In this document: positions 1 through 64,000 of the stretch, one piece after another
How the letters are laid out: each line of letters starts with the position of its first letter
How positions within the stretch are numbered: the stretch's first letter is position 1
Assembly: GCA_014686905.1 (NCBI GenBank)
Contig: GCA_014686905.1_4093.1
Direction: 5' to 3' (one strand)
Source: a phage
DNA length: 64,000 bases
Translations under genes and position numbers: made by a program
The notes under the pieces: model-generated
Told to the model about the DNA's origin: nothing
Databases searched by the model: none
The model's input: the letters and a program-made list of their open reading frames with translations, nothing else

Positions 1-110
1 GAATCGATTCTAACGCATTAAACTGATTATCTGATACATCGCCCTAGCTGGTGGCGTTAAGGTCGTTAGAAAGCGATTGAGAGTGTTTAAAGTATTTTGC
101 AAAAAGTAAT

Positions 111-180
111 AAAAAGTACTTGCATGATTAAGAGATTAGCGTATAATGTTTTACATCGAAAGGGGAAACGGTTCTCCTTC
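111..180 (+). promoter_or_regulatory. sigma70-like early promoter plus 5' leader stem-loop
   Basis: A-rich upstream, TTGCAT ~120-125, TATAAT 142-147, imperfect hairpin 161-178. Confidence 0.5.
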
Positions 181-202
181 CAAATCAAAGGAATCAAAAC
201 AA

Positions 203-429
203 TGGCTATTATCATTACTCGCGTATCTGGTACTACTGGCAATTCTTCTACTGTTGCAGTCATTACTAACAAGGCAGGTGCGGAATTGCAAAATGCAATG
301 AATACCTGGGCCGTTAATGAGTTCGGTCAGTGGGCAAGTGTAGCATACATTGAAACCTATCAAGTGCCGACCATTAGTTTAACGGATCTTGGTGTGGAAC
401 GTATCCTTTGCTTGGATGAATTAAATTAA
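203..429 (+). CDS. hypothetical small early protein (75 aa)
   Basis: ATG 203 after promoter and leader; in-frame with track ORF 97..429. Confidence 0.6.
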
Positions 430-430
430 A

Positions 431-496
431 AAAGTACTTGCAAAGTAAATCGAATAAAGTATAATACATTACATCAAGGGGAGAAATGATTCTCCC
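431..496 (+). promoter_or_regulatory. sigma70-like early promoter plus 5' leader stem-loop
   Basis: TTGCAA 438-443, 16-bp spacer, TATAAT 460-465; hairpin GGGGAGAA/TTCTCCCC 477-496. Confidence 0.6.
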
Positions 497-514
497 CACT
501 ACAAGGAAACTAAT

Positions 515-658
515 ATGAAAACTTGTCAATGTGGTAAAAAATCTATTACTGGTTTAAAGCGGGGCGTTGCTCTTTGCCAGTACCATTATAATTTACAAGT
601 ATGGGGTAAAGAATGGGCCGACCAGGTGGAAGCAATTAAGAAAGCAAAAAGTAAGTAA
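515..658 (+). CDS. small Cys-rich protein (47 aa)
   Basis: RBS AAGGAA then ATG 515; MKTCQCGKK...; below track size cut-off. Confidence 0.45.
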   Translation: MKTCQCGKKSITGLKRGVALCQYHYNLQVWGKEWADQVEAIKKAKSK

Positions 659-664
659 AAATAT

Positions 665-706
665 TATCACAGTACTATTGACATAGTTTGATAGTACTGG
701 CATAAT
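665..706 (+). promoter_or_regulatory. sigma70-like promoter
   Basis: TTGACA 678-683, 17-bp spacer, CATAAT 701-706. Confidence 0.55.
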
Positions 707-747
707 AGATTTTATCAAGACAACATATTAATTTAAGGAATACTAAA

Positions 748-1071
748 ATGGCTAAAACTATCATTAACACCGTTTCCCTGGCTGCAATCCGTGCAATCAA
801 TGTTGACGGTAAACGTTGGACTGATTCATATGGCAATACTTATCATTCTTGTCATGTAAGCGTCGAACTGGATAACGGTTTGAATGTTCTGGCGGTTGAA
901 TCATTTACTTATGGCTATGAAGATGCATATCAACAAACGGCGTTAGATCTATTAAAGGAATCAGTAGACGGGCTTAATACTGATGAAACCTCCCTTACTC
1001 GTTTGTGCAATGATCTTAATATCCCGTTGCATTGTACTGTACAGAATGTTAAACGCAAAAAAGATCTTTAA
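748..1071 (+). CDS. hypothetical protein; paralog of 7149..7472
   Basis: RBS AAGGAA; shares RWTDS-GNTYHSC...FTYGY block with 7149..7472. Confidence 0.65.
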   Translation: MAKTIINTVSLAAIRAINVDGKRWTDSYGNTYHSCHVSVELDNGLNVLAVESFTYGYEDAYQQTALDLLKESVDGLNTDETSLTRLCNDLNIPLHCTVQNVKRKKDL

Positions 1072-1151
1072 TTAGCTTTACTTTATGCAGATACTTTGAT
1101 ATAGTGTCTGCATAGGGGAAAGAAATTAAATTAACTTAAGAGGATCGTATA

Positions 1152-1421
1152 ATGAAAAATATCAGTACTTTAATCGATGCAGGTACACATGTTCGGCGGT
1201 CTATGGTTGCAACCAGTACTACAAAACAAGTAGCGAGCGGTTATCTTGTATTTGTGCACGATGGTAAACTCCTGGAACGTTCAATCAATTTTGATGTTAA
1301 AAACAATTGCCGTTTTATTATCTTTAAGCGTGAACAATATAAAATTGATTTACCAGCAAAGCCCATTAGCGGGGCGTACAACGTGCAATCATTGTTTGAG
1401 CGTCAACCTTACACCTATTAA
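1152..1421 (+). CDS. hypothetical protein (89 aa)
   Basis: RBS AAGAGGA upstream of ATG 1152. Confidence 0.55.
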   Translation: MKNISTLIDAGTHVRRSMVATSTTKQVASGYLVFVHDGKLLERSINFDVKNNCRFIIFKREQYKIDLPAKPISGAYNVQSLFERQPYTY

Positions 1422-1472
1422 TCAAAACATCGTTAGCGGTCGATTTAGGCCGCTTGTATTGGGGATTATACC

Positions 1473-1643
1473 ATGAACGTTAATCAAGTACTGAATGAGA
1501 TCGAAAGCATCATTAAACCAATGAAACGCATTGATGCTATGTTAACACCGGAAGAATGCCGCCTTTATGAGCGTTACAGTGTGGAACAAGCCCAGGAAAT
1601 GGCCCGTATCCGTCCGGTTGCCAGTACTGATAAGGCGGCGTAA
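1473..1643 (+). CDS. hypothetical small protein (56 aa)
   Basis: ORF below track cut-off; stop overlaps next start. Confidence 0.35.
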   Translation: MNVNQVLNEIESIIKPMKRIDAMLTPEECRLYERYSVEQAQEMARIRPVASTDKAA

Positions 1644-1644
1644 T

Positions 1645-1854
1645 ATGCTTACTGTACAGGATAAGATCGACATCTTAAAGGTTAATATGTATGTGATTGA
1701 TGCCGTACCTGGTAAAGTATTTGCATACGATGATTCTAATCGCAGTCCGTTTTATTGCAGTCATGTAGTTGGATACGTGCCGTTGGCGTATGTTATAGAA
1801 AGAGTGGTTGATGCAGCATACAAACATTTTTTAGAAAATAATACTTGCAATTAG
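1645..1854 (+). CDS. hypothetical protein (69 aa)
   Basis: internal ATG of track ORF 1567..1854, directly after stop of 1473..1643. Confidence 0.45.
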   Translation: MLTVQDKIDILKVNMYVIDAVPGKVFAYDDSNRSPFYCSHVVGYVPLAYVIERVVDAAYKHFLENNTCN

Positions 1855-1903
1855 TTTTCAGTACTGTATAATGATTTACATCGAGAGCGGGAATAGTTCC
1901 CGC
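1841..1903 (+). promoter_or_regulatory. sigma70-like early promoter plus 5' leader stem-loop
   Basis: TTGCAA 1845-1850, 16-bp spacer, TG-n-TATAAT 1867-1872; hairpin GCGGGAA/TTCCCGC 1887-1903. Confidence 0.6.
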
Positions 1904-1924
1904 CTCACTTTTAAGGAATATGAA

Positions 1925-2071
1925 ATGAAAGCATCAAAAAAGAGTAATACTAAGAAAGCATGTTCACCTTTCGCTGGGGTATTCCCTTTACGTTTCGTTG
2001 ATGAAGTGGTTTCCTACCCGCCTGGCCTTACTCCTGAGATGGTAGAAAGTTTGCGTAAATCTAAAAAATAG
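1925..2071 (+). CDS. hypothetical small protein (48 aa)
   Basis: RBS AAGGAA 1913-1918, ATG 1925. Confidence 0.5.
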   Translation: MKASKKSNTKKACSPFAGVFPLRFVDEVVSYPPGLTPEMVESLRKSKK

Positions 2072-2134
2072 TACTTGCAATTAGTTTTTAAACGCGTATA
2101 ATGTTTTACATGAAGGGGAGAAATGATTCTCCCC
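2066..2134 (+). promoter_or_regulatory. sigma70-like early promoter plus 5' leader stem-loop
   Basis: TTGCAA 2075-2080, TATAAT 2097-2102; hairpin GGGGAGAA/TTCTCCCC 2115-2134. Confidence 0.6.
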
Positions 2135-2152
2135 AATAACAGGAGAAACAAA

Positions 2153-2305
2153 ATGAAACAATATAATGCTCGGTTTGATGTTACTATCGGTAACGGCAAA
2201 GGTCAATTCTCTTTCAGTACTCGCAAAAGTTATACAGAAAACTTCCTGCGTAATTGTGCACTGACCGCCGCTCAAATTAAACATTATTTTCAGGCTAAAA
2301 AATGA
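2153..2305 (+). CDS. hypothetical small protein (50 aa)
   Basis: RBS AGGAGA, ATG 2153 (internal Met of track ORF 2123..2305). Confidence 0.5.
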   Translation: MKQYNARFDVTIGNGKGQFSFSTRKSYTENFLRNCALTAAQIKHYFQAKK

Positions 2306-2391
2306 AATCATTTGCTTACTATAGTTCTGCGGTGATCGGTGCATTGATCGCGGCGTTGTTAGTAACCTATCTATTCTTTATGGTGATTTAA
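2302..2391 (+). CDS. putative hydrophobic micro-protein (29 aa)
   Basis: ATGA overlap with upstream stop; MKSFAYYSSAVIGALIAALLVTYLFFMVI looks like one TM helix. Confidence 0.3.
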   Translation: MKSFAYYSSAVIGALIAALLVTYLFFMVI

Positions 2392-2535
2392 ATGAATCCA
2401 ACAGGCTTAAATTATAAAAGTTGTTCGGCGTTTACGAAAGCAAATAAAGCGAATGCACGTAAAGCGAAAGTACAGGAGTACATCAAGCAAGGCATGACGC
2501 GAAAGGCGGCGATTCTAAAAGCTAAAAATAAATGA
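2392..2535 (+). CDS. putative basic micro-protein (47 aa)
   Basis: ATG immediately after previous stop; Lys/Ala-rich. Confidence 0.3.
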   Translation: MNPTGLNYKSCSAFTKANKANARKAKVQEYIKQGMTRKAAILKAKNK

Positions 2536-2640
2536 AAAAAGTGGTTGACTCCGGTCAGCCATTTTGCTATTATATATTCATTGAGAGATAGCTCACTAGC
2601 CCACAGGGTGCATAAGTGTATCTATTATATAAGTATTGAG
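2536..2640 (+). repeat. REP-A intergenic element copy 1 (terminator-like hairpin plus conserved box)
   Basis: hairpin TGGTTGAC-TCCG-GTCAGCCA then T-run; conserved GCCCACAGGGTGCATAAGTGTATCTATT. Confidence 0.6.
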
Positions 2641-2654
2641 TACTGAAAACTATT

Positions 2655-2725
2655 TTTAAAAAGTACTTGCAAACTATCTCAATAAGCGTATAATGTTTTA
2701 CATCGAAAGGGGAAACGGTTTCCCC
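2655..2725 (+). promoter_or_regulatory. sigma70-like early promoter plus 5' leader stem-loop
   Basis: TTGCAA 2667-2672, TATAAT 2689-2694; hairpin GGGGAAAC/GTTTCCCC 2709-2725. Confidence 0.6.
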
Positions 2726-2745
2726 TGGTAATAAGGAAACAAATC

Positions 2746-3087
2746 ATGACTATCTCAATTGCTCAATCTAACTTTGAAAATGAAATCATCGCCCAGGCAC
2801 TGCGTTTAAATGATGGTCGGGCCGAAATTAATTACGGTTTCAATTCAGGCGGTTGCGAAAACTATCAGTACTTTGTAACGGCTGATGGCGGTGTCCTGGG
2901 TATCAATACAGTTATTGTAAACATCCAAAAAATTAATTTCAATGATCCAGACGATAGCCAGTTTTACATCACTGGCGTAGACGTGAACTATGAGGATGAC
3001 TCACTAACTGATGATCACACTGGCGAGCGGTTAGAAAGTGCATACGGTGAAGATGATTATCAGTCCGGTCCAGAAGATTTCGAATAA
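2746..3087 (+). CDS. hypothetical acidic protein (113 aa)
   Basis: RBS AAGGAAAC, ATG 2746. Confidence 0.65.
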   Translation: MTISIAQSNFENEIIAQALRLNDGRAEINYGFNSGGCENYQYFVTADGGVLGINTVIVNIQKINFNDPDDSQFYITGVDVNYEDDSLTDDHTGERLESAYGEDDYQSGPEDFE

Positions 3088-3090
3088 TAT

Positions 3091-3160
3091 AAAAAATAGT
3101 TTGACAATAGATTATAGTACTGTATAATAGTTTACATCAAGGGGAGAAAAACTTCTCCCC
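3091..3160 (+). promoter_or_regulatory. sigma70-like early promoter plus 5' leader stem-loop
   Basis: TTGACA 3101-3106, TG-n-TATAAT 3123-3128; hairpin GGGGAGAA/TTCTCCCC 3141-3160. Confidence 0.65.
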
Positions 3161-3182
3161 ACTAACAGAGAGAGAAAACAAA

Positions 3183-3395
3183 ATGGCTAATATCCGGTCG
3201 AAATTAAAAAATGCAAAACAAGTTTTATTTTCAGATCATGAATACTTTAATAAAGATATTACAGGAGTTACAAGTATCAAGGAAGTAAAAGAAAAAACCG
3301 GCGTTTTGTGTGATGTGCGATTAGTTGGAACATTTGGGAATAACGTGCTATATCGCTGCGGTGATTACAATTTTACACTGACTATCATTAACTAA
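3183..3395 (+). CDS. hypothetical protein (70 aa)
   Basis: RBS AGAGAGAGAAAA, ATG 3183. Confidence 0.6.
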   Translation: MANIRSKLKNAKQVLFSDHEYFNKDITGVTSIKEVKEKTGVLCDVRLVGTFGNNVLYRCGDYNFTLTIIN

Positions 3396-3399
3396 AAAT

Positions 3400-3443
3400 A
3401 TTATCACAGTACTATTGACATAGTTTGATAGTACTGACATAAT
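3400..3443 (+). promoter_or_regulatory. sigma70-like promoter
   Basis: TTGACA 3415-3420, 17-bp spacer, CATAAT 3438-3443; near-duplicate of promoter at 665-706. Confidence 0.55.
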
Positions 3444-3478
3444 AACTTTTATCAACTACACTACTAAGGAATTAAAAA

Positions 3479-3658
3479 ATGGCTATCATCGCAAAAACTG
3501 AAATCGTTGGTCTGGATTCTATCATCATGACGTTTGAAGATCAAAAAGGTATGTATGTAGTTTCCTATGGTGATTATGTTCGGGAGTATGAAACGGTAGA
3601 CGAAGCCTTTGAAAGTTATATTCGCCAGGTGAATAAAGCATACGATGACTACCGCTAA
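3479..3658 (+). CDS. hypothetical small protein (59 aa)
   Basis: RBS AAGGAA, ATG 3479; below track cut-off. Confidence 0.5.
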   Translation: MAIIAKTEIVGLDSIIMTFEDQKGMYVVSYGDYVREYETVDEAFESYIRQVNKAYDDYR

Positions 3659-3669
3659 AATATATTACC

Positions 3670-3713
3670 AGTACTATTAAATCTATTGACAACGTTTGAT
3701 AGTACTGTATAAT
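3670..3713 (+). promoter_or_regulatory. sigma70-like promoter
   Basis: TTGACA 3686-3691, TG-n-TATAAT 3708-3713. Confidence 0.55.
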
Positions 3714-3757
3714 AAGTTTTATAAACAGTAGTTAACTTAACCTAAGAGAGAAACAAA

Positions 3758-3901
3758 ATGATCGCACTGGATTCATTCATCGACGCAGTACTGGCAAAAA
3801 CTGGCGAGGATCTGACCGCAGAACAATACGCGATGATCGAGCAATGTCAGCAAAACGGTAAATCGGTGAAAGATACTGTTAAGATTATCCGCAAGATGTA
3901 A
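3758..3901 (+). CDS. hypothetical small protein (47 aa)
   Basis: RBS AGAGAGAAA, ATG 3758; followed by hairpin. Confidence 0.45.
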   Translation: MIALDSFIDAVLAKTGEDLTAEQYAMIEQCQQNGKSVKDTVKIIRKM

Positions 3902-3907
3902 TATTAT

Positions 3908-3935
3908 AGCCCACTGGTTAACGCTGGTGGGCTTT
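3908..3935 (+). terminator. putative intrinsic terminator
   Basis: hairpin AGCCCAC...GTGGGCT then TTTAAT; weak U-tract. Confidence 0.4.
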
Positions 3936-4006
3936 AATCATTTACCCTATACAATGCCAGTACTAAACCGTTTATCTCATTAGAATGCGTTACAGGACGT
4001 TTAACA

Positions 4007-4204
4007 ATGATTAGCATGAAATCAGTACAAAAACAAATAGAAACATTATCAAAAATTAAACGTAAACAATACTCCTTAGAATATACAATCAATGGTAACT
4101 ATCATCTAATGAAAGAAAATAATTTTATAGTCATTGATGAATCATTGCAAATCATTAGTATAGTACTGAAAGCATTAATCAATGACAGAAAAAAATTAAA
4201 ATAA
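4007..4204 (+). CDS. hypothetical Lys-rich protein (65 aa)
   Basis: track ORF; weak RBS. Confidence 0.4.
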   Translation: MISMKSVQKQIETLSKIKRKQYSLEYTINGNYHLMKENNFIVIDESLQIISIVLKALINDRKKLK

Positions 4205-4294
4205 TTGTTGACATACAATGCCAGTACTGGCATAATACTTACATCAAGACGAGAACGTCACCAACCCATAGGGTGCACAAATGTAACTATATAA

Positions 4295-4370
4295 TATCGA
4301 TCAATAAATGATCAAAAAAGTACTGGATCAATTTAGCATAAGGCGTATAATTCTGATCAATTCTTGATCA
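4295..4370 (+). promoter_or_regulatory. cluster of five GATC sites (TGATCAA-type repeats) in a long non-coding leader
   Basis: GATC at 4299, 4310, 4326, 4355, 4366 inside the ~330-bp non-coding stretch 4205-4532. Confidence 0.35.
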
Positions 4371-4532
4371 AAGGCAATAAACGTAGTTGAAATTATATAG
4401 AAAGTACAAAGGCGTTACCATTCGTGGTAATGCTGGGGAATATGTAGTATCATACGGTTTGAATAAAATCAGTACTAGTAGTATAATCGTAGCATTGCAG
4501 TACTATAGTATTTTTATAATGAGGTTAAAATA

Positions 4533-4790
4533 ATGGCTGTAGGATTTGCGAAGGACGGGGCCGAACAAGACGAGATTAACGCAGTGATTCAGGCCGCCGT
4601 AAACCACGCTAGAAAGCAAATTAACGCACAAATAGAATCACTGGTACATTGCCTCGACTGCGGCGATATAATCCCTGAGAAACGACGCCAGGCCGTTAAG
4701 GGATGTAAGTACTGCATAACTTGCCAGGAGGATCATGATAGTACTTTTAAACGTCCCCCGCGTAATTGTTGGCATAGATCTATGAGATAA
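4533..4790 (+). CDS. TraR/DksA-family C4 zinc-finger protein
   Basis: CLDC-x17-CITC (CxxC-x17-CxxC) spacing typical of TraR/DksA; RBS GAGG. Confidence 0.6.
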   Translation: MAVGFAKDGAEQDEINAVIQAAVNHARKQINAQIESLVHCLDCGDIIPEKRRQAVKGCKYCITCQEDHDSTFKRPPRNCWHRSMR

Positions 4791-4825
4791 AAAGTATTGA
4801 CAGTACTGAAAGATAGTGTATAATA
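4791..4825 (+). promoter_or_regulatory. sigma70-like promoter
   Basis: TTGACA 4798-4803, 16-bp spacer, TG-n-TATAAT 4820-4825. Confidence 0.6.
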
Positions 4826-4853
4826 TTTTATATCTTAACTGAGGATTGAAATC

Positions 4854-5210
4854 ATGGGAATACAACATATCACGCGTACTACTGACAATGGCGAGATCAC
4901 TGGCTATCAAGTACAGGGCAAAGTAGCACAATTGCAGTACTGGTTTGTTAAACGTGGAATCATTGCACCGGATCTTGATTATGACCGTGTAGCGTTTATT
5001 GATTCTCTTTATGTTGATCCTGATAGTCGGGGCAATGGTGAAGGTAACGAATTAATGAATGCCTTTATTGATGCCGCCGATGATTCAGATTGTATCATTT
5101 TAGAATGCGATACAGGAGAAGATAACGCCTTCAATCTTAAAGAATGGTACGAAGGTTTCGGATTCGAGGTACTGATCGATAGTGAATATCCTATCATGAT
5201 TTTATCATAG
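4854..5210 (+). CDS. putative GNAT-like acetyltransferase (118 aa)
   Basis: RGNGEGNELMNAFIDAA resembles GNAT motif A; RBS GAGGA. Confidence 0.45.
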   Translation: MGIQHITRTTDNGEITGYQVQGKVAQLQYWFVKRGIIAPDLDYDRVAFIDSLYVDPDSRGNGEGNELMNAFIDAADDSDCIILECDTGEDNAFNLKEWYEGFGFEVLIDSEYPIMILS

Positions 5211-5216
5211 TACTTG

Positions 5217-5280
5217 CATTTAGTTTTCAGTACTGTTATAGTACTTACATCAAGGGGAAACATCTTCCCCTACTAAGAGG
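5217..5280 (+). promoter_or_regulatory. early promoter plus 5' leader stem-loop
   Basis: TTGCAT 5224-5229, weak -10 TTATAG; hairpin AGGGGAA/TTCCCCT 5262-5280. Confidence 0.5.
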
Positions 5281-5288
5281 AAATAAAA

Positions 5289-5477
5289 ATGGAAAACTTA
5301 TCAAGTATTTTAGTACAAGATGATTTCGGTAATCCTGGAAGTGCTATCATTGTTCGGGGTAATAAAGCAACGTTTGTTATTGCTGGTGGACCTGTACAGC
5401 GTAGCATTAAAAATAATGCTGTTACCATTAATAATGTACGCTATCGCTTAGATAAAGAATTGATTCATAAACTTTAA
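5289..5477 (+). CDS. hypothetical protein (62 aa)
   Basis: RBS AAGAGGAAA, ATG 5289. Confidence 0.6.
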   Translation: MENLSSILVQDDFGNPGSAIIVRGNKATFVIAGGPVQRSIKNNAVTINNVRYRLDKELIHKL

Positions 5478-5544
5478 AAAGTATTTGACAATAGATTATA
5501 GTACTGTATAATAAGTTACATGAAGGGGTGAAATGATTCTCCCC
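5476..5544 (+). promoter_or_regulatory. sigma70-like early promoter plus 5' leader stem-loop
   Basis: TTGACA 5485-5490, TG-n-TATAAT 5507-5512; hairpin 5525-5544. Confidence 0.6.
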
Positions 5545-5561
5545 ACTAAGAGGAAAGAAAA

Positions 5562-5774
5562 ATGCAAGGTCAACTAATCGTTCGTAAATGGTCTGATACT
5601 AACGAAAAACCGTGGGATGTACAATACATCGGACCGGATGGGGTATCACGTTATCAGCCTGGCGTAACGCATAGTACTGAGCAATTCGCAAACGCTCACC
5701 GCGAACGCCTGTTAGAATCCATGAAACAGGGATTCTGTGAAAAATTCATTCAAGATCATTGGCTGAAAGATTAA
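5562..5774 (+). CDS. hypothetical protein (70 aa)
   Basis: RBS AAGAGGAAAG, ATG 5562. Confidence 0.6.
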   Translation: MQGQLIVRKWSDTNEKPWDVQYIGPDGVSRYQPGVTHSTEQFANAHRERLLESMKQGFCEKFIQDHWLKD

Positions 5775-5791
5775 TATAAGGAGTACAGCTT

Positions 5792-5884
5792 ATGCAAATG
5801 AATCCGATGATTATTGTTTTAGCTGTACTTATGATCATTCATGCAATAGTAGAAGTATTAACGCAATCAGGAGTAATAAAATGA
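5792..5884 (+). CDS. putative hydrophobic micro-protein (30 aa)
   Basis: RBS AAGGAG, ATG 5792; MQMNPMIIVLAVLMIIHAIVEVL looks like one TM helix. Confidence 0.3.
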   Translation: MQMNPMIIVLAVLMIIHAIVEVLTQSGVIK

Positions 5885-6054
5885 TTCAAGTAGAATTATC
5901 AGTACTGAAAGATCTGTTTTATCGGTTAGGTACTACTGGCGAGTATCCTAAAAGTGATACCGCAAAACTTTTTGTATCACTCGACTTATGGCAACGCGAA
6001 CAATTAGTAATGTCCTGGCGTAAAGGTAAAGCAGATAGCGAGGTGAAAGCATGA
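5881..6054 (+). CDS. hypothetical small protein (57 aa)
   Basis: ATGA overlap with previous stop; RBS AGGAG. Confidence 0.4.
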   Translation: MIQVELSVLKDLFYRLGTTGEYPKSDTAKLFVSLDLWQREQLVMSWRKGKADSEVKA

Positions 6055-6200
6055 AAGAATTCTTATTCGAAGTAGTGTTTCAAGGTGTCGGTAGTAACCA
6101 ACTGATTCGCTCAAGTGGTTACAATGTTAACCAGGCATGGAATAACATTAAACAAATGTACCCGAACGCTATCACCTATCGCAACCCGAAACAAGTTTAA
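6051..6200 (+). CDS. hypothetical small protein (49 aa)
   Basis: ATGA overlap; RBS GAGG. Confidence 0.4.
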   Translation: MKEFLFEVVFQGVGSNQLIRSSGYNVNQAWNNIKQMYPNAITYRNPKQV

Positions 6201-6210
6201 AAATAATTGA

Positions 6211-6300
6211 AAAAGGGATTGACTCCGGTCAGTCCCTTTGCTATTATATACGCATAGAAACAAATCAGCCCACAGGGTGCATAAATGTATCTATTGTTTG
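6211..6300 (+). repeat. REP-A intergenic element copy 2
   Basis: hairpin GGGATTGAC-TCCG-GTCAGTCCC 6215-6236 flanked by A-run and T-run; conserved GCCCACAGGGTGCATAAATGTATCTATT. Confidence 0.6.
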
Positions 6301-6330
6301 CTGGTGGCTAGTACTGAAAACTATTTTTAA

Positions 6331-6366
6331 AAAAGTACTTGCATTGTACTTAGAATCAAGTATAAT
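6331..6366 (+). promoter_or_regulatory. sigma70-like promoter upstream of ORF-free structured leader
   Basis: TTGCAT 6339-6344, 16-bp spacer, TATAAT 6361-6366; downstream hairpin ACGGGG...CCCCGT 6380-6405. Confidence 0.5.
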
Positions 6367-6447
6367 GTTTTACATCAGGACGGGGAACGAAACAAGTAAC
6401 CCCGTTAAGTAGTCCAGGAGTAAGACATAAGAAAACCTCCCCTGATA

Positions 6448-6482
6448 AAATAGTTTGACAATAGAAAGTAAACGAGTATAAT
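6448..6482 (+). promoter_or_regulatory. sigma70-like promoter
   Basis: TTGACA 6455-6460, TATAAT 6477-6482. Confidence 0.55.
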
Positions 6483-6515
6483 ACTTACATCAACCACTGA
6501 TAAGGAAACATTAAA

Positions 6516-6791
6516 ATGCGGATTCTACTGACAGCTAACGAAATCGAACAAGTACTGACTACTAACCTGGAAGACTGGAAACGTGAAGCAGATATCCAGG
6601 CGGTTCAACGGCTTAACGATGAGTTAACGCCGGATGACTTAAGCAAGATTGTAGATCCTCAATTCTACGAAGATATCCACGACACCGCGTTAAGCGTCGA
6701 GGATGTACTAGATAAGCACTACATTGATATTGATTTGCAGGTTTACGGTCGTAAAAACTTTATCACTATTCACGACATTTACAATAATTAA
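6516..6791 (+). CDS. hypothetical acidic protein (91 aa)
   Basis: RBS AAGGAAAC, ATG 6516. Confidence 0.65.
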   Translation: MRILLTANEIEQVLTTNLEDWKREADIQAVQRLNDELTPDDLSKIVDPQFYEDIHDTALSVEDVLDKHYIDIDLQVYGRKNFITIHDIYNN

Positions 6792-6855
6792 GTATTGACA
6801 AAGTATCTTAGTACTGTATAATAGTTTACATCGAGAGGGGGAATGGTTCCCCTCC
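6789..6855 (+). promoter_or_regulatory. sigma70-like early promoter plus 5' leader stem-loop
   Basis: TTGACA 6795-6800, TG-n-TATAAT 6817-6822; hairpin GAGGGGGAA/TTCCCCTC 6835-6855. Confidence 0.65.
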
Positions 6856-6877
6856 TAACAAAGAGAGAGAAATAAAA

Positions 6878-7060
6878 ATGGCTAAATGCACTATCTGTAA
6901 GAAAGAAATCGTATTAGTTCCAAGTGCCCGTGAACGTGCCGCTCGGTTCGGTGGCAAACCGTCAGACTATACAAAAATGTTTACTGTCCATGCAGCTTGC
7001 CAGGTAGCAAAACGTTCACAAGAAAGCGTAGAATTAATGCGTAAACTTTCCAAAAAATAA
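6878..7060 (+). CDS. hypothetical protein with CxxC pair (60 aa)
   Basis: RBS AGAGAGAGAAA, ATG 6878; CTICKK...HAAC. Confidence 0.55.
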   Translation: MAKCTICKKEIVLVPSARERAARFGGKPSDYTKMFTVHAACQVAKRSQESVELMRKLSKK

Positions 7061-7126
7061 GTATTGACAAAGTATCTTAGTACTGTATAATAGTTTACAT
7101 CAAGTGAGGGGAAACGGTTCCCCTCC
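7060..7126 (+). promoter_or_regulatory. sigma70-like early promoter plus 5' leader stem-loop
   Basis: TTGACA 7064-7069, TG-n-TATAAT 7086-7091; hairpin GAGGGGAAAC/GTTCCCCTC 7106-7126. Confidence 0.65.
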
Positions 7127-7148
7127 TAACAAAGAGAGAGAAATAAAA

Positions 7149-7472
7149 ATGGCTATGATCCTTGCCCAGAAAGTAGAACTGAAAATTGTAACCTCCTTTG
7201 ACATTAAAGTTAATCGGTGGACTGATTCACACGGCAATACTTACCACTCTTGCTACGTGTCTGCGTTAATTGGTGATCGTTGGGAAGACCTGGGACATGA
7301 AACCTTTACATACGGTTACGGCACACAAGGCGAATACACGGGCTTGGAGATCATTAAAGAAACCGTTATAGGTTTCAACCCGAAAGAAAAAGTTATTCAC
7401 CGCATCGAAAAAGAGATTAACAAAGAAATAACAGTTCGATACAACGATGTAAAACGTAAGAAAGACATGTAA
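7149..7472 (+). CDS. hypothetical protein; paralog of 748..1071
   Basis: ATG 7149 after RBS; shares RWTDSHGNTYHSC...FTYGYG block. Confidence 0.65.
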   Translation: MAMILAQKVELKIVTSFDIKVNRWTDSHGNTYHSCYVSALIGDRWEDLGHETFTYGYGTQGEYTGLEIIKETVIGFNPKEKVIHRIEKEINKEITVRYNDVKRKKDM

Positions 7473-7495
7473 TAGAATCCATTTAAAGTACTATT

Positions 7496-7534
7496 TGACA
7501 TTGCCCAGATAGTACTTTATAATAGACTCTAACT
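7496..7534 (+). promoter_or_regulatory. sigma70-like promoter
   Basis: TTGACA 7506-7511, 17-bp spacer, TATAAT 7529-7534. Confidence 0.55.
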
Positions 7535-7567
7535 TGTAGTACTAACTCAACTAATAGGATGTATACC

Positions 7568-7963
7568 ATGATTACTAAATTCTACGCTACCCGTGAAGCT
7601 GCCCGTATTGTTGCACGCGAGGAAGGAGCAGCATTTAAAGACATGGGCAAAGATGCACCGAAAGGTCAACGCTGGGCCGTACAGTTCAAAGAAATCTCTG
7701 ATATCGTGAATTCACCGGAGCCAGTACTAACAGCAGCAGAACTAAAACGAGCGGATTTACTGGCGGCAGTACTTAACGCACAAGATGAATTTATCGCTGA
7801 TTCTGATATCAAAGTACAGACAAACCATACCGCTTGGACTCACGCGGATCACCTGGCAAACCTTAAGCGTCCAAGTGAACTGGTACGCAACCAGAAAGAG
7901 ATCCGACACGACCGTAAGGGTAATCGTGTAACAGTATACAGTAAACGCCGCCAGGTTATCTAA
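7568..7963 (+). CDS. hypothetical protein (131 aa)
   Basis: RBS AGGA then ATG 7568 (alternative start 7559). Confidence 0.6.
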   Translation: MITKFYATREAARIVAREEGAAFKDMGKDAPKGQRWAVQFKEISDIVNSPEPVLTAAELKRADLLAAVLNAQDEFIADSDIKVQTNHTAWTHADHLANLKRPSELVRNQKEIRHDRKGNRVTVYSKRRQVI

Positions 7964-7985
7964 TAACTTGCAGTACTAACAACAC

Positions 7986-8010
7986 GGCGGGATCAGTTCC
8001 CGCCTTTTTT
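7986..8010 (+). terminator. rho-independent terminator
   Basis: hairpin GGCGGGA-TCAG-TTCCCGCC followed by TTTTTT. Confidence 0.75.
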
Positions 8011-8025
8011 ATAGGATAAACTAAA

Positions 8026-8280
8026 ATGATTAAGGTACAACTATCTAAAGATAATATCTTGCGGGTACACTATAAAGCACCACAGAGAATCATCACAAAG
8101 GCCGTACAGCTTGCTAATGAGTTTATTAATGGTAACCTATTACCAAGGAAGTTAAGCAACGGAAAACTGCGTGTAATCGATGTAGACACTAACAACAGAA
8201 TAGTAATAGAGAACACAGGAAAGATAAACCTTTATGAACATCAACAATATAATAAGAAAATAAAACTAATATCACGTTGA
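8026..8280 (+). CDS. hypothetical basic protein (84 aa)
   Basis: RBS AGGA, ATG 8026. Confidence 0.55.
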   Translation: MIKVQLSKDNILRVHYKAPQRIITKAVQLANEFINGNLLPRKLSNGKLRVIDVDTNNRIVIENTGKINLYEHQQYNKKIKLISR

Positions 8281-8333
8281 CAGTACTCAATTGTTTTAGT
8301 ATTATGTACACATACCAACACGGGAGAAACAAA

Positions 8334-8552
8334 ATGAAATTATCTAAAATCGAAAAGAAAACTATTGATGAAGCAGTTAAGCACGGTTATACCTTTCGTA
8401 ATGATTCACATTTTACCAATTTTCAACAAGGCCAAAGGACTATTAAAAAACTAATTGACAAAGGTTTATTAGTTAAAGTAGATAACGGTAACGGCATTGA
8501 GTATCAGCCAACCCAAGACGCATTATCTTTAAAGAAATATGCAATTATCTAA
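8334..8552 (+). CDS. hypothetical protein (72 aa)
   Basis: ATG 8334 after duplicated promoter/RBS block 8277-8333. Confidence 0.5.
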   Translation: MKLSKIEKKTIDEAVKHGYTFRNDSHFTNFQQGQRTIKKLIDKGLLVKVDNGNGIEYQPTQDALSLKKYAII

Positions 8553-8609
8553 TTGACAGTACTCAAATGTTTTAGTACTATATGTACATACCAACACGGG
8601 GGAAACAAA

Positions 8610-8852
8610 ATGATTACTTTAGAAAAACGTATCAAAGAAACTACATCGCTGGTGGAACTGTTAACAGTACTGAAATGTAAAACAACACCATTCAGCACGC
8701 CGGACTTTATTAATATGGTTGATGTTAATGGTCGCTATCGTATCACGGTCGAACAAGGAGCGGCGAAAGTATTCAGTACTAAAAACACTAAGGAAGTGAT
8801 CCACGCCGTTAATGTTAAAAAAGTAGTTGCAATTGATAGTAAAGTACTGTAA
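8610..8852 (+). CDS. hypothetical protein (80 aa)
   Basis: ATG 8610 after duplicated promoter/RBS block 8553-8609. Confidence 0.5.
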   Translation: MITLEKRIKETTSLVELLTVLKCKTTPFSTPDFINMVDVNGRYRITVEQGAAKVFSTKNTKEVIHAVNVKKVVAIDSKVL

Positions 8853-8883
8853 TATAGTTTCATTAACTCAAGGAGAACATGCA

Positions 8884-9468
8884 ATGCGTAATTATACTAA
8901 ATTCATCCGTACCCTGTCAGAAATGGAAACTAACAAAGAGATCCTTTCAGCTTGTCGGTTAGCTGGACTGGAGATCATCGGGGCGGGATCTTCCCGTATA
9001 GTTTTCGCTTTAAATGATCGGTTAGTGATTAAGGTCGCCAATTGTGATGCGGGTGTAGAACAAAATGAAACTGAATGTAAGGTATGGAATTTTTTAGACT
9101 ATGACCGCCCTCAATTGAAACAGTACTTTGCTAAAGTGCATATGCATTTAAGCGATCCTGATAATATGTTTATCGTTATGGATCGGTTGAGTACTGCAAG
9201 CAAAGGCAGTGTAAAGCACGTTAACGCGTGCAACGAATTAAAGTACAATATTAAACGTAATGCAATTGAACGCCAGCACCGCTTTGCTGATGCACTACAA
9301 CACGTTGATGATACACTGTCAACACTAACGATAAGAGATATCAGAAAACAGAATATCGGCCAGGATCGCAACGGCCTTATTAAAGTACTTGATTACGGTT
9401 TAACCCGCAATATCTGGAATCAGTACTATAAAAAGCGGGATGTAAAAGCCGTAACTATAACACGATAA
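8884..9468 (+). CDS. minimal protein-kinase-like protein (194 aa)
   Basis: Gly-rich loop GAGSSRIVF, VIKVA lysine, catalytic-loop-like RDIRKQN, DFG-like LDYG with kinase-like spacing; RBS AGGAGA. Confidence 0.55.
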   Translation: MRNYTKFIRTLSEMETNKEILSACRLAGLEIIGAGSSRIVFALNDRLVIKVANCDAGVEQNETECKVWNFLDYDRPQLKQYFAKVHMHLSDPDNMFIVMDRLSTASKGSVKHVNACNELKYNIKRNAIERQHRFADALQHVDDTLSTLTIRDIRKQNIGQDRNGLIKVLDYGLTRNIWNQYYKKRDVKAVTITR

Positions 9469-9477
9469 AAAAGATTA

Positions 9478-9575
9478 AAAAAGGGATTGACTTCGGTCAG
9501 TCCCTTTGCTATTATATATTCATTGAGAGATAGCTCACTGACCCACAGGGTGCATAAATGTATCTATTATATAAG
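9478..9575 (+). repeat. REP-A intergenic element copy 3
   Basis: hairpin GGGATTGAC-TTCG-GTCAGTCCC 9483-9504 then T-run; conserved box CCCACAGGGTGCATAAATGTATCTATT. Confidence 0.6.
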
Positions 9576-9600
9576 TATTCAGTACTGAAAACTATTTTTA

Positions 9601-9671
9601 AAAAAGTACTTGCATTGTACTTAGAATCAAGTATAATGTTTTATATCGAGAGGGGGAAATGGTTCTCCCTC
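9601..9671 (+). promoter_or_regulatory. sigma70-like early promoter plus 5' leader stem-loop
   Basis: TTGCAT 9610-9615, TATAAT 9632-9637; hairpin 9648-9671. Confidence 0.6.
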
Positions 9672-9691
9672 AAAGAATAAGGAATAAAATC

Positions 9692-9913
9692 ATGACTACA
9701 ATGACTTGCATTTACGCTTCCAATCTTCTGAATGATGCGGCCTTTAATGTTGATTCAGAATATCAATGTTATCGGGATGAAAATAAAAAAGTTTTTGTAG
9801 TTGATAATAATGGTTTCCATATTGAATTACAATCCGGTTTCACTGGTGTTGATGGTAAATCAGTATGGGGCGTACAGGATGATAACGGTACATATCATTT
9901 TAAACGTAATTAA
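9692..9913 (+). CDS. hypothetical protein (73 aa)
   Basis: RBS AAGGAATAAA, ATG 9692 (internal Met of track ORF 9659..9913). Confidence 0.55.
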   Translation: MTTMTCIYASNLLNDAAFNVDSEYQCYRDENKKVFVVDNNGFHIELQSGFTGVDGKSVWGVQDDNGTYHFKRN

Positions 9914-9975
9914 GTATTGACAAAGTATCTTAGTACTGTATAATAGTTTACATCAAGGGGAGAATAGTTCTCCCC
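9911..9975 (+). promoter_or_regulatory. sigma70-like early promoter plus 5' leader stem-loop
   Basis: TTGACA 9917-9922, TG-n-TATAAT 9939-9944; hairpin GGGGAGAA/TTCTCCCC 9957-9975. Confidence 0.65.
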
Positions 9976-9997
9976 GATACTAAAAGGAAACAAAATT

Positions 9998-10270
9998 ATG
10001 TCCAGCTACTCCGCTACTATGATCATTAAAGATATGAACGGTAATCCTACTTCTGCTGGTGGATCATTTGGAAACATTAATTTAGATGGTCGGTTATCCA
10101 TGCAATCAGCCATCGATGCAGCGAAAGAAGTTTTTAAGAATGAATGTACTGTTAGTAAGCTGGATTATATGGGATTCGCTATCGAGAAAACTAATCGTTT
10201 TGTGAACTACAAAAATCCACTGATGATTGATACTAACCTGAAAGCTAACGAAGTGGGGTACTTATTATGA
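9998..10270 (+). CDS. hypothetical protein (90 aa)
   Basis: RBS AAAGGAAAC, ATG 9998. Confidence 0.6.
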   Translation: MSSYSATMIIKDMNGNPTSAGGSFGNINLDGRLSMQSAIDAAKEVFKNECTVSKLDYMGFAIEKTNRFVNYKNPLMIDTNLKANEVGYLL

Positions 10271-10458
10271 CAGTAGAAGAAGTTAAAAAAGTACTGGCAG
10301 TACTACGCTATCATAATCATTGCAAGGTGAAGAATGATCCTGATTATGTTGATTCATCCCTGGAGGAAGACACATTAAACGCAATAAGCCATATGCAAAC
10401 ATTAGCAAAGCGTATGACCGAAAAGAATAGACCGGACTATATCGGAAATAAAATTTAA
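10267..10458 (+). CDS. hypothetical protein (63 aa)
   Basis: ATGA overlap with upstream stop. Confidence 0.5.
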   Translation: MTVEEVKKVLAVLRYHNHCKVKNDPDYVDSSLEEDTLNAISHMQTLAKRMTEKNRPDYIGNKI

Positions 10459-10526
10459 AAAGTACTTGCATTGTAGTTAGATTAACGTATAATGTTTTAC
10501 ATAGAGCGGGGGAATAGTTCTCCCGC
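10456..10526 (+). promoter_or_regulatory. sigma70-like early promoter plus 5' leader stem-loop
   Basis: TTGCAT 10466-10471, TATAAT 10488-10493; hairpin GCGGGGGAA/TTCTCCCGC 10506-10526. Confidence 0.6.
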
Positions 10527-10544
10527 CAGTCCAGGAGATACACC

Positions 10545-10808
10545 ATGAACACTATCGAAATCACTATCAATGCACACGTATACGACAACGTAGTACTGCA
10601 AACTACTATGACCGCTAATGATACCAGTACTTTGCGGAATACTGTTATTAGTGCCGTATGTGCCGCTATCGGTGATGTCGCCCTGGAAAATGCAGAACAC
10701 ATCAACGACGGTTTCACTATGTGCAAACGTGATAACGCAAAACATATCATCGTAGAAGGTTACGGCGGTGTAGAATATAATCTTTATATGAAAAAAGTAC
10801 TTGCATAA
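10545..10808 (+). CDS. hypothetical protein (87 aa)
   Basis: RBS AGGAGA, ATG 10545. Confidence 0.55.
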   Translation: MNTIEITINAHVYDNVVLQTTMTANDTSTLRNTVISAVCAAIGDVALENAEHINDGFTMCKRDNAKHIIVEGYGGVEYNLYMKKVLA

Positions 10809-10857
10809 TAACTAAAACAAAGTATAATGTTTTGCATAGGGGGAGATATCCTCCCCC
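10791..10857 (+). promoter_or_regulatory. sigma70-like early promoter plus 5' leader stem-loop
   Basis: TTGCAT 10801-10806, TATAAT 10823-10828; hairpin GGGGGAG/CTCCCCC 10838-10857. Confidence 0.6.
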
Positions 10858-10875
10858 ACTAAAAGGAGTAATAAA

Positions 10876-11100
10876 ATGGCTAACTTTGATGAACTGATGC
10901 GGGAAGTAGCTAACCTGGCAGAAGAGAAAAAATCATTCGATTCTATCTATAACACCGCTCACCGTGATTCAGTACTGGCATGTACTCAGGATCAAAAAGA
11001 TGAACTAATCGCCACATATCATGAAGCATGGAAGTACTACCGCCAATGGGAGAAAGAAGAAAGCGAGTCTACCATCAACGGCATCAATAATCTAATCTAA
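10876..11100 (+). CDS. hypothetical protein (74 aa)
   Basis: RBS AAAGGAG, ATG 10876. Confidence 0.6.
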   Translation: MANFDELMREVANLAEEKKSFDSIYNTAHRDSVLACTQDQKDELIATYHEAWKYYRQWEKEESESTINGINNLI

Positions 11101-11176
11101 AAGTTTTATTTCAGTACTATTGACATAGCTTGATAGTACTGATGTAATAACTTTACTAACTACAAGGGGAAACATA

Positions 11177-11434
11177 ATGGAACAGTTCACACAATATCGG
11201 GTAAATCCTCAAGCTATGGCCTACGTAGAAGACCATAAAACGTTACCAGTACTAACACCAATTAAAGGCCATATCTATCGTGCAATGTCATGGAATACGG
11301 CCCAGGATGGATATACTACCGCTGGCGTGGGTATGTATTGCGGGAATGGTGAATGGTTTGATCCAAATAATCCGGTAGCCATTGACAGTACTGAAAAAAT
11401 GAAATGGGCCGACTACATCGAAGATATTTCATAA
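11177..11434 (+). CDS. hypothetical protein (85 aa)
   Basis: promoter TTGACA...TGTAAT upstream; RBS AGGGGAAA. Confidence 0.6.
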   Translation: MEQFTQYRVNPQAMAYVEDHKTLPVLTPIKGHIYRAMSWNTAQDGYTTAGVGMYCGNGEWFDPNNPVAIDSTEKMKWADYIEDIS

Positions 11435-11501
11435 AACTATTTGACAGTACTAACCAGTAATGTATAATGTTTTACATAGAGCGGGGGAATAGTTCTCCCG
11501 C
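11435..11501 (+). promoter_or_regulatory. sigma70-like early promoter plus 5' leader stem-loop
   Basis: TTGACA 11441-11446, TG-n-TATAAT 11463-11468; hairpin 11480-11501. Confidence 0.6.
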
Positions 11502-11523
11502 CAATAGTTTGGAGTAAAACATT

Positions 11524-11724
11524 ATGTCTATCGCTATCGCCCTGGTTGAAGTACTGAAAGAAGCTAAAGCCAACCTTATCGATGTACAGATTAAGGAATT
11601 GCAAAATGGTTTAATCGGCTGTACTTGTACCGCTGGTGGAGCGGCAGACTATCGGGAATTCGAATCACTTGAATCGATGGTCCGTTATCTTACCATGATC
11701 GTAGAAGATTGGAGAATCATCTAA
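11524..11724 (+). CDS. hypothetical protein (66 aa)
   Basis: RBS GGAG, ATG 11524. Confidence 0.55.
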   Translation: MSIAIALVEVLKEAKANLIDVQIKELQNGLIGCTCTAGGAADYREFESLESMVRYLTMIVEDWRII

Positions 11725-11737
11725 CAAAAAAGAATAA

Positions 11738-11830
11738 AAAAAGGGATTGACTCCGGTCAGTCCCTTTGCTATTATATACGCATAGACAAAAACTAGCCCA
11801 CTGGGTGCAGGAGTGTATCTAAAATATATA
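11738..11830 (+). repeat. REP-A intergenic element copy 4
   Basis: hairpin GGGATTGAC-TCCG-GTCAGTCCC 11743-11764 then T-run; diverged box GCCCACTGGGTGCAGGAGTGTATCTA. Confidence 0.55.
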
Positions 11831-11969
11831 GTTAATAACGGTGAGTAACTATCTGCTGGTGGGGTGAAAACTATTAATAAAAAAGTATTGACAAAGTATA
11901 TCAGTACTGCAATAATGTATCTCGTAGGGCGGCAATGGTGCGACGGCCCACAAAGTTAGGAGATTCAAA

Positions 11970-12302
11970 ATGAGTACTTCAATCGCTATCGTTAAAGCTT
12001 TCATCCGTACCAATGTTTCATCTGTATTCATCGACGGTCTGGATCGGGAAGTAGAATACTCAATCATTATCGCACAGACTGCAAACGGTGCTCGGTATAT
12101 CCTTAATGATAGTGAAGCAAATCACTACTACTTCACTAAAGCCACTGGCTTTAAACGCATCGATGCTGATGTAGTATACGCTAAGATGAATAAGCTGGTA
12201 GACAAGATTAACGCGAAAGGTACTATCGATTTACAGTACTGGAACGAAACCTATCCAGAATATGGATCTCACCGTTACCTGAATCCAGGTATTAAAATGT
12301 AA
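11970..12302 (+). CDS. hypothetical protein (110 aa)
   Basis: promoter TTGACA...GCAATAAT upstream; RBS AGGAGA. Confidence 0.6.
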   Translation: MSTSIAIVKAFIRTNVSSVFIDGLDREVEYSIIIAQTANGARYILNDSEANHYYFTKATGFKRIDADVVYAKMNKLVDKINAKGTIDLQYWNETYPEYGSHRYLNPGIKM

Positions 12303-12370
12303 AAAGTACTTGCATAGTACTTAGAATCAAGTATAATGTTTTACATAGAGAGGGGGAAATGGTTCTCCCT
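12301..12370 (+). promoter_or_regulatory. sigma70-like early promoter plus 5' leader stem-loop
   Basis: TTGCAT 12309-12314, TATAAT 12331-12336; hairpin 12347-12370. Confidence 0.6.
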
Positions 12371-12391
12371 CCTAAATTAAGGAGTTTTATC

Positions 12392-12793
12392 ATGACCTTC
12401 TCAATCAATTCCTTCGCTGACGTTTTAGTACTGGCTCGGACTTTTGGTAAAGATGCACTGGAGTACGCTGTAAGTAATGGTACTATCCAACCGGAACAGT
12501 GCCGCATCATTGGAAACTGCAAACGTTGGGCGGTATCCAATACTATTGCACTGGAAAACTTCCACGATGGCAACAATGAATATTCTGTTGATGTAGTATT
12601 CGAAGCCGTTGATCTCGGCGGTATCTATAATACTAACCTGAATGATGTGCGTATCGTTCGCACGGGGTTCGGTGCTTATGATGTATCTATCCGTGAAGCT
12701 ATGGACACCGGATACATTAGCAAGGACTTACTTGCTCACATCATGCAGCTGTGTACGGAACGTAACGAAGCACGCACTATCTTAGGACTGTAA
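12392..12793 (+). CDS. hypothetical protein (133 aa)
   Basis: RBS AAGGAG, ATG 12392 (internal Met of track ORF 12359..12793). Confidence 0.6.
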   Translation: MTFSINSFADVLVLARTFGKDALEYAVSNGTIQPEQCRIIGNCKRWAVSNTIALENFHDGNNEYSVDVVFEAVDLGGIYNTNLNDVRIVRTGFGAYDVSIREAMDTGYISKDLLAHIMQLCTERNEARTILGL

Positions 12794-12817
12794 GCGTTAC
12801 ACATCACCAAACATCAT

Positions 12818-12840
12818 AGGCCGCCTTGTAGCGGCCTTAA
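12818..12840 (+). terminator. putative intrinsic terminator
   Basis: hairpin AGGCCGC-CTTGTA-GCGGCCT; weak T-tract. Confidence 0.4.
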
Positions 12841-12861
12841 CTATATCAGGAGTACATACAC

Positions 12862-13071
12862 ATGATCTATACAGTATACAGCGTTCTAGGCACTATTGCA
12901 GGCGTACATGATAACGTCGATAGTGCTATGCGTACAGTACTGCAACAGGTTCCACTAAAGCCTAAGACCATTAAGCAGATGACAGCACGACTAACCAGGG
13001 CGACCGATGGCGTGGAAGTATGGCAGGACTACGGGGATACACAGATAATCGTTAGCGTAACGAAGGATTAA
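12862..13071 (+). CDS. hypothetical protein (69 aa)
   Basis: RBS AGGAG, ATG 12862. Confidence 0.5.
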   Translation: MIYTVYSVLGTIAGVHDNVDSAMRTVLQQVPLKPKTIKQMTARLTRATDGVEVWQDYGDTQIIVSVTKD

Positions 13072-13097
13072 TGCGTAAAGGGATCTAGTACTGATTC

Positions 13098-13166
13098 AGA
13101 AAAAAGTCAAGGCGTTTTTAAAATTATGCGTTAAAAAAATGCATAGGTAATCCCTTGACTTTTTTG
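13098..13166. repeat. inverted repeat in non-coding junction
   Basis: AAAAAAGTCAAGG ... CCTTGACTTTTTT separated by ~40 nt; several AAAGGG boxes downstream. Confidence 0.5.
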
Positions 13167-13290
13167 AAATAAAAGGGATTGGACTATGGCAAAATGCGTA
13201 GGGGGCTAAAGGGCGGGTAACCTTAGCGACTTCGATAAAGGGGTATTACGAATAAAATGTTATTGACTTTTTATATGAATCGTATAAAAT

Positions 13291-13518
13291 ATGATCGATA
13301 ATAATTTTAAGGGAGTCCCTATGCGTATTTTAACTAAAGAACAGCACCACGAAAGACTTATCAATAACATGGCTATGATAATGTATAAGTCCCATGACCG
13401 TGGTATTGCCTATAAGCGTGAATTAATTATGGCACTATTCATTGGAACTAACTTTCAGGAAAGGTATGTCAACGATTGGATTTGGTATTTAATTGAAGAT
13501 ATAACGAGTAAACTATGA
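13291..13518 (+). CDS. LGTNYQ-family mini-protein
   Basis: motif FIGTNFQERY; RBS AAGGGAG. Confidence 0.6.
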   Translation: MIDNNFKGVPMRILTKEQHHERLINNMAMIMYKSHDRGIAYKRELIMALFIGTNFQERYVNDWIWYLIEDITSKL

Positions 13519-13715
13519 AAATGCGTATTTTAAATAAAGAAGAATATCAATCACTGTTACGTAAAAACTTCACAAAGATTTATAATACAGACACACACGT
13601 AGAACGAATGGAGTTATACCTTTTGATTACATTGGGAACAAACTATCAGGGTAGATGGGTGTGGCAATATATGGATACATTGAAAAATAAAATATTGTCC
13701 ACGAGGAAACAATGA
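13515..13715 (+). CDS. LGTNYQ-family mini-protein
   Basis: motif TLGTNYQGRW; ATGA coupling. Confidence 0.6.
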   Translation: MKMRILNKEEYQSLLRKNFTKIYNTDTHVERMELYLLITLGTNYQGRWVWQYMDTLKNKILSTRKQ

Positions 13716-13921
13716 AAACTATAACACGAACCCAATCATACGGTCTTATCTTGAAATACATGGACTTAATGGTGGATATCAGCAAAGACCTGCCTAAAAC
13801 TGAAATTGAAGTTGCAAGAGCAGAGATCCGCATGTTGGCTGTACTGAACACAAACCATCAGGAAGATTATGTTGAAGAATGGATTCGATTTTTAATTCAA
13901 GATATAAAGAGTAAATTATGA
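13712..13921 (+). CDS. LGTNYQ-family mini-protein
   Basis: motif VLNTNHQEDY; ATGA coupling. Confidence 0.6.
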   Translation: MKTITRTQSYGLILKYMDLMVDISKDLPKTEIEVARAEIRMLAVLNTNHQEDYVEEWIRFLIQDIKSKL

Positions 13922-14133
13922 TTATTATAGAAAACTCATATCAATATACTGAACGCATCGCTGCCAGACAACTTGAAATCCTCATAATATACGAAGAGAC
14001 TTCTGATTTAAACTTAGCCGAGGTATTGGAAAATGAAATACTTTTGGGTGCATTCTTGGGAACAGACTATCAGGAGTATTATGAGGAAAAGTATTTGTCA
14101 TCTCTTGAGAAATACATCAGGAGTAAATTATGA
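13918..14133 (+). CDS. LGTNYQ-family mini-protein
   Basis: motif FLGTDYQEYY. Confidence 0.6.
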   Translation: MIIIENSYQYTERIAARQLEILIIYEETSDLNLAEVLENEILLGAFLGTDYQEYYEEKYLSSLEKYIRSKL

Positions 14134-14342
14134 TTATATTAACACCTGAAGAATATAAGAAACGTTTTAATTCTGTCCAGACTGAAATATTACTTATATA
14201 CCTTTCAAATGCAGACCTTAACTTATCAAGGGCAATGGAGAAGGATTTACTTATGGGTGCATTTTTGGATACAGACTTTCAGGTGTATTATGTAGGGGAA
14301 TACTTAATTGCACTCCAGAATTACATTAGGAGTAAACTATGA
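14130..14342 (+). CDS. LGTNYQ-family mini-protein
   Basis: motif FLDTDFQVYY. Confidence 0.6.
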   Translation: MIILTPEEYKKRFNSVQTEILLIYLSNADLNLSRAMEKDLLMGAFLDTDFQVYYVGEYLIALQNYIRSKL

Positions 14343-14566
14343 AACATTTAAGTAATATTGAGAAGATGAGAATTATCATTGATGCATTAAACAAATACGA
14401 TACCCTTTTACAAATAAAAGGTTTAACTCGATTGGAACACAAGATAAACACCACCGATGTACGCATGTTGGCTGTACTGGGGACGAACTTTCAGGAAGAG
14501 TATGTTGTTGCACACATAGTTGCACTCACTAATTACATAATGGACAAATGTAATGAACATCATTAA
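14339..14566 (+). CDS. LGTNYQ-family mini-protein
   Basis: motif VLGTNFQEEY. Confidence 0.6.
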   Translation: MKHLSNIEKMRIIIDALNKYDTLLQIKGLTRLEHKINTTDVRMLAVLGTNFQEEYVVAHIVALTNYIMDKCNEHH

Positions 14567-14777
14567 TAACTTTGAATACGAGGCCCGTGCTAAGAGTGCC
14601 AGAAAAAAAGAGAACACCATTTACTTCACTATGATGTACTTACAATGGACTGAAATTGAAGAAAAGGTTGCTGAAGTTTGGATGTTGGAATTCATGGGGA
14701 CGCAGTATCAGAATAGGTTTGCGGGTGAGTATATCAATGTTCTTATGAAACAAATAGAAAGAAAGGAAAAGAACTAA
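14553..14777 (+). CDS. LGTNYQ-family mini-protein
   Basis: motif FMGTQYQNRF. Confidence 0.6.
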   Translation: MNIINNFEYEARAKSARKKENTIYFTMMYLQWTEIEEKVAEVWMLEFMGTQYQNRFAGEYINVLMKQIERKEKN

Positions 14778-14935
14778 TGGTTTTCATTAACATATCTGAC
14801 CAACTCGATACTAAACTAGAAGTCGAGCAGAGTGAGGGATGGATGCTGTACTTTCTTGGAACTTCTCATCAGAATTTTTATATCCATGAACACATAGTTG
14901 CACTCAAGAATTACATTATGGACAAATGCAAATGA
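14777..14935 (+). CDS. LGTNYQ-family mini-protein (short, 52 aa)
   Basis: motif FLGTSHQNFY; ATG shares A with upstream TAA; below track cut-off. Confidence 0.5.
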   Translation: MVFINISDQLDTKLEVEQSEGWMLYFLGTSHQNFYIHEHIVALKNYIMDKCK

Positions 14936-15189
14936 AATACTTAACACAAGATGAATATTCACTTAGAATTCGAAAGCTCACCCCAGAAGCAAGAGTAATC
15001 TACGATGACCCCACCCTTACATGGAACCAAATGCGAGCTAAAGTTAATGAGCTATGGTTGCTGTACTTTATGGGGACTCAATATCAAGATAAGTTTTGCA
15101 AAGAATTTGTCGATCAATTAATGAATGTTATACAGGATAAACTAGATGAATATTGGCTCGCAAAACATGAAGACTTTATCAGGAGTTGA
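14926..15189 (+). CDS. LGTNYQ-family mini-protein
   Basis: motif FMGTQYQDKF. Confidence 0.6.
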   Translation: MQMKYLTQDEYSLRIRKLTPEARVIYDDPTLTWNQMRAKVNELWLLYFMGTQYQDKFCKEFVDQLMNVIQDKLDEYWLAKHEDFIRS

Positions 15190-15418
15190 GTATCAAACTG
15201 CCCTCTTCTCTCTTATTAACACCCTTAGAAAAAACAATGCATTACATGGTGCACCTGAAGTGGATGTTATCAACGGTGATGTTTATCTTATGAAATTCAT
15301 TGGAACAAACTATCAAGATCTGTTCATTCAACGATACTTGGCATCATTAAGAAACCAAATCCAATATAAAACCCAGAGAGCCAAAAAAGAATGGAATAAA
15401 CAATGCGACAAAGACTAA
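15167..15418 (+). CDS. LGTNYQ-family mini-protein
   Basis: motif FIGTNYQDLF; start uncertain (15146 or 15167). Confidence 0.5.
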   Translation: MKTLSGVEYQTALFSLINTLRKNNALHGAPEVDVINGDVYLMKFIGTNYQDLFIQRYLASLRNQIQYKTQRAKKEWNKQCDKD

Positions 15419-15651
15419 ATCACAAAATGTATTGTAAACTATTGCAGACACTGGCACAGAAACACTATGACACGGTATCTGAAATATTACCCTATGATAT
15501 CATGCGTTTACTTCACTGTGAGGCCGAGATGCTTGTACTGATGACAGGCACTGATAAAACAGCAATCGCCAGATCGATAGAGCAATATATTGATGCACAC
15601 TGCCAACACATGAGAACCGAAATCTGGAGGAAAGAGAATGATAATTCTTAA
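15403..15651 (+). CDS. LGTNYQ-family mini-protein (degenerate motif)
   Basis: motif LMTGTDKTAI; same size and array position. Confidence 0.5.
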   Translation: MRQRLNHKMYCKLLQTLAQKHYDTVSEILPYDIMRLLHCEAEMLVLMTGTDKTAIARSIEQYIDAHCQHMRTEIWRKENDNS

Positions 15652-15853
15652 TGAGTATCAGTATCATTGGAGGTTACAAACTATCAAATCAAAAGTGTAT
15701 AGTATTGTGTTAAACAAATCTATTGCACAAGAGGACAAATGTGTTATAATAGCTGAAATGAAGTTGGGTGTATTCGTAGGGACAAACTATCAAAACATCT
15801 ACACTGACGTATTATTAAGTTCCTTACGTAACAAGGTGGTATCCAAAATATGA
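15638..15853 (+). CDS. LGTNYQ-family mini-protein
   Basis: motif FVGTNYQNIY. Confidence 0.6.
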   Translation: MIILNEYQYHWRLQTIKSKVYSIVLNKSIAQEDKCVIIAEMKLGVFVGTNYQNIYTDVLLSSLRNKVVSKI

Positions 15854-16068
15854 GAAATTTACAAGGCTTTGAATACATCAGACTCCTGAAAACATGTGGA
15901 AGCAGAAGGAGAATGATATCAAGCGATAAGAGCATCCAAGCTAACCTTAAGCACGCACTAGTAACTGAACTCTATGTAGGTGCACTCTTAGGCACAAACT
16001 ATCAACAAATGTATGTAGATCTATGGATTGACGCTCTACAGAAAGAGGTTAAAAGTAAATGCAAATGA
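15850..16068 (+). CDS. LGTNYQ-family mini-protein
   Basis: motif LLGTNYQQMY. Confidence 0.6.
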   Translation: MRNLQGFEYIRLLKTCGSRRRMISSDKSIQANLKHALVTELYVGALLGTNYQQMYVDLWIDALQKEVKSKCK

Positions 16069-16277
16069 TTAATTTAAGTAAAGACGAATTTTATGTTATA
16101 CTGGCGAAAACTTATCCAGCACGTAAGGCCGTTTATGATAGTCACATTATTGAACCCTCAAAGAAGTTGATTTTAGTAAATGAGATAAAGATGCTTTCAG
16201 TCTTAGGAACAAACTATCAAGAGAATGCTGTACTGATGTTAATTGATGCCCTCCAGCGAGAGGTTAAACGTAAATGA
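16059..16277 (+). CDS. LGTNYQ-family mini-protein
   Basis: motif VLGTNYQENA. Confidence 0.6.
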   Translation: MQMINLSKDEFYVILAKTYPARKAVYDSHIIEPSKKLILVNEIKMLSVLGTNYQENAVLMLIDALQREVKRK

Positions 16278-16504
16278 AAATGATTCATTTAACTTACCAT
16301 GAATATCAAAAACGTTTAAATGCATCCAGAGATATAAGGATTCAAATATTCAATAACAAAAGATTGAAGCCTGATATCAGAAAAATCAAAATTATAGAAG
16401 CAGAGTTATGCAACTTTCTAGGGACCAACTATCAGGCAGGTAAGGTAAAAAACTATCTTAGAGAACTAATGAATAGTATTGAAAATAAATGTAAGGGTAA
16501 TTAA
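16274..16504 (+). CDS. LGTNYQ-family mini-protein
   Basis: motif FLGTNYQAGK. Confidence 0.6.
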   Translation: MKMIHLTYHEYQKRLNASRDIRIQIFNNKRLKPDIRKIKIIEAELCNFLGTNYQAGKVKNYLRELMNSIENKCKGN

Positions 16505-16505
16505 C

Positions 16506-16745
16506 ATGAAAATGATTAAATTATCTCAAGCAAAATATAAAGAACGCCTGGTGAAAATTGCACCTGGACTTAATGAAATCCATCACGGAGAAGTCATTAA
16601 ACACGGAAATAAGATGATTAAGAAACTTGAGTTAAAGGTGGGTGCATTCATAGGAACAAACTATCAGGAGTATTATGTAGATGAATACATAATCGCACTT
16701 AAGAGATACATTGGAAGAAAACTATATCTACAAACTAAAGAATAG
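16506..16745 (+). CDS. LGTNYQ-family mini-protein
   Basis: motif FIGTNYQEYY; ATG 16506 chosen over upstream track start. Confidence 0.55.
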   Translation: MKMIKLSQAKYKERLVKIAPGLNEIHHGEVIKHGNKMIKKLELKVGAFIGTNYQEYYVDEYIIALKRYIGRKLYLQTKE

Positions 16746-16774
16746 TATTGAAAATAAATGTGAGGTTGATGAAC

Positions 16775-17038
16775 ATGCAAATGATCAATTTAAGTAAAGA
16801 TGAATATACCGAGCGTATGACAAAAATTACGCACAAACGTAATACAATCTATCACAACCCAGAAATTCAACACAGTAAGAAAATGATTATGATGCGTGAG
16901 TTAAAGATGGGTGTATTCTTAGGAACAAACTATCAAGATACAGAAGTAAATCGCTTAATCGCGGAGTTACTACTGGAAATCAGAGGTAAGCTGTACTTTC
17001 ATCAAATGACCCAACCACTGAGGTGTACTAAGAAATGA
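16775..17038 (+). CDS. LGTNYQ-family mini-protein
   Basis: motif FLGTNYQDTE; 5' region near-duplicate of 16479-16510. Confidence 0.55.
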   Translation: MQMINLSKDEYTERMTKITHKRNTIYHNPEIQHSKKMIMMRELKMGVFLGTNYQDTEVNRLIAELLLEIRGKLYFHQMTQPLRCTKK

Positions 17039-17250
17039 TCAACATCACATTGCAAGAAAGATTCATCCGAATCAACTATGCAATTACCAAATTAGATGCT
17101 ACTATAGGATTCCAAAGTCTACCATACAAAACCAGATTGTTATTAGAGTGTGAAGCTAAGTTGGGTGTACTGTTAGGGACGCAACACCAACAACGATATG
17201 TGGAAATCTGGATTGACCTTTTAACCCAAAATATATATGAGAGAATGTAA
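17035..17250 (+). CDS. LGTNYQ-family mini-protein
   Basis: motif LLGTQHQQRY. Confidence 0.6.
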   Translation: MINITLQERFIRINYAITKLDATIGFQSLPYKTRLLLECEAKLGVLLGTQHQQRYVEIWIDLLTQNIYERM

Positions 17251-17481
17251 ATGCAAAATGAAATGATATACTTAACGAATGAAGAATTTCAAGAGAAGAT
17301 GTTAAAAACCAAAAACATTACTCTTAAGTTCGTTCCAAATCAATCAATATCTGAAGTATCTGCAAATGTATTGTTTCAGAAGCTACCATACGTTCTTGGA
17401 ACTGATAAACAAGAATTTATGGTTCAAAATATGATTGAACATCTTATAATGAGTATTAAGGAAAAAGTTAATGCAAAATGA
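17251..17481 (+). CDS. LGTNYQ-family mini-protein
   Basis: motif VLGTDKQEFM; first 26 nt identical to next copy. Confidence 0.6.
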   Translation: MQNEMIYLTNEEFQEKMLKTKNITLKFVPNQSISEVSANVLFQKLPYVLGTDKQEFMVQNMIEHLIMSIKEKVNAK

Positions 17482-17725
17482 AATGATATACTTAACCTAT
17501 AATGAATACGTCGAGAGATTAGTTCGTGCCAAGAGATATACCAATAAACGTCCAATTGACCTAAACCAAACCCCAGCAGAAAGGAGTGCAGAAGTATTAT
17601 TCCAATCACTACCATATCTTCTGGGAACTGATAGACAAGAGGAATATGTTGCACGTATGATTAGATATCTTAAAATCACTATTAAGGAAAAAGTAAATGC
17701 AAATGAAATACTTAACAGACGATGA
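17471..17725 (+). CDS. LGTNYQ-family mini-protein
   Basis: motif LLGTDRQEEY; recent duplicate of 17251..17481 with read-through tail. Confidence 0.6.
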   Translation: MQNEMIYLTYNEYVERLVRAKRYTNKRPIDLNQTPAERSAEVLFQSLPYLLGTDRQEEYVARMIRYLKITIKEKVNANEILNRR

Positions 17726-17948
17726 GTTAAAAGAACGACTAATTAAATCAAGAAAACATACAAATCAACTTCCAAACGACACAAACAAGTCTCCAGCGGA
17801 AAGGAGTGCAGAAGTTTTATACATTCAACTCATGTACTTTCTTGGCACTGACAGACAAGAGTATTACATTGAAAGTATGCTTCGATATCTTAAATTCTCT
17901 ATAAAGGAAAAGATACATGATCAAGTATTTAAAAATCCTAACAGTTAA
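17697..17948 (+). CDS. LGTNYQ-family mini-protein
   Basis: motif FLGTDRQEYY. Confidence 0.6.
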   Translation: MQMKYLTDDELKERLIKSRKHTNQLPNDTNKSPAERSAEVLYIQLMYFLGTDRQEYYIESMLRYLKFSIKEKIHDQVFKNPNS

Positions 17949-18159
17949 TGAATATCATAAGATTGTAATGAAAACTAATAGTGATTACGCTAAAAAATCA
18001 AACCCAAAGTACATACTGGAACACACATTTGAAGAACGTCAATTAGCTTTAGTTGAAGCAAAACTTCTTGCACTATTAGGAACAAACTATCAGGAAGAAT
18101 ACAATAGAAAACTAATATACCTTTTAACTAAACATATAAGAAAAAGAAAAAATGCATGA
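17917..18159 (+). CDS. LGTNYQ-family mini-protein
   Basis: motif LLGTNYQEEY. Confidence 0.6.
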   Translation: MIKYLKILTVNEYHKIVMKTNSDYAKKSNPKYILEHTFEERQLALVEAKLLALLGTNYQEEYNRKLIYLLTKHIRKRKNA

Positions 18160-18386
18160 AACACTTGACAGATGATGAACATGGGCTTATAGTAATGGAT
18201 GTAATCAACATCGAATACAAAAAGTTGATACGCTATCGTTGTTATGAAGATAAGCAACTCGTTCTAGCAGAACAGAAGTTGTTTCGACTCTTAAACACAA
18301 ACTACCAAGCACAATACGAAGAATCGTATATGTACCTTTTGGCGAGGAAAGCAAAAAGAGATTATGAAAATTTTAAGCAAAGGTGA
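18156..18386 (+). CDS. LGTNYQ-family mini-protein
   Basis: motif LLNTNYQAQY. Confidence 0.6.
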   Translation: MKHLTDDEHGLIVMDVINIEYKKLIRYRCYEDKQLVLAEQKLFRLLNTNYQAQYEESYMYLLARKAKRDYENFKQR

Positions 18387-18585
18387 TTCAGTAATATTAC
18401 TTATAGAGAGTTCAAGTAAATTCTTAAACATAACACTGTCTGATATAGATGAAGATGACAAAGAAGTACTGAGAGCAGATTTAAGAGTACTGTTACATAT
18501 CGGAACAAACCTACAAGAAGAATATGTAGAGTGCTACATCAATGAACTTAAAGAATCAGTACTGAGAAAATGCAAATGCAAATGA
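18364..18585 (+). CDS. LGTNYQ-family mini-protein
   Basis: motif HIGTNLQEEY. Confidence 0.6.
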   Translation: MKILSKGDSVILLIESSSKFLNITLSDIDEDDKEVLRADLRVLLHIGTNLQEEYVECYINELKESVLRKCKCK

Positions 18586-18803
18586 AAATCATTACCGATG
18601 TAGAATACCTAACAATCATAAATGGACTGTTTTTGAAGCTCTTCGTCATTAACACATCAGATATACCAGATATGGATAAAATTATTAAGAGAAATGAAGT
18701 CTATGTTCTAGCTACCCTTGGAACGAACTATCAAGAACACGACATTAAAGATTATATTAATACACTTAAACGAGCTATTGAACTAAAATGCCAAAACCAC
18801 TAG
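18582..18803 (+). CDS. LGTNYQ-family mini-protein
   Basis: motif TLGTNYQEHD; ATGA-coupled start 18582 (track start 18570). Confidence 0.55.
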   Translation: MKIITDVEYLTIINGLFLKLFVINTSDIPDMDKIIKRNEVYVLATLGTNYQEHDIKDYINTLKRAIELKCQNH

Positions 18804-19003
18804 GAACAGCAGAATACATTGAACTCATGGGATTACACTTCTCATCCTTTCAGAAACTTATGCGAGAATCAAAGAATGATTTAGAATATACCATCAGAGG
18901 TTCCGATTTAAGAATGCTTCTCACCCTAGACACAGATTCCCAAGAGCGATTTGTCAATGAGCATATTAGAGCACTTTTAATGGAAATTAAAAGTAAACTA
19001 TGA
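18788..19003 (+). CDS. LGTNYQ-family mini-protein
   Basis: motif TLDTDSQERF. Confidence 0.55.
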   Translation: MPKPLGTAEYIELMGLHFSSFQKLMRESKNDLEYTIRGSDLRMLLTLDTDSQERFVNEHIRALLMEIKSKL

Positions 19004-19215
19004 AGATAATATCAAACCAAGAGTACTTGGCACTATTCAGGAAGAATAATCACAAATATATGGCACTTGATTCAAGAACTGATATAAGTGAACTTGAAAA
19101 AAATCTTTTGCGTTCAGATATGATAGTACTGACACTCTTAGGAACACAGCATCAAGAGAGAACTGTTAATTCACACATAGGTATTCTTATACAGATTGTA
19201 CAGGAAAAGATATGA
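19000..19215 (+). CDS. LGTNYQ-family mini-protein
   Basis: motif LLGTQHQERT. Confidence 0.6.
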   Translation: MKIISNQEYLALFRKNNHKYMALDSRTDISELEKNLLRSDMIVLTLLGTQHQERTVNSHIGILIQIVQEKI

Positions 19216-19433
19216 GAATCATATCACAACAAGATATTCTTAAGTTCACAAGGGTTCATGCATCTGAATTTGATGCTATATTATCAAAAAGTTACAATGA
19301 CCCTTATACACAAGATGTACATTACAGTGAATTATGGATGTATATACTTTTAGGTACAAATAAGCAAGAGCAAGCCGTACAGAAGTATTTGACAGCTTTA
19401 CGTGATGCTACAGCTAATGGAGTATGTGTTTAA
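19212..19433 (+). CDS. LGTNYQ-family mini-protein
   Basis: motif LLGTNKQEQA. Confidence 0.6.
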   Translation: MRIISQQDILKFTRVHASEFDAILSKSYNDPYTQDVHYSELWMYILLGTNKQEQAVQKYLTALRDATANGVCV

Positions 19434-19434
19434 T

Positions 19435-19677
19435 ATGAAAGTACTGACAGAACTAGAAATGTATCATAGATTTAATAAGTACTATCATTTACTTAAGCCT
19501 ATACAGAGGATTAAATGTCCATTTGAAGAGAAACAGGTTTTAATCTATGAGCACAAGTTCTTTGTATCATTAGGTACAGATCAACAAGAGTACTATTTGA
19601 CGTTGTACTTGATTACATTAATAGATTTAATTCACTATAAAACCAAACAAGCTAATAAAGAGAAATATGAAAACTAA
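19435..19677 (+). CDS. LGTNYQ-family mini-protein
   Basis: motif SLGTDQQEYY; ATG 19435 right after upstream TAA. Confidence 0.55.
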   Translation: MKVLTELEMYHRFNKYYHLLKPIQRIKCPFEEKQVLIYEHKFFVSLGTDQQEYYLTLYLITLIDLIHYKTKQANKEKYEN

Positions 19678-20011
19678 TATACAACTCAAGGTATATAAAT
19701 CATTTGAACATACATATATCAAAAGTAGTCTATGTAGAGATGTAATGGATTACAAGGGTAAGCCATTCACAATTACCTATGATTCTTATGTTAGTGATTT
19801 ATATATATCATTTGTTAATTACGAAAATAAAATATACAAGCACGTTGATATTAAAGATTTAAGTACTTTATCACCAGAGGAATACTTTCAGGAATCATTA
19901 GTATGGGATTTAGAGTTTCCTATGCCATTAGTACATAAGATGATAGTACTAATGAAAGAATCTAAACAGGAGCCTAATGGTGATTATGAAGAACACACAG
20001 TTGAGTATTAA
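19667..20011 (+). CDS. FQxS-family protein
   Basis: motif PEEYFQESLVWD. Confidence 0.6.
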   Translation: MKTNIQLKVYKSFEHTYIKSSLCRDVMDYKGKPFTITYDSYVSDLYISFVNYENKIYKHVDIKDLSTLSPEEYFQESLVWDLEFPMPLVHKMIVLMKESKQEPNGDYEEHTVEY

Positions 20012-20381
20012 AAGTACTGATAATACTAAGAGTTATACAAGCTCAAGTACTGTGACAATCGAAGTGAATTCTATTAATGCTGGTAATGCAGTAGATAAGT
20101 TCTTTATTGCTCAAGGGTACAGGAAAGATATTCATCAATATTGTTCAGTATATGGGGAGTACAATAGTACTGAAGATATAATTTATTGGTCAACACATCA
20201 AGATTATATAACTAAAATTGGCGTTCCAGATGTTAGTACTTTATCTGAAGAAGAATACTTTCAGTACAGCTTAGTACATGATGTACCTATACCTTTAGGG
20301 TTAATCAAGGGTATGCAGGAAGAGGTTCATAAGCTTAAATCCATGAGTTCAGGTACTTTCATTAGAACAGTGCAATACTAG
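19986..20381 (+). CDS. FQxS-family protein
   Basis: motif EEEYFQYSLVHD; start uncertain, overlaps upstream gene. Confidence 0.5.
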   Translation: MKNTQLSIKSTDNTKSYTSSSTVTIEVNSINAGNAVDKFFIAQGYRKDIHQYCSVYGEYNSTEDIIYWSTHQDYITKIGVPDVSTLSEEEYFQYSLVHDVPIPLGLIKGMQEEVHKLKSMSSGTFIRTVQY

Positions 20382-20440
20382 CTTGACAGTACTTTTCATT
20401 ACTGATATAGTACACTAACGTTAATCATAGGGTAAAAATT

Positions 20441-20686
20441 ATGTTAAATTTTTTAAATTTCCTTATCGTTTTGTGTATTGTTCTTGGGATTGCACCATTT
20501 GTATTGTATTTCATGGATTCAGATGAAATGCAGAAGATGAATTGCACAAGGACAGGACAGAGTAGAGAAGAGACGATTCTTATGCCTGTTACGGTTATTG
20601 TTAACAACATGCCCATTACAAACATGGTCCCTACCCTAACGACAACGTACCAGTACTCTTGTGCTGACGGTGAGAGGTGGAGATGA
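20441..20686 (+). CDS. hypothetical protein with N-terminal hydrophobic helix
   Basis: MLNFLNFLIVLCIVLGIAPFVLYF; not a family member. Confidence 0.45.
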   Translation: MLNFLNFLIVLCIVLGIAPFVLYFMDSDEMQKMNCTRTGQSREETILMPVTVIVNNMPITNMVPTLTTTYQYSCADGERWR

Positions 20687-21003
20687 AATTTAATATAGCA
20701 AAAACATCGAGTATATGTATTTTTGGTTATGCTGATGAGTTAGGTGATATTGACATTCTTTTGTACAAAAAGGATGGTGTTATGCATTTCAAGTACCAGG
20801 ATGAAGAGGCAGACAATTATCCTTTACCTAATTTAGTACAAATGCAGGAAGATGAATTATTCCAGTACAGCTTAGTATACGACATTGATATTTGCACGAT
20901 GCCAGTACTAATTAGTATTCAAAAAGTGATGCTCGATATGTATGATAAGCTAATACAAGGTACATCAGGGAGAATCATTGAAATCGATATACAAGACAAT
21001 TAA
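20683..21003 (+). CDS. FQxS-family protein
   Basis: motif EDELFQYSLVYD; ATG 20683. Confidence 0.6.
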   Translation: MKFNIAKTSSICIFGYADELGDIDILLYKKDGVMHFKYQDEEADNYPLPNLVQMQEDELFQYSLVYDIDICTMPVLISIQKVMLDMYDKLIQGTSGRIIEIDIQDN

Positions 21004-21196
21004 TCAAGAATGGAAGACCCAAAAGTACAGGGAATTCAACAGGAATTTTACAAAAGATGCATTGAATTTAAAAACAACAGAGTTTGATATGTTTATTTTT
21101 CTTGGAACACGTTCACAAGAACAATTTGTTCATTATTATATAAATTCGTTGCGAACGGAGATAGTATGCAAAACACAGGGTATTATAAAAAGGTAA
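20978..21196 (+). CDS. LGTNYQ-like mini-protein (outlier copy)
   Basis: motif FLGTRSQEQF; no in-frame ATG near 5' end, possible TTG start. Confidence 0.35.
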   Translation: MKSIYKTINQEWKTQKYREFNRNFTKDALNLKTTEFDMFIFLGTRSQEQFVHYYINSLRTEIVCKTQGIIKR

Positions 21197-21432
21197 ACCA
21201 ATATTTGTACGCTACAAAGTACAGGGATTTTTGTTTAAAGGGTGGTGATGAAGATTTTTCTTTGCGATTATCAGAATTTAATCTGTTATTTTATCTTGGT
21301 ACAAAAGAACAAGAAGAAATGGCACAGAAATTTATCAAGCACCTTTTACAAAAAATTAATATGCAAATTTTGATGCTTAAGTTACAGAATGAGATAAATG
21401 AATATGAATCCAGAAATAGTTCAGGATCTTAA
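21166..21432 (+). CDS. LGTNYQ-like mini-protein (outlier copy)
   Basis: motif YLGTKEQEEM. Confidence 0.5.
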   Translation: MQNTGYYKKVNQYLYATKYRDFCLKGGDEDFSLRLSEFNLLFYLGTKEQEEMAQKFIKHLLQKINMQILMLKLQNEINEYESRNSSGS

Positions 21433-21790
21433 AAAAGTAATATTTCTTTTGAATACCAGAAGTGAATTGTATACAGAGTTAAAAGAGATTAATGCATTTT
21501 ATCAGAATTTTGTAATCCAAGAGATCAGTGATTTAATTACAGATGCATTATTTGAATTATCGGAGAAATACAAAGGTTCAGAGTTCAGTGTTAAGAATGT
21601 TATTCGTCCAAGTGCAAGGAAAATTATATTATCACATTTTACATTTGACAATAAAGATTTATTCAGTCATAATCCAAGTACAGCTTTATATTTTATTCCT
21701 GATTCAGACAAAAATCATCCTATTCATTACGGATGGATTTTGTCATATATAGTACAAGGAAAGGAGTATCCTATTAAATGGAAAGATTAG
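21398..21790 (+). CDS. hypothetical protein (130 aa)
   Basis: track ORF; no family motif. Confidence 0.5.
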   Translation: MNMNPEIVQDLKKVIFLLNTRSELYTELKEINAFYQNFVIQEISDLITDALFELSEKYKGSEFSVKNVIRPSARKIILSHFTFDNKDLFSHNPSTALYFIPDSDKNHPIHYGWILSYIVQGKEYPIKWKD

Positions 21791-21938
21791 GGCGATTAGA
21801 TTATTACACAATTAATACAAATTATTTGTTGCGTAATATAAAATCCGATTACAAAATATGGATAAAGAACAGAGATAGCATGTGTTATGAATTTTATTTA
21901 GATTATGCTATCAAACGATTTTTAAGAGAAGAACATTA

Positions 21939-22142
21939 ATGCAAAAGATTAATACGATAACATTAAATGCATTACAGGATTCATTATTAGATAGTATTAA
22001 GATGTATTACAATATACATTTGAAGGGTGGTATTGATAATTACGATTATTATTTGAGTTTAATTACATTTGAGCACCTTTCAGTACAGGACAGGATTTTA
22101 CATCCTACAAATCCTAGGTATCCATCGATAGGTAAATTATGA
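21939..22142 (+). CDS. hypothetical protein (67 aa)
   Basis: track ORF, ATGA-coupled to next gene. Confidence 0.45.
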   Translation: MQKINTITLNALQDSLLDSIKMYYNIHLKGGIDNYDYYLSLITFEHLSVQDRILHPTNPRYPSIGKL

Positions 22143-22687
22143 ATGAGATAGAGTTATTAGCACACAAGATAAGTACAATAATGCTTATCCTCAATAACAA
22201 CCATCCTATATCGCATATAGATGGAATCCTGAGTCAGAGGACAGGTGGTAGTTTATATTTGTCCATAAACGCAGATATCGCAAGGAAATACATTGATATT
22301 GATGTTGAAATCGAATATGATACAACGGGGATTGTTGATGTAGGTGCATTAATCAGTTCAAATCCAGTATCAGCATCCCCATTGACCAAAGATGTTAGTA
22401 CAGGATTCGAAGGATATTTGTGGTACAATACCAATGATGATTATTTTATATATCAGCATTCCAATACAAATTATGATGAAGACAAATTTCAGTTCATAGA
22501 CCCTTATGATGAAGCTGGCGTATTCCAACAATCATTAATCACAAAACCGCATGAGATGATGTATCTAATGTTATTCAGTACAATGCATTTGAATCCATTA
22601 ATTAAAGGTTTAAAATTTTATATTCAATTAAATTTAGTCCATGTAGTTTATGATTTATTAATGCAAGGATATAGTTATGAAGTATAA
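22139..22687 (+). CDS. FQxS-family protein
   Basis: motif DEAGVFQQSLIT. Confidence 0.55.
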   Translation: MNEIELLAHKISTIMLILNNNHPISHIDGILSQRTGGSLYLSINADIARKYIDIDVEIEYDTTGIVDVGALISSNPVSASPLTKDVSTGFEGYLWYNTNDDYFIYQHSNTNYDEDKFQFIDPYDEAGVFQQSLITKPHEMMYLMLFSTMHLNPLIKGLKFYIQLNLVHVVYDLLMQGYSYEV

Positions 22688-22988
22688 AATGATGTATACC
22701 CCAGATATGATTTATGTTGAATTAGAAGATGATGACGATGGGTGGAATTTGATTTATTCAAGAAGTTCAGGTTGGTACATGGCACATTTAAATGATTCGA
22801 TAGTTACAGATTATTTTGTAGATTTCAATACATTATCCGATGAAGAATTGTTCCAACAGCAATTAGTGATTGACACGGGTGGTTATGATGTCTTATTATT
22901 AAAAAAGATACAGAAAGCTGTTATTGATTTTAAGCCCATGATATGGCAAAGGAAATATTATGACCTCGAAGTACCGTACCAGCAATGA
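22677..22988 (+). CDS. FQxS-family protein
   Basis: motif DEELFQQQLVID. Confidence 0.55.
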   Translation: MKYKMMYTPDMIYVELEDDDDGWNLIYSRSSGWYMAHLNDSIVTDYFVDFNTLSDEELFQQQLVIDTGGYDVLLLKKIQKAVIDFKPMIWQRKYYDLEVPYQQ

Positions 22989-23526
22989 AATTCAGTACAC
23001 CTACGCTAATGCAATCCTTATGGGACAAAAGTTAGCTTGTATTGTTGCAGCCTTATATAATGCCCAGAAATATCACAAGCGTCATTTCCACAAATGTATT
23101 GGTATTATTCCATCGAAGTACAATACATATATTGCGTGCACGAGTCATTTTGATAAACGATTCAATACACCTGATACCCCAAATTCCCGTAGTGTTATTA
23201 GTCTTTTGGATTTCGCACCTGGTGCTGTTATTGGAAAGAATGATTTAGAGTACGCATGGTATAATAAAAATGCCCCATTAGTAATGGTAACATATGATAA
23301 AGAAACGAACAAAACAATAGAGTACAATACATATAAATCAGAGGAAGAATTTTTCCAAGGTTCAATGCTTGTACCAGTGCGTTTGTTATTTTATAATGTC
23401 ATAATGAGTACAGTACACAATAGTCCATTACACAAGAATCACAAAATTAATTTCAATTTTTGTGCTTATGCGATTGATGGTGTGTATGAGTGTTTAATGG
23501 AGGTATTGAGTTATGAAGCTGAATAA
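22960..23526 (+). CDS. FQxS-family protein
   Basis: motif EEEFFQGSMLVP. Confidence 0.55.
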   Translation: MTSKYRTSNEIQYTYANAILMGQKLACIVAALYNAQKYHKRHFHKCIGIIPSKYNTYIACTSHFDKRFNTPDTPNSRSVISLLDFAPGAVIGKNDLEYAWYNKNAPLVMVTYDKETNKTIEYNTYKSEEEFFQGSMLVPVRLLFYNVIMSTVHNSPLHKNHKINFNFCAYAIDGVYECLMEVLSYEAE

Positions 23527-23854
23527 TACATTTGATATTAATAAGTTAAGAGAATGGTTTTATAGTATTGAAATTGAAGCCATCCCGTATCATAGATATG
23601 AACAATATAATTTAACCAGTATTGATATCAGTGAGTTGTACGCGTATTATCAAAGTGCATTAGAGATGCATAAGTTATTTTTGAGTACAGATTTTGTTCT
23701 AAATTACAATTTTGAGGAATTTAAAAATTATAATTTAGTACAGAAATATGTAGTAGCAAAGTACATGTACCTTCAAGGAATTACAAGTATAGTGGAATTC
23801 AATACAGTCCTTGCTTTAGTTGAGGTAATTTTATGCAGTACATGTATGATTTAG
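23513..23854 (+). CDS. hypothetical protein, possibly degenerate family member
   Basis: weak motif LYAYYQSALEMH. Confidence 0.45.
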   Translation: MKLNNTFDINKLREWFYSIEIEAIPYHRYEQYNLTSIDISELYAYYQSALEMHKLFLSTDFVLNYNFEEFKNYNLVQKYVVAKYMYLQGITSIVEFNTVLALVEVILCSTCMI

Positions 23855-24339
23855 AGTTCAGCTTAGATGCTGCATTTAAATATGTTCACAAGATAGAAAC
23901 AATATACAGTACATTATGTGCAATAAAATCAGTAACAGAAGAGCTTGATGTTGGTGAAAAATATCAGGTATGGAATAATACATTTTTAAATAAAGAACGT
24001 TGCTCTACGGGGTTTAATATTTTAACATTTAATCCCAGCAATTGTTACCCAGAGAAGCATGAACGTTATCCGAATGACGACATGTGGTTTGAGTACAAAG
24101 AAGATTGTGATATGTCGTTCATTGAAGTTCCTGATGATTTTAATGCACAAGATTTAACAGACGAGTGGTGGTTCCAGCAGAATTTAGTCCACGATGATAT
24201 TGATTTATTTTTTTATGTAGTATTTAAAATGCTTTATCACAACAATATAGTACAAGATAGTGTGTTTTTTTCATGTCTATATATTGATGATTTGTACAAT
24301 GAAATTCAAATCAACATGCCCAGCACGCCTGTATCGTAA
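23833..24339 (+). CDS. FQxS-family protein
   Basis: motif DEWWFQQNLVHD. Confidence 0.55.
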   Translation: MQYMYDLEFSLDAAFKYVHKIETIYSTLCAIKSVTEELDVGEKYQVWNNTFLNKERCSTGFNILTFNPSNCYPEKHERYPNDDMWFEYKEDCDMSFIEVPDDFNAQDLTDEWWFQQNLVHDDIDLFFYVVFKMLYHNNIVQDSVFFSCLYIDDLYNEIQINMPSTPVS

Positions 24340-24421
24340 GATATGGGCTTTTTTCGTTTTGGTATTGACAAAGAAGTGCAAAGCTGTTATCATGTGTAAT
24401 CATTTTAAAGGAGAACATATA

Positions 24422-24934
24422 GTGAGTTTCATAATCCCAAGTACATACGAAGATGCATCAAGTGCAGTTCATAAGATTCATTATATTTTTAATTTAATTA
24501 TTAGATCTGCAAAAATTAAAATGTATGCACCTCTTGTGACAAATAATCGAAATGAAGAAATTTTTATTAGCACAGACAAAATTATTTTTCCATATTTCAA
24601 TGAAGATAGATTGTGGTTCATACATTTAGCTGCATTACAAAAATATAAGATGTCAATTCGTAATAATTTGGTTATACCGTTATATCATCCAGATATTGGA
24701 GAGGATGAGTATTTTCAGTACAGTACAGTACATCGCCATGAAGATATCTTTGTTGCTATGCTTATTGCTAAATTGAACACCGTTGATTTGGAGTACCACA
24801 AATACAATAATAAATCATGTAAGATCATAATCCCTGCATTCATAGCTCTTTATGATTATGTGGTGCATAACAAAAAAGATGATACATATGCTTTCAATGA
24901 AGAGTATTTGGATTTTTTTAAGGATAACATATGA
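24422..24934 (+). CDS. FQxS-family protein
   Basis: motif EDEYFQYSTVHR; putative GTG start 24422 after RBS AAGGAGA (track start 24260 overlaps upstream gene). Confidence 0.5.
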   Translation: MSFIIPSTYEDASSAVHKIHYIFNLIIRSAKIKMYAPLVTNNRNEEIFISTDKIIFPYFNEDRLWFIHLAALQKYKMSIRNNLVIPLYHPDIGEDEYFQYSTVHRHEDIFVAMLIAKLNTVDLEYHKYNNKSCKIIIPAFIALYDYVVHNKKDDTYAFNEEYLDFFKDNI

Positions 24935-25470
24935 GCAGTACAACAGTATCAAAAGTACAGAAAGCAATGTCATTCAATGAAATTGGTACATTTAAAGATA
25001 AGATCATTGATTGCCTTGAATACATGATTTGTAGTAATATCGAAAGTATCGAGATATTTAACAAGACAAATCGCTCTTACCATATGATGTACATTGCAAA
25101 CAATAATGGTATCATTCCATTTATTTCGGATAGTACAATATGGTACGCATGTGATACGAAAAAATACACAGCAGGTTCGTATAGCTTAGGGTCACATACG
25201 GAATTGATTATTCCTGAGCATTGTATGCAAGAAGAAGAATATTTTCAAATGCAATGTATACATTCACCATTAGTGTTGTTTAGTTTATATATTATACCTT
25301 ATATCACCAAATGTGTTCATGAGAATAAAGCTCCGTGGAATCATGAATTTGTATCGTTGAAGTTATTGTATAATGTATTAGTAGAATATTATGATTACAG
25401 GCACAATGGTACAATCAGTGATGTATGGGATTTTGAATCGCTAAGGGTGAAAACATACACAGGTGAATGA
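24931..25470 (+). CDS. FQxS-family protein
   Basis: motif EEEYFQMQCIHS. Confidence 0.55.
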   Translation: MSSTTVSKVQKAMSFNEIGTFKDKIIDCLEYMICSNIESIEIFNKTNRSYHMMYIANNNGIIPFISDSTIWYACDTKKYTAGSYSLGSHTELIIPEHCMQEEEYFQMQCIHSPLVLFSLYIIPYITKCVHENKAPWNHEFVSLKLLYNVLVEYYDYRHNGTISDVWDFESLRVKTYTGE

Positions 25471-25471
25471 T

Positions 25472-26086
25472 ATGACCAGAATTAAAATGTATGATTTGAT
25501 GCTGTACAGTAAAATTGCCATTCCAGTGCTTAATAAAGTGCTGGATGCATTCATTGCCAAATACCCTGAGAATTCAGTGTTATGTATTCCATTTAGTGTT
25601 CCAGATAAAGATGATATATTCCAAGTGAATGTCAGTACACGTGGTATTACATTGCAGCAGAAATATATGGATACGGAATATTATGGAATAAAGTTGGATT
25701 CAGTACAGGGTTCTAAATCAGCCTATGATTTTTTTGTTCCTAATAACATCGAGTCATGGGAAACAAACATTTCAAAGAAAGATGAAAATGATGTTCCTAT
25801 TAGTGGTGTGTTCAACAATAAAGTTTTTTATTATTACGAAACCGACAAATTCCCTGAAGAGTTATATTACAATTCAGAAATGAATGAAGATGTAGATGCA
25901 TTCATGTTTCAATTATCGTTAGTACATGATATCATTGATGTTCAAGAGTTAAGAGCAGAAATCAATTTAGCTAAAGAGTTATCGGACATGCTCCCACCGT
26001 TTAGTATGCTTTTTTGTGAAGGAGGTTATTTTTCAAAAGAAGTGTTTGAACATTTCGTAGATGTTGTAAAAGGGTTGGATATATAG
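25472..26086 (+). CDS. FQxS-family protein
   Basis: motif DAFMFQLSLVHD. Confidence 0.55.
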   Translation: MTRIKMYDLMLYSKIAIPVLNKVLDAFIAKYPENSVLCIPFSVPDKDDIFQVNVSTRGITLQQKYMDTEYYGIKLDSVQGSKSAYDFFVPNNIESWETNISKKDENDVPISGVFNNKVFYYYETDKFPEELYYNSEMNEDVDAFMFQLSLVHDIIDVQELRAEINLAKELSDMLPPFSMLFCEGGYFSKEVFEHFVDVVKGLDI

Positions 26087-26087
26087 T

Positions 26088-26282
26088 ATGCTTATAATTG
26101 ATATTAAACAAAAATACCGTAAGTTTGATTGGTTCACCGATAGTTTCCAGCTTGAATTATTACATATGAATATCAGTGAAACATTATGTGCAGAAACACA
26201 AGATGAATTTGATGATAGAGTGATGAACATAGTAATGCTTTCTTGCTTTAAACATTTTGGTTATTTTTTCGGACAGAATTGA
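26088..26282 (+). CDS. hypothetical protein (64 aa)
   Basis: track ORF. Confidence 0.4.
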   Translation: MLIIDIKQKYRKFDWFTDSFQLELLHMNISETLCAETQDEFDDRVMNIVMLSCFKHFGYFFGQN

Positions 26283-26290
26283 GGTAAAAA

Positions 26291-26806
26291 ATGCATCAAC
26301 ACAAGCATCATTCATATGATTTTGCAATTAACATTATGAAGTTCATTCGAGCGTTGGAGGATGGGAAGCTTAGTCATAAGTACACCAAAGTGGGTGACAA
26401 TTGGTTCAGAAATGATTCCGAGTTCAGTTGTCATAAAATCGTGTATAGTAATCAGTACAGTGCCAATTACCTACAAGATGTAGTGATGTGTTTTGAATAC
26501 GTGTTGCAGTTCAGGGGTTCAATCCAAGATGAGTTGATGGAGCACATGTACATCCGATACCTTCCAATGCTCAAAGATGAAAATGTATTATTAAATTCAA
26601 TATACCAACGAGTTCGTGAAATTGAGTGCAGGGATATATTAGATACAGAAGAATCGTATTTCCAGCAATCCCTGATTTATGCACCTGATTTATTACAGGT
26701 ACATAATTTGTTTAATACATTACGTCAAAACATCAGTACAGACATATTTTTGTCATTATCGGATTATGATACATTTGTCAAAGATTTAGAGGAAATAGGT
26801 TTATGA
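26291..26806 (+). CDS. FQxS-family protein
   Basis: motif EESYFQQSLIYA; RBS GAGGTAAAAA. Confidence 0.6.
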   Translation: MHQHKHHSYDFAINIMKFIRALEDGKLSHKYTKVGDNWFRNDSEFSCHKIVYSNQYSANYLQDVVMCFEYVLQFRGSIQDELMEHMYIRYLPMLKDENVLLNSIYQRVREIECRDILDTEESYFQQSLIYAPDLLQVHNLFNTLRQNISTDIFLSLSDYDTFVKDLEEIGL

Positions 26807-27144
26807 GTCGATTTTCGGTTTGTGTGGTAAACATAAAAAGTGATGGTAGTTTAATTGAATTAGATGTATATGATGATGATAATGCATATGGTATTAAAGT
26901 ACAGGATAATGATGTGCAGTTCAGTTCAAGAACAAATTTTGAAAATCCAGTCCAAGTTCCTAATTTCATAGAAGATGAAGCAGCACGTTTCCAATACGAA
27001 ACGGCCTTTGATAATGTACATATGCATATTATTATGCAACAAAGTTTAGTTCAATTAGTTCCTTTGTTCAGACAAAATATATATGTACATGAAGTGTCGA
27101 TTAATGGCATTCAAAGTTCCGTATTGTTCGATACAAATATGTAA
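26803..27144 (+). CDS. FQxS-family protein (variant)
   Basis: motif EAARFQYETAFD. Confidence 0.5.
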   Translation: MSRFSVCVVNIKSDGSLIELDVYDDDNAYGIKVQDNDVQFSSRTNFENPVQVPNFIEDEAARFQYETAFDNVHMHIIMQQSLVQLVPLFRQNIYVHEVSINGIQSSVLFDTNM

Positions 27145-27154
27145 GGAAAGTACA

Positions 27155-27706
27155 ATGAGTTCAATGAGTTTATTAGATACATTAGAAAAAGACAGAAGTG
27201 CAATTAAGCGTTTAAAAGAGCAAGTACAAAAGATTGTATACAACGTTGATAAGTTTGAAGTCCCAGGAAGATTTGGTGATATTTCCCATACGGAGATCAA
27301 ATCCCTTAAGTCAGATTTGTTGATTAAAAATAAAAATGGGTTGATTTTAGTTTTGAGTTCAGATATGATGGGGGCAACACATAGTTATAATGCAGTATCG
27401 GTGCGTTCAGAGTGTGAAGGTATATATCTATCACAGGGTTTCAATAGCGAGACACAGGTTTGTTTTTGTGATGCAGTACATGACCCTATGAAGTTCACGA
27501 GAAGTGAAGCCCAAGCGTTATTAGAGCTATCAGACGAGAGTTTGTTTCAGTACAGTACAATGTATGACAATGATAAGCTTCGTTGTATGTACGCTGTAAA
27601 GCATTATACACAGGAGTTTTCTGGATTTGCATACCTTTTAGTTAGAACCAATACCAGATATATTGATATGTTAGAAGATTACATCGATAAAGTTGTTAAT
27701 GTATGA
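27155..27706 (+). CDS. FQxS-family protein
   Basis: motif DESLFQYSTMYD; RBS AAGGAAAG, ATG 27155. Confidence 0.55.
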   Translation: MSSMSLLDTLEKDRSAIKRLKEQVQKIVYNVDKFEVPGRFGDISHTEIKSLKSDLLIKNKNGLILVLSSDMMGATHSYNAVSVRSECEGIYLSQGFNSETQVCFCDAVHDPMKFTRSEAQALLELSDESLFQYSTMYDNDKLRCMYAVKHYTQEFSGFAYLLVRTNTRYIDMLEDYIDKVVNV

Positions 27707-27728
27707 TGTATTATTATGTGATGGGATA

Positions 27729-27896
27729 ATGCTGATGAAAGAGTTATTTGAAGATCAGTTCAATACATATGTGGATAATATTCTTTATTCCAGCCGTGCT
27801 AGTCAACGAGGAAATCGTGCTTACAATATAGATTACCTATTAGTGGTGCTGAGTTCACAGTACACCTACGCTGTACAGAGGACATATTATGAATAA
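27729..27896 (+). CDS. hypothetical small protein
   Basis: track ORF 27693..27896; start uncertain. Confidence 0.3.
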   Translation: MLMKELFEDQFNTYVDNILYSSRASQRGNRAYNIDYLLVVLSSQYTYAVQRTYYE

Positions 27897-28092
27897 TTTT
27901 AGAGATGTTGCTAAGGAGAAGTTCAAGTGCAGTTTAGATTTTGGGTTAAATGATTTTCTGACATGCACAATGTACAGGAATGATGATTATGAGCAATCCG
28001 TAATTTCGTTGCACAGATATTTCGAAATAATTTACGCAAGATATCTTAGAAGGTTAGAGGGAATAGGGGATTGGAATTATGATTACGTTTGA
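27889..28092 (+). CDS. hypothetical small protein (67 aa)
   Basis: track ORF. Confidence 0.4.
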   Translation: MNNFRDVAKEKFKCSLDFGLNDFLTCTMYRNDDYEQSVISLHRYFEIIYARYLRRLEGIGDWNYDYV

Positions 28093-28303
28093 AGAGCCGG
28101 AAGTGGCATATTGCTTTAGTGTGAAAGGTTTTGAATTCATGATGGATTCTATTTTGAAGGATACATATTTGGTTCAGATTGCAGTTGCAGATAATACAGA
28201 TAATGCATTACAGCGAGTATTGAATATATACGAGAGGACGAGTCGAAGGCTTTGTGCAATGAAAAGGATTGAAGAAATCAAGGTTTCTAGGCTGAATAAA
28301 TAG
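28079..28303 (+). CDS. hypothetical small protein (74 aa)
   Basis: track ORF. Confidence 0.4.
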   Translation: MITFEEPEVAYCFSVKGFEFMMDSILKDTYLVQIAVADNTDNALQRVLNIYERTSRRLCAMKRIEEIKVSRLNK

Positions 28304-28500
28304 AGACGTTTCATTTTGACAGGCCGCAGGGGGGGTCAAAAAAATTTCCGCTGAAAAACATGCTAAGGTATATGTTTAATATAAAGTTTTATATTGTGTT
28401 TTTCAGAGTACAGTTCATGTTTCCTGAAACAAAAAATACCCCGCCGCCGAACGTTCTCCTTATATTGGGGTTTACCTTATTAATTATAGTAGAGATTAAG

Positions 28501-28878
28501 ATGGAAATAAAATATAATGAATTTTGTGCAAGGACATGGATGTACACTGGTGAGTTAGTTACGCACTCTAACTTATACAAGGGTGATTTAAACTACGCTA
28601 GGGACAAGATTTTAAAGTACTGGAATGCTGACTTTTATTTGATGGATTTTAGTACTGGGTTTAGGGGTAAAGCAACCGAGATGTTGGACTATACAGTACT
28701 TGATGATGCTGCACTGTTTCAGGCGGCATTAGTATTTGATAAGAAGTACATCTGTACATTAGAAGAGATGATTGAATTACAGCGTAGAATTAAATGTATT
28801 CACAGGGAATGTATAGATATCTGGTGCAGTACTGGTGAAGATGATTTTTGTAATCATTTCAATCTAGGGGAAGTGTGA
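28501..28878 (+). CDS. FQxS-family protein
   Basis: motif DAALFQAALVFDKKY; C-terminus near-identical in pattern to 29407..29763 and 29760..30119. Confidence 0.55.
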   Translation: MEIKYNEFCARTWMYTGELVTHSNLYKGDLNYARDKILKYWNADFYLMDFSTGFRGKATEMLDYTVLDDAALFQAALVFDKKYICTLEEMIELQRRIKCIHRECIDIWCSTGEDDFCNHFNLGEV

Positions 28879-29039
28879 TGGAATTTGATTTTTTAATATC
28901 AGTACATTCTTTTAAGCACAGTTATCAGTACTTTTGTAATTTAAACAAAGGTGATTTGATTATGGATACAGATACAGAGGCTGTATACAGTTCTAATATT
29001 CTGTACAAATTCAGTACTAATCTGAAGGAGATTTTATGA
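28878..29039 (+). pseudogene. truncated FQxS-family fragment
   Basis: first ~28 codons near-identical to 29407..29763, then diverges and stops before the FQ motif. Confidence 0.45.
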
Positions 29040-29407
29040 AAAAAGAAATTAGAATTCAATTCGGTATGAGGAAAAAAGAGGTCATCTGTACACTGAATCA
29101 TGCGGTCGTGGAAAGCCTTGGTGGTGCATTACAAAAATTCTCCCATTTTGTTCTTGTACTATATGAAAATGGGTCTTTTAAAATCTTCACATATGATGAT
29201 TCAAAAAATTACCGTAATGATTTTGTAAATCTGACAGTACTGTCAGAAGAGGAATTCTTTCAGGAAAGTACTGTCTGGAATTTACCAGGAGCACCAATTG
29301 AATACGTCCGTGCTACACAGGCAGAAATGATCAAAGTAATGCAGAACTATCCAGAAGATTATATGACTAAGTTTCCTGAATCTATTTATGTAGAGGTTGA
29401 GTACTGA
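29036..29407 (+). CDS. FQxS-family protein
   Basis: motif EEEFFQESTVWN. Confidence 0.6.
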   Translation: MKKEIRIQFGMRKKEVICTLNHAVVESLGGALQKFSHFVLVLYENGSFKIFTYDDSKNYRNDFVNLTVLSEEEFFQESTVWNLPGAPIEYVRATQAEMIKVMQNYPEDYMTKFPESIYVEVEY

Positions 29408-29763
29408 TGGAATTTGATTTTTTAATATCAGTACATACTTTCAAGCACAGTTATCAGTACTTTTGTAATTTAAACAAAGGTGATTTAATGCACAGTGCAA
29501 ATGAGTATATTCATTACACTCAGGGTAAATTTACATTCATTGATTACAGTTCATTACAGTATCCACACCAAGATATGCCGGACTATACATTAATGGATAC
29601 CGCAGAACTATTCCAAGAATCATTAGTATTTGATAAGAAGTACTTGTGTACATTTGAAGAAGTTATTGCAATACAAAATGAAATGAAAGAGTATGCTGCT
29701 TTGCATAAACCCAATGCAAGTATTAATCAAGAATACAAATTCAATTTAGGAATTCAAGAATGA
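29407..29763 (+). CDS. FQxS-family protein
   Basis: motif TAELFQESLVFD. Confidence 0.6.
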   Translation: MEFDFLISVHTFKHSYQYFCNLNKGDLMHSANEYIHYTQGKFTFIDYSSLQYPHQDMPDYTLMDTAELFQESLVFDKKYLCTFEEVIAIQNEMKEYAALHKPNASINQEYKFNLGIQE

Positions 29764-30119
29764 CATATGATTATTCTATGTACTATTATAAGTTACCTAA
29801 AGGATGGGACTTGTGCTGTAATCTTATTAAGGGCGACTCGGAACATGAGTTGAGTTTATATATGCATTACAAAGATTCTTGTTTTAAATTTATTCATGTA
29901 TCACATGACGACTATGACTATGAATCTGAGAGTCTTATAGATTATACAGTACTGGACGATGGTGAACTATTTCAGGCTGCATTAGTGTTTGATAAGAATA
30001 AGTACTCCTGTACATTTGAAGAAATGGTTTCTTTGCAAAATGAAATGAAGAGATTTGAAAAAGAAAACGTATTTAATCCATCCCCATCAAGAACGAATAA
30101 TTATTATTTCAATATATGA
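29760..30119 (+). CDS. FQxS-family protein
   Basis: motif DGELFQAALVFD. Confidence 0.6.
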   Translation: MTYDYSMYYYKLPKGWDLCCNLIKGDSEHELSLYMHYKDSCFKFIHVSHDDYDYESESLIDYTVLDDGELFQAALVFDKNKYSCTFEEMVSLQNEMKRFEKENVFNPSPSRTNNYYFNI

Positions 30120-30128
30120 GATTATAAA

Positions 30129-30599
30129 ATGACATTACAGAGTTCATTGGAAAAAGCAAAGAAGATTCATGAGTACATGAATATGGCAAAAGAAGGTTCA
30201 GTTTACGGTGTTTTCAAAGACACAAGTACTCAATATTATGTACCGGATAACCTCCTTTATAATGACTGCTCAGATACAGAAACGTGCATACTAGATACCG
30301 ACCCTAATGATTATGAATGCTTCATTAATATGCATAATGAGTACATGGTCTATATTAATGATACAGATACCATCAACAGTACTGACAGCGATTCCAATGA
30401 CATTATAATTCCGAGTGAAGTACTGGAAGGTCCGTGGGATAGTGAAGAGTATTACTTCCAACAAAGTACTGTATATGATAATGAAGTACTTGATGTTATT
30501 ATAATTATGTGGTACTTTAAAAGTATTGGTTCTGGGAACTTCTATTTCGATTACAAATACGTAAAGAAAACTGTAGATAACGGTATTAACAGGGGTTGA
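30129..30599 (+). CDS. FQxS-family protein (subfamily with GPWDSEEYYFQ)
   Basis: motif LEGPWDSEEYYFQQSTVYD. Confidence 0.6.
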   Translation: MTLQSSLEKAKKIHEYMNMAKEGSVYGVFKDTSTQYYVPDNLLYNDCSDTETCILDTDPNDYECFINMHNEYMVYINDTDTINSTDSDSNDIIIPSEVLEGPWDSEEYYFQQSTVYDNEVLDVIIIMWYFKSIGSGNFYFDYKYVKKTVDNGINRG

Positions 30600-30600
30600 A

Positions 30601-31071
30601 ATGAGTTTAGAAAGAGCATTAGAGATTGCGAAGTTAATTGATTTATGCAGCAAAGAAATTGTAGCAAATTGTCTTAATGGATATCTATTCAAGGAAGGTA
30701 AATCATATTGTCGAATGAGATACGATGACAGTAGTGAGTACATTCACATGTATGAAGAAAACTTAGATTCTTCTGAAACAACACTCAATGGGTGTGATGT
30801 TAATTTGGAAGATAATTACATGTACTTCTGTCGTGATGCTGATATTTTAATACAAGATTCTGACATTATATCTGGTGCAGCAGAGAAACATCTTCCGTAT
30901 TCAGTACTGGATAATGACTGGGGAAGTGAAGAGTACTACTTCCAGCAGAATACTATCTACGAGGAAGATGTACTTGACAAGCTTGTCATTCTGTGGTACT
31001 TTAATAATACAGATTGTCCTAGCTTCTATTTGGACTTGGATCTACTACGAGTTATTAAAGAGGATATATGA
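30601..31071 (+). CDS. FQxS-family protein (GPWDSEEYYFQ subfamily)
   Basis: motif DNDWGSEEYYFQQNTIYE. Confidence 0.6.
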   Translation: MSLERALEIAKLIDLCSKEIVANCLNGYLFKEGKSYCRMRYDDSSEYIHMYEENLDSSETTLNGCDVNLEDNYMYFCRDADILIQDSDIISGAAEKHLPYSVLDNDWGSEEYYFQQNTIYEEDVLDKLVILWYFNNTDCPSFYLDLDLLRVIKEDI

Positions 31072-31511
31072 GTTTAGCAAGTGCACTTGAACTAGCACAC
31101 AGAATACATCACTTCCACGATAACATAAAAAGTGGGTTCTATGGTGATAAAGTAAGTGCATTTGGTGATGAGTATTATCTATCAGGTATAAAGACATACT
31201 CTGATGATATTTTACTTATGGGACAGGATAAAGACAATACTATACAGTACTCTTCATGTAGTCAATATACTAATTTTTTTGTATATATTCCAGGTACTAA
31301 GATTACTTTTGACACAACAAATACACCTGTTGACTTCGGGGTACTTGATGGCCCGTGGGGTACTGAAGAGTATTACTTCCAACAGAGTCTCATTTTTAAC
31401 CAAGAAATTCTTGATTCCTTGGTTGTGTTGTGGTACTTTAAGGAATTGAATTTTGAACCATTCTTTCTTGACTGGGGAGCATGTGAATATTTAAGTACAG
31501 GGGATTTGTAA
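31068..31511 (+). CDS. FQxS-family protein (GPWDSEEYYFQ subfamily)
   Basis: motif LDGPWGTEEYYFQQSLIFN. Confidence 0.6.
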   Translation: MSLASALELAHRIHHFHDNIKSGFYGDKVSAFGDEYYLSGIKTYSDDILLMGQDKDNTIQYSSCSQYTNFFVYIPGTKITFDTTNTPVDFGVLDGPWGTEEYYFQQSLIFNQEILDSLVVLWYFKELNFEPFFLDWGACEYLSTGDL

Positions 31512-31999
31512 TGTCATTACAAAGTGCATTGAAAGAAGCAAAGAAGATTCATGAGTACATGATTATGGTACAGGAAGGTTCAGTACCAGGTGTATATAAA
31601 ACATCTGATACTGAATTTTTTGTAAAAGACCGTGACGATTATGACGAGTCCGAGATATGTGCAGAAACATTAGTACTGCACACTGATACTGGTGACAGTG
31701 ATAACTGTGAATATCATATGTACAATCAGTACATTAGTTATTGCCGTAATGAAGATATTACCATCTACAACACAGATAGTGATGCTGATGACACTATCAT
31801 TCCTTATTCAGTACTGGAAGGACCGTGGGATAGTGAAGAATATTACTTCCAGAATAGTACGTTGTACAATGAAGAAGAATTAGATGTTATTGTAATTATG
31901 TGGTATTTCAAAAGTATTGACTCCAGTAGTTTCTATTTTGATTATGAATATGTAGAGAATACTGTAGGAGAAGGTAATGTCATTACAAAGTGCTCTTGA
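31511..31999 (+). CDS. FQxS-family protein (GPWDSEEYYFQ subfamily)
   Basis: motif LEGPWDSEEYYFQNSTLYN. Confidence 0.6.
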   Translation: MSLQSALKEAKKIHEYMIMVQEGSVPGVYKTSDTEFFVKDRDDYDESEICAETLVLHTDTGDSDNCEYHMYNQYISYCRNEDITIYNTDSDADDTIIPYSVLEGPWDSEEYYFQNSTLYNEEELDVIVIMWYFKSIDSSSFYFDYEYVENTVGEGNVITKCS

Positions 32000-32429
32000 A
32001 AAAGCAAAAGAACTACATGGATACTTTGACGATATAAAGGCAGGAAAGTTCAAAGAAGTGTACAAAGCCGAGAACGGCAACTACTACAAGGATGAAATGT
32101 ATAATAACTCCGTTGGTGTAAGGGTTATTCTTGGGTTGAATTCCAATAGTCCTATATCGTTTTCTGAATACAATAGAGATGCAGAATTTATTAGTTATGT
32201 TGAAAATGGTAGCATTCGTTTTATTAATCGCAAAAAACCATTAATTTTGAATTATGAAGTACTGGAAGGTCCGTGGGATAGTGAAGAGTATTACTTCCAA
32301 AACAGTACTGTTTACGATGATGAAGTACTTGAAGCATTAGTTATTATGTGGTACTTAAAGAGTGTTAACTGTCCTCGATTTTATTTGGATTTCGAAGAAC
32401 TTCGTAAAGATCCAGAAGGTATAGAATGA
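31977..32429 (+). CDS. FQxS-family protein (GPWDSEEYYFQ subfamily)
   Basis: motif LEGPWDSEEYYFQNSTVYD. Confidence 0.6.
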   Translation: MSLQSALEKAKELHGYFDDIKAGKFKEVYKAENGNYYKDEMYNNSVGVRVILGLNSNSPISFSEYNRDAEFISYVENGSIRFINRKKPLILNYEVLEGPWDSEEYYFQNSTVYDDEVLEALVIMWYLKSVNCPRFYLDFEELRKDPEGIE

Positions 32430-32740
32430 AAAACTTATTCAGTGTTCAGTACGTCCCTGGTGAAATTAGTTTATTGTATCTGTTTGATCATGATAATTCA
32501 TTATTACTAGTAGTAAAGAAATGCCAAGCTAGTTCGTTTGTTGAATACATTCACGATAGTGAATATATACCTGATTTTTTAGAGTGTGATTATTACGATG
32601 AACATGAATCATTTATTTTCCAGGAATCTCTCGTATGGGATAAATCGATCAACTTCTTTACGTTAATTGAATTACAAAAGCAGGTGAAGTATCATTGGGA
32701 TTATTTAATCACACAGGATTACATTGAGATAGAAATATAA
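32426..32740 (+). CDS. FQxS-family protein
   Basis: motif HESFIFQESLVWD. Confidence 0.55.
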   Translation: MKNLFSVQYVPGEISLLYLFDHDNSLLLVVKKCQASSFVEYIHDSEYIPDFLECDYYDEHESFIFQESLVWDKSINFFTLIELQKQVKYHWDYLITQDYIEIEI

Positions 32741-33048
32741 TGACTAAAAATGAATTTGATTCACTTTGTACGGTTTATAATTCATTGACAGAAATACCTG
32801 ACTTTATTAATTACATTTCAGCTTTAAATCAAATTATGCATAGTTTTGAACAATCGTTTGAAGAGAAATATGCTGGTAGAAAAGTTCTATGTCATATGTC
32901 AATGTACTTAGGAGATGGTGAGCCTTACACTACAAGTACTACATGTGAAATAAAAAAATATAATATATTATTGGGGACAATAGAATTCACAGTATCCAAT
33001 GGTGGTAGTTATATGTACTTTAGAGATGGAGTGGTTGAATTATTATGA
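32740..33048 (+). CDS. hypothetical protein (102 aa)
   Basis: track ORF; no clear family motif. Confidence 0.45.
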   Translation: MTKNEFDSLCTVYNSLTEIPDFINYISALNQIMHSFEQSFEEKYAGRKVLCHMSMYLGDGEPYTTSTTCEIKKYNILLGTIEFTVSNGGSYMYFRDGVVELL

Positions 33049-33494
33049 GTTACGAAAGTGCAATCAAGAAAGCAAATGATATTCTACGCGTCGTTAAATT
33101 CTTCAAAGAAAATCCTGAATACTTAGCTGATGAAAACCATGATCACGATGAGAGATTGAGACGAAAAATTGTCGCTTTATTTGACACTAATGCGGATAAT
33201 TATAGTCTAATTGAGTTAGCATACGATTATATTTCATTGAACCGAAACGGCAATATAGTTAATATAGAAAGACATGCAACTGAAGAATCTTTTAAAATTT
33301 CAGATATTTTATCCCTGAGTACTGAAGAAGGGTACTTCCAGGGTAGTACTGTTTATGAACAAGGAACACTTGACAATCTATGCACATTCAGTGTAATATA
33401 TCAGAAATCTGTACTAGATGTATTTTATCTTGACACTGCTGAACTGGATACACTAACCAATTTTGTTACTACTGAAGAGGCTACATTCGAGTGA
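33045..33494 (+). CDS. FQxS-family protein
   Basis: motif EEGYFQGSTVYE. Confidence 0.6.
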   Translation: MSYESAIKKANDILRVVKFFKENPEYLADENHDHDERLRRKIVALFDTNADNYSLIELAYDYISLNRNGNIVNIERHATEESFKISDILSLSTEEGYFQGSTVYEQGTLDNLCTFSVIYQKSVLDVFYLDTAELDTLTNFVTTEEATFE

Positions 33495-34027
33495 TGAAAG
33501 TTAACATCAATGACTTTGATGCATTACAAGATTTATCAAAAAAGATTCGCACCATTGTACCAGTACTCAAAAAATGCAGTACTGGTTTAATCGATCCTAG
33601 TACTGTTGTTAATGAGAAGTACAATTTTCATTATGTATTACAGGGTACTGGGGCATTCCAGAAGTGTGAGGTGCGTGAGACACACGTAATTGATACATCA
33701 TTGTTTTCTATTGGTGCACCTGTGTCGAATAATACTATTTTCCTAGACAACGCTGGAAATATTCAACAATTAACATTTAAGAAAAGGAAAAAGAACAATA
33801 ACATTGGTGTGTATGCGATGAAGTGGGGTCAACCTGATTTGAAGCGTGAAATTCACATCCCTAAGTACAATTACAATGCATTTGACGAACAGTGTTTTCA
33901 ACTATCGTGTACTGACCCTGACTATGCTATCATTCAGTTCTATATGGAATTGCAGATAGCATTTAACAGTAATTTGTATATTAACTTATTGGCGATTAAC
34001 ATTGATGAAGTATTCAAAAACATTTAA
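33494..34027 (+). CDS. FQxS-family protein (variant)
   Basis: motif DEQCFQLSCTDP; ATGA coupling. Confidence 0.5.
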   Translation: MKVNINDFDALQDLSKKIRTIVPVLKKCSTGLIDPSTVVNEKYNFHYVLQGTGAFQKCEVRETHVIDTSLFSIGAPVSNNTIFLDNAGNIQQLTFKKRKKNNNIGVYAMKWGQPDLKREIHIPKYNYNAFDEQCFQLSCTDPDYAIIQFYMELQIAFNSNLYINLLAINIDEVFKNI

Positions 34028-34040
34028 TCGAATTGAATAC

Positions 34041-34223
34041 ATGAGAACTGTGAGTGCAGTGTGGGACATATGGTTCACTACTAAACCAAAAATGGATTAC
34101 CATGACTTTAAGCTCTTGTTCTTCGTTGGCTCTAACAAACAGGATGTTGCAATGAAGGGTTATATTCAGCACTTACAGGAACTAATCCAGAAGAGAATAT
34201 ATGAAAATAATAGACCAAAATGA
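34041..34223 (+). CDS. LGTNYQ-like mini-protein (outlier copy)
   Basis: motif FVGSNKQDVA; start uncertain. Confidence 0.4.
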   Translation: MRTVSAVWDIWFTTKPKMDYHDFKLLFFVGSNKQDVAMKGYIQHLQELIQKRIYENNRPK

Positions 34224-34392
34224 CATTGCTAAACTATTCAATATATATTCTACTAGAATGATGCAAACAGACTCATATAGTACTGAATTCAAAGAGTTGA
34301 AAGTCCTGATGTACTTGGGAACCCAATATCAGGAACAAGTTATTTTGGAATATATTAATTCGCTGAAGAAGGATATCCGTTATGTACGATGA
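34201..34392 (+). CDS. LGTNYQ-like mini-protein (outlier copy)
   Basis: motif YLGTQYQEQV. Confidence 0.5.
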   Translation: MKIIDQNDIAKLFNIYSTRMMQTDSYSTEFKELKVLMYLGTQYQEQVILEYINSLKKDIRYVR

Positions 34393-34942
34393 TTTAGATA
34401 TTGCGTTTGAACGTATGGTAATTTTAATGCAATGTGCAGAAATGCATGAAACAATCCGTCGCACCAAAGGGATTGAATATACAAGTAAACTATTCTCATA
34501 CGAAAGTCGTCGAGGGATGGATCATTTTTACTGCACTGATTGTTCAAAGTTTTCAGTACTGAAATATTATCATCCTACTGTTTCCAATAATAGTTTAATA
34601 TCCACATATGACGGTGATCTGTTTAGTGTAATGTATGACACATTACATCCATCAATTTCAATCTATAAAGATTGCGATAGTAGTTTATCGTATATAATTG
34701 AAGATTACTTATCTCCTAATACTGAAGAGAATATTTTTCAGAACAGTGTGTTGCATGATGAATTAAGTATAAAATGCATCTATATGTTCAATAAGTTAAA
34801 AGAGTACGCCGATAATAATTACTTAATTGATAAGTTAGCAGTATTGTCTGTTTCCGTTTTTAATACAAATGACATTGATATGAAATACTATAATGAGATT
34901 TGTAAAGTACATCATATGTATAAGGAACTATTATGTCAATAA
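34382..34942 (+). CDS. FQxS-family protein
   Basis: motif EENIFQNSVLHD. Confidence 0.55.
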   Translation: MYDDLDIAFERMVILMQCAEMHETIRRTKGIEYTSKLFSYESRRGMDHFYCTDCSKFSVLKYYHPTVSNNSLISTYDGDLFSVMYDTLHPSISIYKDCDSSLSYIIEDYLSPNTEENIFQNSVLHDELSIKCIYMFNKLKEYADNNYLIDKLAVLSVSVFNTNDIDMKYYNEICKVHHMYKELLCQ

Positions 34943-35535
34943 ATGCAAATAAATGTTGTAGTGCAGATGTGCATTTGTTTTTTAAGAAATTAGCAAATGA
35001 TATTATATATATGCAGGAAATGATTTATCACAAACGAGCGGATTTAGAAAAAGCATTAGTACAGTTCTCATTTATGCTTGATGGTGATATATTTCTAGAG
35101 AGTGATGCATTGCGAATAGTATTAGACAAAAATGCTAAAAGATTTTTATTTCATATAGATAATAAATTATGTTCCTCCGTATGTCGTACTTTTTATAATC
35201 GTGATTCGGACTTATATCAATTCCTTTATTCTAAAGGTGCAGTAGAAGCATCATATGGTGATGGTTATGCCCTAGGAAAGAGTATTCCATTTATGAAATC
35301 ATTTAAAATAGAACACATCAGTACTGATGAAGATGCAATGTTCACAAATGATATAACTATGGGACGTGAAGATGCAATGCGATATATTACAAATTCTATG
35401 TATACATTCTTTCAACGAACAGAATTTGATAATGTATATATATCAAATGTAAATATTTTCAATGACCTGTGTCAGTACTTGAGAAGTGTTTGTAATTTCG
35501 ATGAAAGCTATTGTAAGCTATATACTGAGGTATAA
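34933..35535 (+). CDS. hypothetical protein (200 aa)
   Basis: track ORF; no clear motif. Confidence 0.5.
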   Translation: MSINANKCCSADVHLFFKKLANDIIYMQEMIYHKRADLEKALVQFSFMLDGDIFLESDALRIVLDKNAKRFLFHIDNKLCSSVCRTFYNRDSDLYQFLYSKGAVEASYGDGYALGKSIPFMKSFKIEHISTDEDAMFTNDITMGREDAMRYITNSMYTFFQRTEFDNVYISNVNIFNDLCQYLRSVCNFDESYCKLYTEV

Positions 35536-35540
35536 AACAA

Positions 35541-35903
35541 ATGAACACATTAAGTATTACATACTATACAACTAAAAAATTAGTTACTTGTTTAATATCT
35601 TTGAAGACAAACCATGATGATATGTTTGATATGGCTGCATATGAATTAGAATTATCAGAAGATGGCTTCAAGAGCTATGAAGTATATAGCTATGTCCGTG
35701 AAGATGTAATTGACACTACACTAATGCAAGAGGATGAGTTATTCCAAGAAAGTTTAGTATGGGATAATAAGTACGATTGTAACTTTGATTTCTTATGTTT
35801 AATCCAGAAAGAAATGAAAAGAATCTTTGATAATTATCCAATCAAACGTTTCAGTACTGCACCTGAGCAATATAAAAGGATTATATTCACCTATGAAGAT
35901 TGA
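35541..35903 (+). CDS. FQxS-family protein
   Basis: motif EDELFQESLVWD. Confidence 0.6.
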   Translation: MNTLSITYYTTKKLVTCLISLKTNHDDMFDMAAYELELSEDGFKSYEVYSYVREDVIDTTLMQEDELFQESLVWDNKYDCNFDFLCLIQKEMKRIFDNYPIKRFSTAPEQYKRIIFTYED

Positions 35904-36270
35904 ATTTGAAGTTATTACATATAGTATAGGTGATGGTATCCGTTGCTATGTACAAGCAAGGCATATGGTTCCTGATGATAAACTGTCACCCAAAAGCTTC
36001 TGTATCACACAAGATCTCTTAGATATCAACGGAGAGTACAAGTACATATATTATCTTACTAAGGGTTATTGTAGTACACGTGGTTTTAATATTGTAGCTG
36101 TTTCTAGAGATGAAATTGATGATTTAACTGAGTACGGGGAAGAAGAGATGTTCCAGTACAGTACTGTTTTTAATGAACTGGATGTGTTTCTGTTACGAAA
36201 AATACAACACATTATGCAAGAATGTTTGCATCATAAGAGAGGTATTGTATGCGACGTGAATCTGAATTAG
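35893..36270 (+). CDS. FQxS-family protein
   Basis: motif EEEMFQYSTVFN; ATG 35893. Confidence 0.55.
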   Translation: MKIEFEVITYSIGDGIRCYVQARHMVPDDKLSPKSFCITQDLLDINGEYKYIYYLTKGYCSTRGFNIVAVSRDEIDDLTEYGEEEMFQYSTVFNELDVFLLRKIQHIMQECLHHKRGIVCDVNLN

Positions 36271-36590
36271 TTAAAGTAATGTACGCTACTCATATTAAAC
36301 TACTACTTGTTAAATTTGATTATAATAAAAAACATAATGATTTCTATACTTTAATTCGTGATGAAAATACATTCTCCTTGCGATGCAACAATATACCCTT
36401 GAAGATAAATGATTTTACTTCACTTGACGAGGGGGAATTATTTCAAGAATCATTAGTTTTTAATAGTAATATAAAAATTGATATAGAAGTTATTAAAAAA
36501 TACCAGATTCTATTGAACAAAATTATGAATTGTTATCCATGTGAAATAGGTGGTCATATGCAGTTCAAATCAAAAATGTATGAATTATGA
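36249..36590 (+). CDS. FQxS-family protein
   Basis: motif EGELFQESLVFN. Confidence 0.55.
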   Translation: MRRESELVKVMYATHIKLLLVKFDYNKKHNDFYTLIRDENTFSLRCNNIPLKINDFTSLDEGELFQESLVFNSNIKIDIEVIKKYQILLNKIMNCYPCEIGGHMQFKSKMYEL

Positions 36591-36597
36591 GGTTTAT

Positions 36598-37134
36598 ATG
36601 TTAGATAAAAAAATGAACTCTGGAACCCAATATAATCATCTTAAGTTGGATACATTCGAATCAGCTATCAGTACAGCACAAGATATAATTGATATTATCA
36701 AGTTCATTAAAGAAGATAAGTTCAAATGTTTGAAAATACTAAATCGTTCAATGTACCGTGATAAAAATATTCATGTATCAGTACGTAGACCGAAAGATCA
36801 AGAAAGTGGGAGAGATTTCTATAACAACAGTGAGCAGTTCGAATGTGAATATGATCCAGAATTTAGAGGTGGTTTCATGTGTTACAGTATGAAGGATACC
36901 TCACACATTGAGATACGTTCATCGAAAGGTGGCATACGTACATTAGAGTTTATTGATATAGTTTTAAATCAGGAATACTACTTTCAACTATCATTATTGT
37001 TTCCTGCATACGATTTAGGAGTTCTATTCATGTATAAGTACTTTCATGAGCACTGGAATGAAGACTTCTATCTGGACTTAGAAGATTACCAATTAGTTTG
37101 GAAAGAAATGGTAGAACTTCGCAACCCATCTTGA
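36598..37134 (+). CDS. FQxS-family protein
   Basis: motif NQEYYFQLSLLFP; ATG 36598. Confidence 0.55.
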   Translation: MLDKKMNSGTQYNHLKLDTFESAISTAQDIIDIIKFIKEDKFKCLKILNRSMYRDKNIHVSVRRPKDQESGRDFYNNSEQFECEYDPEFRGGFMCYSMKDTSHIEIRSSKGGIRTLEFIDIVLNQEYYFQLSLLFPAYDLGVLFMYKYFHEHWNEDFYLDLEDYQLVWKEMVELRNPS

Positions 37135-37193
37135 CACCCTCCGATTCTTTGTGATATAATCTCTTTATATTAATTGTAAAGGGTTATATCACA

Positions 37194-37670
37194 ATGTCCA
37201 AAGACCTATCATTTAGCAATGCACAAAAAATAGCAAAAGACATTATCAGGGTTTATAAATTCCTTACAAATGTTACTGAAGATTTTTCCGTAGGCAAACA
37301 TACAGTCAAAAAACGAAATGGATACCTTTCCTTTATGGATGGGTTACTCTATAGTTCAGATGAATCAACTTGTAGTATTAGAGTGCTTGATGAAGTACCA
37401 AGTGGTGATTTTATTTCATACCATTTCCCAAGTTCAGATAATTTCAAATACTACAATCATCATCTTATAAATGAAGGATTTGATACGGCTGAAATTAACA
37501 CTGAAGAAGAGTTCTTCCAGTACAGTACTGTGTATCCAGAGAGGATTGTTTTCAGTTCAGTGATTTACACTGCCCTTAAAAATGAACTAAATTCAGATAG
37601 TGATCATTTCTACTTGGACCTGAACAATCTCGATTGTATTATTGAGTACCTGGAGAAAAATGGTTTATGA
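37194..37670 (+). CDS. FQxS-family protein
   Basis: motif EEEFFQYSTVYP; promoter-like TTGACA...GATATAAT at 37129-37165. Confidence 0.6.
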   Translation: MSKDLSFSNAQKIAKDIIRVYKFLTNVTEDFSVGKHTVKKRNGYLSFMDGLLYSSDESTCSIRVLDEVPSGDFISYHFPSSDNFKYYNHHLINEGFDTAEINTEEEFFQYSTVYPERIVFSSVIYTALKNELNSDSDHFYLDLNNLDCIIEYLEKNGL

Positions 37671-38161
37671 TTACTACAGAATATGATTACGATGGTGTTT
37701 TAGAATTTGCAGAAAATATCTATCGCATTGCAAAGGAGTTCAGAAGTCCTGACCCATTTGGTGGTATGTTCGAATACGATGAGTTCAGTTCATCTAAAGG
37801 AAGACTAGCATTTACTAATGGTAGAGGTAATCAAATCTACGCGGAGTACTTTGATGATAATGACTTTCATTACAAAGCAGAATACATTTCATATTGCCCT
37901 GGGTCTGATTTGAAGATTAATATTGACAATTATAGAGAAGCAGTATTTGTTAAGTATGATGATTTAGTGCTCATGTCAGAGGAAATGTACTTTCAGGGTT
38001 CTTGTATTCATGATGTAAAAGTACTTAATGCTATGTTATTTTATGGTGCACTACTTCATCATTACAAATACAAACAACGATTCTTTTTAGATTTAGTAGT
38101 ATACTATAAATGCGTGGATTATTTGAATGCAAAATACGACAACAATTCAGTACATGACTGA
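37667..38161 (+). CDS. FQxS-family protein
   Basis: motif EEMYFQGSCIHD. Confidence 0.6.
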   Translation: MITTEYDYDGVLEFAENIYRIAKEFRSPDPFGGMFEYDEFSSSKGRLAFTNGRGNQIYAEYFDDNDFHYKAEYISYCPGSDLKINIDNYREAVFVKYDDLVLMSEEMYFQGSCIHDVKVLNAMLFYGALLHHYKYKQRFFLDLVVYYKCVDYLNAKYDNNSVHD

Positions 38162-38489
38162 TGGTACTGAATACTTTGTTTCAAGATATGTAATCAACCA
38201 CAACCATTATGTGACCTATATTCCAGAATACAATCAATTTTATATCCAGATTTATCAATATAATGGAAAGATAAATGATATATATTCAGAAATAAAAATC
38301 CCTGATTATAGTACTTTATCAGAAGAGGAATTGTTTCAGCAGAGCACTATCAGTACTGAAGATGTGTACAAAATAATGGAATACCAGAAGGTACTTAAAT
38401 ATTTTCATGAAGCAAATGATATACAAATCGATATTGTTAAACCGTGGTGTTACAATACATATGAGGTAAATTATGTTAGAAATGATTAA
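38154..38489 (+). CDS. FQxS-family protein
   Basis: motif EEELFQQSTIST; ATG 38154. Confidence 0.55.
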   Translation: MTDGTEYFVSRYVINHNHYVTYIPEYNQFYIQIYQYNGKINDIYSEIKIPDYSTLSEEELFQQSTISTEDVYKIMEYQKVLKYFHEANDIQIDIVKPWCYNTYEVNYVRND

Positions 38490-38886
38490 AATTATGCAAC
38501 GTTGTGTTGTTGACCAACACGGGATATATGGATATCGTTTAAGTGCTCCTATTGACAAAAATAAAACAACCTATGTAAGCTATAATGCTGTACAAGGATT
38601 TGATATATTCATTAGTACTAATTATCAAATCAAACAAGCTAAAGATGTGTCTATAATGACCCCTGATGAGTTATTTCAGTACAGCTTAGTCTTTCCTACA
38701 TGTATCGATTTACAACGTCTAGGAGCGATACAGAAGGTTTTACGCGAACATAAAGTACAACCCAATAAAGTCACACACATTCCAGAAACAATCTTCAAAA
38801 CCATAGAAGTAGAAACTCCTGATTATATGTTAAGTGATGATGAGTACTACGAGAAACACTTCCCTGGTAAAGTTTGGAGAGACTAA
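38473..38886 (+). CDS. FQxS-family protein
   Basis: motif PDELFQYSLVFP. Confidence 0.55.
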   Translation: MLEMIKIMQRCVVDQHGIYGYRLSAPIDKNKTTYVSYNAVQGFDIFISTNYQIKQAKDVSIMTPDELFQYSLVFPTCIDLQRLGAIQKVLREHKVQPNKVTHIPETIFKTIEVETPDYMLSDDEYYEKHFPGKVWRD

Positions 38887-39377
38887 TGAACCGAAAGTAC
38901 AGAGAAACTATGAAGTTCGCTAGGGAGTGTTTAGAAGTGTTTGAGTTCATCAATGCTCATAAAGATTTACTCCATAGATACATTGCAATCAGTGAGACAG
39001 ATGACCATAGGTACATATGTTCTCGAATTCAAGATAAGATATATAAGATTGTGTTCTCGGAAACATACACAGATACATCTAATTCACTATATGATTTTGC
39101 ACGTACTGATTACGTTTCATACAAATCTTGGTCTGATAGTATTAAAATTGTGCACAAGCAAAATACATTTTATTCTTTTCTTACGGACATTTCCGAAGAA
39201 AGTTACTTTCAAAACAGTTTAATTTATACAGAAAAAGAACTCAAAATGTTATATATTATGTCGTACTTTAAAAAGTACTGCAAATTTAATACATTATCTT
39301 TTGAGATTTCTGCAATGAAAGTATTCATTAAAAATGTAAAAGAATTAAAGAGGGCTTTTAATGTACATAGAAAATGA
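38886..39377 (+). CDS. FQxS-family protein
   Basis: motif EESYFQNSLIYT; ATG shares A with upstream TAA. Confidence 0.55.
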   Translation: MNRKYRETMKFARECLEVFEFINAHKDLLHRYIAISETDDHRYICSRIQDKIYKIVFSETYTDTSNSLYDFARTDYVSYKSWSDSIKIVHKQNTFYSFLTDISEESYFQNSLIYTEKELKMLYIMSYFKKYCKFNTLSFEISAMKVFIKNVKELKRAFNVHRK

Positions 39378-39903
39378 GAATGTAAAATGCATTACTGAAA
39401 TTTGTATAAAATTAATGAAAATTTTCATTAACCCAAAATACAAAAAACGTTCATTACATCATAATATTGATGAGCATTGTACCATTAATATACTAGGTAG
39501 TATTCTTGATGTAAAATATGATGGTAGAATGTTATTTGGCATAAGAGAAGAGAAAATAGATGATGCATTCTTTTCCTGTAAAGATAAATTTGAACCTTCT
39601 GATTATAAAGTAATTATTCGTGATGATAGCATCTACATTAGTAGTGATTATTCAAATTACTTCGATAAAATATACAATGAAAACGTTGACTACCATTATG
39701 AAATGATAGATTTACCAGTAACAGACATTGATATGGAGAGAATCAAATTTTCATTATCAGATAATGAGTACTTAGGTATACAAACATATTATTCACTACA
39801 AGGAAAGATTCCACCTGCTATGTATATAAGGATTGAGATTGGTAATGTATTCAATGATAAGGTTATATCTATTGCTGATAAAATATTGAGGGTTGAATTA
39901 TGA
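39361..39903 (+). CDS. hypothetical protein (180 aa)
   Basis: track ORF; no clear motif. Confidence 0.5.
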   Translation: MYIENENVKCITEICIKLMKIFINPKYKKRSLHHNIDEHCTINILGSILDVKYDGRMLFGIREEKIDDAFFSCKDKFEPSDYKVIIRDDSIYISSDYSNYFDKIYNENVDYHYEMIDLPVTDIDMERIKFSLSDNEYLGIQTYYSLQGKIPPAMYIRIEIGNVFNDKVISIADKILRVEL

Positions 39904-40463
39904 ATATCAATGATTACCAATTTCATAGGCTTGAATTTCGTCATTGTGTTGCATTTGCAAAAACATTGATGTGCATCATTGACACTCTTTCATCCAAACA
40001 ATTTCGTAAGGATAATGATTTATTTCTGAAAAAAGGTCGTGTAACATCAACCGATATCGGTATTGAACTATTTGTTGATATCAGTGTTGATACCGGAGAC
40101 AGTACAAGGGTTGGTTGTATAGGTCATATTGGTACACATTGCTTCACATGGAATCCAAATACAAGTCAAGTACGAATTGATTATAGAAATTCACGTTGGG
40201 TTGATCTTAGTACTGAATCAGATTTAGAATCAGCTATGTTCCAGCTAAGTTTAATTCACAATCCTAATGAACTTCTTTACATTATTACTTTCAGTTATCT
40301 GTTACAAAACTACAATAAACCATCAGGTTTTTTTATAGAATCAGATATAGATGAAATTATGGAAGAGATTCCCAGTTTAAAGGATATTCTGGAAGAAAAA
40401 GATTTCTATGAAGACTTAAGAGATTTATACGACATGCACTTGGAGTTATTTAAGAATGGATAA
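39900..40463 (+). CDS. FQxS-family protein
   Basis: motif ESAMFQLSLIHN. Confidence 0.55.
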   Translation: MNINDYQFHRLEFRHCVAFAKTLMCIIDTLSSKQFRKDNDLFLKKGRVTSTDIGIELFVDISVDTGDSTRVGCIGHIGTHCFTWNPNTSQVRIDYRNSRWVDLSTESDLESAMFQLSLIHNPNELLYIITFSYLLQNYNKPSGFFIESDIDEIMEEIPSLKDILEEKDFYEDLRDLYDMHLELFKNG

Positions 40464-40974
40464 AGATGATATTCTAATTAGACTAATTAATAGTTTAATA
40501 AAGTTCTCAAATAATGATGTCGATACATACAAAGTAGGGGATATTGAATACAAATCATTTGGTATGTACGGTGAGGATAAAACATATTATGCGTCAATGA
40601 AATTTCAAGATTTTCACGAGATGTTAATATCGTTATCATATGAAGATGTTGATCCAAGATGGAGTTCCAGTATTTCACTATCGAGAATGGTAATTCGTAG
40701 TAAGCATCGTTATATTTCGTCAAAGAATACTCCTAACTTGATTAATATTGTGTTGAATGAAAATACAAATCCCCTATCTAAACATGATATCGTACCGTTA
40801 ACCGATGAAGTTCTTTTTCAATTGAGTACCATTTGTGATGAAGATGTGATATCATGTATGAAAATTTATGAGAAGGTTGGGAGTGATATTCCTATGAACT
40901 ATTACCTAACTATAGATGGAACGTACCTTCGAGATGATGTTTTAGCGTACATTGACAGTGTTTTACCAAAATAA
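40456..40974 (+). CDS. FQxS-family protein
   Basis: motif DEVLFQLSTICD. Confidence 0.55.
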   Translation: MDKDDILIRLINSLIKFSNNDVDTYKVGDIEYKSFGMYGEDKTYYASMKFQDFHEMLISLSYEDVDPRWSSSISLSRMVIRSKHRYISSKNTPNLINIVLNENTNPLSKHDIVPLTDEVLFQLSTICDEDVISCMKIYEKVGSDIPMNYYLTIDGTYLRDDVLAYIDSVLPK

Positions 40975-41000
40975 AGACCCGTATGGGTCTTTTTGTGTTT
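40975..41000 (+). terminator. rho-independent terminator
   Basis: hairpin AGACCC-GTAT-GGGTCT followed by TTTTTGTGTTT. Confidence 0.7.
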
Positions 41001-41061
41001 ATGGCTTTACAAGAGCATTCAGGTGTGTTATACTTGATTTTAACTAGAGTTGGAGGAATCT

Positions 41062-41628
41062 ATGAGTACTGAATTAATTAAAGAAGTCACATTACTTCTG
41101 AAGCATTGTTTTAAGTTCATTCCTGATACTGGCTCACGCCAGTACATTAAAGTTAATGAGAAATATAACATCAATATCCTTGTATCTGAAACTGCGAGCA
41201 GTTATGCTAACATTGAGTTGGATTCTGAAGAAAAATATACAGTATTACAAATCATAGCAGATGTACAACGTAAACAAGATTATCGTTCTTCATTTTACAA
41301 CGATCATCTGTGTGTTTGCTCAAACTTCAGTGAGAATAAAATTGTGTATAAGAATTTATACACACATGAAGTGATTGATACATATAATTATAAAATTTCA
41401 TCTGATGAATACAATGTTCTAATGTTCAACGCAAACCTTTTGTATGATGCCAGTACTGTACGCTGTTTAGAGTTAGCATATAAAATTCCAAAGATCATGG
41501 AAAGAAAAGATTTGATTCACTTTAAAACTATTTTAAAATACAGTACAAAAGAATTAGAGGATTTAGTACAGGCTCTTAAGAATTTCATTAATGAACATGT
41601 ACCTGTTAAATTCGAGGATGCACAATGA
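41062..41628 (+). CDS. hypothetical protein, possibly degenerate family member
   Basis: RBS GGAGGA, ATG 41062; weak motif NVLMFNANLLYD. Confidence 0.5.
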   Translation: MSTELIKEVTLLLKHCFKFIPDTGSRQYIKVNEKYNINILVSETASSYANIELDSEEKYTVLQIIADVQRKQDYRSSFYNDHLCVCSNFSENKIVYKNLYTHEVIDTYNYKISSDEYNVLMFNANLLYDASTVRCLELAYKIPKIMERKDLIHFKTILKYSTKELEDLVQALKNFINEHVPVKFEDAQ

Positions 41629-42209
41629 ACCATATCAGAACTAAAATTTTGAGACTCATGCATGACATTGCAGAACTTTCAGAGATTCATGACATTACAG
41701 AAATTGTTGAATTTGATAATTATCGACTGAAAATTGAAAACAAATCCAAACATCGTTTTGGTTCAGTTCAGTTGGATGTATATAAAACTTATGAATTTTC
41801 TAAAAAAATTAAAAGTTCATGGGATACGATTACTATGTACATTCGCACATCCAGAAATCGTGAACGTATTGGTTCTATTTCTTATAATATGGTATTTGCG
41901 AATGCATTACATGAAAAAATGAATAAAATTGTAGAATCTAATTTCAGTGAAGATGATGGTTTTATTGGGTTGGATGTTCCACCAGAATTAGACCAAAGTG
42001 AAGATATTCGAGATGCATTCATTTTCCAGAAATCCTTGTTGGACAATTACAAAGAATTCGAGTACTTAATGCTTTGTTACGATACTGCAAAAATTCTTGA
42101 TTGTGGTGAACTAGTTATGTACAATGATTTTATCAATTGCAAGACTGATGTTCTGAATACACTACTTCAAAATATAGAATCTGTTAAGGAAAAATATGAA
42201 CGCTTATAG
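41625..42209 (+). CDS. FQxS-family protein
   Basis: motif RDAFIFQKSLLDN. Confidence 0.55.
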   Translation: MNHIRTKILRLMHDIAELSEIHDITEIVEFDNYRLKIENKSKHRFGSVQLDVYKTYEFSKKIKSSWDTITMYIRTSRNRERIGSISYNMVFANALHEKMNKIVESNFSEDDGFIGLDVPPELDQSEDIRDAFIFQKSLLDNYKEFEYLMLCYDTAKILDCGELVMYNDFINCKTDVLNTLLQNIESVKEKYERL

Positions 42210-42777
42210 TTATATGACAGAACGCCATCAGTTATTATATGATATCAGTAAAAAAATGCTATCAATTGTTGGTAGTGCGAAAGAAATTGAAAAACAATAT
42301 CTCATCCGTGATGTATCAATTTCATCCAAATGTTGGTCAAATGAATATTACGACCACGGTATTCTTACTATTTCTGGGGCCAGAAATATTTGTATTGTAA
42401 AAAATAAAAGTAAAAGTAATGAAGAGTGTGAGATTAGAACCGATATACAAATTAAGGATGATGGAAGTTTTTCACATCACCCATTCCATATTAGTACTAT
42501 TGGTGTTTTATATAATATTAAAGTACTATTCGGTGATGAAGAGTATGTGTTAAAAGCTATCAATCCAGATTCAAGTACAGTTGAAGAAGAACTGTTCCAG
42601 ATGAGCACTGTTATACCTGAAGAGGTTCTTAGTACTGTTGTTTTTTGTAGTTTAATTTATCATACATACAAAAAGAACCAATTCGATTTCCACATTTTAG
42701 GAACGTACATCTTCAATACTTTGAATGTTGATCGTTTAAAAGCATTAAATGCAGCAATGGATAAGGTGCTACAATGA
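42196..42777 (+). CDS. FQxS-family protein
   Basis: motif EEELFQMSTVIP. Confidence 0.55.
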   Translation: MNAYSYMTERHQLLYDISKKMLSIVGSAKEIEKQYLIRDVSISSKCWSNEYYDHGILTISGARNICIVKNKSKSNEECEIRTDIQIKDDGSFSHHPFHISTIGVLYNIKVLFGDEEYVLKAINPDSSTVEEELFQMSTVIPEEVLSTVVFCSLIYHTYKKNQFDFHILGTYIFNTLNVDRLKALNAAMDKVLQ

Positions 42778-43202
42778 CAAGAGATGATTGTTTGTACATA
42801 TGGGATATAATTGAAACTACACTTTCAAATCCAGAAAATTATAAAACAAAAAAAAGACAACGACACAAAATATGGATAGATTTGTTCGTTGAGGGCATAC
42901 ACGCAGTGACTATTTGGGATTCACCGAGGGCATCAGCATCTACTCTATTGGACAATGAATGCATTGATTGCATTAATTCCACTTTTCATCTCTACGGTAC
43001 TACATTTTTCGGTACATTTCTGGATATTGAAAGTAAAGATGATATTGATTCACTTGCGTTACAATACCAAGTACTGTATAATACTAAATTAATTTACGAT
43101 TTAGTACTAGCTTCTTATGTGTATAAATTAATGATGAAATATAATCATATTTCTGTTTCAGTTTATACTAAGGATATTCTTTCATTAAGAGACAAAACAT
43201 GA
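42774..43202 (+). CDS. hypothetical protein (142 aa)
   Basis: track ORF; motif not evident. Confidence 0.45.
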   Translation: MTRDDCLYIWDIIETTLSNPENYKTKKRQRHKIWIDLFVEGIHAVTIWDSPRASASTLLDNECIDCINSTFHLYGTTFFGTFLDIESKDDIDSLALQYQVLYNTKLIYDLVLASYVYKLMMKYNHISVSVYTKDILSLRDKT

Positions 43203-43708
43203 GTTTATTAAATGCACGCGAATTAGTTGAGATGTATGAGATTTTGTCTTCATATAAAAATTCTCATGGAGATGTGATTCTCGACAAAAAGTTCCATGTC
43301 AGTGTTGAACATATATCAAATATAGATATGATTTCTTTGGTGGAAAGTAATAAGTCAGGTCTTGAACGCGATATCATGCGTTTGATTTATATTCCCAAAC
43401 CATCATATACTAATGATAGTTCAATTAGTAATGAGACATTCATGTATAGTCCTGGTACGGATTCTACTATAGTATCGCTGTCCAATAAATCAATGGGTAC
43501 TTTCCAATTCATCTATACCAGTACTGATAACATTGAAGAAATTGAATTTCAAAACAATACATTAAGTCCATGTAGTAGTGTTATAACCTTTATGTCATAT
43601 CTATGGTCAACTAAAACAAGTGCTGTTGTATATAGTTCAAATTATACACAAGATAGTATTGTTGAATCATATAAAGTTCTAAAGGAATACTATGAAAATA
43701 ACAAATGA
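43199..43708 (+). CDS. FQxS-family protein (variant)
   Basis: motif EEIEFQNNTLSP. Confidence 0.5.
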   Translation: MSLLNARELVEMYEILSSYKNSHGDVILDKKFHVSVEHISNIDMISLVESNKSGLERDIMRLIYIPKPSYTNDSSISNETFMYSPGTDSTIVSLSNKSMGTFQFIYTSTDNIEEIEFQNNTLSPCSSVITFMSYLWSTKTSAVVYSSNYTQDSIVESYKVLKEYYENNK

Positions 43709-44273
43709 TTTTATTAAAAGTGTAGTACACCCTATGCTTAGTATTATGAAAAAAATACAGAATCTACCGGAAGATAACGATTACAAGTTTAATCGTTTTG
43801 ATTCAGATGTGTTTTGTATTGAAATTGAAATTAATAACAATCGCAATTTACATTTAAAATTCAAAGAATCGTCAAGTCCGTACTACAACTTTGATATGAA
43901 TTTTAAAATAGATACTGACATTGAAGAAAACGTAATATCAAATCATACTAGCAAAAATGGTTTTATGCATAGAACTACTATGTACAATAATAAAAATAGT
44001 ATTATATCTAAATGGAATCATCAATTCACTAAAATTTGTGAAATTGAATATAGTGATTTTGGTGAAGAGAATTACTTTCAGTTAAGTACAATTCATGAAC
44101 TTCCACCGTATGATTATGTTAAAACATGGTTTGATATTCATAATATAATTGATGATGCAATCAAACTTCCATTTGGTGTGTCAATATCATATACTGCTCC
44201 TAAAACATTTGTTTTTACTGAAGATATGATTATGAAAAAGATATGGGCAATTATCCCACTTATGATGGATTAA
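43692..44273 (+). CDS. FQxS-family protein
   Basis: motif EENYFQLSTIHE. Confidence 0.55.
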   Translation: MKITNDFIKSVVHPMLSIMKKIQNLPEDNDYKFNRFDSDVFCIEIEINNNRNLHLKFKESSSPYYNFDMNFKIDTDIEENVISNHTSKNGFMHRTTMYNNKNSIISKWNHQFTKICEIEYSDFGEENYFQLSTIHELPPYDYVKTWFDIHNIIDDAIKLPFGVSISYTAPKTFVFTEDMIMKKIWAIIPLMMD

Positions 44274-44334
44274 ATTCGTACCAGGGGTTGACTCTGGTAT
44301 TTTTGTATGATACATTGTCCTAAAGGAGAATTTT

Positions 44335-44886
44335 ATGAACTACAATCATGATCTTTTTACATTATGTGCATCCAAATGTGTTGATGGATGGACAGATAAA
44401 ATCAATACCATAATTCATCGATATCTGGTCTTTAGTTCTCGTGCACGAAGTGAGGGGGCTATGGATTTCAAATATACACTATCTATTGATGGTGTAACTA
44501 TCCATGCAGACGAAGAACGTCTGAGCATTAATTTGTATGATTCCTGTGTATTTGCTATTCACCAAAAGATGGGGAAAGGATGGGGTTGTAATAACATTAA
44601 CTCAAAAGCTATCTTTTGGGTTGGTCACCACCAGACAGTACTTGATCCTTCAATCAAATCTAATCTTTTATCCGATAATATGGTTTATGATTTATTGTAC
44701 TCCGAAGAACAACATTTTCAGTTAAGTACATTACATGATCTGGCACAGTACGAGGATTGTTACAAAACATTAGAACTATGCCATTCCCTTGAACTTAAAG
44801 ATAAATTGATACAAGTTTACCCTTCATTCTTTCATGAAGAAGTACAAAGTACACTAGATCATATTTTATATGGATACGATAAATGA
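44335..44886 (+). CDS. FQxS-family protein
   Basis: motif EEQHFQLSTLHD; RBS AAGGAGAA. Confidence 0.6.
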   Translation: MNYNHDLFTLCASKCVDGWTDKINTIIHRYLVFSSRARSEGAMDFKYTLSIDGVTIHADEERLSINLYDSCVFAIHQKMGKGWGCNNINSKAIFWVGHHQTVLDPSIKSNLLSDNMVYDLLYSEEQHFQLSTLHDLAQYEDCYKTLELCHSLELKDKLIQVYPSFFHEEVQSTLDHILYGYDK

Positions 44887-45485
44887 GAAAAAGTTATCAA
44901 GAAGCTATTGACTTAATTCGTGAAGTTATCAAGGTGGCTCCTGCTGCTATTGAGTTCAAGAAGTCCATATACAAGAAGTATGGTTCAATGTCGAGTATGT
45001 GCTTTCAAAAGAAACGTAGAGCATTCACTACCCAGTACTGGAATGATTCTATCATCCTGAGCAATGAGACTCAGCGTATTTTAACACTAGAATCTGAACC
45101 TAATGAGTACGGGGAAGGGAACATTTGTGTACCTGATTATGATGAAATTAACTTCAACTGCGGTGATTTTGAAACAACATTATTACTTCATGAGGGTTAT
45201 CCAGAAGGTGATGTATTAGCTGAGTACAATCCAAAAACTAAAATTCTCAAAAGAGGAATCCAGTTCACTATTAATAACAAAGATGATGTTCAAGCAGCAC
45301 TGATGCAACTGAGTACAAGTGAACCTATCACTATTAGTGTAGAAGAGTTATGGGGAATTATTTCAGTACTCAATGAGTGCTACAAAGTAAAATCATTGCG
45401 TAAACACAGCATTATATTACATACCAATATGGCAAATATAAAATGTAAGCACATTCAAGAAATGGTGGTTCCAGATGGACTTTAA
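44883..45485 (+). CDS. hypothetical protein, possibly degenerate family member
   Basis: weak motif VQAALMQLSTSE. Confidence 0.5.
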   Translation: MRKSYQEAIDLIREVIKVAPAAIEFKKSIYKKYGSMSSMCFQKKRRAFTTQYWNDSIILSNETQRILTLESEPNEYGEGNICVPDYDEINFNCGDFETTLLLHEGYPEGDVLAEYNPKTKILKRGIQFTINNKDDVQAALMQLSTSEPITISVEELWGIISVLNECYKVKSLRKHSIILHTNMANIKCKHIQEMVVPDGL

Positions 45486-46059
45486 AGAAATTGAAAGTAA
45501 ATTAAAGTACTTCAAAGATATCAAACTTCTTTGGAAAAAGTATAAAGTTGATTACAATTTCAGTGATGATGAGACAATAAAATACATTGAGATTAATATC
45601 AAAATCAAGTTCAAGAATAATAATTATGGTGAAGTAACCTTAAATCATACTGGTATATCACTCAAGGACTATGATGGTACAACACTCGCATATTTTGACT
45701 TCACACCAGAACCAGGTGAAACACTACTTAGTGAGATAAATTCCTATGACATGGAAGTGTTCGGCGGGAATCCGTTACTGTTCCGACTTTCTGAAGAGTG
45801 GAGTGAAGAGTACTACACTTACAAAGATGGTGTAGTACTTGATATTCATGGAGAAGTTGTGAATGACTTGGAAGAACGTTTGTTCCAAGAATTGTGTGTT
45901 TCAAATACTTCATATGCATACAATCATATCCTTGACATGTTTGATTTATATAGTAAAATAGATGCTGAAATGAAGGCACATGGTATTCATTACCTTACAA
46001 TTAACGACTATGCTCAACTCGAAACCGCTGTGAAAGCATTGACTAAAGTACTGAAATAG
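45475..46059 (+). CDS. FQxS-family protein (variant)
   Basis: motif EERLFQELCVSN. Confidence 0.5.
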   Translation: MDFKEIESKLKYFKDIKLLWKKYKVDYNFSDDETIKYIEINIKIKFKNNNYGEVTLNHTGISLKDYDGTTLAYFDFTPEPGETLLSEINSYDMEVFGGNPLLFRLSEEWSEEYYTYKDGVVLDIHGEVVNDLEERLFQELCVSNTSYAYNHILDMFDLYSKIDAEMKAHGIHYLTINDYAQLETAVKALTKVLK

Positions 46060-46068
46060 GAATGAAAT

Positions 46069-46482
46069 ATGAAACTGTATCATGCGAGTACTGTAAAAAT
46101 TGATAACTTTTATATCCCGTATGGTGGTCTTCATATGGGAGGTAAACACAGTGCTTTGGAAGCTGCATTACGCAAGCTGAGAAGCCCACTGAACGTAGTA
46201 GACGCATGTACAGTATACTTGCATACCTTAGAAGTTGATGTTGATAACGTGCTTCTGTGTGAAGATTTAGGCAGTGATGATGAGTGGCGTTCACTTATTG
46301 AGAATTGCACTGCTCAAGGTTATGATGCTGTTCAGTACAAAAATGATTACGAGCCAGACAATGTTCCTAGCTTTATGATTTGGGATGCATCTAAAGTTCG
46401 CATCATTGAAGTTGATGCTATGCATATGGATGAAGCTGAAATGATTATCGAAGATTTTCTTGATGAATATGAAGGTGTATAA
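46069..46482 (+). CDS. hypothetical protein unrelated to array families (137 aa)
   Basis: RBS GGAATGAAAT, ATG 46069; acidic C-terminus; function not recognised. Confidence 0.55.
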   Translation: MKLYHASTVKIDNFYIPYGGLHMGGKHSALEAALRKLRSPLNVVDACTVYLHTLEVDVDNVLLCEDLGSDDEWRSLIENCTAQGYDAVQYKNDYEPDNVPSFMIWDASKVRIIEVDAMHMDEAEMIIEDFLDEYEGV

Positions 46483-47018
46483 TGTCTGAACCGATGGTAG
46501 CACTGGCACGTACAAAATTACTATTAAAGATTGGTGAGATTTTTACGGTTCTTCTGTCCAATAATATTGATATCACTGAGCTAGATATTAAGCAACCGTG
46601 GGAAGTGACTATGTTCTCGGCGTTCCACCGATTGTCATATAAAGGTGAAAGTGTTCTTGATTTTAACCCTAAAGCAAAATTCATAGATTATGCTGCGTTG
46701 TACAGAGAGTTGCACAGAAATATTTATTCCGGTTGTATAACCAATAACTTCAAAGAAATTAAAGTTCAAACTGCATCACATGAGTTCAATGATTTACTTT
46801 ATCCAGAATTTAATCTAACGGAAGAATTACTCTTTCAGTACTCGTTAATTCTCACAAATCTCGAAACACTAGAGTTCTACAAAGAGTTAGTAGATATTTT
46901 TATGAATACACGACTTTCAAAAGATATTGTGATATTCTGGTATACAGAGCATGTTACGGAGGAATTGCTTACTGAATTTCTTCTAAATATGACAGCTATA
47001 AAGGAGAAGTTATGTTAG
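46482..47018 (+). CDS. FQxS-family protein
   Basis: motif EELLFQYSLILT. Confidence 0.55.
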   Translation: MSEPMVALARTKLLLKIGEIFTVLLSNNIDITELDIKQPWEVTMFSAFHRLSYKGESVLDFNPKAKFIDYAALYRELHRNIYSGCITNNFKEIKVQTASHEFNDLLYPEFNLTEELLFQYSLILTNLETLEFYKELVDIFMNTRLSKDIVIFWYTEHVTEELLTEFLLNMTAIKEKLC

Positions 47019-47485
47019 ATATTTTAGGAAACATCGATACTGCAAATTATTTTATCCAGGACGCACTGTTCAATACAGTTCAACAAGGATTAGAAGTTCG
47101 TCATAACGTTTACCAAGGTGATGGTTATTTCGTTGATATTGTTGAGGCACGAAAGAATACGTTTAATGTTAACATTACAACACTGGGTAGACAGAACATT
47201 GCACGAATTTTAGTAAGTAAAGATGAAATTGTATTGAGATACAGTGCTAAGTTTATGTTGACTTATAAGAAAAAAACTGATATGTTCAGTACTAATTTAT
47301 TTGATGAGCCATTTGACCTTGAAGATATTGAAGCTACTTTCTTTACTCAAAGTACTATGGTAAAATACACTGATGTTCAATTTTCTGCTGATGTAATGTC
47401 AGAAACATTACAAATGATCAAGGTATTATTTTATGCATTTGAGCAATTTAGAGAAGAAAGAAACAAGGTTAACAACCACAGATGA
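47012..47485 (+). CDS. FQxS-family protein (variant)
   Basis: motif EATFFTQSTMVK. Confidence 0.5.
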   Translation: MLDILGNIDTANYFIQDALFNTVQQGLEVRHNVYQGDGYFVDIVEARKNTFNVNITTLGRQNIARILVSKDEIVLRYSAKFMLTYKKKTDMFSTNLFDEPFDLEDIEATFFTQSTMVKYTDVQFSADVMSETLQMIKVLFYAFEQFREERNKVNNHR

Positions 47486-47498
47486 ACTAATAGAGGCG

Positions 47499-47846
47499 AT
47501 GACTAAGGAGTCAAAATACCACAAAGGGATTCGTCTATATTTTATAGATATTGGTTCAATGGAAGGCATATACATTTATGGTTCACAATCTTTATCTTAT
47601 GATGTAATGCCAAAAAAACATGTAAAAATCTTTTTAGGTTCAAATAAAAAAACTTTCTTGACAATTAATGATAAAAACGTTATTATGAATTCGTTGGGTC
47701 ATGATAAGGTGGAAATTGATCTAAACACACTGGAGGATATTGATTTTTTTCAATACGAGTGTTTAGGTGTTGACTTACATGGCATTAGTAGCGATATGAT
47801 AAAATCATTAATCAAATATTTCGAAGGTGTTCATAAATGTATCTAA
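47499..47846 (+). CDS. FQxS-family protein (variant)
   Basis: motif DIDFFQYECLGV; ATG 47499 after RBS AGAGG. Confidence 0.5.
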   Translation: MTKESKYHKGIRLYFIDIGSMEGIYIYGSQSLSYDVMPKKHVKIFLGSNKKTFLTINDKNVIMNSLGHDKVEIDLNTLEDIDFFQYECLGVDLHGISSDMIKSLIKYFEGVHKCI

Positions 47847-48334
47847 CTAAATCAATGAAAAATTCATTTGATAAAATCAAGAGTTGTCTTGATGGGGAAA
47901 ATATTACAAGTGTTACACAAACTGCTGACCAAATTCAAAGCAGTTCAAGTGATTGCACTGTTATTTTTGGTTTACATAGTCTGCGTTTATCAATAGTAAA
48001 TAATATTGACAACACTGCTATTGTAATCACACCATGCAATATTCAAAATGAAAATGGTGTATATCTTCATCACATGGGAACAGTATTTCACATTTTCAAT
48101 TCAAACGAAAACATTGTTAAGGAATACAATACTCTTAATATTGATTCAGGTGAATTATTTCAAATGAGTACTTTGTACTCATGTAATTTTACAGATACTT
48201 CATGTATTTTGCCATTTTTCTTGGAAATTATTAAGAAAATGGAAAATTTAAAACGTGAATACAATAAAGAAATGGTTCCTGAAGCTATATTAAATATTAC
48301 TAATGCTATAGAGAAGTATAATGCAGTGACTTAA
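47837..48334 (+). CDS. FQxS-family protein
   Basis: motif SGELFQMSTLYS. Confidence 0.55.
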   Translation: MYLTKSMKNSFDKIKSCLDGENITSVTQTADQIQSSSSDCTVIFGLHSLRLSIVNNIDNTAIVITPCNIQNENGVYLHHMGTVFHIFNSNENIVKEYNTLNIDSGELFQMSTLYSCNFTDTSCILPFFLEIIKKMENLKREYNKEMVPEAILNITNAIEKYNAVT

Positions 48335-48376
48335 TAAAAACGCACATGGAGTGCATTAGAAGATCAAGGATAGATC

Positions 48377-48850
48377 ATGGAGATTAAAACTGTTGAAAAT
48401 GGGAAAATTGATGACATTTTAGAGTTGGACGCATTCAAAGTTCATGATATAATGTTTAATGTGAAGGACATTATTCAATGTCTATTTTTGTGTAGCAAGA
48501 CAATGCATGATTTTTTTCACAACCCAAATACTAACGTTTTTATACTAACAATCAGTACTGAAAACTCGTTTATCATGGGTATGCCTATGAGTACAAATGA
48601 ACAATATATTGATTGTGTTATTCGTAATAACGATAGTATTACGCCACAATCTGAAGTACGTAAAAAGAAAAACACCTACACAATCAAAGATGATAAAATT
48701 ATGATGTGCTGTAGTAAAGGGTTTATATTAGATAATTTTATTGTAAAAGACAGTTATCACGACTTTAAAGTATCTGAAAATCAATCCAATGTAGTTCTTT
48801 ATGCGAGTGACATAGAAAGTCTAACAGTTAAAGATCCCAGTTTGGAGTAA
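48377..48850 (+). CDS. hypothetical protein (157 aa)
   Basis: RBS AAGGA, ATG 48377. Confidence 0.5.
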   Translation: MEIKTVENGKIDDILELDAFKVHDIMFNVKDIIQCLFLCSKTMHDFFHNPNTNVFILTISTENSFIMGMPMSTNEQYIDCVIRNNDSITPQSEVRKKKNTYTIKDDKIMMCCSKGFILDNFIVKDSYHDFKVSENQSNVVLYASDIESLTVKDPSLE

Positions 48851-48852
48851 GT

Positions 48853-48984
48853 ATGGCTAAGAAAGTAAACAATTTCGTACAGAAACACATGAATGAGTTT
48901 AACAAGCCTCAGACACATGTGGATCGTAAAAAAGAAATGAAAAATGGTAAAGTAAAACACAAGTCGAGATTTATTCTCGACTAA
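48853..48984 (+). CDS. putative small basic protein (43 aa)
   Basis: RBS GGAGTAA, ATG 48853; Lys-rich; terminator hairpin at 3' end. Confidence 0.35.
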   Translation: MAKKVNNFVQKHMNEFNKPQTHVDRKKEMKNGKVKHKSRFILD

Positions 48985-48990
48985 TTTTTT
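48963..48990 (+). terminator. putative intrinsic terminator
   Basis: hairpin TCGAG-ATTTATT-CTCGA then TAATTTTTT. Confidence 0.55.
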
Positions 48991-49013
48991 GTCTAAATTT
49001 ATGAGGATTGTAT

Positions 49014-49862
49014 ATGTTAGATATTTCAGATTTTCTTAATTTTAAAAAGTATTCAGTACTTGAACATATCAACGAATTTCTGAATTCTACTACACCATTT
49101 GGTATCAGTACATCAGATGCATACGATGGATATACAATCTTCCCATACAATGACTTTCAAATTTCCGTCAAAAAAGGTTTTACAAAAGAAGTTGCAATTC
49201 GTGATGTAGTAATGTATAGCGATTCTTCTATTTCTTACTGTCATGACGTGAACAAGTTTGAATCTCTTTCAACACCTAATTGTTCATACTACAAATCCCA
49301 TGACACGATGATGTATAAAGAACAACATATCAATGGTGTTTCGTTCTATAAAACTAGCAGTGATAAATCATATACATCTAGAGATGATTTTGGAAAATAC
49401 ACATGTACTATGCACACGGATAATGAAAAAACAAATTACACTCATTCATTCGAGTCCAAATTCCAAGAGAGTGAAGTTTCAAATATCACTATACAAGAAC
49501 AGGTTTCAGAAGGCATTGTATATCGTAGTACTGCATTCTTTCGCATGAAAGATATTGCCACAGGCAGACCAATGATGTACAATATTGACATATACATGAA
49601 AGGTGATATATCCGAAGTAGTGATTAGTACTGGTTATCGTGAAAAATATACAGTTACAATGGAATCACCAGATGCATCATTAGTTCACCTCTTTAACAAT
49701 TTATATACATTCCAATTCGAACTTAGTTTCGATCCAAATGAATATCAAATATTTGATATATTAAAAAGTAATATTATTAATAAGTTAGAATATTACTACA
49801 AGTTAGGTGGTAAGATGTGCATAGTTAATACTATGTTACATAACATAAAAGAAACATTATAA
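49014..49862 (+). CDS. hypothetical protein (282 aa)
   Basis: RBS GAGGA; Ser/Thr/Tyr-rich; ATG 49014 (track TTG start 49008). Confidence 0.55.
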   Translation: MLDISDFLNFKKYSVLEHINEFLNSTTPFGISTSDAYDGYTIFPYNDFQISVKKGFTKEVAIRDVVMYSDSSISYCHDVNKFESLSTPNCSYYKSHDTMMYKEQHINGVSFYKTSSDKSYTSRDDFGKYTCTMHTDNEKTNYTHSFESKFQESEVSNITIQEQVSEGIVYRSTAFFRMKDIATGRPMMYNIDIYMKGDISEVVISTGYREKYTVTMESPDASLVHLFNNLYTFQFELSFDPNEYQIFDILKSNIINKLEYYYKLGGKMCIVNTMLHNIKETL

Positions 49863-49878
49863 ATCTGGAGGATTTGGT

Positions 49879-50172
49879 ATGGATACTAAATTCAAAATTA
49901 TTTTTAAAACTAAGCCGTATATTCCACATACAGCAGAACGTTTTATACCACATGGTGCTGAGGAAATTATTCACCAAGATGGTACTAAGTTATACCTTGT
50001 TCCTTGTTCTTATGAACGTGCAGTAGAAATGTTACTAATGAATGCTAGACTATGCAAAAACAAGTACATTAGTTACCTATACAATGAACATATTTTAGAT
50101 TTCAATGATGAAAATATGTTCATTCTAGCAATTGAGGATTTTGATAACTGGTACAATATTATTAAAATCTAA
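49879..50172 (+). CDS. hypothetical protein (97 aa)
   Basis: RBS GGAGGA, ATG 49879. Confidence 0.55.
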   Translation: MDTKFKIIFKTKPYIPHTAERFIPHGAEEIIHQDGTKLYLVPCSYERAVEMLLMNARLCKNKYISYLYNEHILDFNDENMFILAIEDFDNWYNIIKI

Positions 50173-50243
50173 TGAAAATAATGTGAACATATTAGATTCT
50201 TGTGATATAATGTTCACATCTTTTTTTGATAACGGAGATATAG

Positions 50244-50630
50244 ATGAATACAAGTTCAGTCCTAAAAGCAATTGGTGGTGTTTTACTCATTGAAGTAAAA
50301 GGTGAGCCAAAGCTATGCTGTTTAGAAGATATGAAGAATACAAAACACTTCAGTACTGGTCAGATTTTCAATGCCATTCGTATTCTAAATGACAAATCCA
50401 TTGCTGATTATGGAAAAGTTTGGCCTGTATATCAAAATGCTGATGGTGATATCAGTACTGATTGGAAAACAATTGAGGCGGTACGACAAAGTTGTGAGAG
50501 TGATTGGGACTTCATTGTTGAAGTTTGTGATCAACTACAAGAAGATGTTCCAGAAATTGTTGAACGAAAAGAAGTTCTAGCACGACTTGAAAAATTCCGT
50601 CACGGAACACTACAGTATGACACAATCTAA
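50244..50630 (+). CDS. hypothetical protein (128 aa)
   Basis: promoter-like TTGTGATATAAT upstream; RBS ACGGAGA. Confidence 0.55.
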   Translation: MNTSSVLKAIGGVLLIEVKGEPKLCCLEDMKNTKHFSTGQIFNAIRILNDKSIADYGKVWPVYQNADGDISTDWKTIEAVRQSCESDWDFIVEVCDQLQEDVPEIVERKEVLARLEKFRHGTLQYDTI

Positions 50631-50679
50631 TCTGCTTATTAAAAATATCTAATTAACATTATATAAAAGGAATTTAAAA

Positions 50680-50985
50680 ATGGAAGACAATGGAATGAAA
50701 TTTGATATGTTTGAAGGTGTACCAGAGTTCGATTTCAACAAACTTGAAGAAGGTGAGGAATCAGAACTAGTTAGTGTTACACTTAAAGCAGATTCTAAAA
50801 AGAAATATTCATCATCAGTACGTTCACGTTCACAAGAAGAATACGAAACATTTATTGAAAGTATTCATTATGAAACATTCCATCACGCAGATGGAACTCC
50901 ATATGAAGTACGTGTAACAGTACTGAAGCCTGAAGTAAATCCAATGGAAAATCTACGTCCTGTTTACTGCTGGGCAAGTCACTAA
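50680..50985 (+). CDS. hypothetical acidic protein (101 aa)
   Basis: RBS AAGGAA, ATG 50680. Confidence 0.55.
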   Translation: MEDNGMKFDMFEGVPEFDFNKLEEGEESELVSVTLKADSKKKYSSSVRSRSQEEYETFIESIHYETFHHADGTPYEVRVTVLKPEVNPMENLRPVYCWASH

Positions 50986-50991
50986 TAAACC

Positions 50992-51026
50992 AAAGGACGG
51001 GATTTGTTATCTCGTCCTTTTTTTGT
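50992..51026 (+). terminator. rho-independent terminator
   Basis: hairpin GGACG...CGTCC followed by TTTTTTTT. Confidence 0.7.
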
Positions 51027-51036
51027 CTGGAGATGT

Positions 51037-51891
51037 ATGAAACTTTATCTAATCGTTGACTACAATAAGGATTATGCTGGTAACTTCACCGAAGATTCGG
51101 ATGGATATTGCACATCGACTAATGTCAATGTACGTAGCAGTAGTGCTCATGAACATGAATCTTGTAAAAATCTAAAAGATTTTATCGCATACCGAGCATT
51201 TGAAAAGAACTTCTGCCGCAGTAGATATTCGAAGTTTGAGTACCCGTTAATTGATGTTCCTGATGATTTAATGTTCCAGTTAATGCTAACTGGAGTTCAA
51301 GATTATGATTACATAGCATATAATCATATTACTAAGAAAATTTATATTGGTACATCATCACATGACACTTCTATGTATGCATCATGCCCAGATGATCGAA
51401 TGAATGATAGAAAATCATACTATAGTGGATCAGTTGGTTTAAATGATTCATTAAATAAAAATATATTCTTTGAGTATGTTTATGATTACCATCATGAGAA
51501 AAAAGAACGTGAAGATTACTGTATAGCAATTGATAGTACTAATGGTTATGAAGACGTGAAAGAAGCACTTATGCCGTACATTATTGAAAAGTACTACAAA
51601 GATTTTCAGTACTGTAGTAATTTTCTAATCAGAAATTCTATTATAATCGGTCGCCAATCTAGTGCATACTCTCAGTACTATAATGATTCACCAGTAGCAT
51701 CGGCAAATGAAATGTGTGATATTTTACAAATTCCACGTGAAGATATGGCATTCATTTTTACATCTTTTATTGAAGATGATGAGTTGTATATTAAAAATAA
51801 ACACCGTTTCATGCCAAGCAAGATTGAGGTTATTCGAAGTTTTAGTGTTGATATACTAACAAATTTCACAGAAAAAACCGAATATAACTGA
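51037..51891 (+). CDS. hypothetical protein (284 aa), possible distant FQxS relative
   Basis: RBS GGAGA, ATG 51037; motif DDLMFQLMLTGV. Confidence 0.5.
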   Translation: MKLYLIVDYNKDYAGNFTEDSDGYCTSTNVNVRSSSAHEHESCKNLKDFIAYRAFEKNFCRSRYSKFEYPLIDVPDDLMFQLMLTGVQDYDYIAYNHITKKIYIGTSSHDTSMYASCPDDRMNDRKSYYSGSVGLNDSLNKNIFFEYVYDYHHEKKEREDYCIAIDSTNGYEDVKEALMPYIIEKYYKDFQYCSNFLIRNSIIIGRQSSAYSQYYNDSPVASANEMCDILQIPREDMAFIFTSFIEDDELYIKNKHRFMPSKIEVIRSFSVDILTNFTEKTEYN

Positions 51892-51920
51892 GACAAATGA
51901 TAAGTTAATGATATAATATA

Positions 51921-51953
51921 AGGTGACAACATAATATGTTGGTCACCTTTTTT
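51921..51953 (+). terminator. rho-independent terminator
   Basis: hairpin AGGTGACAACAT-AAT-ATGTTGGTCACCT followed by TTTTTT. Confidence 0.8.
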
Positions 51954-52496
51954 AATCCTGAAAGGTTCCCATAAGGAAATGATTAAAAGCCTAATCCACT
52001 CGAAAATGTAGAGGGTAGATGAGTAGTCCTTTCAGTACGAACAGCAGATGAAACCCGTTAGATGATGGCATAGTTTGAACCACTCACGGCAATGCGGCTG
52101 TATAAAGAACTCCAATAGGATAAAGAGAGTTCCTCGATAGACATATAAGGATCGCACCTTACCAATTATCTAAGGGAGATTTCATAAGAAATATGCGGTC
52201 GGAATTATACAATATAGTTGCGTCCAAATTTTGTGAAATCAAATACAAGTACTGGTCATATGGTATTTGTATTATGTGTCGGGATGTTTAAGACCGACGA
52301 CCGTTGCTACAAGAACCGCGATAGAGAGAAACAGAGCAACCCGCTTTCGTCTCGTAAGAGAATTCGTGATATGAACTATGTGAAGGCCACCAGCGTCAAA
52401 TTTTTTTGTTCTTTCCCCTGCGGGGGGGGGATGAAATATGCTCAAGCAAACCCCGTCAATATTAATTAAAAGAAAATAGTACTTGTAGAATTAGAC
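51954..52496. other. ORF-poor, relatively GC-rich island with G9 homopolymer
   Basis: ~540 bp without RBS-led ORF between strong terminator and next promoter; GGGGGGGGG at 52418-52426. Confidence 0.5.
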
Positions 52497-52571
52497 ATGC
52501 GTAGCATGATAATTCTACTGATGTTGATGCAATCAACGTCACGTATATTCATTGATGTTTCCATAGGAATA

Positions 52572-53117
52572 ATGATGGCATTTATTAGAAAAGAAAAAAC
52601 TGTTACTTATAAAACTTTGAATTTTGATGATTGCATTAATCAATCACAAGACGAAGATATCTTTACTGGATATGTGGTTATTAAAGAAAAAGGATGCATT
52701 TCTTATATAAAGGAATTACAAAATGGAATTGAAGTGACTTCAGTTAAATTACTTCCTACTCAAAAACCAACAATATCAAAAGCCCAGTATGGTAATTATT
52801 TTGAAGAAAGATATAGTAATAATTCAATAAGTGTTAAGGCTCATATTATTAAAGGAGAACTAGAAGGAGAATATAGAAAATACAACCCACAAGGAAAATG
52901 TGTTTGGGTTAAATACTTCAATTCAGGATATGATGTAACATCTGAAATTATAGAATTCTTGGGTTTAAAATGTACCCCTGAGACTATTCATGATTACAAG
53001 TTCAATACTGAAGAAGAGTTTAATCTGATGATGCGTTACGGTTCACATTTTAAATTTTTATATGAATATAACATTGACAGTAGTACTTTTGATAAGATAG
53101 TACACAACTGTCTCTAA
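52572..53117 (+). CDS. hypothetical protein (~181 aa)
   Basis: RBS AGGAA then tandem ATGs 52572/52575; track start 52497 lies too close to promoter. Confidence 0.5.
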   Translation: MMAFIRKEKTVTYKTLNFDDCINQSQDEDIFTGYVVIKEKGCISYIKELQNGIEVTSVKLLPTQKPTISKAQYGNYFEERYSNNSISVKAHIIKGELEGEYRKYNPQGKCVWVKYFNSGYDVTSEIIEFLGLKCTPETIHDYKFNTEEEFNLMMRYGSHFKFLYEYNIDSSTFDKIVHNCL

Positions 53118-53133
53118 CAAAAGGAATTATATA

Positions 53134-53655
53134 ATGTCGAAGAAGGATGCTTCGAAAAAACATTCAGTACATTTCAGTACTGGAAAGGACAACTGGACAA
53201 CTCCCAAAGATTTCTTTGAAGATTTGGATGAGTTATGGGGATTTACACTTGATGCTGCTTGTGTTGATGAGACTGCATTGTGTGATAACTATTTTACACC
53301 TGATGATAATTCTCTTGAACAAGACTGGGGAAAAAATATTGTTTGGTTAAATCCCCCATATAGTGATTTAAAAACTTGGTTAGCCAAGGCAGTAGATGCG
53401 TATAATAAAGGTGCTACAGTACTGATTCTAGTACCATCCAGGACTGATACAATAGCATTTCAGGAATATGCAGCCAAAATATGTGATTGTATTTGTTTTA
53501 TCAAAGGTAGATTACGTTTTGGTATTCCAGAAGAACCTGATAAGAAAACAGATTCAGCACCATTTCCTTCGTGTCTTATAGTCCTTGATAAGTACTTAAC
53601 CACTGCTAAAATCAATTATCTTAAATCTCTTGGATTGGTGATGAAGAATTTATGA
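53134..53655 (+). CDS. phage-type Dam-like DNA N6-adenine methyltransferase
   Basis: NPPY catalytic motif (VWLNPPYSD) and overall layout of small phage Dam-family MTases; RBS AAAGGA. Confidence 0.7.
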   Translation: MSKKDASKKHSVHFSTGKDNWTTPKDFFEDLDELWGFTLDAACVDETALCDNYFTPDDNSLEQDWGKNIVWLNPPYSDLKTWLAKAVDAYNKGATVLILVPSRTDTIAFQEYAAKICDCICFIKGRLRFGIPEEPDKKTDSAPFPSCLIVLDKYLTTAKINYLKSLGLVMKNL

Positions 53656-54185
53656 AAGAAACATGTATATTATCATTTATGAGATGTAACCCAGTCCACA
53701 ATGGTCATGGTTTAGTTTTTGAAAAGGCCAAAACATTACAAGAACAGTACAATGCAGATTTGAAAATATATCTAAGCACCAGTACTGACAATATAAAAAA
53801 CCCACTCCCACCTGAACTAAAAATGTATTATACAGAGGGATTCTATCCTTCAGTGCAAGAGAACATCTACACAGAAGACAATCTATTTGATATAATGAGA
53901 GAACTGGATGGAAAGTACTTAGATGTTCTTTTCATTTGTGGTTCTGACCGTATTGATTCTTTTCAAAAAACTCTTGACATGTACAATGGTAAGTTGTATA
54001 ATTTTTGTAGTATAAAAGCAATTCAGGCAGGTATTGACCGTAATGTAAGTCAATATAGCTCAACACAAATGCGTAACTTCGCAAAAAATGAAGATTTTGA
54101 TAGTTTTCGTGAGTTTTTACCTGGAAATGACGAGGACTTAAAAATACAATTATTTGAAGACGTTATAAAATACATGAGGAAATAA
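53652..54185 (+). CDS. HxGH-motif nucleotidyltransferase (NMN adenylyltransferase-like)
   Basis: NPVHNGHGLV (HxGH) near N-terminus and SSTQMR (SxTxxR-like) near C-terminus; ATGA coupling to MTase. Confidence 0.55.
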   Translation: MKETCILSFMRCNPVHNGHGLVFEKAKTLQEQYNADLKIYLSTSTDNIKNPLPPELKMYYTEGFYPSVQENIYTEDNLFDIMRELDGKYLDVLFICGSDRIDSFQKTLDMYNGKLYNFCSIKAIQAGIDRNVSQYSSTQMRNFAKNEDFDSFREFLPGNDEDLKIQLFEDVIKYMRK

Positions 54186-54187
54186 TT

Positions 54188-54481
54188 ATGTCAGTACTGT
54201 TCAAAACCAATCCAGTACTTTGGGATCAAAATGAGCAATCAGGATTTCGTTCCATCCATGTTGAATACAAAGGTAATACTGTAGTTGCAATTATTGCTAA
54301 CAAAACTCTAGGAAACTGGACTGCACAGGTTGTTCCTATGGGATATTCTTACACATCTGATGAGGTACAATTCCTGGCTGAACTATATCGCCAAGTGCCG
54401 TTTATCATTAATGTACTAGAAGGTAATGATACATTATCACATGCAGATGTGATTAATTTTCTTGGAAACTTGCATGTGTGA
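54188..54481 (+). CDS. hypothetical protein (97 aa)
   Basis: RBS AGGAAATAA, ATG 54188. Confidence 0.5.
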   Translation: MSVLFKTNPVLWDQNEQSGFRSIHVEYKGNTVVAIIANKTLGNWTAQVVPMGYSYTSDEVQFLAELYRQVPFIINVLEGNDTLSHADVINFLGNLHV

Positions 54482-54761
54482 TGAAATAAATCTTACAGGA
54501 TATTTTTTACAAGAATCAATGATTAAATTTAGTGAAAAATTTTCAGTACTGGATGGTATCGAAATGTGGCATGTCAAACCACTGTTCCACACTTTCAGTA
54601 AAGAGCACAAAATGTTATTGACTGAAGCGAGTAAATCAAATAACATATGTGAAATCAAAATTGGTGTAAATGTCTATAAAGGGATGGTTATCTTTTTTGA
54701 CAATAACAGCAACTACTTTTATATTGTTAAGGAGCATTACGTTGACAAATACAAATACTAA
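54474..54761 (+). CDS. hypothetical protein (95 aa)
   Basis: ATG 54474 overlapping upstream stop. Confidence 0.4.
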   Translation: MCDEINLTGYFLQESMIKFSEKFSVLDGIEMWHVKPLFHTFSKEHKMLLTEASKSNNICEIKIGVNVYKGMVIFFDNNSNYFYIVKEHYVDKYKY

Positions 54762-55356
54762 TACATACTTCCGTTATCTTCGCTTAGGTCTTTCCCTACG
54801 TCCGATCCGTGGAAAGTGCGATTCACTCGCTGACCTTGACTATGCATATGCATTACATCATGAAGGTGTACAGTATGTATTGGGTGATTATGGTGAATTT
54901 GAAGAAACAAATGACAGTACTGGAATTAATGCTGGTGTAGAAAATCTTAACAACATTGCTAACAGTTCTCGCCATGACATTGTGTTACAGATTCAAAACT
55001 TTATTGAGCAGCACACAGGTAAACGTGTTTGGTGCTATGTCGGCACTGATGCACAAATGTCAATTTCATTCGGTAACGATGAAGGATATGTTGCACAGCT
55101 TATTATGGATTTTGAATCTGAAGAGAAGTTTTTAGAATTCAAAGAAAAGATTATTCAGTCACTTGTTGATATGGGTATCCCCGAAGATAAAATGCCAGAA
55201 GTTCAAAACATTGATGAATTTGTTTTGATTCCATCTGATGAGAAATATGATGCAATGTTTACTGCCCTTAATATTCCAGGAGTTATTGTGGAGTACTTTG
55301 ATGATGGTGATGATAGTATCTATATCGATCTAGATGACGATGACGACGATGAATAA
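54742..55356 (+). CDS. hypothetical protein with poly-Asp C-terminal tail
   Basis: RBS AAGGAG 54729-54734 then TTG 54742; ends DLDDDDDDE; start uncertain. Confidence 0.4.
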   Translation: MTNTNTNTYFRYLRLGLSLRPIRGKCDSLADLDYAYALHHEGVQYVLGDYGEFEETNDSTGINAGVENLNNIANSSRHDIVLQIQNFIEQHTGKRVWCYVGTDAQMSISFGNDEGYVAQLIMDFESEEKFLEFKEKIIQSLVDMGIPEDKMPEVQNIDEFVLIPSDEKYDAMFTALNIPGVIVEYFDDGDDSIYIDLDDDDDDE

Positions 55357-55363
55357 TGTACAT

Positions 55364-55390
55364 AGCCCGACATAAGTTCGGGCTATTTTT
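55364..55390 (+). terminator. rho-independent terminator
   Basis: hairpin AGCCCGA-CATAAGT-TCGGGCT followed by ATTTTT. Confidence 0.8.
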
Positions 55391-55402
55391 GTAAGGGGAT
55401 AT

Positions 55403-55678
55403 ATGAATTATAAAGTTCTACAATATACATACAGTGTTTTGTTTGATTTACATCATAATGGCAGAAATACCAACACAGTTCGAGAAGACTCATTCACATT
55501 TAAAATATGGATTGAATACTTAGAGATGATACGTGCATACTTTATTAACACTGAAATAGTTATTCATGGTAAAAAACAGAAGGTACTACATGTTAATAGT
55601 TATGGTGGTAGATTAAAACTATCATATTTCAATAATAATATAAATGAAATATATTCTATTGATTTGGCAGATTTATGA
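55403..55678 (+). CDS. family-D small protein
   Basis: N-terminal LQYTYSVLFDL block shared with four downstream paralogs. Confidence 0.55.
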   Translation: MNYKVLQYTYSVLFDLHHNGRNTNTVREDSFTFKIWIEYLEMIRAYFINTEIVIHGKKQKVLHVNSYGGRLKLSYFNNNINEIYSIDLADL

Positions 55679-55941
55679 ATTATAAAGATTTCCTACTAAC
55701 ATACAAGATTATTCGAGATTTAGCACACGACAATGATAGCCCTAGTCTAGAAGACACATGCACTGAAATGATTCATACGATTCGTGGTAAGATTAAAAAA
55801 AAATTCAGTACTGTTATTATTGGTGATGACCATGCAGAATTTTCTGATATAATCATTAGACGTGATGGTAAAGTTGAGGTTCAGTACTACACTGATTTTG
55901 GATTTACCAGTATTCCGTTGGAGATATTCCCTTGGGATTAA
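55675..55941 (+). CDS. family-D small protein
   Basis: LLTYKIIRDL; ATGA coupling. Confidence 0.55.
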   Translation: MNYKDFLLTYKIIRDLAHDNDSPSLEDTCTEMIHTIRGKIKKKFSTVIIGDDHAEFSDIIIRRDGKVEVQYYTDFGFTSIPLEIFPWD

Positions 55942-56243
55942 ATTTAAATGATATACAATTCACTTATAAGATCCTATATGATTTGTATGATGTATACCTT
56001 GTTAGTAACAACATAGGTTCACATAACCGATCCAAAGAACAACCATTTATTGATTTATATATTGAGTACTTAGATTCAGTAGGTGAATATATAAAAAAGA
56101 ATTACAGTACTTTTATCGATGGAAATGATAAATTCGATTTCTATGGTGTGCAATCATATAATGGTATAATCCATGTTCAATTTCAGGAAATAACCGATAG
56201 GGGATTTATCGAGATTAAAGTTGTGAAGTTGGTGAATTTATAA
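55932..56243 (+). CDS. family-D small protein (non-ATG start)
   Basis: IQFTYKILYDL; no in-frame ATG anywhere in ORF, TTG start assumed. Confidence 0.45.
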   Translation: MGLNLNDIQFTYKILYDLYDVYLVSNNIGSHNRSKEQPFIDLYIEYLDSVGEYIKKNYSTFIDGNDKFDFYGVQSYNGIIHVQFQEITDRGFIEIKVVKLVNL

Positions 56244-56253
56244 GAGGTTACAT

Positions 56254-56565
56254 ATGTTATTAAATGATATACAATTCACATACAAATTTTTGTATATCCA
56301 ATACGCTACGGTTGATGCTGGCGAATATCTCTACAGTGAAATCTATCGTTCGGTATGGATAAAGTTTTTGGATGAATTACATGAATATTACCATGATTTG
56401 TGTATAGTTCGTGATAATAAAATATACAAATTCCGCGATATTGTTAGTCATAGCGGTAAGCTACGATTGGAATTAAGTACTGATAGTGATGTTGATTGGA
56501 TTGGTGTAAATTTACTGGAGTTGGAGAATGAAAAACAACTTAAAGGAAATACAAGTATTTTATAA
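56254..56565 (+). CDS. family-D small protein
   Basis: IQFTYKFLYIQ. Confidence 0.55.
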   Translation: MLLNDIQFTYKFLYIQYATVDAGEYLYSEIYRSVWIKFLDELHEYYHDLCIVRDNKIYKFRDIVSHSGKLRLELSTDSDVDWIGVNLLELENEKQLKGNTSIL

Positions 56566-56812
56566 ATTCTTATACTTATCATATGTAAAAGATGAGTACT
56601 ATGAAAGTGTGTATTATTTTTTATGGCAACATTACCGTACTATAGTAAGAGATTTATATATAGGAAAATCTATCATATCCAATGGTGAAAAATGTACCTG
56701 TACGGATGTAGTTAGTTTTAATGGTTCTTTAACACTGTGTTTCAGATGCGATAATAATAGTGGGTCATTTTCATTAAACGTATATCAGTTAGAAGGAATA
56801 AATTTTGAATAA
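56528..56812 (+). CDS. family-D small protein
   Basis: IQVFYKFLYLSY. Confidence 0.5.
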   Translation: MKNNLKEIQVFYKFLYLSYVKDEYYESVYYFLWQHYRTIVRDLYIGKSIISNGEKCTCTDVVSFNGSLTLCFRCDNNSGSFSLNVYQLEGINFE

Positions 56813-57005
56813 ATGTCCATATTGTAACAGTACTCAATTAGCTCGTTTCCGTTTAGATTCAGACTGGGCGACTGGTGCTGGTGATTTCTTCCCTATTAAT
56901 GATGATGCGGAATACACCGAAGAACAGCACAAAGATTTTGATAAATCATGGCGACCTGACATTGAGTGCATTTATTGCCTTAATTGTGAGCGTGTTCATG
57001 ACTAA
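56805..57005 (+). CDS. C4 zinc-ribbon small protein
   Basis: CPYCNS ... CIYCLNC. Confidence 0.5.
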   Translation: MNKCPYCNSTQLARFRLDSDWATGAGDFFPINDDAEYTEEQHKDFDKSWRPDIECIYCLNCERVHD

Positions 57006-57261
57006 AGCTGAACTAATAGTTCATACATATAAAATGATATCAAGTACTGAGTTATCATATAGTGCAGATAATCCAGTACTGGATTATTTTGTTGAATTAT
57101 TGAAAGAGCATTATATTGGTAAATCACTGAATATTAATAATATTAATTTCACTATAACGGATGTGGGACCAGGAAAAAACGTACTAATTGTATGTATTAC
57201 TTCAACTGGTAACCCATTATACCCAATATCAGTAATTTTTGAGGTATTAGGTGATTTATGA
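57001..57261 (+). CDS. hypothetical protein (86 aa)
   Basis: internal ATG of track ORF 56875..57261 overlapping upstream stop. Confidence 0.45.
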   Translation, partial: TKAELIVHTYKMISSTELSYSADNPVLDYFVELLKEHYIGKSLNINNINFTITDVGPGKNVLIVCITSTGNPLYPISVIFEVLGDL

Positions 57262-57548
57262 ATATCATATTAATACAAAAAACATATACTCTACTGATGA
57301 AAGAATATACTAATACTTATGATGAAAAGTGCAGTGCAAATCATAATATGTATGAATTCATTACTCAAGAGTACAGGGATTATATATATGCTGTGTTAGT
57401 GGGTAGATATTTCAGTACTAGAAAATACCCAAAACTTCAAATAGTTGATGTTTCTTTTTATTTCAATGGTCATATTACTATTCATAGTTTAGACCAAGAT
57501 TCAACAACGTACTTAAACTTTTCATTTGATGAGGTAATATTTTTATGA
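57258..57548 (+). CDS. hypothetical protein, possible family-D relative
   Basis: IQKTYTLLMKEY N-terminus. Confidence 0.5.
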   Translation: MNIILIQKTYTLLMKEYTNTYDEKCSANHNMYEFITQEYRDYIYAVLVGRYFSTRKYPKLQIVDVSFYFNGHITIHSLDQDSTTYLNFSFDEVIFL

Positions 57549-57721
57549 GAACAGTATTTTTTATCTGGAGTCTTTTTTCATTGGCAGTACTGACAGTATG
57601 TGGGATTTGTTTCCTTTCATCAATTAATACTTGGTATATCAATTTACTATTTCCATTTGTCGGTGTTGGTTTAGGGTTTACTTTGCATAGTGTATGTAAG
57701 GATTACAATGAGAACAAATGA
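57545..57721 (+). CDS. putative small membrane protein (58 aa)
   Basis: two hydrophobic stretches (FFIWSLFSLAVLTVCGICFL, LLFPFVGVGLGFTL); below track cut-off. Confidence 0.35.
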   Translation: MRTVFFIWSLFSLAVLTVCGICFLSSINTWYINLLFPFVGVGLGFTLHSVCKDYNENK

Positions 57722-57986
57722 AGTACTTATTGCTGAAACAATGAAGATGATTTACAATATCACGTCAGCACAGAATATGCCCTATCCAACTAAGTCTTTA
57801 TTGAGGACTGTGTATCTGGGGATAGTACAGGAGTACTACAAATCCAAGCACCGAAGCATTATTAGTGTTTATCGTGATTATGAAAGGATTCGTATTTTAT
57901 TCTGGAACAAGAATCGAGTACGTTCTGAATGTGACCTAGTGGACTTTAAATTAGAGAATCTTTATTGCTATAAACAGGGACAATAG
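57708..57986 (+). CDS. hypothetical protein
   Basis: track ORF 57690..57986, internal ATG. Confidence 0.4.
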   Translation: MRTNEVLIAETMKMIYNITSAQNMPYPTKSLLRTVYLGIVQEYYKSKHRSIISVYRDYERIRILFWNKNRVRSECDLVDFKLENLYCYKQGQ

Positions 57987-58044
57987 TTTAATTCATGATA
58001 TAATAATGGGTAAGGAACAATAATTAACACAAGGAGTGTGTGAA

Positions 58045-58773
58045 ATGCTTGACCGTATCCGTTTCGCTACAGAGATGGCGAATGAATTAAACATGGCAAA
58101 TTTCCAAATGTTAACATCAGTAATGGCTGAACATGCATGTGCTTATTCTGTAAGTGGTGTGCAGTGTGGTCAGGAGAATATGTTAGCAGATGTTTATAGT
58201 GAAGTGCAAAGTAAGCAATATAGTGTAAAGACATATAAGGATAAGTTTGTTAGTCTTTATATGAACGAAGATATTGCCGAAGACCGTAAATTCACTGATT
58301 TTATTATTGAACGCCGAGTATCAGGTGTATCTAATCCTAATGCATCAAGCGAGGAAGTTTTTGCAGAAGTACTGAAAGATATATACGAAAATGAATTAAA
58401 AAGTAAGAATCATTACAATGTACGTGAAACTAACACAGTGCTCTTGGGATATGATGAAGACGAAGAATACTATTATTTTCGTATGACTGAAGTTCCTTTT
58501 GAATACAAATCTCCATATACAACTACAGTGAAAGAATTTACTGAAAAAAGTAAAAACTTCATGAAGCATGAAGGAAATCGTTGTAGTATAAATGGTTATG
58601 ACGAAAATGGCATTCACATTTATGAATGGGTTCACCCAAATTGTCAGACATACACTCGTTGCTTGAAAAAACGTTATAATTTAGAAGAGCATGAATCATT
58701 CTATTTTAAAGTTAAGAAGCAAGGTTATACTCGCCCCGCCGATTCTGAATTGATGGGTATGATATATTTCTAA
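58045..58773 (+). CDS. hypothetical protein (242 aa)
   Basis: RBS AAGGAG 58030-58035 then ATG 58045; track starts at upstream GTG. Confidence 0.55.
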   Translation: MLDRIRFATEMANELNMANFQMLTSVMAEHACAYSVSGVQCGQENMLADVYSEVQSKQYSVKTYKDKFVSLYMNEDIAEDRKFTDFIIERRVSGVSNPNASSEEVFAEVLKDIYENELKSKNHYNVRETNTVLLGYDEDEEYYYFRMTEVPFEYKSPYTTTVKEFTEKSKNFMKHEGNRCSINGYDENGIHIYEWVHPNCQTYTRCLKKRYNLEEHESFYFKVKKQGYTRPADSELMGMIYF

Positions 58774-58783
58774 GGAAACTTCT

Positions 58784-59065
58784 ATGGATTTTTATCTACA
58801 CACATGGACATACGAACAATATATTACATTATATCTTGAAATTATTAACACAGAACCTAGGTGTGGTTGTAGGTTCGCAGATATCATAAAAGAGTATGCT
58901 GACGAGTTCGAGTTTGTGTATCTTGGGTCTGATATATTTGTAAAAAGTGTAGGTAAAACCGGACGAATCACTGATATAGATTACGACACTGTTAGTGTGA
59001 ATTTCTATGTTGATTTTCCTGATGCTGGCGTTGATGGTGTATATTGTCTTTATGAAATAATTTAA
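58784..59065 (+). CDS. hypothetical protein (93 aa)
   Basis: track ORF. Confidence 0.5.
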   Translation: MDFYLHTWTYEQYITLYLEIINTEPRCGCRFADIIKEYADEFEFVYLGSDIFVKSVGKTGRITDIDYDTVSVNFYVDFPDAGVDGVYCLYEII

Positions 59066-59072
59066 ATTCTTA

Positions 59073-59097
59073 GGCCAGCGTTTGCTGGTCTTTTTTC
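59073..59097 (+). terminator. rho-independent terminator
   Basis: hairpin CCAGC-GTTT-GCTGG followed by TCTTTTTTC. Confidence 0.7.
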
Positions 59098-59109
59098 GCA
59101 GGTACAAAG

Positions 59110-59412
59110 ATGTTCAGTATAGATTTAATTAACAGTACTATCAAAATGTTGGCTGATTTGGTGAGACAATCCAATGGAACTTTATATCCATCAATGTATA
59201 AAATGTTTGACCGATACATCAAGGATTGTAACATATCATTATATGGACTTGCTGTTGATATAGACGATTACTATGGAATTAATACTTCATATAAAACAGG
59301 AATTTTAATTGGTATTAATATAAAGATGGGGTATTTACCTTATTACTGTATAGGATTACCAGATAATACTTTTGTAGAATATCCAGCCAGTACTATTAAA
59401 TTAAGAGGATAA
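59110..59412 (+). CDS. hypothetical protein (100 aa)
   Basis: track ORF. Confidence 0.5.
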   Translation: MFSIDLINSTIKMLADLVRQSNGTLYPSMYKMFDRYIKDCNISLYGLAVDIDDYYGINTSYKTGILIGINIKMGYLPYYCIGLPDNTFVEYPASTIKLRG

Positions 59413-59419
59413 AACTAAA

Positions 59420-59998
59420 ATGAATGTATTAGAATTAAGTACTAAGCTGATTAGTATGCGTAATGAGTGGTACGATTGGTTTTATAATGGTACTGATATG
59501 GATTTTTCAAAATATCCATTTATGGAATCAGGATGTGATGCAAGATACCGCTGGTTGAGCAAAGATTGTTCTGGTTTACATATTCTAGTTGACGATAGTG
59601 GTCAGGGAATTATAAAAGATTTACTTCAAGTTGAACAACTCGTCCATGATAATTGGTGTGATAACGATCCATACCTTGGAAATATGATTTATGTAAGTGA
59701 AGATGATTGCATATTCGTTATCCAGCGTCATGGTAATTCTATGTTTTATGTAGCAGATAGCAGTACTCCAGAAGGTGCAGCAGCCGATGGACTTATGCCT
59801 AAGATTGATATATTGGAATTTGGATTACCTGAGCACTTCCAGATTAGTACTTTATACGATATTCCACCACTTGAGTTCTTTGAAGAATTTAAATTGTACT
59901 ACAATGATCTTCAAAAATTGAGTACTGATCGACGCATTGAAATAACTGTTAAGTACATGGACGGAACGAAATTAACTGATACGGGGATAGAATTTTGA
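59420..59998 (+). CDS. FQxS-family protein (dispersed copy)
   Basis: motif PEHFQISTLYD; RBS AGAGGATAAA. Confidence 0.55.
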   Translation: MNVLELSTKLISMRNEWYDWFYNGTDMDFSKYPFMESGCDARYRWLSKDCSGLHILVDDSGQGIIKDLLQVEQLVHDNWCDNDPYLGNMIYVSEDDCIFVIQRHGNSMFYVADSSTPEGAAADGLMPKIDILEFGLPEHFQISTLYDIPPLEFFEEFKLYYNDLQKLSTDRRIEITVKYMDGTKLTDTGIEF

Positions 59999-60684
59999 TT
60001 AAAGATTTAGATAGAATTTTATATGTACTAAGGGGTGTAATTACATTACATCCACAAATCAATCGAATTGAAAGTACATTTCAGTTGGAGTCAAGAGAAA
60101 CTCCATATTCACATATATCAAATGTAGTTGGTTCACTCAGTACTGAAGACTCGTCTTACGATATTTGTGTATGTGAAGTACAACCAAGTTCGGATCTTGG
60201 ATTTGCTATTTTTGATAAAGATCAAAATCTCATTAGTATGTTTCAGTGCAATAATCCTTTTTGGAAAACATGCCTGTATCCAGAGTGGGCTATGCTTGAT
60301 CCAACCAAGAGTACCATTAAAGTTTATGACTCTAAAAATGATGAAGTCGTTATTGATTTGGATGAGTCAATGTCAGAGGAAGAACACTTTCAGCTAATGA
60401 TGATGCGTGCTATGCCGGAATACAATGCAATGATTAACACTGTGCAATACATTAAGGATACCATGCCAGCGTTGCGTACACATGAGTTTTGTCATCCGGT
60501 ATTGTATGAACATCTAGATTTAGACTTCAGTACTATTAAATTTAAAGATAGTGTTAAAAAATATATTCAAGAGAATGTTAAATTTGATTTTATTAGTACT
60601 ATGAACAATAATCCAAAAACTAATTTTAGGCATCAGTACAATGAATCTTTGTCTAATGGACGTGATACCAGTTGGTGGAAATAA
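59995..60684 (+). CDS. FQxS-like protein (dispersed variant)
   Basis: motif SEEEHFQLMMMRA; ATGA coupling. Confidence 0.5.
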   Translation: MIKDLDRILYVLRGVITLHPQINRIESTFQLESRETPYSHISNVVGSLSTEDSSYDICVCEVQPSSDLGFAIFDKDQNLISMFQCNNPFWKTCLYPEWAMLDPTKSTIKVYDSKNDEVVIDLDESMSEEEHFQLMMMRAMPEYNAMINTVQYIKDTMPALRTHEFCHPVLYEHLDLDFSTIKFKDSVKKYIQENVKFDFISTMNNNPKTNFRHQYNESLSNGRDTSWWK

Positions 60685-60685
60685 T

Positions 60686-60949
60686 ATGAATATTCAAGAT
60701 AGATTACAATTACTGTACACACTTGAACAGGCTGCTTATGATCTTGTTCGAAAAATCTCAGATGAACTACCTAAAGGAACTAAAGTTCGTGTACGTGAGA
60801 TGAATTATTTTTCTGGAGTAATTGAAGAACAAGTACTAACAGTGAATAAAGTAACATACTATGAATCTGAGTTGTCTATTCAGTGTGAATCTGATGATGG
60901 ATTAATATCATATTATGGAACTGATGTAGATATAGAGGTAATAAAATGA
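60686..60949 (+). CDS. hypothetical protein (87 aa)
   Basis: ATG 60686 (internal Met of track ORF 60641..60949). Confidence 0.45.
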   Translation: MNIQDRLQLLYTLEQAAYDLVRKISDELPKGTKVRVREMNYFSGVIEEQVLTVNKVTYYESELSIQCESDDGLISYYGTDVDIEVIK

Positions 60950-62088
60950 CCCTTTTGCAAATATATGAAGATTTAATGCACTTATGTAATACAAACGATG
61001 CATTCTTTTATGTGGATCATAAAAGTCCTGCTGGTGGCACGTATCGTGTATTCAGTTATCGTCTAGCATCATACACTGATTTCATGCAACCAAATGCGTT
61101 GGAAACCCGTGGCTCTATGTGGGAAATTGATGAAGAAGGTGAAATGATACGTTGTGCAGCACGTACAATGAAAAAGTTCTTCAATGCTTACGAGAATCCT
61201 GCTACAATGTTCCCTGCTAACACCACATGCGATGACATTGCGGTAGTGATGCCTAAGTTGGATGGTTCGATTATCAGTACTTACCGTGATAATGATGGTG
61301 AGATTCGTTGTAAATCACATACTGCATTGTATTCTGACCATGCGATTAACAGTACTCGACTTATTAACGAGAACCAGAATTTGTATCAGTACATCGACGA
61401 AGCGGAACGTTTAGGTTACACAGTTAATATGGAGTATACAAGCCCAGAGTACCGAATTGTATTACCATATCAGGTAGAACAACTGTTTGTACTGAACGTT
61501 CGTCATCGTGTGAGTGGTGAGTTGCTATGTGGTAAAGCACTACGTGATAAGTTTCCATGTCTTGCACAGTACAGTACTAATATGACTGGAAAAGATATTC
61601 ATCACACTTTTCCGGTACGAAATACCTTCCGTGAAAGCGTGGAGGAAGTTCATAAAATGCTTGATATTGAGGGTTTTGTGTGCATCCTAAATAATGGGAC
61701 AATGTGTAAAATAAAGACTGACTGGTACAGTTCATTACATCTTACAAAAGATAGTATTATTATTGATTCTCATTTATATGAAGCAGTATTAAATGGTTCA
61801 AGTGATGATTTAAAACAATTGTTCAGTACTGATGAATATGCTATGCAAAAGATATTAAGAATGGAACAATTGGTATTTTCGTGCTATAATGCATTACAAG
61901 ATGAAGTAGAAAGCTTCGTCAAGGAACACAAGCACTTGGAGCGAAAGGAATTCGCAATGAAGGTTCAGGAGTGTTTAACTAATGAACTGAATCGTCAGGG
62001 CTTGGCCTTTGCAATGTATAACAATAAGAAAGTTGATTACAAAGAGACTCTTATAAAATACATGAAAATTGTACTAAAGGATTTTTAG
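60946..62088 (+). CDS. rnlA: RNA ligase 1 (T4 RnlA-like)
   Basis: 380 aa; T4 RnlA-like N-terminus (FFYVDHKSPAGGTYRVFSYRLASYTDF) and nucleotidyltransferase KxDG motif (MPKLDGSII). Confidence 0.85.
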   Translation: MTLLQIYEDLMHLCNTNDAFFYVDHKSPAGGTYRVFSYRLASYTDFMQPNALETRGSMWEIDEEGEMIRCAARTMKKFFNAYENPATMFPANTTCDDIAVVMPKLDGSIISTYRDNDGEIRCKSHTALYSDHAINSTRLINENQNLYQYIDEAERLGYTVNMEYTSPEYRIVLPYQVEQLFVLNVRHRVSGELLCGKALRDKFPCLAQYSTNMTGKDIHHTFPVRNTFRESVEEVHKMLDIEGFVCILNNGTMCKIKTDWYSSLHLTKDSIIIDSHLYEAVLNGSSDDLKQLFSTDEYAMQKILRMEQLVFSCYNALQDEVESFVKEHKHLERKEFAMKVQECLTNELNRQGLAFAMYNNKKVDYKETLIKYMKIVLKDF

Positions 62089-62118
62089 TACTATCTAGCC
62101 TAAGCACAAGGAGAAGTG

Positions 62119-62373
62119 ATGGCTAAACCTAAGTATAAAAATGACGGTTCCCTTTCTCCGACTGAGTTCAGGAAAATACAAGAAGAAATCGATGAATTAC
62201 AGCACAAACGCTCAATGAAAGGTGTGAAGATAAGTAAGAAACGAATCGAGAATACCTTCGGATGTAGTAGTACTGAATACAAGAAGAAAAGGAAACCAAA
62301 AGGTGTTAAGCCGAGAATACATGATGTAACTCGCTATACATCGAAACGTGAAAATAAATTTGACCCACTATAA
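62119..62373 (+). CDS. hypothetical basic protein (84 aa)
   Basis: RBS AAGGAGAAG; lies where alc/pseT.x genes sit in T4. Confidence 0.5.
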   Translation: MAKPKYKNDGSLSPTEFRKIQEEIDELQHKRSMKGVKISKKRIENTFGCSSTEYKKKRKPKGVKPRIHDVTRYTSKRENKFDPL

Positions 62374-62382
62374 GGAGTTCAT

Positions 62383-62613
62383 ATGAAAGTTGAAGTTCAG
62401 CATAGTATTGTTCAGGATATGTCAGTAGTTAAATTTCTTTCCTTGAAAGATTATTTCAGATGTATCAAGTTCCTAGAAGAATCTCAATTACAGTGGACCC
62501 CATTAAAGTACAGTTCATCCAATGATACTGCTAGTATTCGTTGTGATGAATCTGTACTTGTGAAAATCTCCAAACGATTTGGAGTAGGAAAAGTTAATGA
62601 GCACAGTAAGTGA
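62383..62613 (+). CDS. hypothetical protein (76 aa)
   Basis: RBS AAGGAG. Confidence 0.5.
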   Translation: MKVEVQHSIVQDMSVVKFLSLKDYFRCIKFLEESQLQWTPLKYSSSNDTASIRCDESVLVKISKRFGVGKVNEHSK

Positions 62614-62851
62614 CCTAAAATACTACAACAAAACTGCGGATACGTTTATTACTCATTTATATGAAGAATTTAGTCGTATCCGTAAGGAATATACAGGTAA
62701 ATGTATTTTATATAGTTCTTATCATAGTGGTGGAATTGAAAGTGCTTACATTACTAAAGTGAAGTTTTCTGATGACTATCAATTACTCTTTGAATTAGAT
62801 GATTGTTTCGTTATTGAAGCTTGTTTGATAGTGGATGTTCTAGATAATTGA
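62597..62851 (+). CDS. hypothetical protein (84 aa)
   Basis: track ORF. Confidence 0.5.
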   Translation: MSTVSDLKYYNKTADTFITHLYEEFSRIRKEYTGKCILYSSYHSGGIESAYITKVKFSDDYQLLFELDDCFVIEACLIVDVLDN

Positions 62852-62857
62852 GGACAT

Positions 62858-63172
62858 ATGAATAAAGAACTTGCATTTGAGAGGATCGAAAAGTTAAAGT
62901 ACATTGAAAAGGAACTAATAGAATCTGTCGAATCAATGGTCGAAGATTACGTTTTCGATTTTAAGAAAACATTGATTGGATGTAAAGTTAAATGCTGGGA
63001 TCATACAATCAGAGAATGGTTCAGTACTATAATTCTTGATGTTAAAGTATCGCGTACTGCTATTGGTAATTTAGTAAATGGTGAATGCTTTGTATACACT
63101 GAATACAATAACGGAACAAGAAACCTTTCAAGAGGATGGCACAAACTCGAAGATGTAGAATTCATTGAGTAA
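62858..63172 (+). CDS. hypothetical protein (104 aa)
   Basis: RBS GAGGA. Confidence 0.5.
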   Translation: MNKELAFERIEKLKYIEKELIESVESMVEDYVFDFKKTLIGCKVKCWDHTIREWFSTIILDVKVSRTAIGNLVNGECFVYTEYNNGTRNLSRGWHKLEDVEFIE

Positions 63173-63183
63173 CAAGGAGTAAT

Positions 63184-64000
63184 AATGCCAACTATCACAC
63201 TAACAGTTGGATTGCCTGGGTGTGGTAAAACTACATGGGCAGTGCAAGAGATTAAAAAAGCCAAATCCAAGACTATCAACATCAACCGTGATGATATTCG
63301 TGAATCTATGGCTGGGTCACATGATGCTTACAAATTCAACGATGCTAATGAGCAGTACGTAGATAATTTACAGTTCAGTGCAGCAAATTCAGCAGCAGAG
63401 AATGGTTGGAACATCATAGTATCCGATACAAACCTTAAACCACATTTCCGTAATCTCTGGAAAGTATGGGCTACAGATAATGGTTATGATTACAAAGAAA
63501 AGAACTTCTATGATGATTTTGTACCTAATGAAGACCGTGGTGCAGATGTTCATGAATTCTTTAAGATTAAAGAGTTCGTAAAACTTTGTAAGAAATATAA
63601 CCTCCAGCGTGAGCGTTCAGTACCAGATGATATCATTGACAAAATGGCAGATACGTACTATTATAGTAAAGCATTACACATTGGTTACTATGGTAATTCA
63701 CGCGAAGCTGCTATCATCGTTGATATCGATGGAACTCTTGCTCATAAATGGGGTCGTAATCCTTACGATGAAAGTACTGTTCTTCAGGATACACCTGATG
63801 AAGAAGTTATTTTGTCTATTATCGCTGAAGCAGTTTTTCATAAACGCAAGATTATCGTCATGAGTGGGCGTACTGAAGGGTGTCGTGCTGATACCGAACA
63901 GTGGCTTAAGAATTGGGGTGTTCCTTACGATGCATTGTTTATGCGAGATATCGATGATAAACGTCCTGATGATGTTGTAAAATTCGACCTGTACATGAAA
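63184..64000 (+). CDS. pseT: polynucleotide 5'-kinase/3'-phosphatase (T4 PseT-like), 3' end beyond window
   Basis: Walker A GLPGCGKTT at N-terminus, HAD phosphatase motif DIDGTLA downstream; RBS AAGGAG; not in track because ORF runs off window end. Confidence 0.85.

Follow-up and report, generated by a model that had tools for sequence, protein, structure and literature searches.

A mostly ancient family of FQxS-motif genes directly inside the terminal repeat of a Rak2-like jumbo phage, with a possible part in host takeover

The SPO1 host-takeover module and the T5 pre-early genes consist of short genes at the genome end, with host-type promoters, that are thought to be expressed first. Arrays of SUKH (SMI1/KNR4) genes at bacterial polymorphic-toxin loci have been read as sets of binding proteins directed at diverse toxins. 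Expansion of one small domain within a phage genome is known from Bacillus phage G, with a zinc-ribbon family of around 35 copies (Iyer et al., 2021; PMC7824862).

The locus described here belongs to a 350-kb E. coli jumbo phage and consists of an array of + strand genes sharing an FQxS motif, at 19667-48334 of the 64,000-nucleotide stretch analyzed (hereafter, the window). Both this case and phage G present dozens of small-domain paralogues per jumbo-phage genome, with function deduced only from context; the FQxS domain, in contrast, has neither a zinc ribbon nor a known fold, its expansion is common to several Rak2-like genera at the same locus, and it goes unmentioned in the searched passages of the phage G article. 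The modules at or near the long terminal repeats of SPO1, T5, and Pectobacterium phage CBB are similar in their many short end genes of unknown function, their strong host-type promoters and their supposed first expression. However, they are made up of unrelated small genes lying within the repeat under their own promoters, whereas the FQxS array comprises about 45 genes of one family, just inside the repeat and mostly operon-coupled. SUKH arrays, also composed of small divergent alpha+beta paralogues, offer an analogy of logic only: they are bacterial whereas the FQxS array is encoded by a lytic phage, and no match to the SUKH families in Pfam was found in any of 43 members. Also counted among the closest known systems are two-layer alpha/beta sandwiches of a generic kind (an ATP-grasp subdomain, the beta lobe of RNA polymerase, the polo box, and acidic proteins of the p32/Mam33 type).

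Extent and membership of the family

Counting non-nested + strand ORFs of 50 aa or more, the array contained 68; of these, 43 were HMM members, which account for 20.7 of its 28.7 kb (72% of bases). The pattern FQ.S occurred 36 times in its + strand ORFs as compared to 1.2 ± 1.1 expected from 1000 per-protein shuffles (maximum 6), and only three times in the remaining 98 ORFs of the window. The initial profile HMM, seeded with motif-bearing ORFs, retrieved 43 ORFs at E < 1e-3 (42 inside the array plus 59420-59998) and aligned around 150 positions beyond the motif, with best E-values reaching 1e-36. The FQxS family is therefore not a composition artefact, since both the FQ.S excess and the length of the alignable domain speak against the chance occurrence of a short motif in unrelated, AT-rich ORFs; two confident, consistent structure models and conservation across genera (see below) also refuted this explanation, for which no support was found and whose probability is practically nil. 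The sequence-only reading had thus located a real family correctly, and HMM membership supported its view of a single paralogous family, whose size, about 45 genes and about 21 kb, is exceptional among phages. Its figure of about 55 consecutive genes was too high, the count being 43-46 (43 by HMM, one likely, and two possible), and the genes are not all consecutive, as 25 other ORFs lie between members. The lengths given (100-230 aa) agreed with those measured, 103-229 aa in two size classes. Tight coupling was also borne out, with 56 of 67 junctions overlapping and only five gaps longer than 20 nt when the longest-ORF start was taken for each gene, but the exact ATGA said to be prevalent occurred at only 16 junctions. 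The window thus carries about 45 copies of a true multigene family of mostly ancient origin.

All members lie on the + strand; values in brackets are length and HMM E-value. The short forms were found at 19667-20011 (114 aa, 3.8e-19; motif SPEEYFQESLVWD), 19977-20381 (134 aa, 5.8e-23), 20677-21003 (108 aa, 1e-17), 22677-22988 (103 aa, 2.7e-15; motif variant FQQQ), 29036-29407 (123 aa, 3.4e-15), 29407-29763 (118 aa, 3.8e-22; modelled), 29760-30119 (119 aa, 3.3e-19; variant FQAA), 32426-32740 (104 aa, 1.3e-10), 35541-35903 (120 aa, 1.4e-16), 36249-36590 (113 aa, 4.7e-14), 38127-38489 (120 aa, 6e-18), and 38473-38886 (137 aa, 7.2e-15). Long forms corresponded to 22139-22687 (182 aa, 2e-27), 22960-23526 (188 aa, 1.5e-26), 23833-24339 (168 aa, 3.9e-23; variant FQQN), 24260-24934 (224 aa from the longest start, 3.1e-17), 24931-25470 (179 aa, 2.8e-25; variant FQMQ, with no reciprocal orthologue found in fEgEco12), 25463-26086 (207 aa, 6.9e-16), 26291-26806 (171 aa, 2.3e-22), 27083-27706 (207 aa, 3.6e-28), and the reference long form, 31511-31999 (162 aa, 8.5e-36; modelled). 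The youngest tandem cluster included 30129-30599 (156 aa, 1.3e-35), 57% identical to 31511-31999, together with 30601-31071 (156 aa, 1.6e-25), 31068-31511 (147 aa, 4.3e-31), and 31977-32429 (150 aa, 1e-35).

Further members were 28360-28878 (172 aa from the longest start, 2.7e-11, the alignment being confined to the C-terminal part), 33045-33494 (149 aa, 5.6e-23), 33491-34027 (178 aa, 3.8e-22; motif CFQLSC, hhalign 93.8%), 34382-34942 (186 aa, 1e-19), 35827-36270 (147 aa, longest start, 3e-21), 36550-37134 (194 aa, longest start, 3.1e-27), 37194-37670 (158 aa, 8.8e-27), 37667-38161 (164 aa, 3.4e-30), 38874-39377 (167 aa, 4e-27), 39900-40463 (187 aa, 3.7e-20), 40456-40974 (172 aa, 4.7e-27), 41625-42209 (194 aa, 3.5e-22), 42196-42777 (193 aa, 4.4e-24), 43692-44273 (193 aa, 6.1e-27), 44335-44886 (183 aa, 1.7e-19), 46482-47018 (178 aa, 2.5e-15), and the final gene of the array, 47837-48334 (165 aa, 2.8e-20). 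The ORF at 43199-43708 (169 aa, EFQNNT) was recovered only upon iteration with relatives from other phages (E 2e-9). A likely divergent member at 39361-39903 (180 aa) has lost the motif (KFSLSD) but reached 92% in hhalign, and two of its homologues from other phages passed the family HMM. Possible degenerate members are 26803-27144 (113 aa, RFQYE; hhalign 79% for its orthologue profile against the family) and 42774-43202 (142 aa, LQYQVL; hhalign 55%). Among the extra copies proposed outside the array, that at 59420-59998 (192 aa, 9.2e-15) was confirmed and that at 59995-60684 (229 aa, divergent, HFQLM; E 1.5e-7 upon iteration, hhalign 41%) gained support, whereas that at 51037 (ORF 51004-51891, MFQLM) was unsupported (hhalign 7%).

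Four genes of a second family, of around 70 aa, were interspersed within the array. ORFs of 140-200 aa at 34933, 41050, 44883, 45475, 47012, and 47433 carried motif remnants only and gave no significant match to the family profile.

Protein architecture and motif conservation

The two members modelled with AF2 gave confident and mutually consistent structures. In the reference long form (31511-31999; pLDDT 88.9, pTM 0.83) a helix (3-22) and a seven-strand beta meander (28-97) precede the motif helix (109-115, with F113 and Q114), which is followed by a helix (121-135), a strand (141-144), and a last helix (146-153); pLDDT peaked around the motif (96-98). The short form (29407-29763; pLDDT 84.6, pTM 0.81) displayed five beta strands, the motif helix (65-74), a helix (83-99), and a strand (108-115). 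The conserved frame consists of a helix-hairpin with (S/T)EExΦFQxS(T/L)(V/I)(Y/H/W)D and, in long forms, the N-terminal helix and a C-terminal FY(L/F)D strand, both of which are missing from short forms. In 284 sequences F and Q were invariant and E, E, S, and D reached 75-86%. Orthologue mismatch agreed with this pattern, being only 0.09-0.2 in the motif, the start of the N-terminal helix and the C-terminal strand, as compared to 0.4-0.54 in the sheet region; the beta-sheet half is thus where divergence between phages concentrates. The products are small (103-229 aa), mostly acidic (median pI 4.96), cytoplasmic alpha+beta proteins.

Judging burial from residue types and pLDDT, the motif could act as the folding core and the variable beta sheet as the working surface. 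The conservation of the motif, with F and Q invariant and E, E, S, and D near-invariant, nevertheless exceeds the strict demands of a folding core, and a binding or catalytic site common to the members would be compatible with it too. The helix-hairpin might accordingly be a functional docking site for one common partner, perhaps a protease or chaperone, the RNA polymerase of the host, or an enzyme of the phage itself (its ADP-ribosyltransferase or kinase). Substrates or sites would then be picked by the variable sheet, so that the family would act as adaptors or specificity factors and not as independent inhibitors. The residue frequencies above argue for this, as do the retention of the motif where overall identity falls below 30% and in short forms deprived of the other frame elements. 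A non-family gene embedded in the array (46069-46482, + strand) points in the same direction, with 59% identity to gp123 of Klebsiella phage Muenster, a putative ADP-ribosyltransferase according to its depositors, as compared to around 34% for family genes; Pfam and PDB sequence searches with this gene returned no match. The hydrophobic motif positions (F, V/I, Y, and L of the next helix) are, however, typical of a core, the motif falls in the segment of top pLDDT, and S/T-x-x-E at the start of a helix is a classical capping box. We consider a common partner rather unlikely.

The likeness of EEYYFQQS and EENYFQLS to ENLYFQS, an instance of the potyviral NIa (TEV) site E-x-x-Y-x-Q|S/G, could suggest that the proteins are cleaved at the motif. 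This likeness is superficial. One residue parts Q from S in all members, and the motif forms part of a helix that is predicted with confidence and packs into the domain. Moreover, RaK2 has a single listed prohead protease, which belongs to the T4 gp21 type that cleaves after Glu, and its virion lacks the products. A protease processing site is accordingly disfavoured and highly improbable.

Distribution and evolution

No match for the family was found in Pfam, NCBIfam, PADLOC, or, by sequence, the PDB. In PHROGs, individual members matched phrog_9317, 12674, 13866, 15629, 19795, 30243, 30978, 34636, and 37163 (E 1e-56 to 1e-142, with weak cross-matches among them). These groups are unconnected and all of unknown function, and the size of the family is therefore invisible there. 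Matches in BFVD were only uncharacterized proteins of 121Q, RaK2, GAP32, Serratia BF, and Yersinia fHe-Yen9. When 1.84 billion representatives were scanned in full with HMMER, only 166 matches emerged, all of 65-224 aa and none fused to other domains; nearly all of them, including those less than 50% identical, kept the motif. The family is thus restricted to Rak2-like jumbo phages that infect enterobacteria, and no relative of it could be detected in known families or solved structures. At the equivalent locus, 45 copies were found in fEgEco12, 37 in Turkey5, 29 in RaK2, 28 in Muenster (beginning 0.9 kb past the annotated repeat), and 21 in Munch.

For 34 of 44 members the nearest relative sits in another genome, and duplications are mostly older than the split between the coliphage and Klebsiella-phage genera. 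Of 44 members, 15 had their best paralogue within two family positions, where 4.0 were expected (P < 0.0005), a signature of tandem duplication. Median dN/dS over 38 orthologue pairs with fEgEco12 was 0.26, equal to that of neighbouring genes, so the orthologues are under purifying selection; gene-wide positive selection was not found by dN/dS in these pairs. The array had been described as diversifying, which holds in so far as no other block differs as much between related phages (34% identity with Turkey5 for array genes vs. 93% for the adjoining terminal-repeat genes), but not with respect to selection or to the age of the duplications. An arms-race arsenal might show gene-wide positive selection, the absence of which counts against one.

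The tandem signature, together with degenerate motifs in some array ORFs, as in decaying copies, would suit a largely neutral or selfish expansion enlarging the genome with copies of little individual function, tandem duplication being among the routes proposed for jumbo-phage genome growth (PMC7247149). The low dN/dS per gene, the intact reading frames, and orthologues recognizable across genera with a motif strongly conserved over long divergence make this very unlikely. Purifying selection and the maintenance of the family at the same locus in every Rak2-like genome examined, along with the acidity of the proteins, could instead reflect a role internal to the phage, such as organizing a replication or transcription compartment, DNA condensation, or assembly chaperoning. 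However, a core function of a phage seldom calls for 20-45 divergent paralogues, and copy number varies from 21 to 45, with no reciprocal orthologue found in fEgEco12 for 5 of 44 members. The products are also missing from the RaK2 virion, and the genes lie in a promoter-rich end region outside the replication and structural modules; we regard an internal role as quite unlikely.

Genome position, promoters and proposed function

On its inner side the terminal repeat ends at position 13223 of the window (G17 position 1 = position 350150). The array lies in the unique region just beyond this left direct terminal repeat, from which it is separated by 6 kb of genes belonging to a second small family. 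Termini of fEgEco12 were confirmed by restriction digests (PMC13070987). The array is organized in few tightly coupled operons, with sigma-70-type promoter candidates in the rare gaps. Consensus or near-consensus matches on the + strand were located in the intergenic gap at 20383-20411 (TTGACA-17-TATAGT with TG, a consensus match only), upstream of 28360 (28316-28345, 10/12), and upstream of 37194 (37131-37160, a perfect match, TTGACA-18-TATAAT with TG). Two others directly follow terminator-like hairpins where G17 also has terminator annotations, at 24327-24393 (hairpin 24327-24348, promoter-like site 24365-24393), a putative operon boundary, and at 40973-41034 (hairpin 40973-40992, promoter-like site 41006-41034). 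A further terminator-like hairpin occurs at 44278-44300, in the gap 44273-44335. Array-wide, promoter matches did not exceed shuffled expectation (117 found vs. 129 expected); ten perfect matches were present in the adjoining terminal repeat. In phage CBB the equivalent region has been proposed as an early, host-takeover region (PMC5259590), and repeat genes of PA5oct were early by RNA-seq (PMC7318152). From the end-of-genome position and the operons with sigma-70-type promoters in their gaps, we infer that host RNA polymerase transcribes the array early.

The host-range role suggested by the sequence-only reading, if taken as receptor binding, was not supported by data from another phage, RaK2, whose array products (ORF363-440) were not among the 54 virion proteins identified by MS. 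The array products are probably made early in infection and would bind host proteins. The explanation that we tentatively prefer, at somewhat less than an even chance, is that of an ancient, early-transcribed, non-virion Rak2-like family acting as a battery of binders, each of which would neutralize or redirect a different host protein during takeover, be it a defence component or housekeeping machinery. We infer the binder function from where the genes lie, what surrounds them and how the proteins vary, and likewise the nature of the targets; position and context make an anti-defence or host-takeover role plausible. Genes nearby include one with a weak kinase match, the ADP-ribosyltransferase-like gene, Dam, a T4-type RNA ligase 1, and PseT, all of them types of takeover or counter-defence genes.

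Extent and membership of the FQxS family

The FQ.S pattern that gives its name to the FQxS family of small proteins occurred 36 times in plus-strand ORFs of the array at 19667-48334, vs. 1.2 ± 1.1 occurrences expected from 1000 per-protein shuffles, and only three times in the window's 98 remaining ORFs. An HMM built from the motif-bearing ORFs and iterated within the window converged at 43 ORFs (E < 1e-3), 42 of them located in 19667-48334 and the remaining one at 59420-59998, with E-values down to 1e-36 and alignments of up to 156 match states. Both the excess of the motif and the HMM scores indicated that the family is real, and the probability that the motif is an artefact of composition is practically negligible.

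Enlarging the HMM with relatives from other phages added the ORFs 43199-43708 and 59995-60684. Single-sequence hhalign comparisons of ORFs carrying motif remnants against the family gave nothing significant; small orthologue profiles supported 39361-39903 (92%) and, weakly, 26803-27144 (79%) and 42774-43202 (55%), and gave no support for the other motif-remnant ORFs of 140-200 aa nor for ORF 51004-51891. Since hhalign did not rescue them, the candidates starting at 34933, 41050, 44883, 45475, 47012, 47433, 48377, and 51004 were left out of the member count. The total thus stands at 43-46 members in 28.7 kb; 19667-48334 holds 68 non-nested ORFs, and the 43 HMM members take up 72% of its bases. 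The sequence-only reading had counted about 55 consecutive genes, with extra copies at 51037, 59420, and 59995. The number falls to around 45, the genes are not consecutive, as 25 other ORFs interrupt them, and the copies at 59420 and 59995 were recovered by the initial and the enlarged HMM, respectively, whereas the one at 51037 (ORF 51004-51891) was not upheld by hhalign.

Distribution and divergence among jumbo phages

By megablast, the segment 30000-38000 matched 34 phage records, the best being Escherichia phage SHEFM2K (98.9%), followed by G17 and Sharanji (both 98.8%) and 121Q (96.6%). The matched phages are Asteriusvirus, Rak2-like jumbo myoviruses of around 350 kb, and all the genes beneath the match are annotated as "hypothetical protein". 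Therapeutic use of Rak2-group phages against E. coli, Klebsiella, and Salmonella is under development, and more than 80% of the genes of these phages lack annotation; the FQxS family represents about 45 of roughly 590 genes and around 6% of the genome.

The family HMM found 45 members in fEgEco12, 37 in the divergent coliphage Turkey5, 29 in RaK2, 28 in the Klebsiella phage Muenster, and 21 in the Salmonella phage Munch. Arrays in these phages, located by tblastn with the HMM consensus and from their records, occupied the same place in all five genomes, upstream of Dam and RNA ligase, and in Muenster the members begin 0.9 kb past the annotated repeat. Among the lineages compared, those of coliphages, Klebsiella phages, and Salmonella phages alike keep the family in this position. 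The smaller genomes of the Salmonella SD phages (310-326 kb) were considered as a possible source of natural deletions of array genes, and the SD-1_S14 record was discarded as evidence. Compared with the window, Salmonella phage SD-1_S14 (OR699183.1, 66000-115999) presented a gap of 30-900 bp every few hundred bases, even inside Dam, and its record contains many CDS calls of 90-150 bp. As the gaps are everywhere, they look like a problem of assembly quality rather than real deletions, and the sizes of the SD genomes need to be taken with care.

The FQxS genes constitute a tandemly duplicated multigene family that expanded in a lineage-specific manner. For 34 of 44 window members the nearest relative was found in another genome and not among the paralogues, and the best identity within the genome had a median of only 34%, indicating that most duplications predate these genera; the exception is a cluster of five genes at 30129-32429 with 30-57% mutual identity. 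In 15 of the 44 the closest paralogue lies no more than two positions away (4.0 expected), so that neighbouring members resemble each other more than by chance, a footprint of tandem duplication.

With respect to fEgEco12, 39 members had reciprocal orthologues and five had none. Array orthologues showed a median identity of 74.5% (dN 0.144, dS 0.557), as compared to 85% for the other window genes, and dN/dS was 0.26 and 0.27, respectively. The sequence-only reading had taken the array for a diversifying arsenal; with dN/dS > 1 as criterion, the gene-wide median of 0.26 speaks against diversifying (positive) selection, and values above 1 appeared in one of 38 pairs, which had a very low dS. Against Turkey5, protein identity was 34-38% for array genes whereas it reached 93% for terminal-repeat genes and 64% for downstream genes, making the array the fastest-diverging block. 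These contrasts amount to sharp mosaicism between the two phages. Divergence of the array arises through turnover and protein divergence, while individual genes stay constrained. A neutral expansion, in which the copies would have accumulated with hardly any function of their own, was considered quite improbable. Mismatches between orthologues were concentrated at HMM positions 16-90, corresponding to the sheet region, and were lowest at the start of the N-terminal helix, the motif, and the C-terminal FYLD.

Search for relatives and protein architecture

No Pfam-A or NCBIfam family was common to more than one of the 43 members and none reached the cut-off. The family profile had no sequence match in the PDB. 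Solved structures, including the anti-defence proteins deposited in the PDB, gave neither sequence-profile nor significant fold matches; for the SUKH/SMI1-KNR4 immunity superfamily in particular, there was no match to the SMI1_KNR4/SUKH Pfam models and no fold match to solved SUKH proteins. A PADLOC-DB scan of seven members gave no match to known anti-phage defence components. In PHROGs the members are split over at least nine separate families, each of "unknown function", and the proteins retrieved by Foldseek against BFVD, from 121Q, RaK2, GAP32, Serratia BF, and Yersinia fHe-Yen9, were all uncharacterised. When 1.84 billion cluster representatives were searched by HMMER without filters, no more than 166 proteins reached E ≤ 1e-3; their lengths ranged from 65 to 224 aa and none was fused to other domains. 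Among 177 retrieved family proteins, 94 were less than 50% identical to any window ORF, with the motif kept in nearly all, and the named homologues were Asteriusvirus proteins or phage contigs within E. coli assemblies.

We found no description of the FQxS family in the literature, where paralogues are mentioned only in general terms, for RaK2 as making up "nearly 10%" of the products and for CBB as 22 paralogous ORFs. The FQxS domain has no known relative, and its genes are public but had not been grouped into a single family; that a small domain expands in a lineage-specific manner in the early region of a jumbo phage is in itself a known phenomenon. Treating the genes as one family, which neither PHROGs nor the GenBank annotations do, reduces about 45 "hypothetical proteins" to one question that can be tested, and the family profile and two structure models can be used for annotating all related genomes.

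Two size classes were distinguished, long forms of 147-229 aa and 14 short forms of 103-137 aa without the N-terminal helix. The AlphaFold2 model of the long form 31511-31999, obtained from an alignment of 28 window paralogues (pLDDT 88.9, pTM 0.83), presents a helix at residues 3-22, a seven-strand meander at 28-97, and a short helix, followed by the motif helix (109-115, containing F113 and Q114), a helix at 121-135, a strand at 141-144, and a helix at 146-153. That of the short member 29407-29763 (pLDDT 84.6, pTM 0.81) shows five strands, the motif helix (65-74), a helix at 83-99, and a last strand. Column conservation over 285 family sequences was highest in the motif (F113 100%, Q114 98%, and S116 86%), whose other conserved columns are S/T108, E109, E110, Y/L112, T/L117, V/L/I118, Y/H119, and D120. 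Conserved residues were also found in the N-terminal helix (A10 and I13), within one strand (Y74, I75, and Y77), and near the C-terminus (F141, Y142, (L/F)143, and D144), and the helix after the motif carries a conserved hydrophobic stripe. Family proteins are acidic (median pI 4.96; below 6 in 38 of 44).

The invariance of the motif admits more than one explanation. A protease processing site is highly improbable: in a site of the potyviral NIa (TEV) type (E-x-x-Y-x-Q followed by S or G) the spacing is wrong, since one residue separates Q and S in all members, and the motif lies in a predicted helix (pLDDT > 90) instead of a linker. The main rival to the binder reading proposed below is that the motif itself is the functional site, docking all members onto a single common partner. 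The F, V/I, and Y positions, a capping box of the S/T-x-x-E type, and pLDDT values that are very high here suggest instead that the motif belongs to the protein core, a placement on which the invariance of the glutamine and the acidic pair urges caution; docking on a common partner seems unlikely.

Genome setting and proposed role

G17 is deposited with both terminal repeats, and its position 1, equivalent to 350150, corresponds to window position 13223. From left to right, the window therefore contains the inner 13.2 kb of a 20.7-kb direct terminal repeat (1-13223), a block of genes of around 70 aa (13291-19677), the FQxS array (19667-48334, plus strand), and, downstream of it, Dam, a nucleotidyltransferase, RNA ligase 1, and PseT, in that order. 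The physical end of the genome lies about 7.5 kb to the left of the window, and in records beginning at that end the homologue of 31511 is found at around 37-40 kb; the termini of fEgEco12 were confirmed by restriction digest (PMC13070987).

Several neighbours of the array resemble takeover or counter-defence genes: the Dam methyltransferase (53134-53655; Pfam E 7e-32), the T4-type RNA ligase 1 (60946-62088; E 7e-17 and 1e-15), and the PseT-like gene (63185-64000), whose Muenster and fEgEco12 counterparts are annotated as polynucleotide 5'-kinase/3'-phosphatase. T4 RNA ligase and PseT jointly mend tRNA cleaved by anticodon nucleases. In the terminal repeat, a kinase-like ORF of 213 aa (8827-9468) gave a weak Pkinase hit under the cut-off (E 0.0016), and its counterparts in Turkey5, Muenster, and Munch are annotated as Ser/Thr kinases. 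Inside the array, a non-family gene of 137 aa (46069-46482) is 59% identical to gp123 of Muenster, a putative ADP-ribosyltransferase according to its depositors (HHpred). Its product begins with KLYHAS and later contains QYKNDYEPD, compatible with an H-Y-E triad; Pfam and PDB sequence searches gave no match, and its conservation was much above that of the surrounding family genes.

Ten promoters of perfect TTGACA-N16/17-TATAAT sequence lie in the terminal repeat (1-13223), every one of them on the plus strand and approximately one per small gene. In the array the gaps are very few, and it is there that one perfect promoter was placed (37131-37160), along with near-consensus promoters (20383, 24365, 28316, and 41006) and terminator hairpins (24327, 40973, and 44278), all on the plus strand; at two of these hairpins G17 has an annotated terminator. 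The overall count of promoter-like sites in the array was no higher than expected from shuffling, and the information therefore lies only in where they are placed. For CBB, an early role in host takeover has been proposed for the equivalent region of short ORFs, which has RpoD-like promoters (PMC5259590). Our literature search found no transcriptome for Asteriusvirus, the sole RNA-seq being that of the distant relative PA5oct, in which repeat genes were highly transcribed at 5 min (PMC7318152). The list of 54 RaK2 virion proteins identified by MS includes none of gp276-492, a range that covers the RaK2 array (ORF363-440). A phage-internal role for the family was also weighed and held to be rather improbable, and it was ranked less likely together with the neutral-expansion, protease-site, and artefact explanations.

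The best fit, which we put forward tentatively, is that FQxS proteins are a battery of early intracellular putative binders aimed at host proteins. A frame that stays conserved while the sheet changes quickly is part of the pattern behind this proposal, as are the small, acidic, unfused, and non-virion nature of the proteins, the location at the genome end with host-type promoters, the putative takeover and counter-defence neighbours (8827-9468, 46069-46482, Dam, RNA ligase 1, and PseT), and the varying copy number between phages. Host-directed binders of this kind would amount to an existing collection of inhibitors against bacterial proteins and could partly explain the range of strains in which growth follows adsorption. 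A more specific and more doubtful version is that the domain is a new fold serving as a diversifiable binding scaffold, with 20-45 putative binders, each of which would disable its own host target, be it an immune or a housekeeping protein, within the first minutes after infection or, as a variant, would act as a specificity subunit directing the ADP-ribosyltransferase encoded within the array towards distinct targets in the host. Such a scaffold would place the family among the largest known to be dedicated to counter-defence in any phage and would offer a new class for the discovery of inhibitors.

A second large tandem family was observed, with 32 genes of around 70 aa that share the motif (L/F)LGTNYQE(E/x)YV close to the C-terminus; 28 follow one another head to tail at 13291-19677, immediately past the terminal-repeat boundary, and four are scattered in the FQxS array (20978-21196, 21166-21432, 34002-34223, and 34201-34392). 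The four members scanned had no Pfam match. In addition, a 28-nt hairpin with a 12-bp stem, AAAGGGATTGACTCCGGTCAGTCCCTTT, followed by GCTATTAT, is present in four copies in the terminal repeat (2538-2565, 6212-6239, 9480-9507, and 11740-11767). Its stem supplies TTGACT as -35 box, with TATTAT as -10 box, thus resulting in a combined terminator-like and promoter-like module.

Follow-up and report, generated by a model that had tools for sequence, protein, structure and literature searches.

A chimeric open reading frame and its direct repeat point to ongoing recombination in a small-gene array of an Asteriusvirus jumbo phage

Results

Genes at the locus

The window, which is the whole 64,000-nt stretch of DNA analyzed here, belongs to an Asteriusvirus (121Q/PBECO4-like) jumbo coliphage and has 33.7% G+C. 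Positions 28300 to 30200 are 99.6% identical to phage BF17, and all matching records (37/37) were from E. coli or Salmonella phages of the 121Q/PBECO4 type, whose genomes measure 310 to 386 kb. The locus is part of a long run of translationally coupled, small, acidic FQ-motif genes. We refer to its open reading frames (ORFs) as A, X, B, C, D, and E. All are on the plus strand, neighbors overlap at TGATG or ATGA, and all encode acidic proteins (pI 4.1 to 5.1). Gene A (28501 to 28878; 125 aa, pI 4.9) is the first gene after a 197-nt intergenic region, and its orthologs in 13 relatives are 80 to 100% identical. Its stop overlaps the start of ORF X at TGATG. X is a fragment of 53 aa (28878 to 29039) and is followed by B (29036 to 29407; 123 aa), C (29407 to 29763; 118 aa), D (29760 to 30119; 119 aa), and E (30129 to 30599).

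We found that A, C, and D each match the phrog_15629 profile (121 positions) over nearly its whole length (1.9e-58, 2.9e-56, and 8.4e-60, respectively). X matched the same profile only over residues 1 to 39, at profile positions 1 to 39 (1.2e-9). B, which belongs to the FQ-motif family like its neighbors, is a full-length member of phrog_13866, with residues 2 to 118 aligned to positions 1 to 112 of 115 (2e-41), and E matched phrog_9317. All three are PHROGs families without functional annotation. A Pfam scan of eight array proteins returned nothing significant; the label "amidohydrolase 3" on the phAPEC6 ortholog of A has no significant Pfam match behind it, and we do not adopt it. A profile search of 1.84 billion representatives recovered only 23 relatives, all of similar size and none with an annotation. 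Structural relatives were found in jumbo-phage proteins only, the clearest outside Asteriusvirus being in Klebsiella phage RaK2. For B, a scan of IMG/VR returned 121Q itself and one distant locus. The literature that we searched held no description of the FQ-motif array or of its turnover, and both the family and the events reported below appear to be undescribed there.

We then considered what the fold implies for X. The AlphaFold model of C (pLDDT 84, pTM 0.82) combines five main strands with a short C-terminal strand and two helices, the first of which (residues 65 to 74) carries the FQ motif. Residues 1 to 27 make up only the first beta-hairpin. According to this model, X would be unable to form the family fold or to act as a functional family member.

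A direct repeat shared by X and C

We found that X and C begin with two copies of an 85-nt direct repeat. Copy 1 (28876 to 28960, plus strand) consists of the TGATG stop/start overlap and a C-type 5' end, the C-derived part of which reaches to about 28957. Copy 2 (29405 to 29489, plus strand) is the true 5' end of C. The two copies are identical at 82 of 85 nt, with mismatches at 28906, 28911, and 28956, and their period is 529 bp. Counted from the ATG, X and C share 80 of 83 nt and 26 of 28 codons and then diverge abruptly: similarity collapses right after the KGDL codons, and there is none past 28960. X ends at codon 53 without an FQ motif. Both observations agree with the preliminary description of this DNA, which had reported that X shares its first ~28 codons almost exactly with C and stops before the FQ motif. 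Within copy 1 lies a 32-nt stretch (CAGTACTTTTGTAATTTAAACAAAGGTGATTT; 28926 to 28957, plus strand) that is unchanged in most of the genomes compared; its counterpart in copy 2 is at 29455 to 29486.

A search that allowed up to 3 mismatches found exactly these two sites and no match in 100 shuffled sequences. No other direct repeat of at least 40 nt and at least 90% identity occurs in the coding array. Convergent codon usage, which had been raised as another source of the shared segment, is not consistent with this degree of identity at the nucleotide level. The broader view that we are looking at chance similarity, shared codon usage, or an assembly artifact can draw only on the AT-rich composition; against it stand the shuffles and the fact that the structure was verified directly in nine independently sequenced genomes and is implied by coverage in two more. 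We give this view practically no weight.

Origin of X

X had been described as a truncated copy of C in the course of decay. On this model, C was duplicated in tandem, one copy lost its resemblance to C beyond codon 28, and a stop codon shortened it. The near identity of the first 83 nt of X and C and the match of X to phrog_15629 over residues 1 to 39 are what would be expected of such a duplicate. In contrast, we found that the rest of X, after about nt 76, is homologous not to C but to the 3' end of a gene that we call Y (82 to 96% nt identity). Y is a full-length ORF of 192 to 198 aa in a cluster of 15 member sequences, and in A4-like phages it lies directly upstream of B, at another locus. 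In phage A4, Y is A4_364 (192 aa), its last ~47 codons correspond to the 121Q-type tail of X, and B is located ~6 kb further along than the array site. The same Y-B order is found independently in the metagenomic Logan contig SRR23924980 (L019), where Y (P0031) is a 198-aa ORF.

The homology between Y-B and X-B extends from 28953 (nt 76 of X) to 29413-29414. Identity between the window and A4 is 82% over 56 nt and 94.8% over a further 420 nt, and 121Q matches L019 at 94.4% over a contiguous 522 nt, beginning at nt 76 of X. In a three-way comparison of C, X, and A4_364, X was C-like up to GATTT (28953 to 28957) and Y-like from there. Junction 1 (GATTTGAT; 28953 to 28960, plus strand) is where C-derived sequence meets Y-derived sequence at this GATTT microhomology, and BLAST homology to both A4 and L019 begins at 28953. 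Junction 2, TGATGGA (29405 to 29411, plus strand), is common to the boundary between B and the next gene in A4 and to the A/C boundary. Between the junctions, the X tail (28961 to 29039, plus strand) is homologous to the last codons of Y (A4_364/P0031), and its stop overlaps the start of B at ATGA. Nothing after 28960 is C-derived, and X is not a complete member of phrog_15629, as the rest of it is homologous to Y and lacks the FQ motif. Taken together, these alignments indicate that X is a chimera, in which approximately the first 26 codons come from C and the remainder from the 3' end of a Y-type gene.

The absence of an FQ-like stretch from X also has an explanation other than a premature stop. 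The X ortholog of 121Q is 74 aa long, and the window form differs from it by the loss of 63 nt in frame (21 codons). In 121Q and A4, two imperfect 15-nt direct repeats, TAAT[G/A]TTCTGT[G/A]CAA, flank these 63 nt, which encode ..VLCKEFQNSKMLELLCIADC.., and the window has a deletion scar in their place (TAATATTCTGTACAA; 28994 to 29008, plus strand). Thus, an in-frame deletion relative to the 121Q/A4 form accounts for the missing FQ-like stretch.

Searches for Y by tblastn and with a word index found A4-like copies only, and homologs of its N-terminal part were likewise confined to A4-like genomes. A C-type gene with the MEFDF start is missing from A4. This suggests that the chimera formed between different genomes or in an unsampled ancestor.

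The shared core of A, C, and D

A core of ~33 codons in the middle of A, C, and D is 73 to 80% identical at the nucleotide level, with 21 to 26 of 33 residues in common. In A, the core (..DYTVLDDAALFQAALVFDKKYICTLEEMIELQ..) spans 28678 to 28794 on the plus strand, and its counterparts are at 29572 to 29688 in C and 29940 to 30049 in D. The three genes also align in their N-terminal parts, for example, at the NL.KGD motif. Just after the FQ, A/E and A/S toggle in all three paralogs, which hints at micro-conversion.

The last 24 to 27 codons of A, C, and D are only 42 to 51% identical, which is the background level. The C termini of these genes had been said to match closely; this holds for the central core but not for the true tails. 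On these alignments, A, C, and D appear to be full-length diverged paralogs and are not visibly mosaic. At identical core residues, the same codon was used 15 to 16 times, compared to 10.5 to 12 expected (p = 0.016 to 0.07), a faint trace of common descent that is far from the 96% identity of the repeat. Core identity in ten genomes was always higher between orthologs (83 to 100%) than between paralogs (74 to 83%), which is not the pattern of cores homogenized by concerted evolution. Because codon reuse is mild and orthologs are closer than paralogs, the likeness of the cores is no evidence of module shuffling here, as had been proposed, and resembles ordinary family conservation. We therefore read the cores as a conserved family motif rather than as recently shuffled modules, a reading based on these sequence comparisons. 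The model of a decayed duplicate of C also holds that the cores were recently shuffled within the genome, for which the slight excess of codon reuse would speak. With cores of such limited identity, unrelated C-terminal tails, and a Y-type tail on X, we consider this model as a whole very unlikely and retain the chimera.

A conserved core can still serve as a crossover site. Protein P0007, encoded on a 28-kb Logan contig, is a clean A/C hybrid that follows A up to the core and C afterwards. Its halves are essentially identical to A and C of fEgEco12, and only 8 nt (TGTACATT) are common at the crossover. In the window, TGTACATT occurs at 28753, 29647, and 30009, the position that matches this crossover. 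Logan contigs are short-read assemblies, and we judge the 8-nt overlap too short for a k-mer assembly collapse.

Distribution of the 529-bp unit

The X tail, B, and the repeat make up a unit of 529 bp, of which B is the cargo. We found the X tail and B in 12 of 35 distinct related phages, always in single copy; 11 carry them at this site, and A4 carries them elsewhere. A and C are separated by the unit in the window, BF17, phAPEC6, G17, SHEFM2K, CRJP21, EC22.5-2, slurp01, 121Q, and Turkey3, and coverage implies the same for ECO103 4-12-1 and Sharanji. By contrast, A adjoins a single C directly in E9.1, PBECO4, JP4, ELP-22, SP27, UB, CMSTMSU, fEgEco12, TH47, vB_Ec-M-J, ph0011, UE-S1, and one Logan contig. 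Genomes without the unit (E9.1, PBECO4, JP4, and others) keep one copy of the repeat, and the indel equals the 529-bp repeat period. The most divergent lineages (ph0011, UE-S1, TH47, the ERR11558579 contig, and, at this site, A4) all lack the unit.

A discrete unit that is present or absent and has direct repeats at its flanks, in a window that elsewhere contains PeSL-like promoter-plus-hairpin repeats, could be the work of a dedicated mobile element, such as a transposon, a homing endonuclease, or a PeSL-type regulatory cassette. We found little that fits such an element. X and B are the only products encoded by the unit; neither matched Pfam, and B is, like its neighbors, a member of the FQ-motif family. 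The flanking repeat is direct, 80 to 85 nt long, and is the 5' end of a gene, and on these points the unit does not resemble an insertion by a transposon, an IS element, or a homing endonuclease. A target duplication of 80 to 85 bp is atypical of transposition. A PeSL-type cassette would bring an early promoter and a stem-loop. In a scan of 27600 to 30700, no terminator-like hairpin was found at the junctions (28876 and 29405), and the 19 promoter-like sites found there were at the level of shuffled sequence (16.5 expected), with none above that level at the junctions; the genes overlap at TGATG/ATGA. We regard insertion by a mobile element as highly improbable.

Turkey3 provides a case of transfer. 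Between 28961 and 29453, Turkey3 has 0 mismatches to the window, compared to 85.5% identity in A, 92.2% in C, and 82.1% in D, and its A, C, and D resemble those of fEgEco12. Relative to fEgEco12 and the window, the informative sites of Turkey3 place the left switch between 28924 and 28961 and the right switch between 29453 and 29487. The tract therefore has its breakpoints inside the repeats (28925 to 28960 and 29454 to 29486), and both fall in the same 32-nt stretch, the left one within 28926 to 28957 and the right one in the copy-2 counterpart.

Loss of the unit by recombination of one repeat with the other probably also occurs, judging from the single-C genomes. The one repeat of PBECO4 follows copy 1 through position 80 and copy 2 from there on, as an exact deletion product would. 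At repeat positions 31 and 36, PBECO4 and E9.1 have the copy-1 variants, and JP4, ELP-22, SP27, and UB have the copy-2 variants. These variants fit deletions with differing crossovers and two old alleles of C equally well.

These genomes also raise the question of polarity. If A-X-B-C-D, or an arrangement with a full gene in place of X, were ancestral, the A-C-D genomes would be inter-repeat deletions and the chimeric Y of A4-like phages would be secondary. Consistently with this, PBECO4 has the structure of a deletion product, the repeats of JP4, ELP-22, SP27, and UB are the same as copy 2, and 121Q and CRJP21 have X alleles with an X-specific center, which suggests some age for X. In addition, genes that neighbor the segment in A4 are only 28 to 42% identical to the window at the amino acid level, compared to 82 to 95% nt identity for [Y tail + B]. 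The segment is thus far closer to the window than its A4 flanks are, and A4 may itself have received it recently. Against this order of events, the edge of homology in A4 would have to coincide by chance with the internal C/tail junction of X, and the most divergent lineages are all without the unit. Moreover, the duplicated C start makes the 5' part of X secondary under any order of events. We consider the reverse polarity unlikely and favor A-C-D as the starting order.

Patch, hybrid genes, and other variation

Inside repeat copy 1, we found a 25-nt patch (28908 to 28932, plus strand; codons 11 to 19) that looks like a short recombination or conversion tract. Between CRJP21 and the window, there are 13 differences in 28908 to 28932 and none in the flanks, 28741 to 28907 (167 nt) and 28933 to 30173 (1,241 nt). 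The patch is C-like in the window, and the CRJP21/121Q version was found in X only.

Other changes affect the rest of the array. In UE-S1, A and C are fused in one 729-nt ORF; TH47 and vB_Ec-M-J have no D; E is replaced by different paralogs in the Turkey3 clade; and A4 has a single phrog_15629 gene at this site. Compared gene by gene, identity between the window and its relatives jumps between 68% and 100% at gene boundaries, which is the usual signature of frequent recombination among co-infecting phages. The claim that the array turns over by recombination, indels, and decay was borne out in our comparison with 24 related genomes and contigs, and the data support ongoing recombination.

Discussion

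We think it probable that the present locus arose when the tail of Y and the whole of B were joined into the start of C and that later exchange was mediated by the resulting repeat. According to this model, the site likely began as A-C-D. A segment made up of the last ~47 codons of Y and complete B would have been joined into the start of C, most likely by illegitimate recombination or template switching involving co-infecting or replicating genomes. The microhomology at junction 1 would have been GATTT(G)AT, which directly follows the KGD codons of C, and that at junction 2 would have been TGATGGA, the stop/start overlap plus the first codons; the founding microhomologies would be 5 to 8 nt. 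The product would be A, followed by C codons ~1 to 26 fused to the Y tail (X), and then B, C, and D. Such a join explains the 85-nt repeat, with the first ~80 nt of C occurring a second time at a distance of 529 bp. Parsimony points to Y-B as the donor.

Later steps would have built on this product. X would have lost 63 nt in frame between two 15-nt imperfect repeats. The two repeat copies would now act as homology arms, with gain, loss, and patching by homologous recombination over 30 to 85 nt, and the Turkey3 lineage would have gained the unit by homologous recombination inside the invariant 32-nt stretch. The family core would be a further crossover site that yields hybrid genes. As for X, its frame is open from the C start to the ATGA overlap with B, and judging from this arrangement it may only carry ribosomes to B. 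The chance of the two in-frame events together is about 1 in 9. Rak2-like jumbo phages encode T4-type UvsX, UvsW, gp46/47, and endonuclease VII, as reported for the related phage CBB (PMC5259590).

We concluded that this is classic phage mosaicism, unusually well resolved, which reveals no new mechanism or function. The Hendrix/Hatfull model holds that phage mosaicism arises by illegitimate recombination followed by homologous spread. We see the same elements here: a microhomology junction, a chimeric ORF, homologous spread and loss, and sharp identity transitions. There is no essential difference, although this site lets us follow the two junctions, the donor arrangement, and a number of later events. 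Tandem multigene families change by unequal crossing-over and gene conversion, as in the "genomic accordions" of poxviruses. The array resembles such families in its out-of-register recombination between paralogs, which gave the A/C hybrid, in its copy number of 1 (A4) versus 4 (window), and in its short patch. Unlike genomic accordions, it contains no series of identical tandem copies and shows no trace of having been amplified recently, and the best-conserved parts of the paralogs, at 74 to 83%, are not homogenized.

The hyperplastic regions of T4-type phages offer another comparison. Arbiol and colleagues reportedly described, in 2010, PeSL cassettes together with hyperplastic regions, modular shuffling, and a plastic periphery in these phages. 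As in those regions, we found an array of small early or accessory ORFs whose makeup varies among closely related phages, recombination through short conserved sequences where genes meet, and, in related phages, T4-like recombination machinery. Unlike the T4-type PeSL, the recombining sequences here are coding (~26 codons with the TGATGGA overlap and the core motif) and not a promoter plus hairpin. PeSL-like elements in the window were found only at 100 to 12,400, away from the unit.

Small genes of unknown function number in the hundreds in jumbo phages, and the construction of such arrays is poorly documented. Within 1.3 kb, this site combines a founding illegitimate junction, an in-frame microdeletion, a 25-nt patch, spread and probable loss of a unit, and hybrid genes. 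It offers a worked example and a marker that can be scored by PCR for recombination in Asteriusvirus co-infections. It also carries a warning for annotation, as the 53-aa ORF X is a scar of recombination and not a family member.

A more speculative reading, which we hold to be doubtful, is that the array contains a cassette system within coding sequence. The first ~26 codons with the stop/start overlap, and the core, would serve as in-register linkers, and codons 11 to 19 would be a specificity loop. If so, accessory genes could be inserted, removed, and hybridized and still remain translationally coupled. In the structure model, the 25-nt hypervariable tract spans the turn of the first beta-hairpin, which under this reading would be diversified by patch exchange in an arms race with a host factor.

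Extent and variability of the FQ-motif superfamily

We found the motif (E/D)x(Y/F/L)FQxS(L/T)(V/I)(Y/H/W/F) in at least 28 plus-strand ORFs of 104 to 224 aa between 19667 and 48334. Thus, the FQ-motif superfamily spans roughly 29 kb of the window, and it is divided among many PHROGs families (15629, 13866, 9317, 32253, 28680, and others).

The family of array gene C contains a hypervariable stretch at codons 11 to 19, which lies at 29437-29461 in C and at 28908-28932 in the chimeric gene X. Among 24 genomes, we found at least five deep allelic types at these codons (TCTTTTAAGCACAGTTATCAG, ACTTTCAAGCACAG.., ACATTCAAGAATACACATCAG, ACATTCAAGAACATTAATCAG, and ACGGTCAAGGGTGCACCTCAG), and the stretches that border them are nearly invariant. 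In a structure model of C, the hypervariable codons cover the first beta-hairpin turn.

Array gene A and its flanks in related phages

The ortholog of A in phAPEC6, gp447c (L002, 3201-3578), is labeled "amidohydrolase 3" in GenBank. We found that neither Pfam nor PHROGs supports this or any other enzymatic assignment for gp447c. In UE-S1, a single annotated ORF of 729 nt (L007, 3139-3867) covers both A and C because the TGATG junction puts the A stop codon out of frame. At the same A/C junction, TH47 (L009, about 3640-3660) has a 1-nt deletion that changes GGGG to GGG; the TH47 record is flagged UNVERIFIED. The UE-S1 ORF and the TH47 deletion could be a real fusion and frameshift, or else they could be sequencing errors.

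Upstream of A, a 74-aa gene (28079-28303) shows 100% identity to its counterparts in phAPEC6, E9.1, and G17; in BF17, 121Q, and UE-S1, the identity falls to 75 to 78%, whereas the segments that flank the gene are 93 to 100% identical in all six phages. The gene is thus an allelic replacement with sharp bounds at the gene boundaries. The intergenic region between this gene and A (28304-28500) is 88 to 98% identical even where A is only 80 to 90% identical, and its identity in A4 is 94.7%. It holds CCCCGCCGCC...GGGG as well as TTGACAGGCCGCAGGGGGGGTCAA, in which a TTGAC/GTCAA hairpin overlaps with a −35-like hexamer. The regulatory signals of the array may be located here.

Downstream of C and D, a group of relatives (Turkey3, fEgEco12, ph0011, TH47, and vB_Ec-M-J; segments L006, L008, L009, L010, L011, and L015) carries genes of 345 and 186 nt in place of array gene E (30129-30599). 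D is also missing from TH47 and vB_Ec-M-J. The 345-nt gene starts with ATGGAATATGATTTTTC.. and has ..AACAAAGGTGATTA.. internally and is therefore another phrog_15629-like paralog.

Other repeats in the window

An element of ~90 nt is present in ~16 copies between 100 and 12400 (for example, at 111-197, 2066-2152, 6785-6872, 9601-9696, and 12301-12396). It consists of a near-consensus promoter (TTGCA/TTGACA ... GTATAATGTTTTACAT), followed by a G+C-rich hairpin (GGGGAGAAATGATTCTCCCC), a ribosome-binding site, and ATG, and it resembles the PeSL (promoter-early stem-loop) cassettes of T4-type phages. A second noncoding element, with three to six copies (6199-6293, 9467-9561, and 11727-11821; also at 2589 and 4254), comprises GGGATTGACTCCGGTCAGTCCCTTTGCTATTATATAC, a hairpin overlapping promoter-like hexamers, and then CCCACAGGGTGCATAAATGTATCTA. 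Finally, another family of very small genes lies in tandem at 14040-19160 with a period of ~215 to 270 nt, and the segments ..GGAACAAACTATCAAGA.. and ..AAATGCAAATGA.. are kept among its members (repeat families D10, D12, D15, D19, and D20).

What the first reader, a model, noticed from the sequence alone, without database searches (positions are those of the whole stretch)
51954..52496. ORF-free, relatively GC-rich island with a G9 tract
About 540 bp between a strong terminator (51921-51953) and the next promoter have no RBS-led ORF, look more GC-rich than the flanks, and end with CCCCTGCGGGGGGGGG (G9 at 52418-52426). This could be a structured non-coding RNA, an intron-like or horizontally acquired remnant, or a slippage-prone contingency tract.
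Basis: seen in the sequence. Interest (0 to 1): 0.55.

Follow-up and report, generated by a model that had tools for sequence, protein, structure and literature searches.

The report
Structured RNA gene in jumbo phage
The gene-free stretch is a gene for a large, intricately folded non-coding RNA not found in Rfam or the searched literature; giant (~350 kb) enterobacterial phages keep four or five evenly spaced copies and small bacterial chromosomal islands also carry it, and the G run is one strand of a conserved hairpin, not a mutational switch.

Summary
The window is an Asteriusvirus jumbo phage, about 99% identical to Escherichia phage 121Q. The ORF-free, mildly GC-rich interval is real. 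The G9 run lies at 52422-52430, 4 nt from the stated position.

The interval is one of four paralogous units of about 0.5 kb in 121Q-type phages. GAP32, CBB, BF, Yen9-04 and XbC2 have five. Each unit has an extended -10 sigma-70 promoter, a core of about 440 nt and a conserved 3' tail.

Across 48 distinct copies (mean identity 66%), 86 proposed base pairs in 17 helices, several of them pseudoknotted, are 94% paired. Sixty of the 86 show compensatory changes. G.U outnumbers A.C 277 to 70, so the plus strand is the RNA.

No Rfam family matches and I found no paper describing it. The G tract is the 3' strand of a hairpin present in every copy. It is G6 in 88 of 105 instances and G9 only here, so it is not a contingency tract.

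The copies are evenly spaced (P about 0.002-0.02). The whole unit also occurs beside integrases in Serratia, Silvania and E. coli islands. My best guess, which is inference only, is a position-linked origin or primer RNA. A trans-acting ornate RNA is nearly as likely.

The parts
51890..51917 (+). Sigma-70-type promoter of the RNA gene: -35 GAGACA (51890-51895), 16-nt spacer, TG-extended -10 TGATATAAT (51909-51917). It overlaps the stop codon of the upstream ORF (51004-51891).
   Evidence: Promoter scan gives 10 of 12 matches with TG. TGNTATAAT sits at the same place upstream of the other copies, of the RaK2 copy and of the E. coli island copy.
51920..51953 (+). It starts at about the expected transcription start, so it is probably the 5'-terminal stem-loop of the RNA and possibly also the terminator of the upstream gene.
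   Evidence: Fold -13.5 kcal/mol, z -4.8. Hairpin plus U tract directly after the -10 is also present in three other paralogue groups (columns 1-70).
51958..52161 (+). 5' domain of the RNA. Helices: H1 51958-65/52028-35; H3 51991-93/52016-18; H4 52023-25/52036-38 (pseudoknot with H1); H5 52041-45/52097-101; H6 52055-58/52086-89; H8 52092-94/52142-44 (pseudoknot); H9 52107-13/52126-32; H10 52146-49/52158-61. Invariant joining strands lie between them.
   Evidence: Per-pair counts on 48 copies. For example H1 pair 51961-52032 is AU 26, CG 8, UA 6, UG 4, GC 2. H4, H5 and H8 are 100% paired with compensatory changes.
52162..52241 (+). Variable central module containing UACAAUAUAGUUGCGUCCAAAUUUUG. 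It is absent from some paralogues and is inserted into hairpin H16 in others.
   Evidence: Alignment A2, columns 340-430 and 545-590; E. coli island copy.
52242..52375 (+). 3' domain. H11 hairpin 52242-53/52262-73; its loop 52255-61 pairs with 52369-75 (PK1); H12 52277-79/52297-99; H13 52303-07/52336-40; H14 52317-21/52364-68; H15 52324-28/52344-48 (H13, H14 and H15 are mutually pseudoknotted); H16 52351-53/52358-60 with a GUAA loop. Contains the near-invariant GAUAGAGAGAAACAGAGCAACCCGCUUUCG.
   Evidence: H13-H15 are 100% paired, with up to 25 of 48 sequences changed on both sides. PK1 pair 52257-52373 is UA 21, CG 19, GC 7.
52394..52399 (+). Box 1, CGUCAA (within GCCACCAGCGUCAA). It is the first of two direct-repeat boxes.
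   Evidence: The boxes change in concert: CGTCAG in both, CGTCAA in both, or CTTCAA in both in RaK2.
52400..52409 (+). U-rich linker. In most other paralogue groups an intrinsic-terminator-like hairpin plus U tract sits at this position.
52410..52434 (+). Conserved 3' hairpin: a pyrimidine-rich 5' arm (52410-52418), a loop, then the G tract (G9 52422-52430) plus AUGA as the 3' arm.
   Evidence: Folds at -11 to -20 kcal/mol in all but one of the 48 copies tested (the anchor motif was not located in one). This copy is -16.2 kcal/mol against -12.7 for 121Q with G6. The 5' arm varies C to U opposite invariant G (helix 17), which fits an RNA hairpin but not a DNA palindrome.
52446..52459 (+). GCAAACCCCGUCAA with box 2, CGUCAA, at 52454-52459. 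This is the last conserved block of the unit.
   Evidence: In the 121Q genome chunks plus this window (which stands in for ~140.9-204.9 kb), AAAYCYCGTCAR occurs only at the four RNA loci; GGGGGGATGA matches at three of them, because copy B reads GGGGGGAAGA.

Best explanation
Identity (about 0.9 confident; the fold, strand and lack of coding are shown, transcription itself is inferred). The interval is the body of a stand-alone gene for a highly structured non-coding RNA of about 0.5 kb. It is one of four paralogues in 121Q-type phages and five in related genera. The unit consists of a host-type TG-extended -10 promoter, a 5' stem-loop, a core of about 440 nt with at least 16 helices including several pseudoknots, and a 3' tail. 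The tail holds box 1 (CGUCAR), a U tract or terminator-like hairpin, a pyrimidine/G6 hairpin and box 2 (CGUCAR). The G9 here is a one-off +3 expansion of an otherwise fixed G6.

Mechanism (inferred; about 0.35-0.4 confident). The RNA works at its own locus. Host RNA polymerase transcribes it early in infection. The fold and the conserved tail then let the transcript act as an origin or primer RNA (an R-loop) for the T4-like phage replisome, in the manner of ColE1 RNA II or the T4 oriF/oriG transcripts. This would explain several things: the genome keeps four or five diverged copies that are each conserved; they sit about 45-86 kb apart around the 350-kb genome; nearly all point the same way; the tail beyond the terminator-like hairpin is conserved; and small integrative chromosomal islands carry one complete unit from promoter to tail, possibly to exploit a helper phage's replication machinery.
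For: Family and paralogy: 4 copies in 121Q. Five copies in GAP32, CBB, BF, Yen9-04, XbC2 and uncultivated contigs. 48 distinct near-full-length copies cluster by paralogue group across genera.

Structure: 94.3% of cells paired against 77.6% in shuffles and about 40% when slid. 60 of 86 pairs have two-sided changes. 627 compensatory cells against 169 in shuffles. 0 of 500 shuffles reach the observed value on four of the five measures (1 of 500 on further pair types).

Strand: G.U 277 against A.C 70.

Non-coding.

Promoter.

Tail conservation and concerted box changes.

Even spacing: gaps of 44-86 kb in five 5-copy genomes. P(min gap >= observed) is 0.002-0.02 and P(sd <= observed) is 0.001-0.004. 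For 121Q P is about 0.03-0.05.

Islands: full units (254-402 bits) lie next to integrases in Serratia fonticola (also next to two ParB/RepB-like genes), Serratia sp., Silvania, a MAG, a metagenome contig and E. coli LR-29-1.

The phage carries the parts an R-loop origin would need: T4-type polymerase, primase, gp41-like and UvsW-like helicases and RNase H, as annotated in 121Q.
Against: No transcription, R-loop or replication data exist for any of these phages. No RNA-seq study was found.

The fold has many pseudoknots and long invariant unpaired strands. That is far more elaborate than known primer RNAs need and looks like a ribozyme or RNP scaffold.

Most paralogues have a canonical intrinsic terminator before the G hairpin. 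It would release the RNA rather than leave it hybridised.

Co-orientation is weak evidence. CBB has only 34 of 554 ORFs on the minus strand (PMC5259590), and the 121Q annotation is likewise almost entirely plus-strand. One copy in pEa_SNUABM_12 is inverted.

The five-copy genomes share one ancestral arrangement, so the spacing statistic is essentially a single observation.

Cumulative GC skew shows no change at the locus.

No replication initiator was recognised in the fully viewed E. coli island.
Confidence: 0.4

Rival explanations
1. Trans-acting ornate RNA. The folded RNA leaves its locus and acts as a ribozyme, an RNA-protein scaffold, a self-assembling RNA particle or a decoy in phage-host or phage-island conflict. 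It would be comparable in kind to the phage and prophage RNAs ROOL and GOLLD. The twin CGUCAR boxes would be binding sites for one protein partner. The paralogues would be sub-functionalised.
For: The fold is very complex: 17 helices, several pseudoknots, and blocks of 10-30 nt that never vary. GNRA-type loops occur, for example GUAA in H16 here and GAAA in H2 of GAP32. Most copies have their own promoter plus a terminator. Each paralogue has its own specific loop-partner sequence in PK1: UCAUAU, AUUGCAU, AUCGAAU and AUUGUAU in the four 121Q copies. The RNA lies in the integrase/CI-repressor region of integrated elements, where lysogen-expressed accessory genes usually sit (the last point is general knowledge).
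Against: It does not explain the even spacing, the long-term retention of diverged paralogues at syntenic positions, or the strong conservation of the tail downstream of the terminator-like hairpin. No homology to any Rfam family, including ROOL, GOLLD, OLE, HEARO and RNase P. No partner protein has been identified.
Confidence: 0.35
2. Cis-regulatory leader. A very large riboswitch-like or attenuator element in which the terminator-like hairpin decides read-through into the downstream genes (here gp416, dam and a cytidylyltransferase-like gene).
For: The promoter, structured RNA, terminator and gene order holds for this copy. RNA-gp416-dam synteny is kept in RaK2. No terminator is evident between box 2 and gp416 here.
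Against: 121Q copy D lies between two minus-strand genes. Downstream genes differ among paralogues and in the islands. Copies A and B lack the terminator. About 110 nt or more separate the tail from the next start codon.
Confidence: 0.07
3. Another position-linked role of a strong early transcription unit. Examples are a packaging-motor RNA (phi29 pRNA-like), periodic host-RNAP promoters that pull the long genome into the cell (T7-like entry), or domain boundaries.
For: Even spacing, mostly one orientation and host-type promoters.
Against: A promoter alone would suffice for entry or boundary roles, so these do not explain the conserved fold. There is no similarity to pRNA, because no Rfam family of any kind matched. 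T4-like phages are not known to need either mechanism (general knowledge).
Confidence: 0.08
4. The G tract is a slippage-prone contingency tract (phase variation), or the region is a decaying remnant with no function.
For: G9 here against G6 in 121Q and G17, in sequence that is otherwise identical across this interval apart from the three extra Gs.
Against: G6 is fixed in 88 of 105 instances across genera and in islands. All four close relatives of this copy have G6. The tract is not in a coding region or a promoter spacer. The region is under strong purifying selection with compensatory changes. A single +3 difference in a homopolymer could equally be an assembly or sequencing error.
Confidence: 0.03

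Closest known systems
ColE1/pMB1 RNA II replication primer (general knowledge; Masukata & Tomizawa model)
   Same: A transcript of about 0.5 kb from a sigma-70 promoter. It must fold correctly, and a G-rich segment helps it stay hybridised at the origin, where RNase H makes the primer. Here there is a similar length from promoter to tail (about 540 nt), a conserved G6 tract near the 3' end, and phage-encoded RNase H.
   Different: There is no sequence or structural homology. The fold here is much more elaborate and pseudoknotted. Many copies have a terminator before the G hairpin. An antisense RNA I-like regulator was not looked for. Hybrid formation and priming are untested.
Phage T4 origins oriF(uvsY)/oriG(34): R-loop primers made by host RNA polymerase (general knowledge)
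   Same: T4-related replisome, several origins per genome (about five in T4), and transcripts made by host RNAP. The phage has a UvsW-like helicase, which in T4 removes origin R-loops.
   Different: T4 origin transcripts are short and unstructured and are defined by a promoter plus an unwinding element. Nothing like a conserved 440-nt fold is known there.
ROOL and GOLLD (Rfam RF03087, RF01998): large ornate RNAs of phages and prophages with unknown function
   Same: Similar kind of element: 400-800 nt, many helices and pseudoknots, encoded by phages and integrated elements, own transcription unit, function unknown.
   Different: Neither model matches, even at E<=10. Those RNAs are single-copy, mostly in Firmicutes, and often lie beside tRNA genes. 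This family is enterobacterial, has 4-5 evenly spaced copies per genome, and has the twin-box plus G-hairpin tail.
Bacterial RNase P RNA (Rfam RF00010/RF00011)
   Same: By eye, AGAUGAGUAGUCC and ACAGAGCAACCCGCUUUCG recall conserved regions CR-IV and CR-V of M1 RNA. This is my recollection and only a lead.
   Different: There is no covariance-model hit at E<=10 in nine copies. The order of the blocks differs. Covariation shows CUUUC pairs locally with GAGAG (H15) and GCAAC with GUUGC (H13), not as a P4-type long-range helix.
PA5oct ncRNA001/ncRNA002: abundant unannotated transcripts of a distantly related jumbo phage (PMC7318152)
   Same: ORF-free loci of 236-451 nt in a Rak2-related jumbo phage that are highly transcribed throughout infection.
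   Different: No detectable sequence similarity, even with nhmmer --max.

Membership tests
Any Rfam 15 family (including RNase P, group I/II introns, tmRNA, 6S, ROOL, GOLLD, OLE, HEARO, raiA) | Covariance-model score at or above the family's gathering threshold | tested here: not met
   0 hits in the whole window at gathering. At E<=10 on this copy and on 8 divergent copies, only scattered terminator-like sRNA hits appear outside the core, and no family recurs.
tRNA / tmRNA | ARAGORN-detectable cloverleaf or tmRNA tag | tested here: not met
   No gene found in the window.
Conserved structured ncRNA (generic) | Base pairs maintained by compensatory substitutions beyond shuffled and slid controls | tested here: met
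   60 of 86 pairs have two-sided changes. Covariation score is 0.457 against 0.173 (shuffled) and 0.06-0.09 (slid). 0 of 500 shuffles reach the observed covariation score.
Conserved structured ncRNA (generic) | Strand asymmetry (G.U tolerated, A.C not) and no conserved reading frame | tested here: met
   G.U 277 against A.C 70. No shared ORF among 48 copies.
Conserved structured ncRNA (generic) | Evidence of transcription | not testable with these tools
   There is only a conserved TG-extended -10 promoter and terminators in most copies. No RNA-seq for this clade was found.
RNA-primed replication origin (ColE1 RNA II / T4 R-loop type) | Transcript forms a persistent RNA-DNA hybrid and is processed to a primer at the locus | not testable with these tools
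   Needs DRIP-seq, RNase H mapping and marker-frequency analysis.
RNA-primed replication origin (ColE1 RNA II / T4 R-loop type) | Position-linked distribution of copies consistent with replicating a large genome | tested here: met
   Gaps of 44-86 kb in five 5-copy genomes, P 0.002-0.02. This is effectively one shared ancestral arrangement.
RNA-primed replication origin (ColE1 RNA II / T4 R-loop type) | Compositional (GC-skew) switch at the origin | tested here: not met
   Cumulative GC skew rises monotonically through the locus. The test is weak for phages with several co-oriented origins.
Contingency (phase-variable) homopolymer tract | Tract length varies among close isolates or instances | tested here: not met
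   G6 in 121Q, G17 and two metagenome contigs carrying the same copy. G6 in 88 of 105 instances. G9 only in this window.
Contingency (phase-variable) homopolymer tract | Tract lies in a reading frame or a promoter spacer, so its length switches expression | tested here: not met
   It is the 3' arm of a conserved RNA hairpin in a non-coding unit.
Intrinsic terminator (the hairpin at 51920-51953) | Stable GC-containing stem followed by a U tract, downstream of a gene end | tested here: inconclusive
   The stem (-13.5 kcal/mol) plus U6 is present 29 nt after the stop codon. The simple terminator scan missed it because of a bulge. It lies downstream of the conserved -10, as in three other paralogue groups.

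The most novel reading that the evidence does not exclude
A previously unrecognised class of ribozyme-sized RNA (about 0.5 kb, multiply pseudoknotted) marks and primes four or five evenly spaced replication origins of 350-kb T4-related jumbo phages. Small integrase-bearing islands in E. coli, Serratia and Silvania carry the same unit, possibly as satellites that copy the origin module of jumbo phages to be replicated by the helper.
Probability: 0.3. Interest if true: 0.9.

Novelty: new variant of a known kind. Interest (0 to 1): 0.75.

Why it matters
Large, intricately folded bacterial and phage RNAs are rare, and each class found so far has led to new biology; the examples I have in mind are RNase P, group I/II introns, OLE, HEARO/omega RNA and ROOL/GOLLD. 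This family has unusually strong comparative support. It occurs in cultivable E. coli phages (121Q, PBECO4, G17, phAPEC6) and in E. coli chromosomal islands, so it can be tested directly. Its multi-copy, evenly spaced arrangement is not known for any other RNA class that I am aware of.

If it is an origin RNA, it would answer how 350-kb T4-like genomes start replication. It might also reveal satellites of jumbo phages. If it is trans-acting, it is a new ornate RNA or RNP.

It also has a practical consequence for annotation. Several GenBank records place short hypothetical CDSs over these loci, and these are probably spurious.

Tried and rejected
- **Rfam at gathering and at E<=10.** I ran it on this copy and on 8 divergent copies. 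Nothing recurred.
- **tRNA/tmRNA scan.** None found.
- **RNase P resemblance.** I noticed it by eye. I rejected it on the covariance-model result and on the covariation-supported pairings.
- **Coding potential.** No conserved frame. The 12-codon ATG ORF after the G tract is broken by indels in other copies.
- **Repeats inside the window.** No second copy.
- **Homology to the RNA-seq-supported PA5oct ncRNAs.** None.
- **RNAalifold on the raw MAFFT alignment.** The consensus was messy and I did not use it. I replaced it with a G-test/APC covariation scan plus manual helix definition.
- **Internal guide sequence complementary to the twin CGUCAR boxes.** None was conserved.
- **Tail motifs as a general promoter or operator.** In the 121Q genome AAAYCYCGTCAR and CCATCAKCGTCAA occur only at the four RNA loci, and GGGGGGATGA at three of them.
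- **Plasmids.** No match.
- **Shared protein neighbours between islands and phages.** None found in the loci held.
- **Literature.** Eight searches and six papers read gave no description of this RNA or of origins in this clade. One 2026 preprint (Minerva) could not be opened.

Full report
**What the window is.** The region 51800-52600 is 99.4% identical to Escherichia phage 121Q (Asteriusvirus, 348.5 kb). It lies between 121Q gp415 and gp416, upstream of a Dam methylase and a cytidylyltransferase-like gene. The window covers roughly 140.9-204.9 kb of that genome.

**Checking the observation.**
- The interval has no conserved ORF.
- Its GC content is 40.1% against 33.7% for the window. That is in the top 5% of sliding windows but is not the richest.
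- CCCCTGCGGGGGGGGG is present, but the G9 run is at 52422-52430, 4 nt from the stated coordinates.
- The hairpin at 51920-51953 is real: -13.5 kcal/mol, z -4.8, followed by U6. It sits just downstream of a good sigma-70 site, GAGACA-16 nt-TGATATAAT at 51890-51917.

**It is a member of a multi-copy family.**
- A blastn search showed that a core of about 480 nt is conserved at 66-75% identity in distant jumbo phages (GAP32, CBB, BF, fHe-Yen9-04, XbC2, Munch and others), with 4-5 places per genome. The non-coding interval is more conserved than its coding flanks; for PBECO4 it is 98.2% against 95.8% with the flanks included.
- I fetched the 121Q genome. It has four paralogues, all on the plus strand, at about 90.5, 193.0 (this one), 247.8 and 326.9 kb.
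- Three pattern scans of IMG/VR plus nhmmer gave 60 instances (53 of them near full length), of which 48 are distinct near-full-length copies. Mean pairwise identity is 66% and the minimum is 52%.
- The copies cluster by paralogue group across genera. The duplications therefore predate the genera, and each paralogue has been kept separately.
- Klebsiella phage RaK2 has a more divergent copy in the same syntenic position: ORF445, RNA, ORF446, dam, cytidylyltransferase.

**Anatomy of the unit.**
- A TG-extended -10 promoter, with a GGGACA-like -35 element.
- In this copy and three other paralogue groups, a 5' hairpin plus U tract that begins at about the expected transcription start.
- A core of about 440 nt with long invariant blocks separated by variable hairpins.
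- Box 1, (Y)CGUCAR.
- In most paralogue groups, a canonical intrinsic-terminator-like hairpin. Here there is only a U-rich linker.
- A hairpin whose 3' arm is GGGGGGAUGA and whose 5' arm is a variable pyrimidine tract.
- ACAAAYCYCGUCAR, which contains box 2.

**The fold is real and lies on the plus strand.**
- A G-test/APC covariation scan and per-pair inspection defined 17 helices.
- They include four pseudoknotted sets: H4 across H1; H8 across H5; the H11 loop pairing with 52369-75; and H13, H14 and H15 interleaved.
- On alignment A2 the 86 pairs are 94.3% paired, against 77.6% in shuffles and about 40% when the 3' partners are slid.
- 60 of the 86 pairs have changes on both sides. There are 627 compensatory cells against 169 in shuffles and 63-97 when slid. 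0 of 500 shuffles reach the observed value on four of the five measures, and 1 of 500 on the fifth.
- Several helices are 100% paired with three or four pair types.
- G.U pairs outnumber A.C 277 to 70, which identifies the plus strand as the RNA.

**The G tract.**
- It is the 3' strand of a hairpin that folds at -11 to -20 kcal/mol in all but one of the 48 copies tested; in that one the anchor motif was not located.
- Opposite the invariant Gs, the partner bases switch between C and U (helix 17). That fits an RNA stem and not a DNA palindrome.
- In a regex survey of 105 instances the run is G6 in 88 and G5 in 13. Three apparent G4 counts are artefacts of the pattern. G9 occurs only in this window.
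- 121Q, G17 and two metagenome contigs that carry the same copy all have G6.
- The three extra Gs lengthen the stem by G.U pairs, giving -16.2 against -12.7 kcal/mol.
- The contingency-tract idea is therefore not supported. The G9 is either a recent slip or a homopolymer assembly error.

**The twin boxes.**
- Box 1 and box 2 are identical within a copy and change together between copies. They are CGUCAG in both, CGUCAA in both, or CUUCAA in both in RaK2. There is one exception (L061).
- No complementary internal guide is conserved.
- In the 121Q genome the extended box motifs occur only at the four RNA loci.
- I infer that one sequence-specific partner recognises both boxes.

**Not a known family.**
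- Rfam 15 gives nothing at gathering thresholds, and nothing consistent at E<=10 on nine copies.
- There is no tRNA or tmRNA.
- A by-eye resemblance to RNase P conserved regions is contradicted by the covariance models and by the pairings found.
- The RNA-seq-defined ncRNAs of the related phage PA5oct are not homologous.
- Genome papers on CBB, phAPEC6 and fEgEco12 do not mention the element, and neither do the targeted full-text searches.
- Bulk catalogues such as PMC10690425 may contain unnamed fragments. I could not check that.

**Two clues from outside the phages.**

*Spacing.* Querying with each paralogue gave all coordinates in five 5-copy genomes. For BF they are 30.3, 93.0, 174.5, 258.8 and 335.3 kb of 357 kb. 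Gaps across the five genomes are 44-86 kb. P(min gap >= observed) is 0.002-0.02 and P(sd <= observed) is 0.001-0.004. For 121Q's four copies P is about 0.03-0.05. These genomes share one ancestral layout, so this counts as one observation, but it is a striking one.

*Islands.* A scan of 185,579 species genomes found the complete unit, promoter to box 2, in bacterial chromosomes. Each copy sits inside an AT-rich integrated island.

| Host | Context |
|---|---|
| Serratia fonticola | large serine recombinase, two ParB/RepB-like genes, RNA, duplicated rof |
| Silvania hatchlandensis | serine recombinase, RNA, CI-like repressor |
| Serratia sp. 2723 | serine recombinase, RNA |
| Enterobacteriaceae MAG (L068) | RNA beside a CI-like repressor; no integrase seen in the 8 kb held |
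| Metagenome contig L135 | tyrosine integrase, RNA, CI-like repressor |
| E. coli LR-29-1 | ~10.7-kb island at ffs with an IS3-split integrase, the RNA at 402 bits, and DUF4326/DUF488/DuOB genes |

It is present in 2 of 5,426 complete E. coli genomes and absent from plasmids. A metagenome scan added 68 stretches, mostly from jumbo-phage-like contigs, plus a divergent subgroup.

**Interpretation.**

*Shown by the data:* a conserved, plus-strand, non-coding, highly structured unit, multi-copy in jumbo phages and single-copy in islands.

*Inferred:* transcription from the conserved promoter.

For function I weigh two models.

- **Position-linked origin or primer RNA, about 0.35-0.4.** It is analogous to ColE1 RNA II or T4 R-loop origins. 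It accounts for the copy number, the spacing, the independent retention of diverged paralogues, the conserved tail beyond the terminator, the portability of the whole unit into islands, and its position beside ParB/RepB genes in one island. It does not account well for the ribozyme-like complexity or for the terminators.
- **Trans-acting ornate RNA or RNP, about 0.35.** It accounts for the complexity, but not for the spacing or the tail.

A cis-regulatory leader, other position-linked roles and a contingency tract are minor alternatives.

**Verdict.** The G tract matters as part of a conserved hairpin, not as a switch. The RNA family appears undescribed, has strong comparative support and is open to experiment.

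Noticed in passing
window 12350-12900 and 7500-8150: These are the GC-richest 543-bp windows of the 64 kb (0.44-0.47), richer than the finding itself.
   Followed up: no
window 28329-28335: A G7 run. It is the only other G or C homopolymer of 7 or more in the window.
   Followed up: no
121Q (KM507819) 135,194-137,161 = L005:35194-37161: A gap of about 2 kb with no annotated gene, just upstream of where this window begins. nhmmer found no copy of the RNA there.
   Followed up: partly
L006:47799-47954 (121Q gp516); Yen9-04 g047/g048, g159/g160, g347/g348; 'hypothetical protein x3-7' rows for SHEFM2K, E9.1, JP4, WPEC3/5 and BAU.Micro_ELP-22: Short CDSs annotated on top of the RNA copies in several GenBank records are probably spurious calls inside a non-coding RNA gene.
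   Followed up: partly
window 52205-52235; alignment A2 columns ~385-420 and ~550-590; L140:20230-20262 and 20385-20415: A module of about 30 nt, (U)ACAAUAUAGAUCCGUCCAAAAUUUGAG, sits in the central domain in some paralogues and inside hairpin H16 in others. 121Q copy C and the E. coli island copy have it in both places. It looks like a transposable RNA structural module.
   Followed up: partly
MT939486.1 (Erwinia phage pEa_SNUABM_12) 330,628-331,134: One of its five copies is on the minus strand while the other four are on the plus strand. In sister phages the orthologous copy is on the plus strand. This is a local inversion or an assembly difference.
   Followed up: no
L140:15958-26302 (E. 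coli LR-29-1, NZ_AP027515): An island of about 10.7 kb between ffs and ybaA. It carries an IS3-disrupted tyrosine integrase, the RNA, several unknown ORFs, a DUF4326-DUF488-dual-OB (DuOB) gene trio, a small resolvase and DUF2188. It may be a defence island or a satellite.
   Followed up: partly
L071:4775-5490 (Serratia fonticola GTA-SR07): Two tandem 87-aa ROF (Rho-modulator) ORFs sit at the island boundary. This fits an element that integrates into rof and carries a replacement copy.
   Followed up: no
L089, L094, L099, L116, L118, L126, L127, L138 (metagenome contigs, GC 41-44%): A divergent subgroup that aligns to the family profile only over the 3' domain (profile positions ~286-510, about 100 bits). 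L118 neighbours Thg1-like and DUF6267 genes. L099 neighbours giant BNR/Asp-box proteins.
   Followed up: partly
L044:8568-8634 (IMGVR_UViG_3300045120_000366): It matched the 5'-domain DNA pattern but gave no nhmmer hit to the family. This is a chance match or a very distant relative.
   Followed up: no
window 52209-52237, minus strand: A promoter-like site, TTCACA-17 nt-TATTGT, antisense to the RNA's central module. I did not check whether it is conserved. It would matter for an RNA I-like antisense regulator.
   Followed up: no
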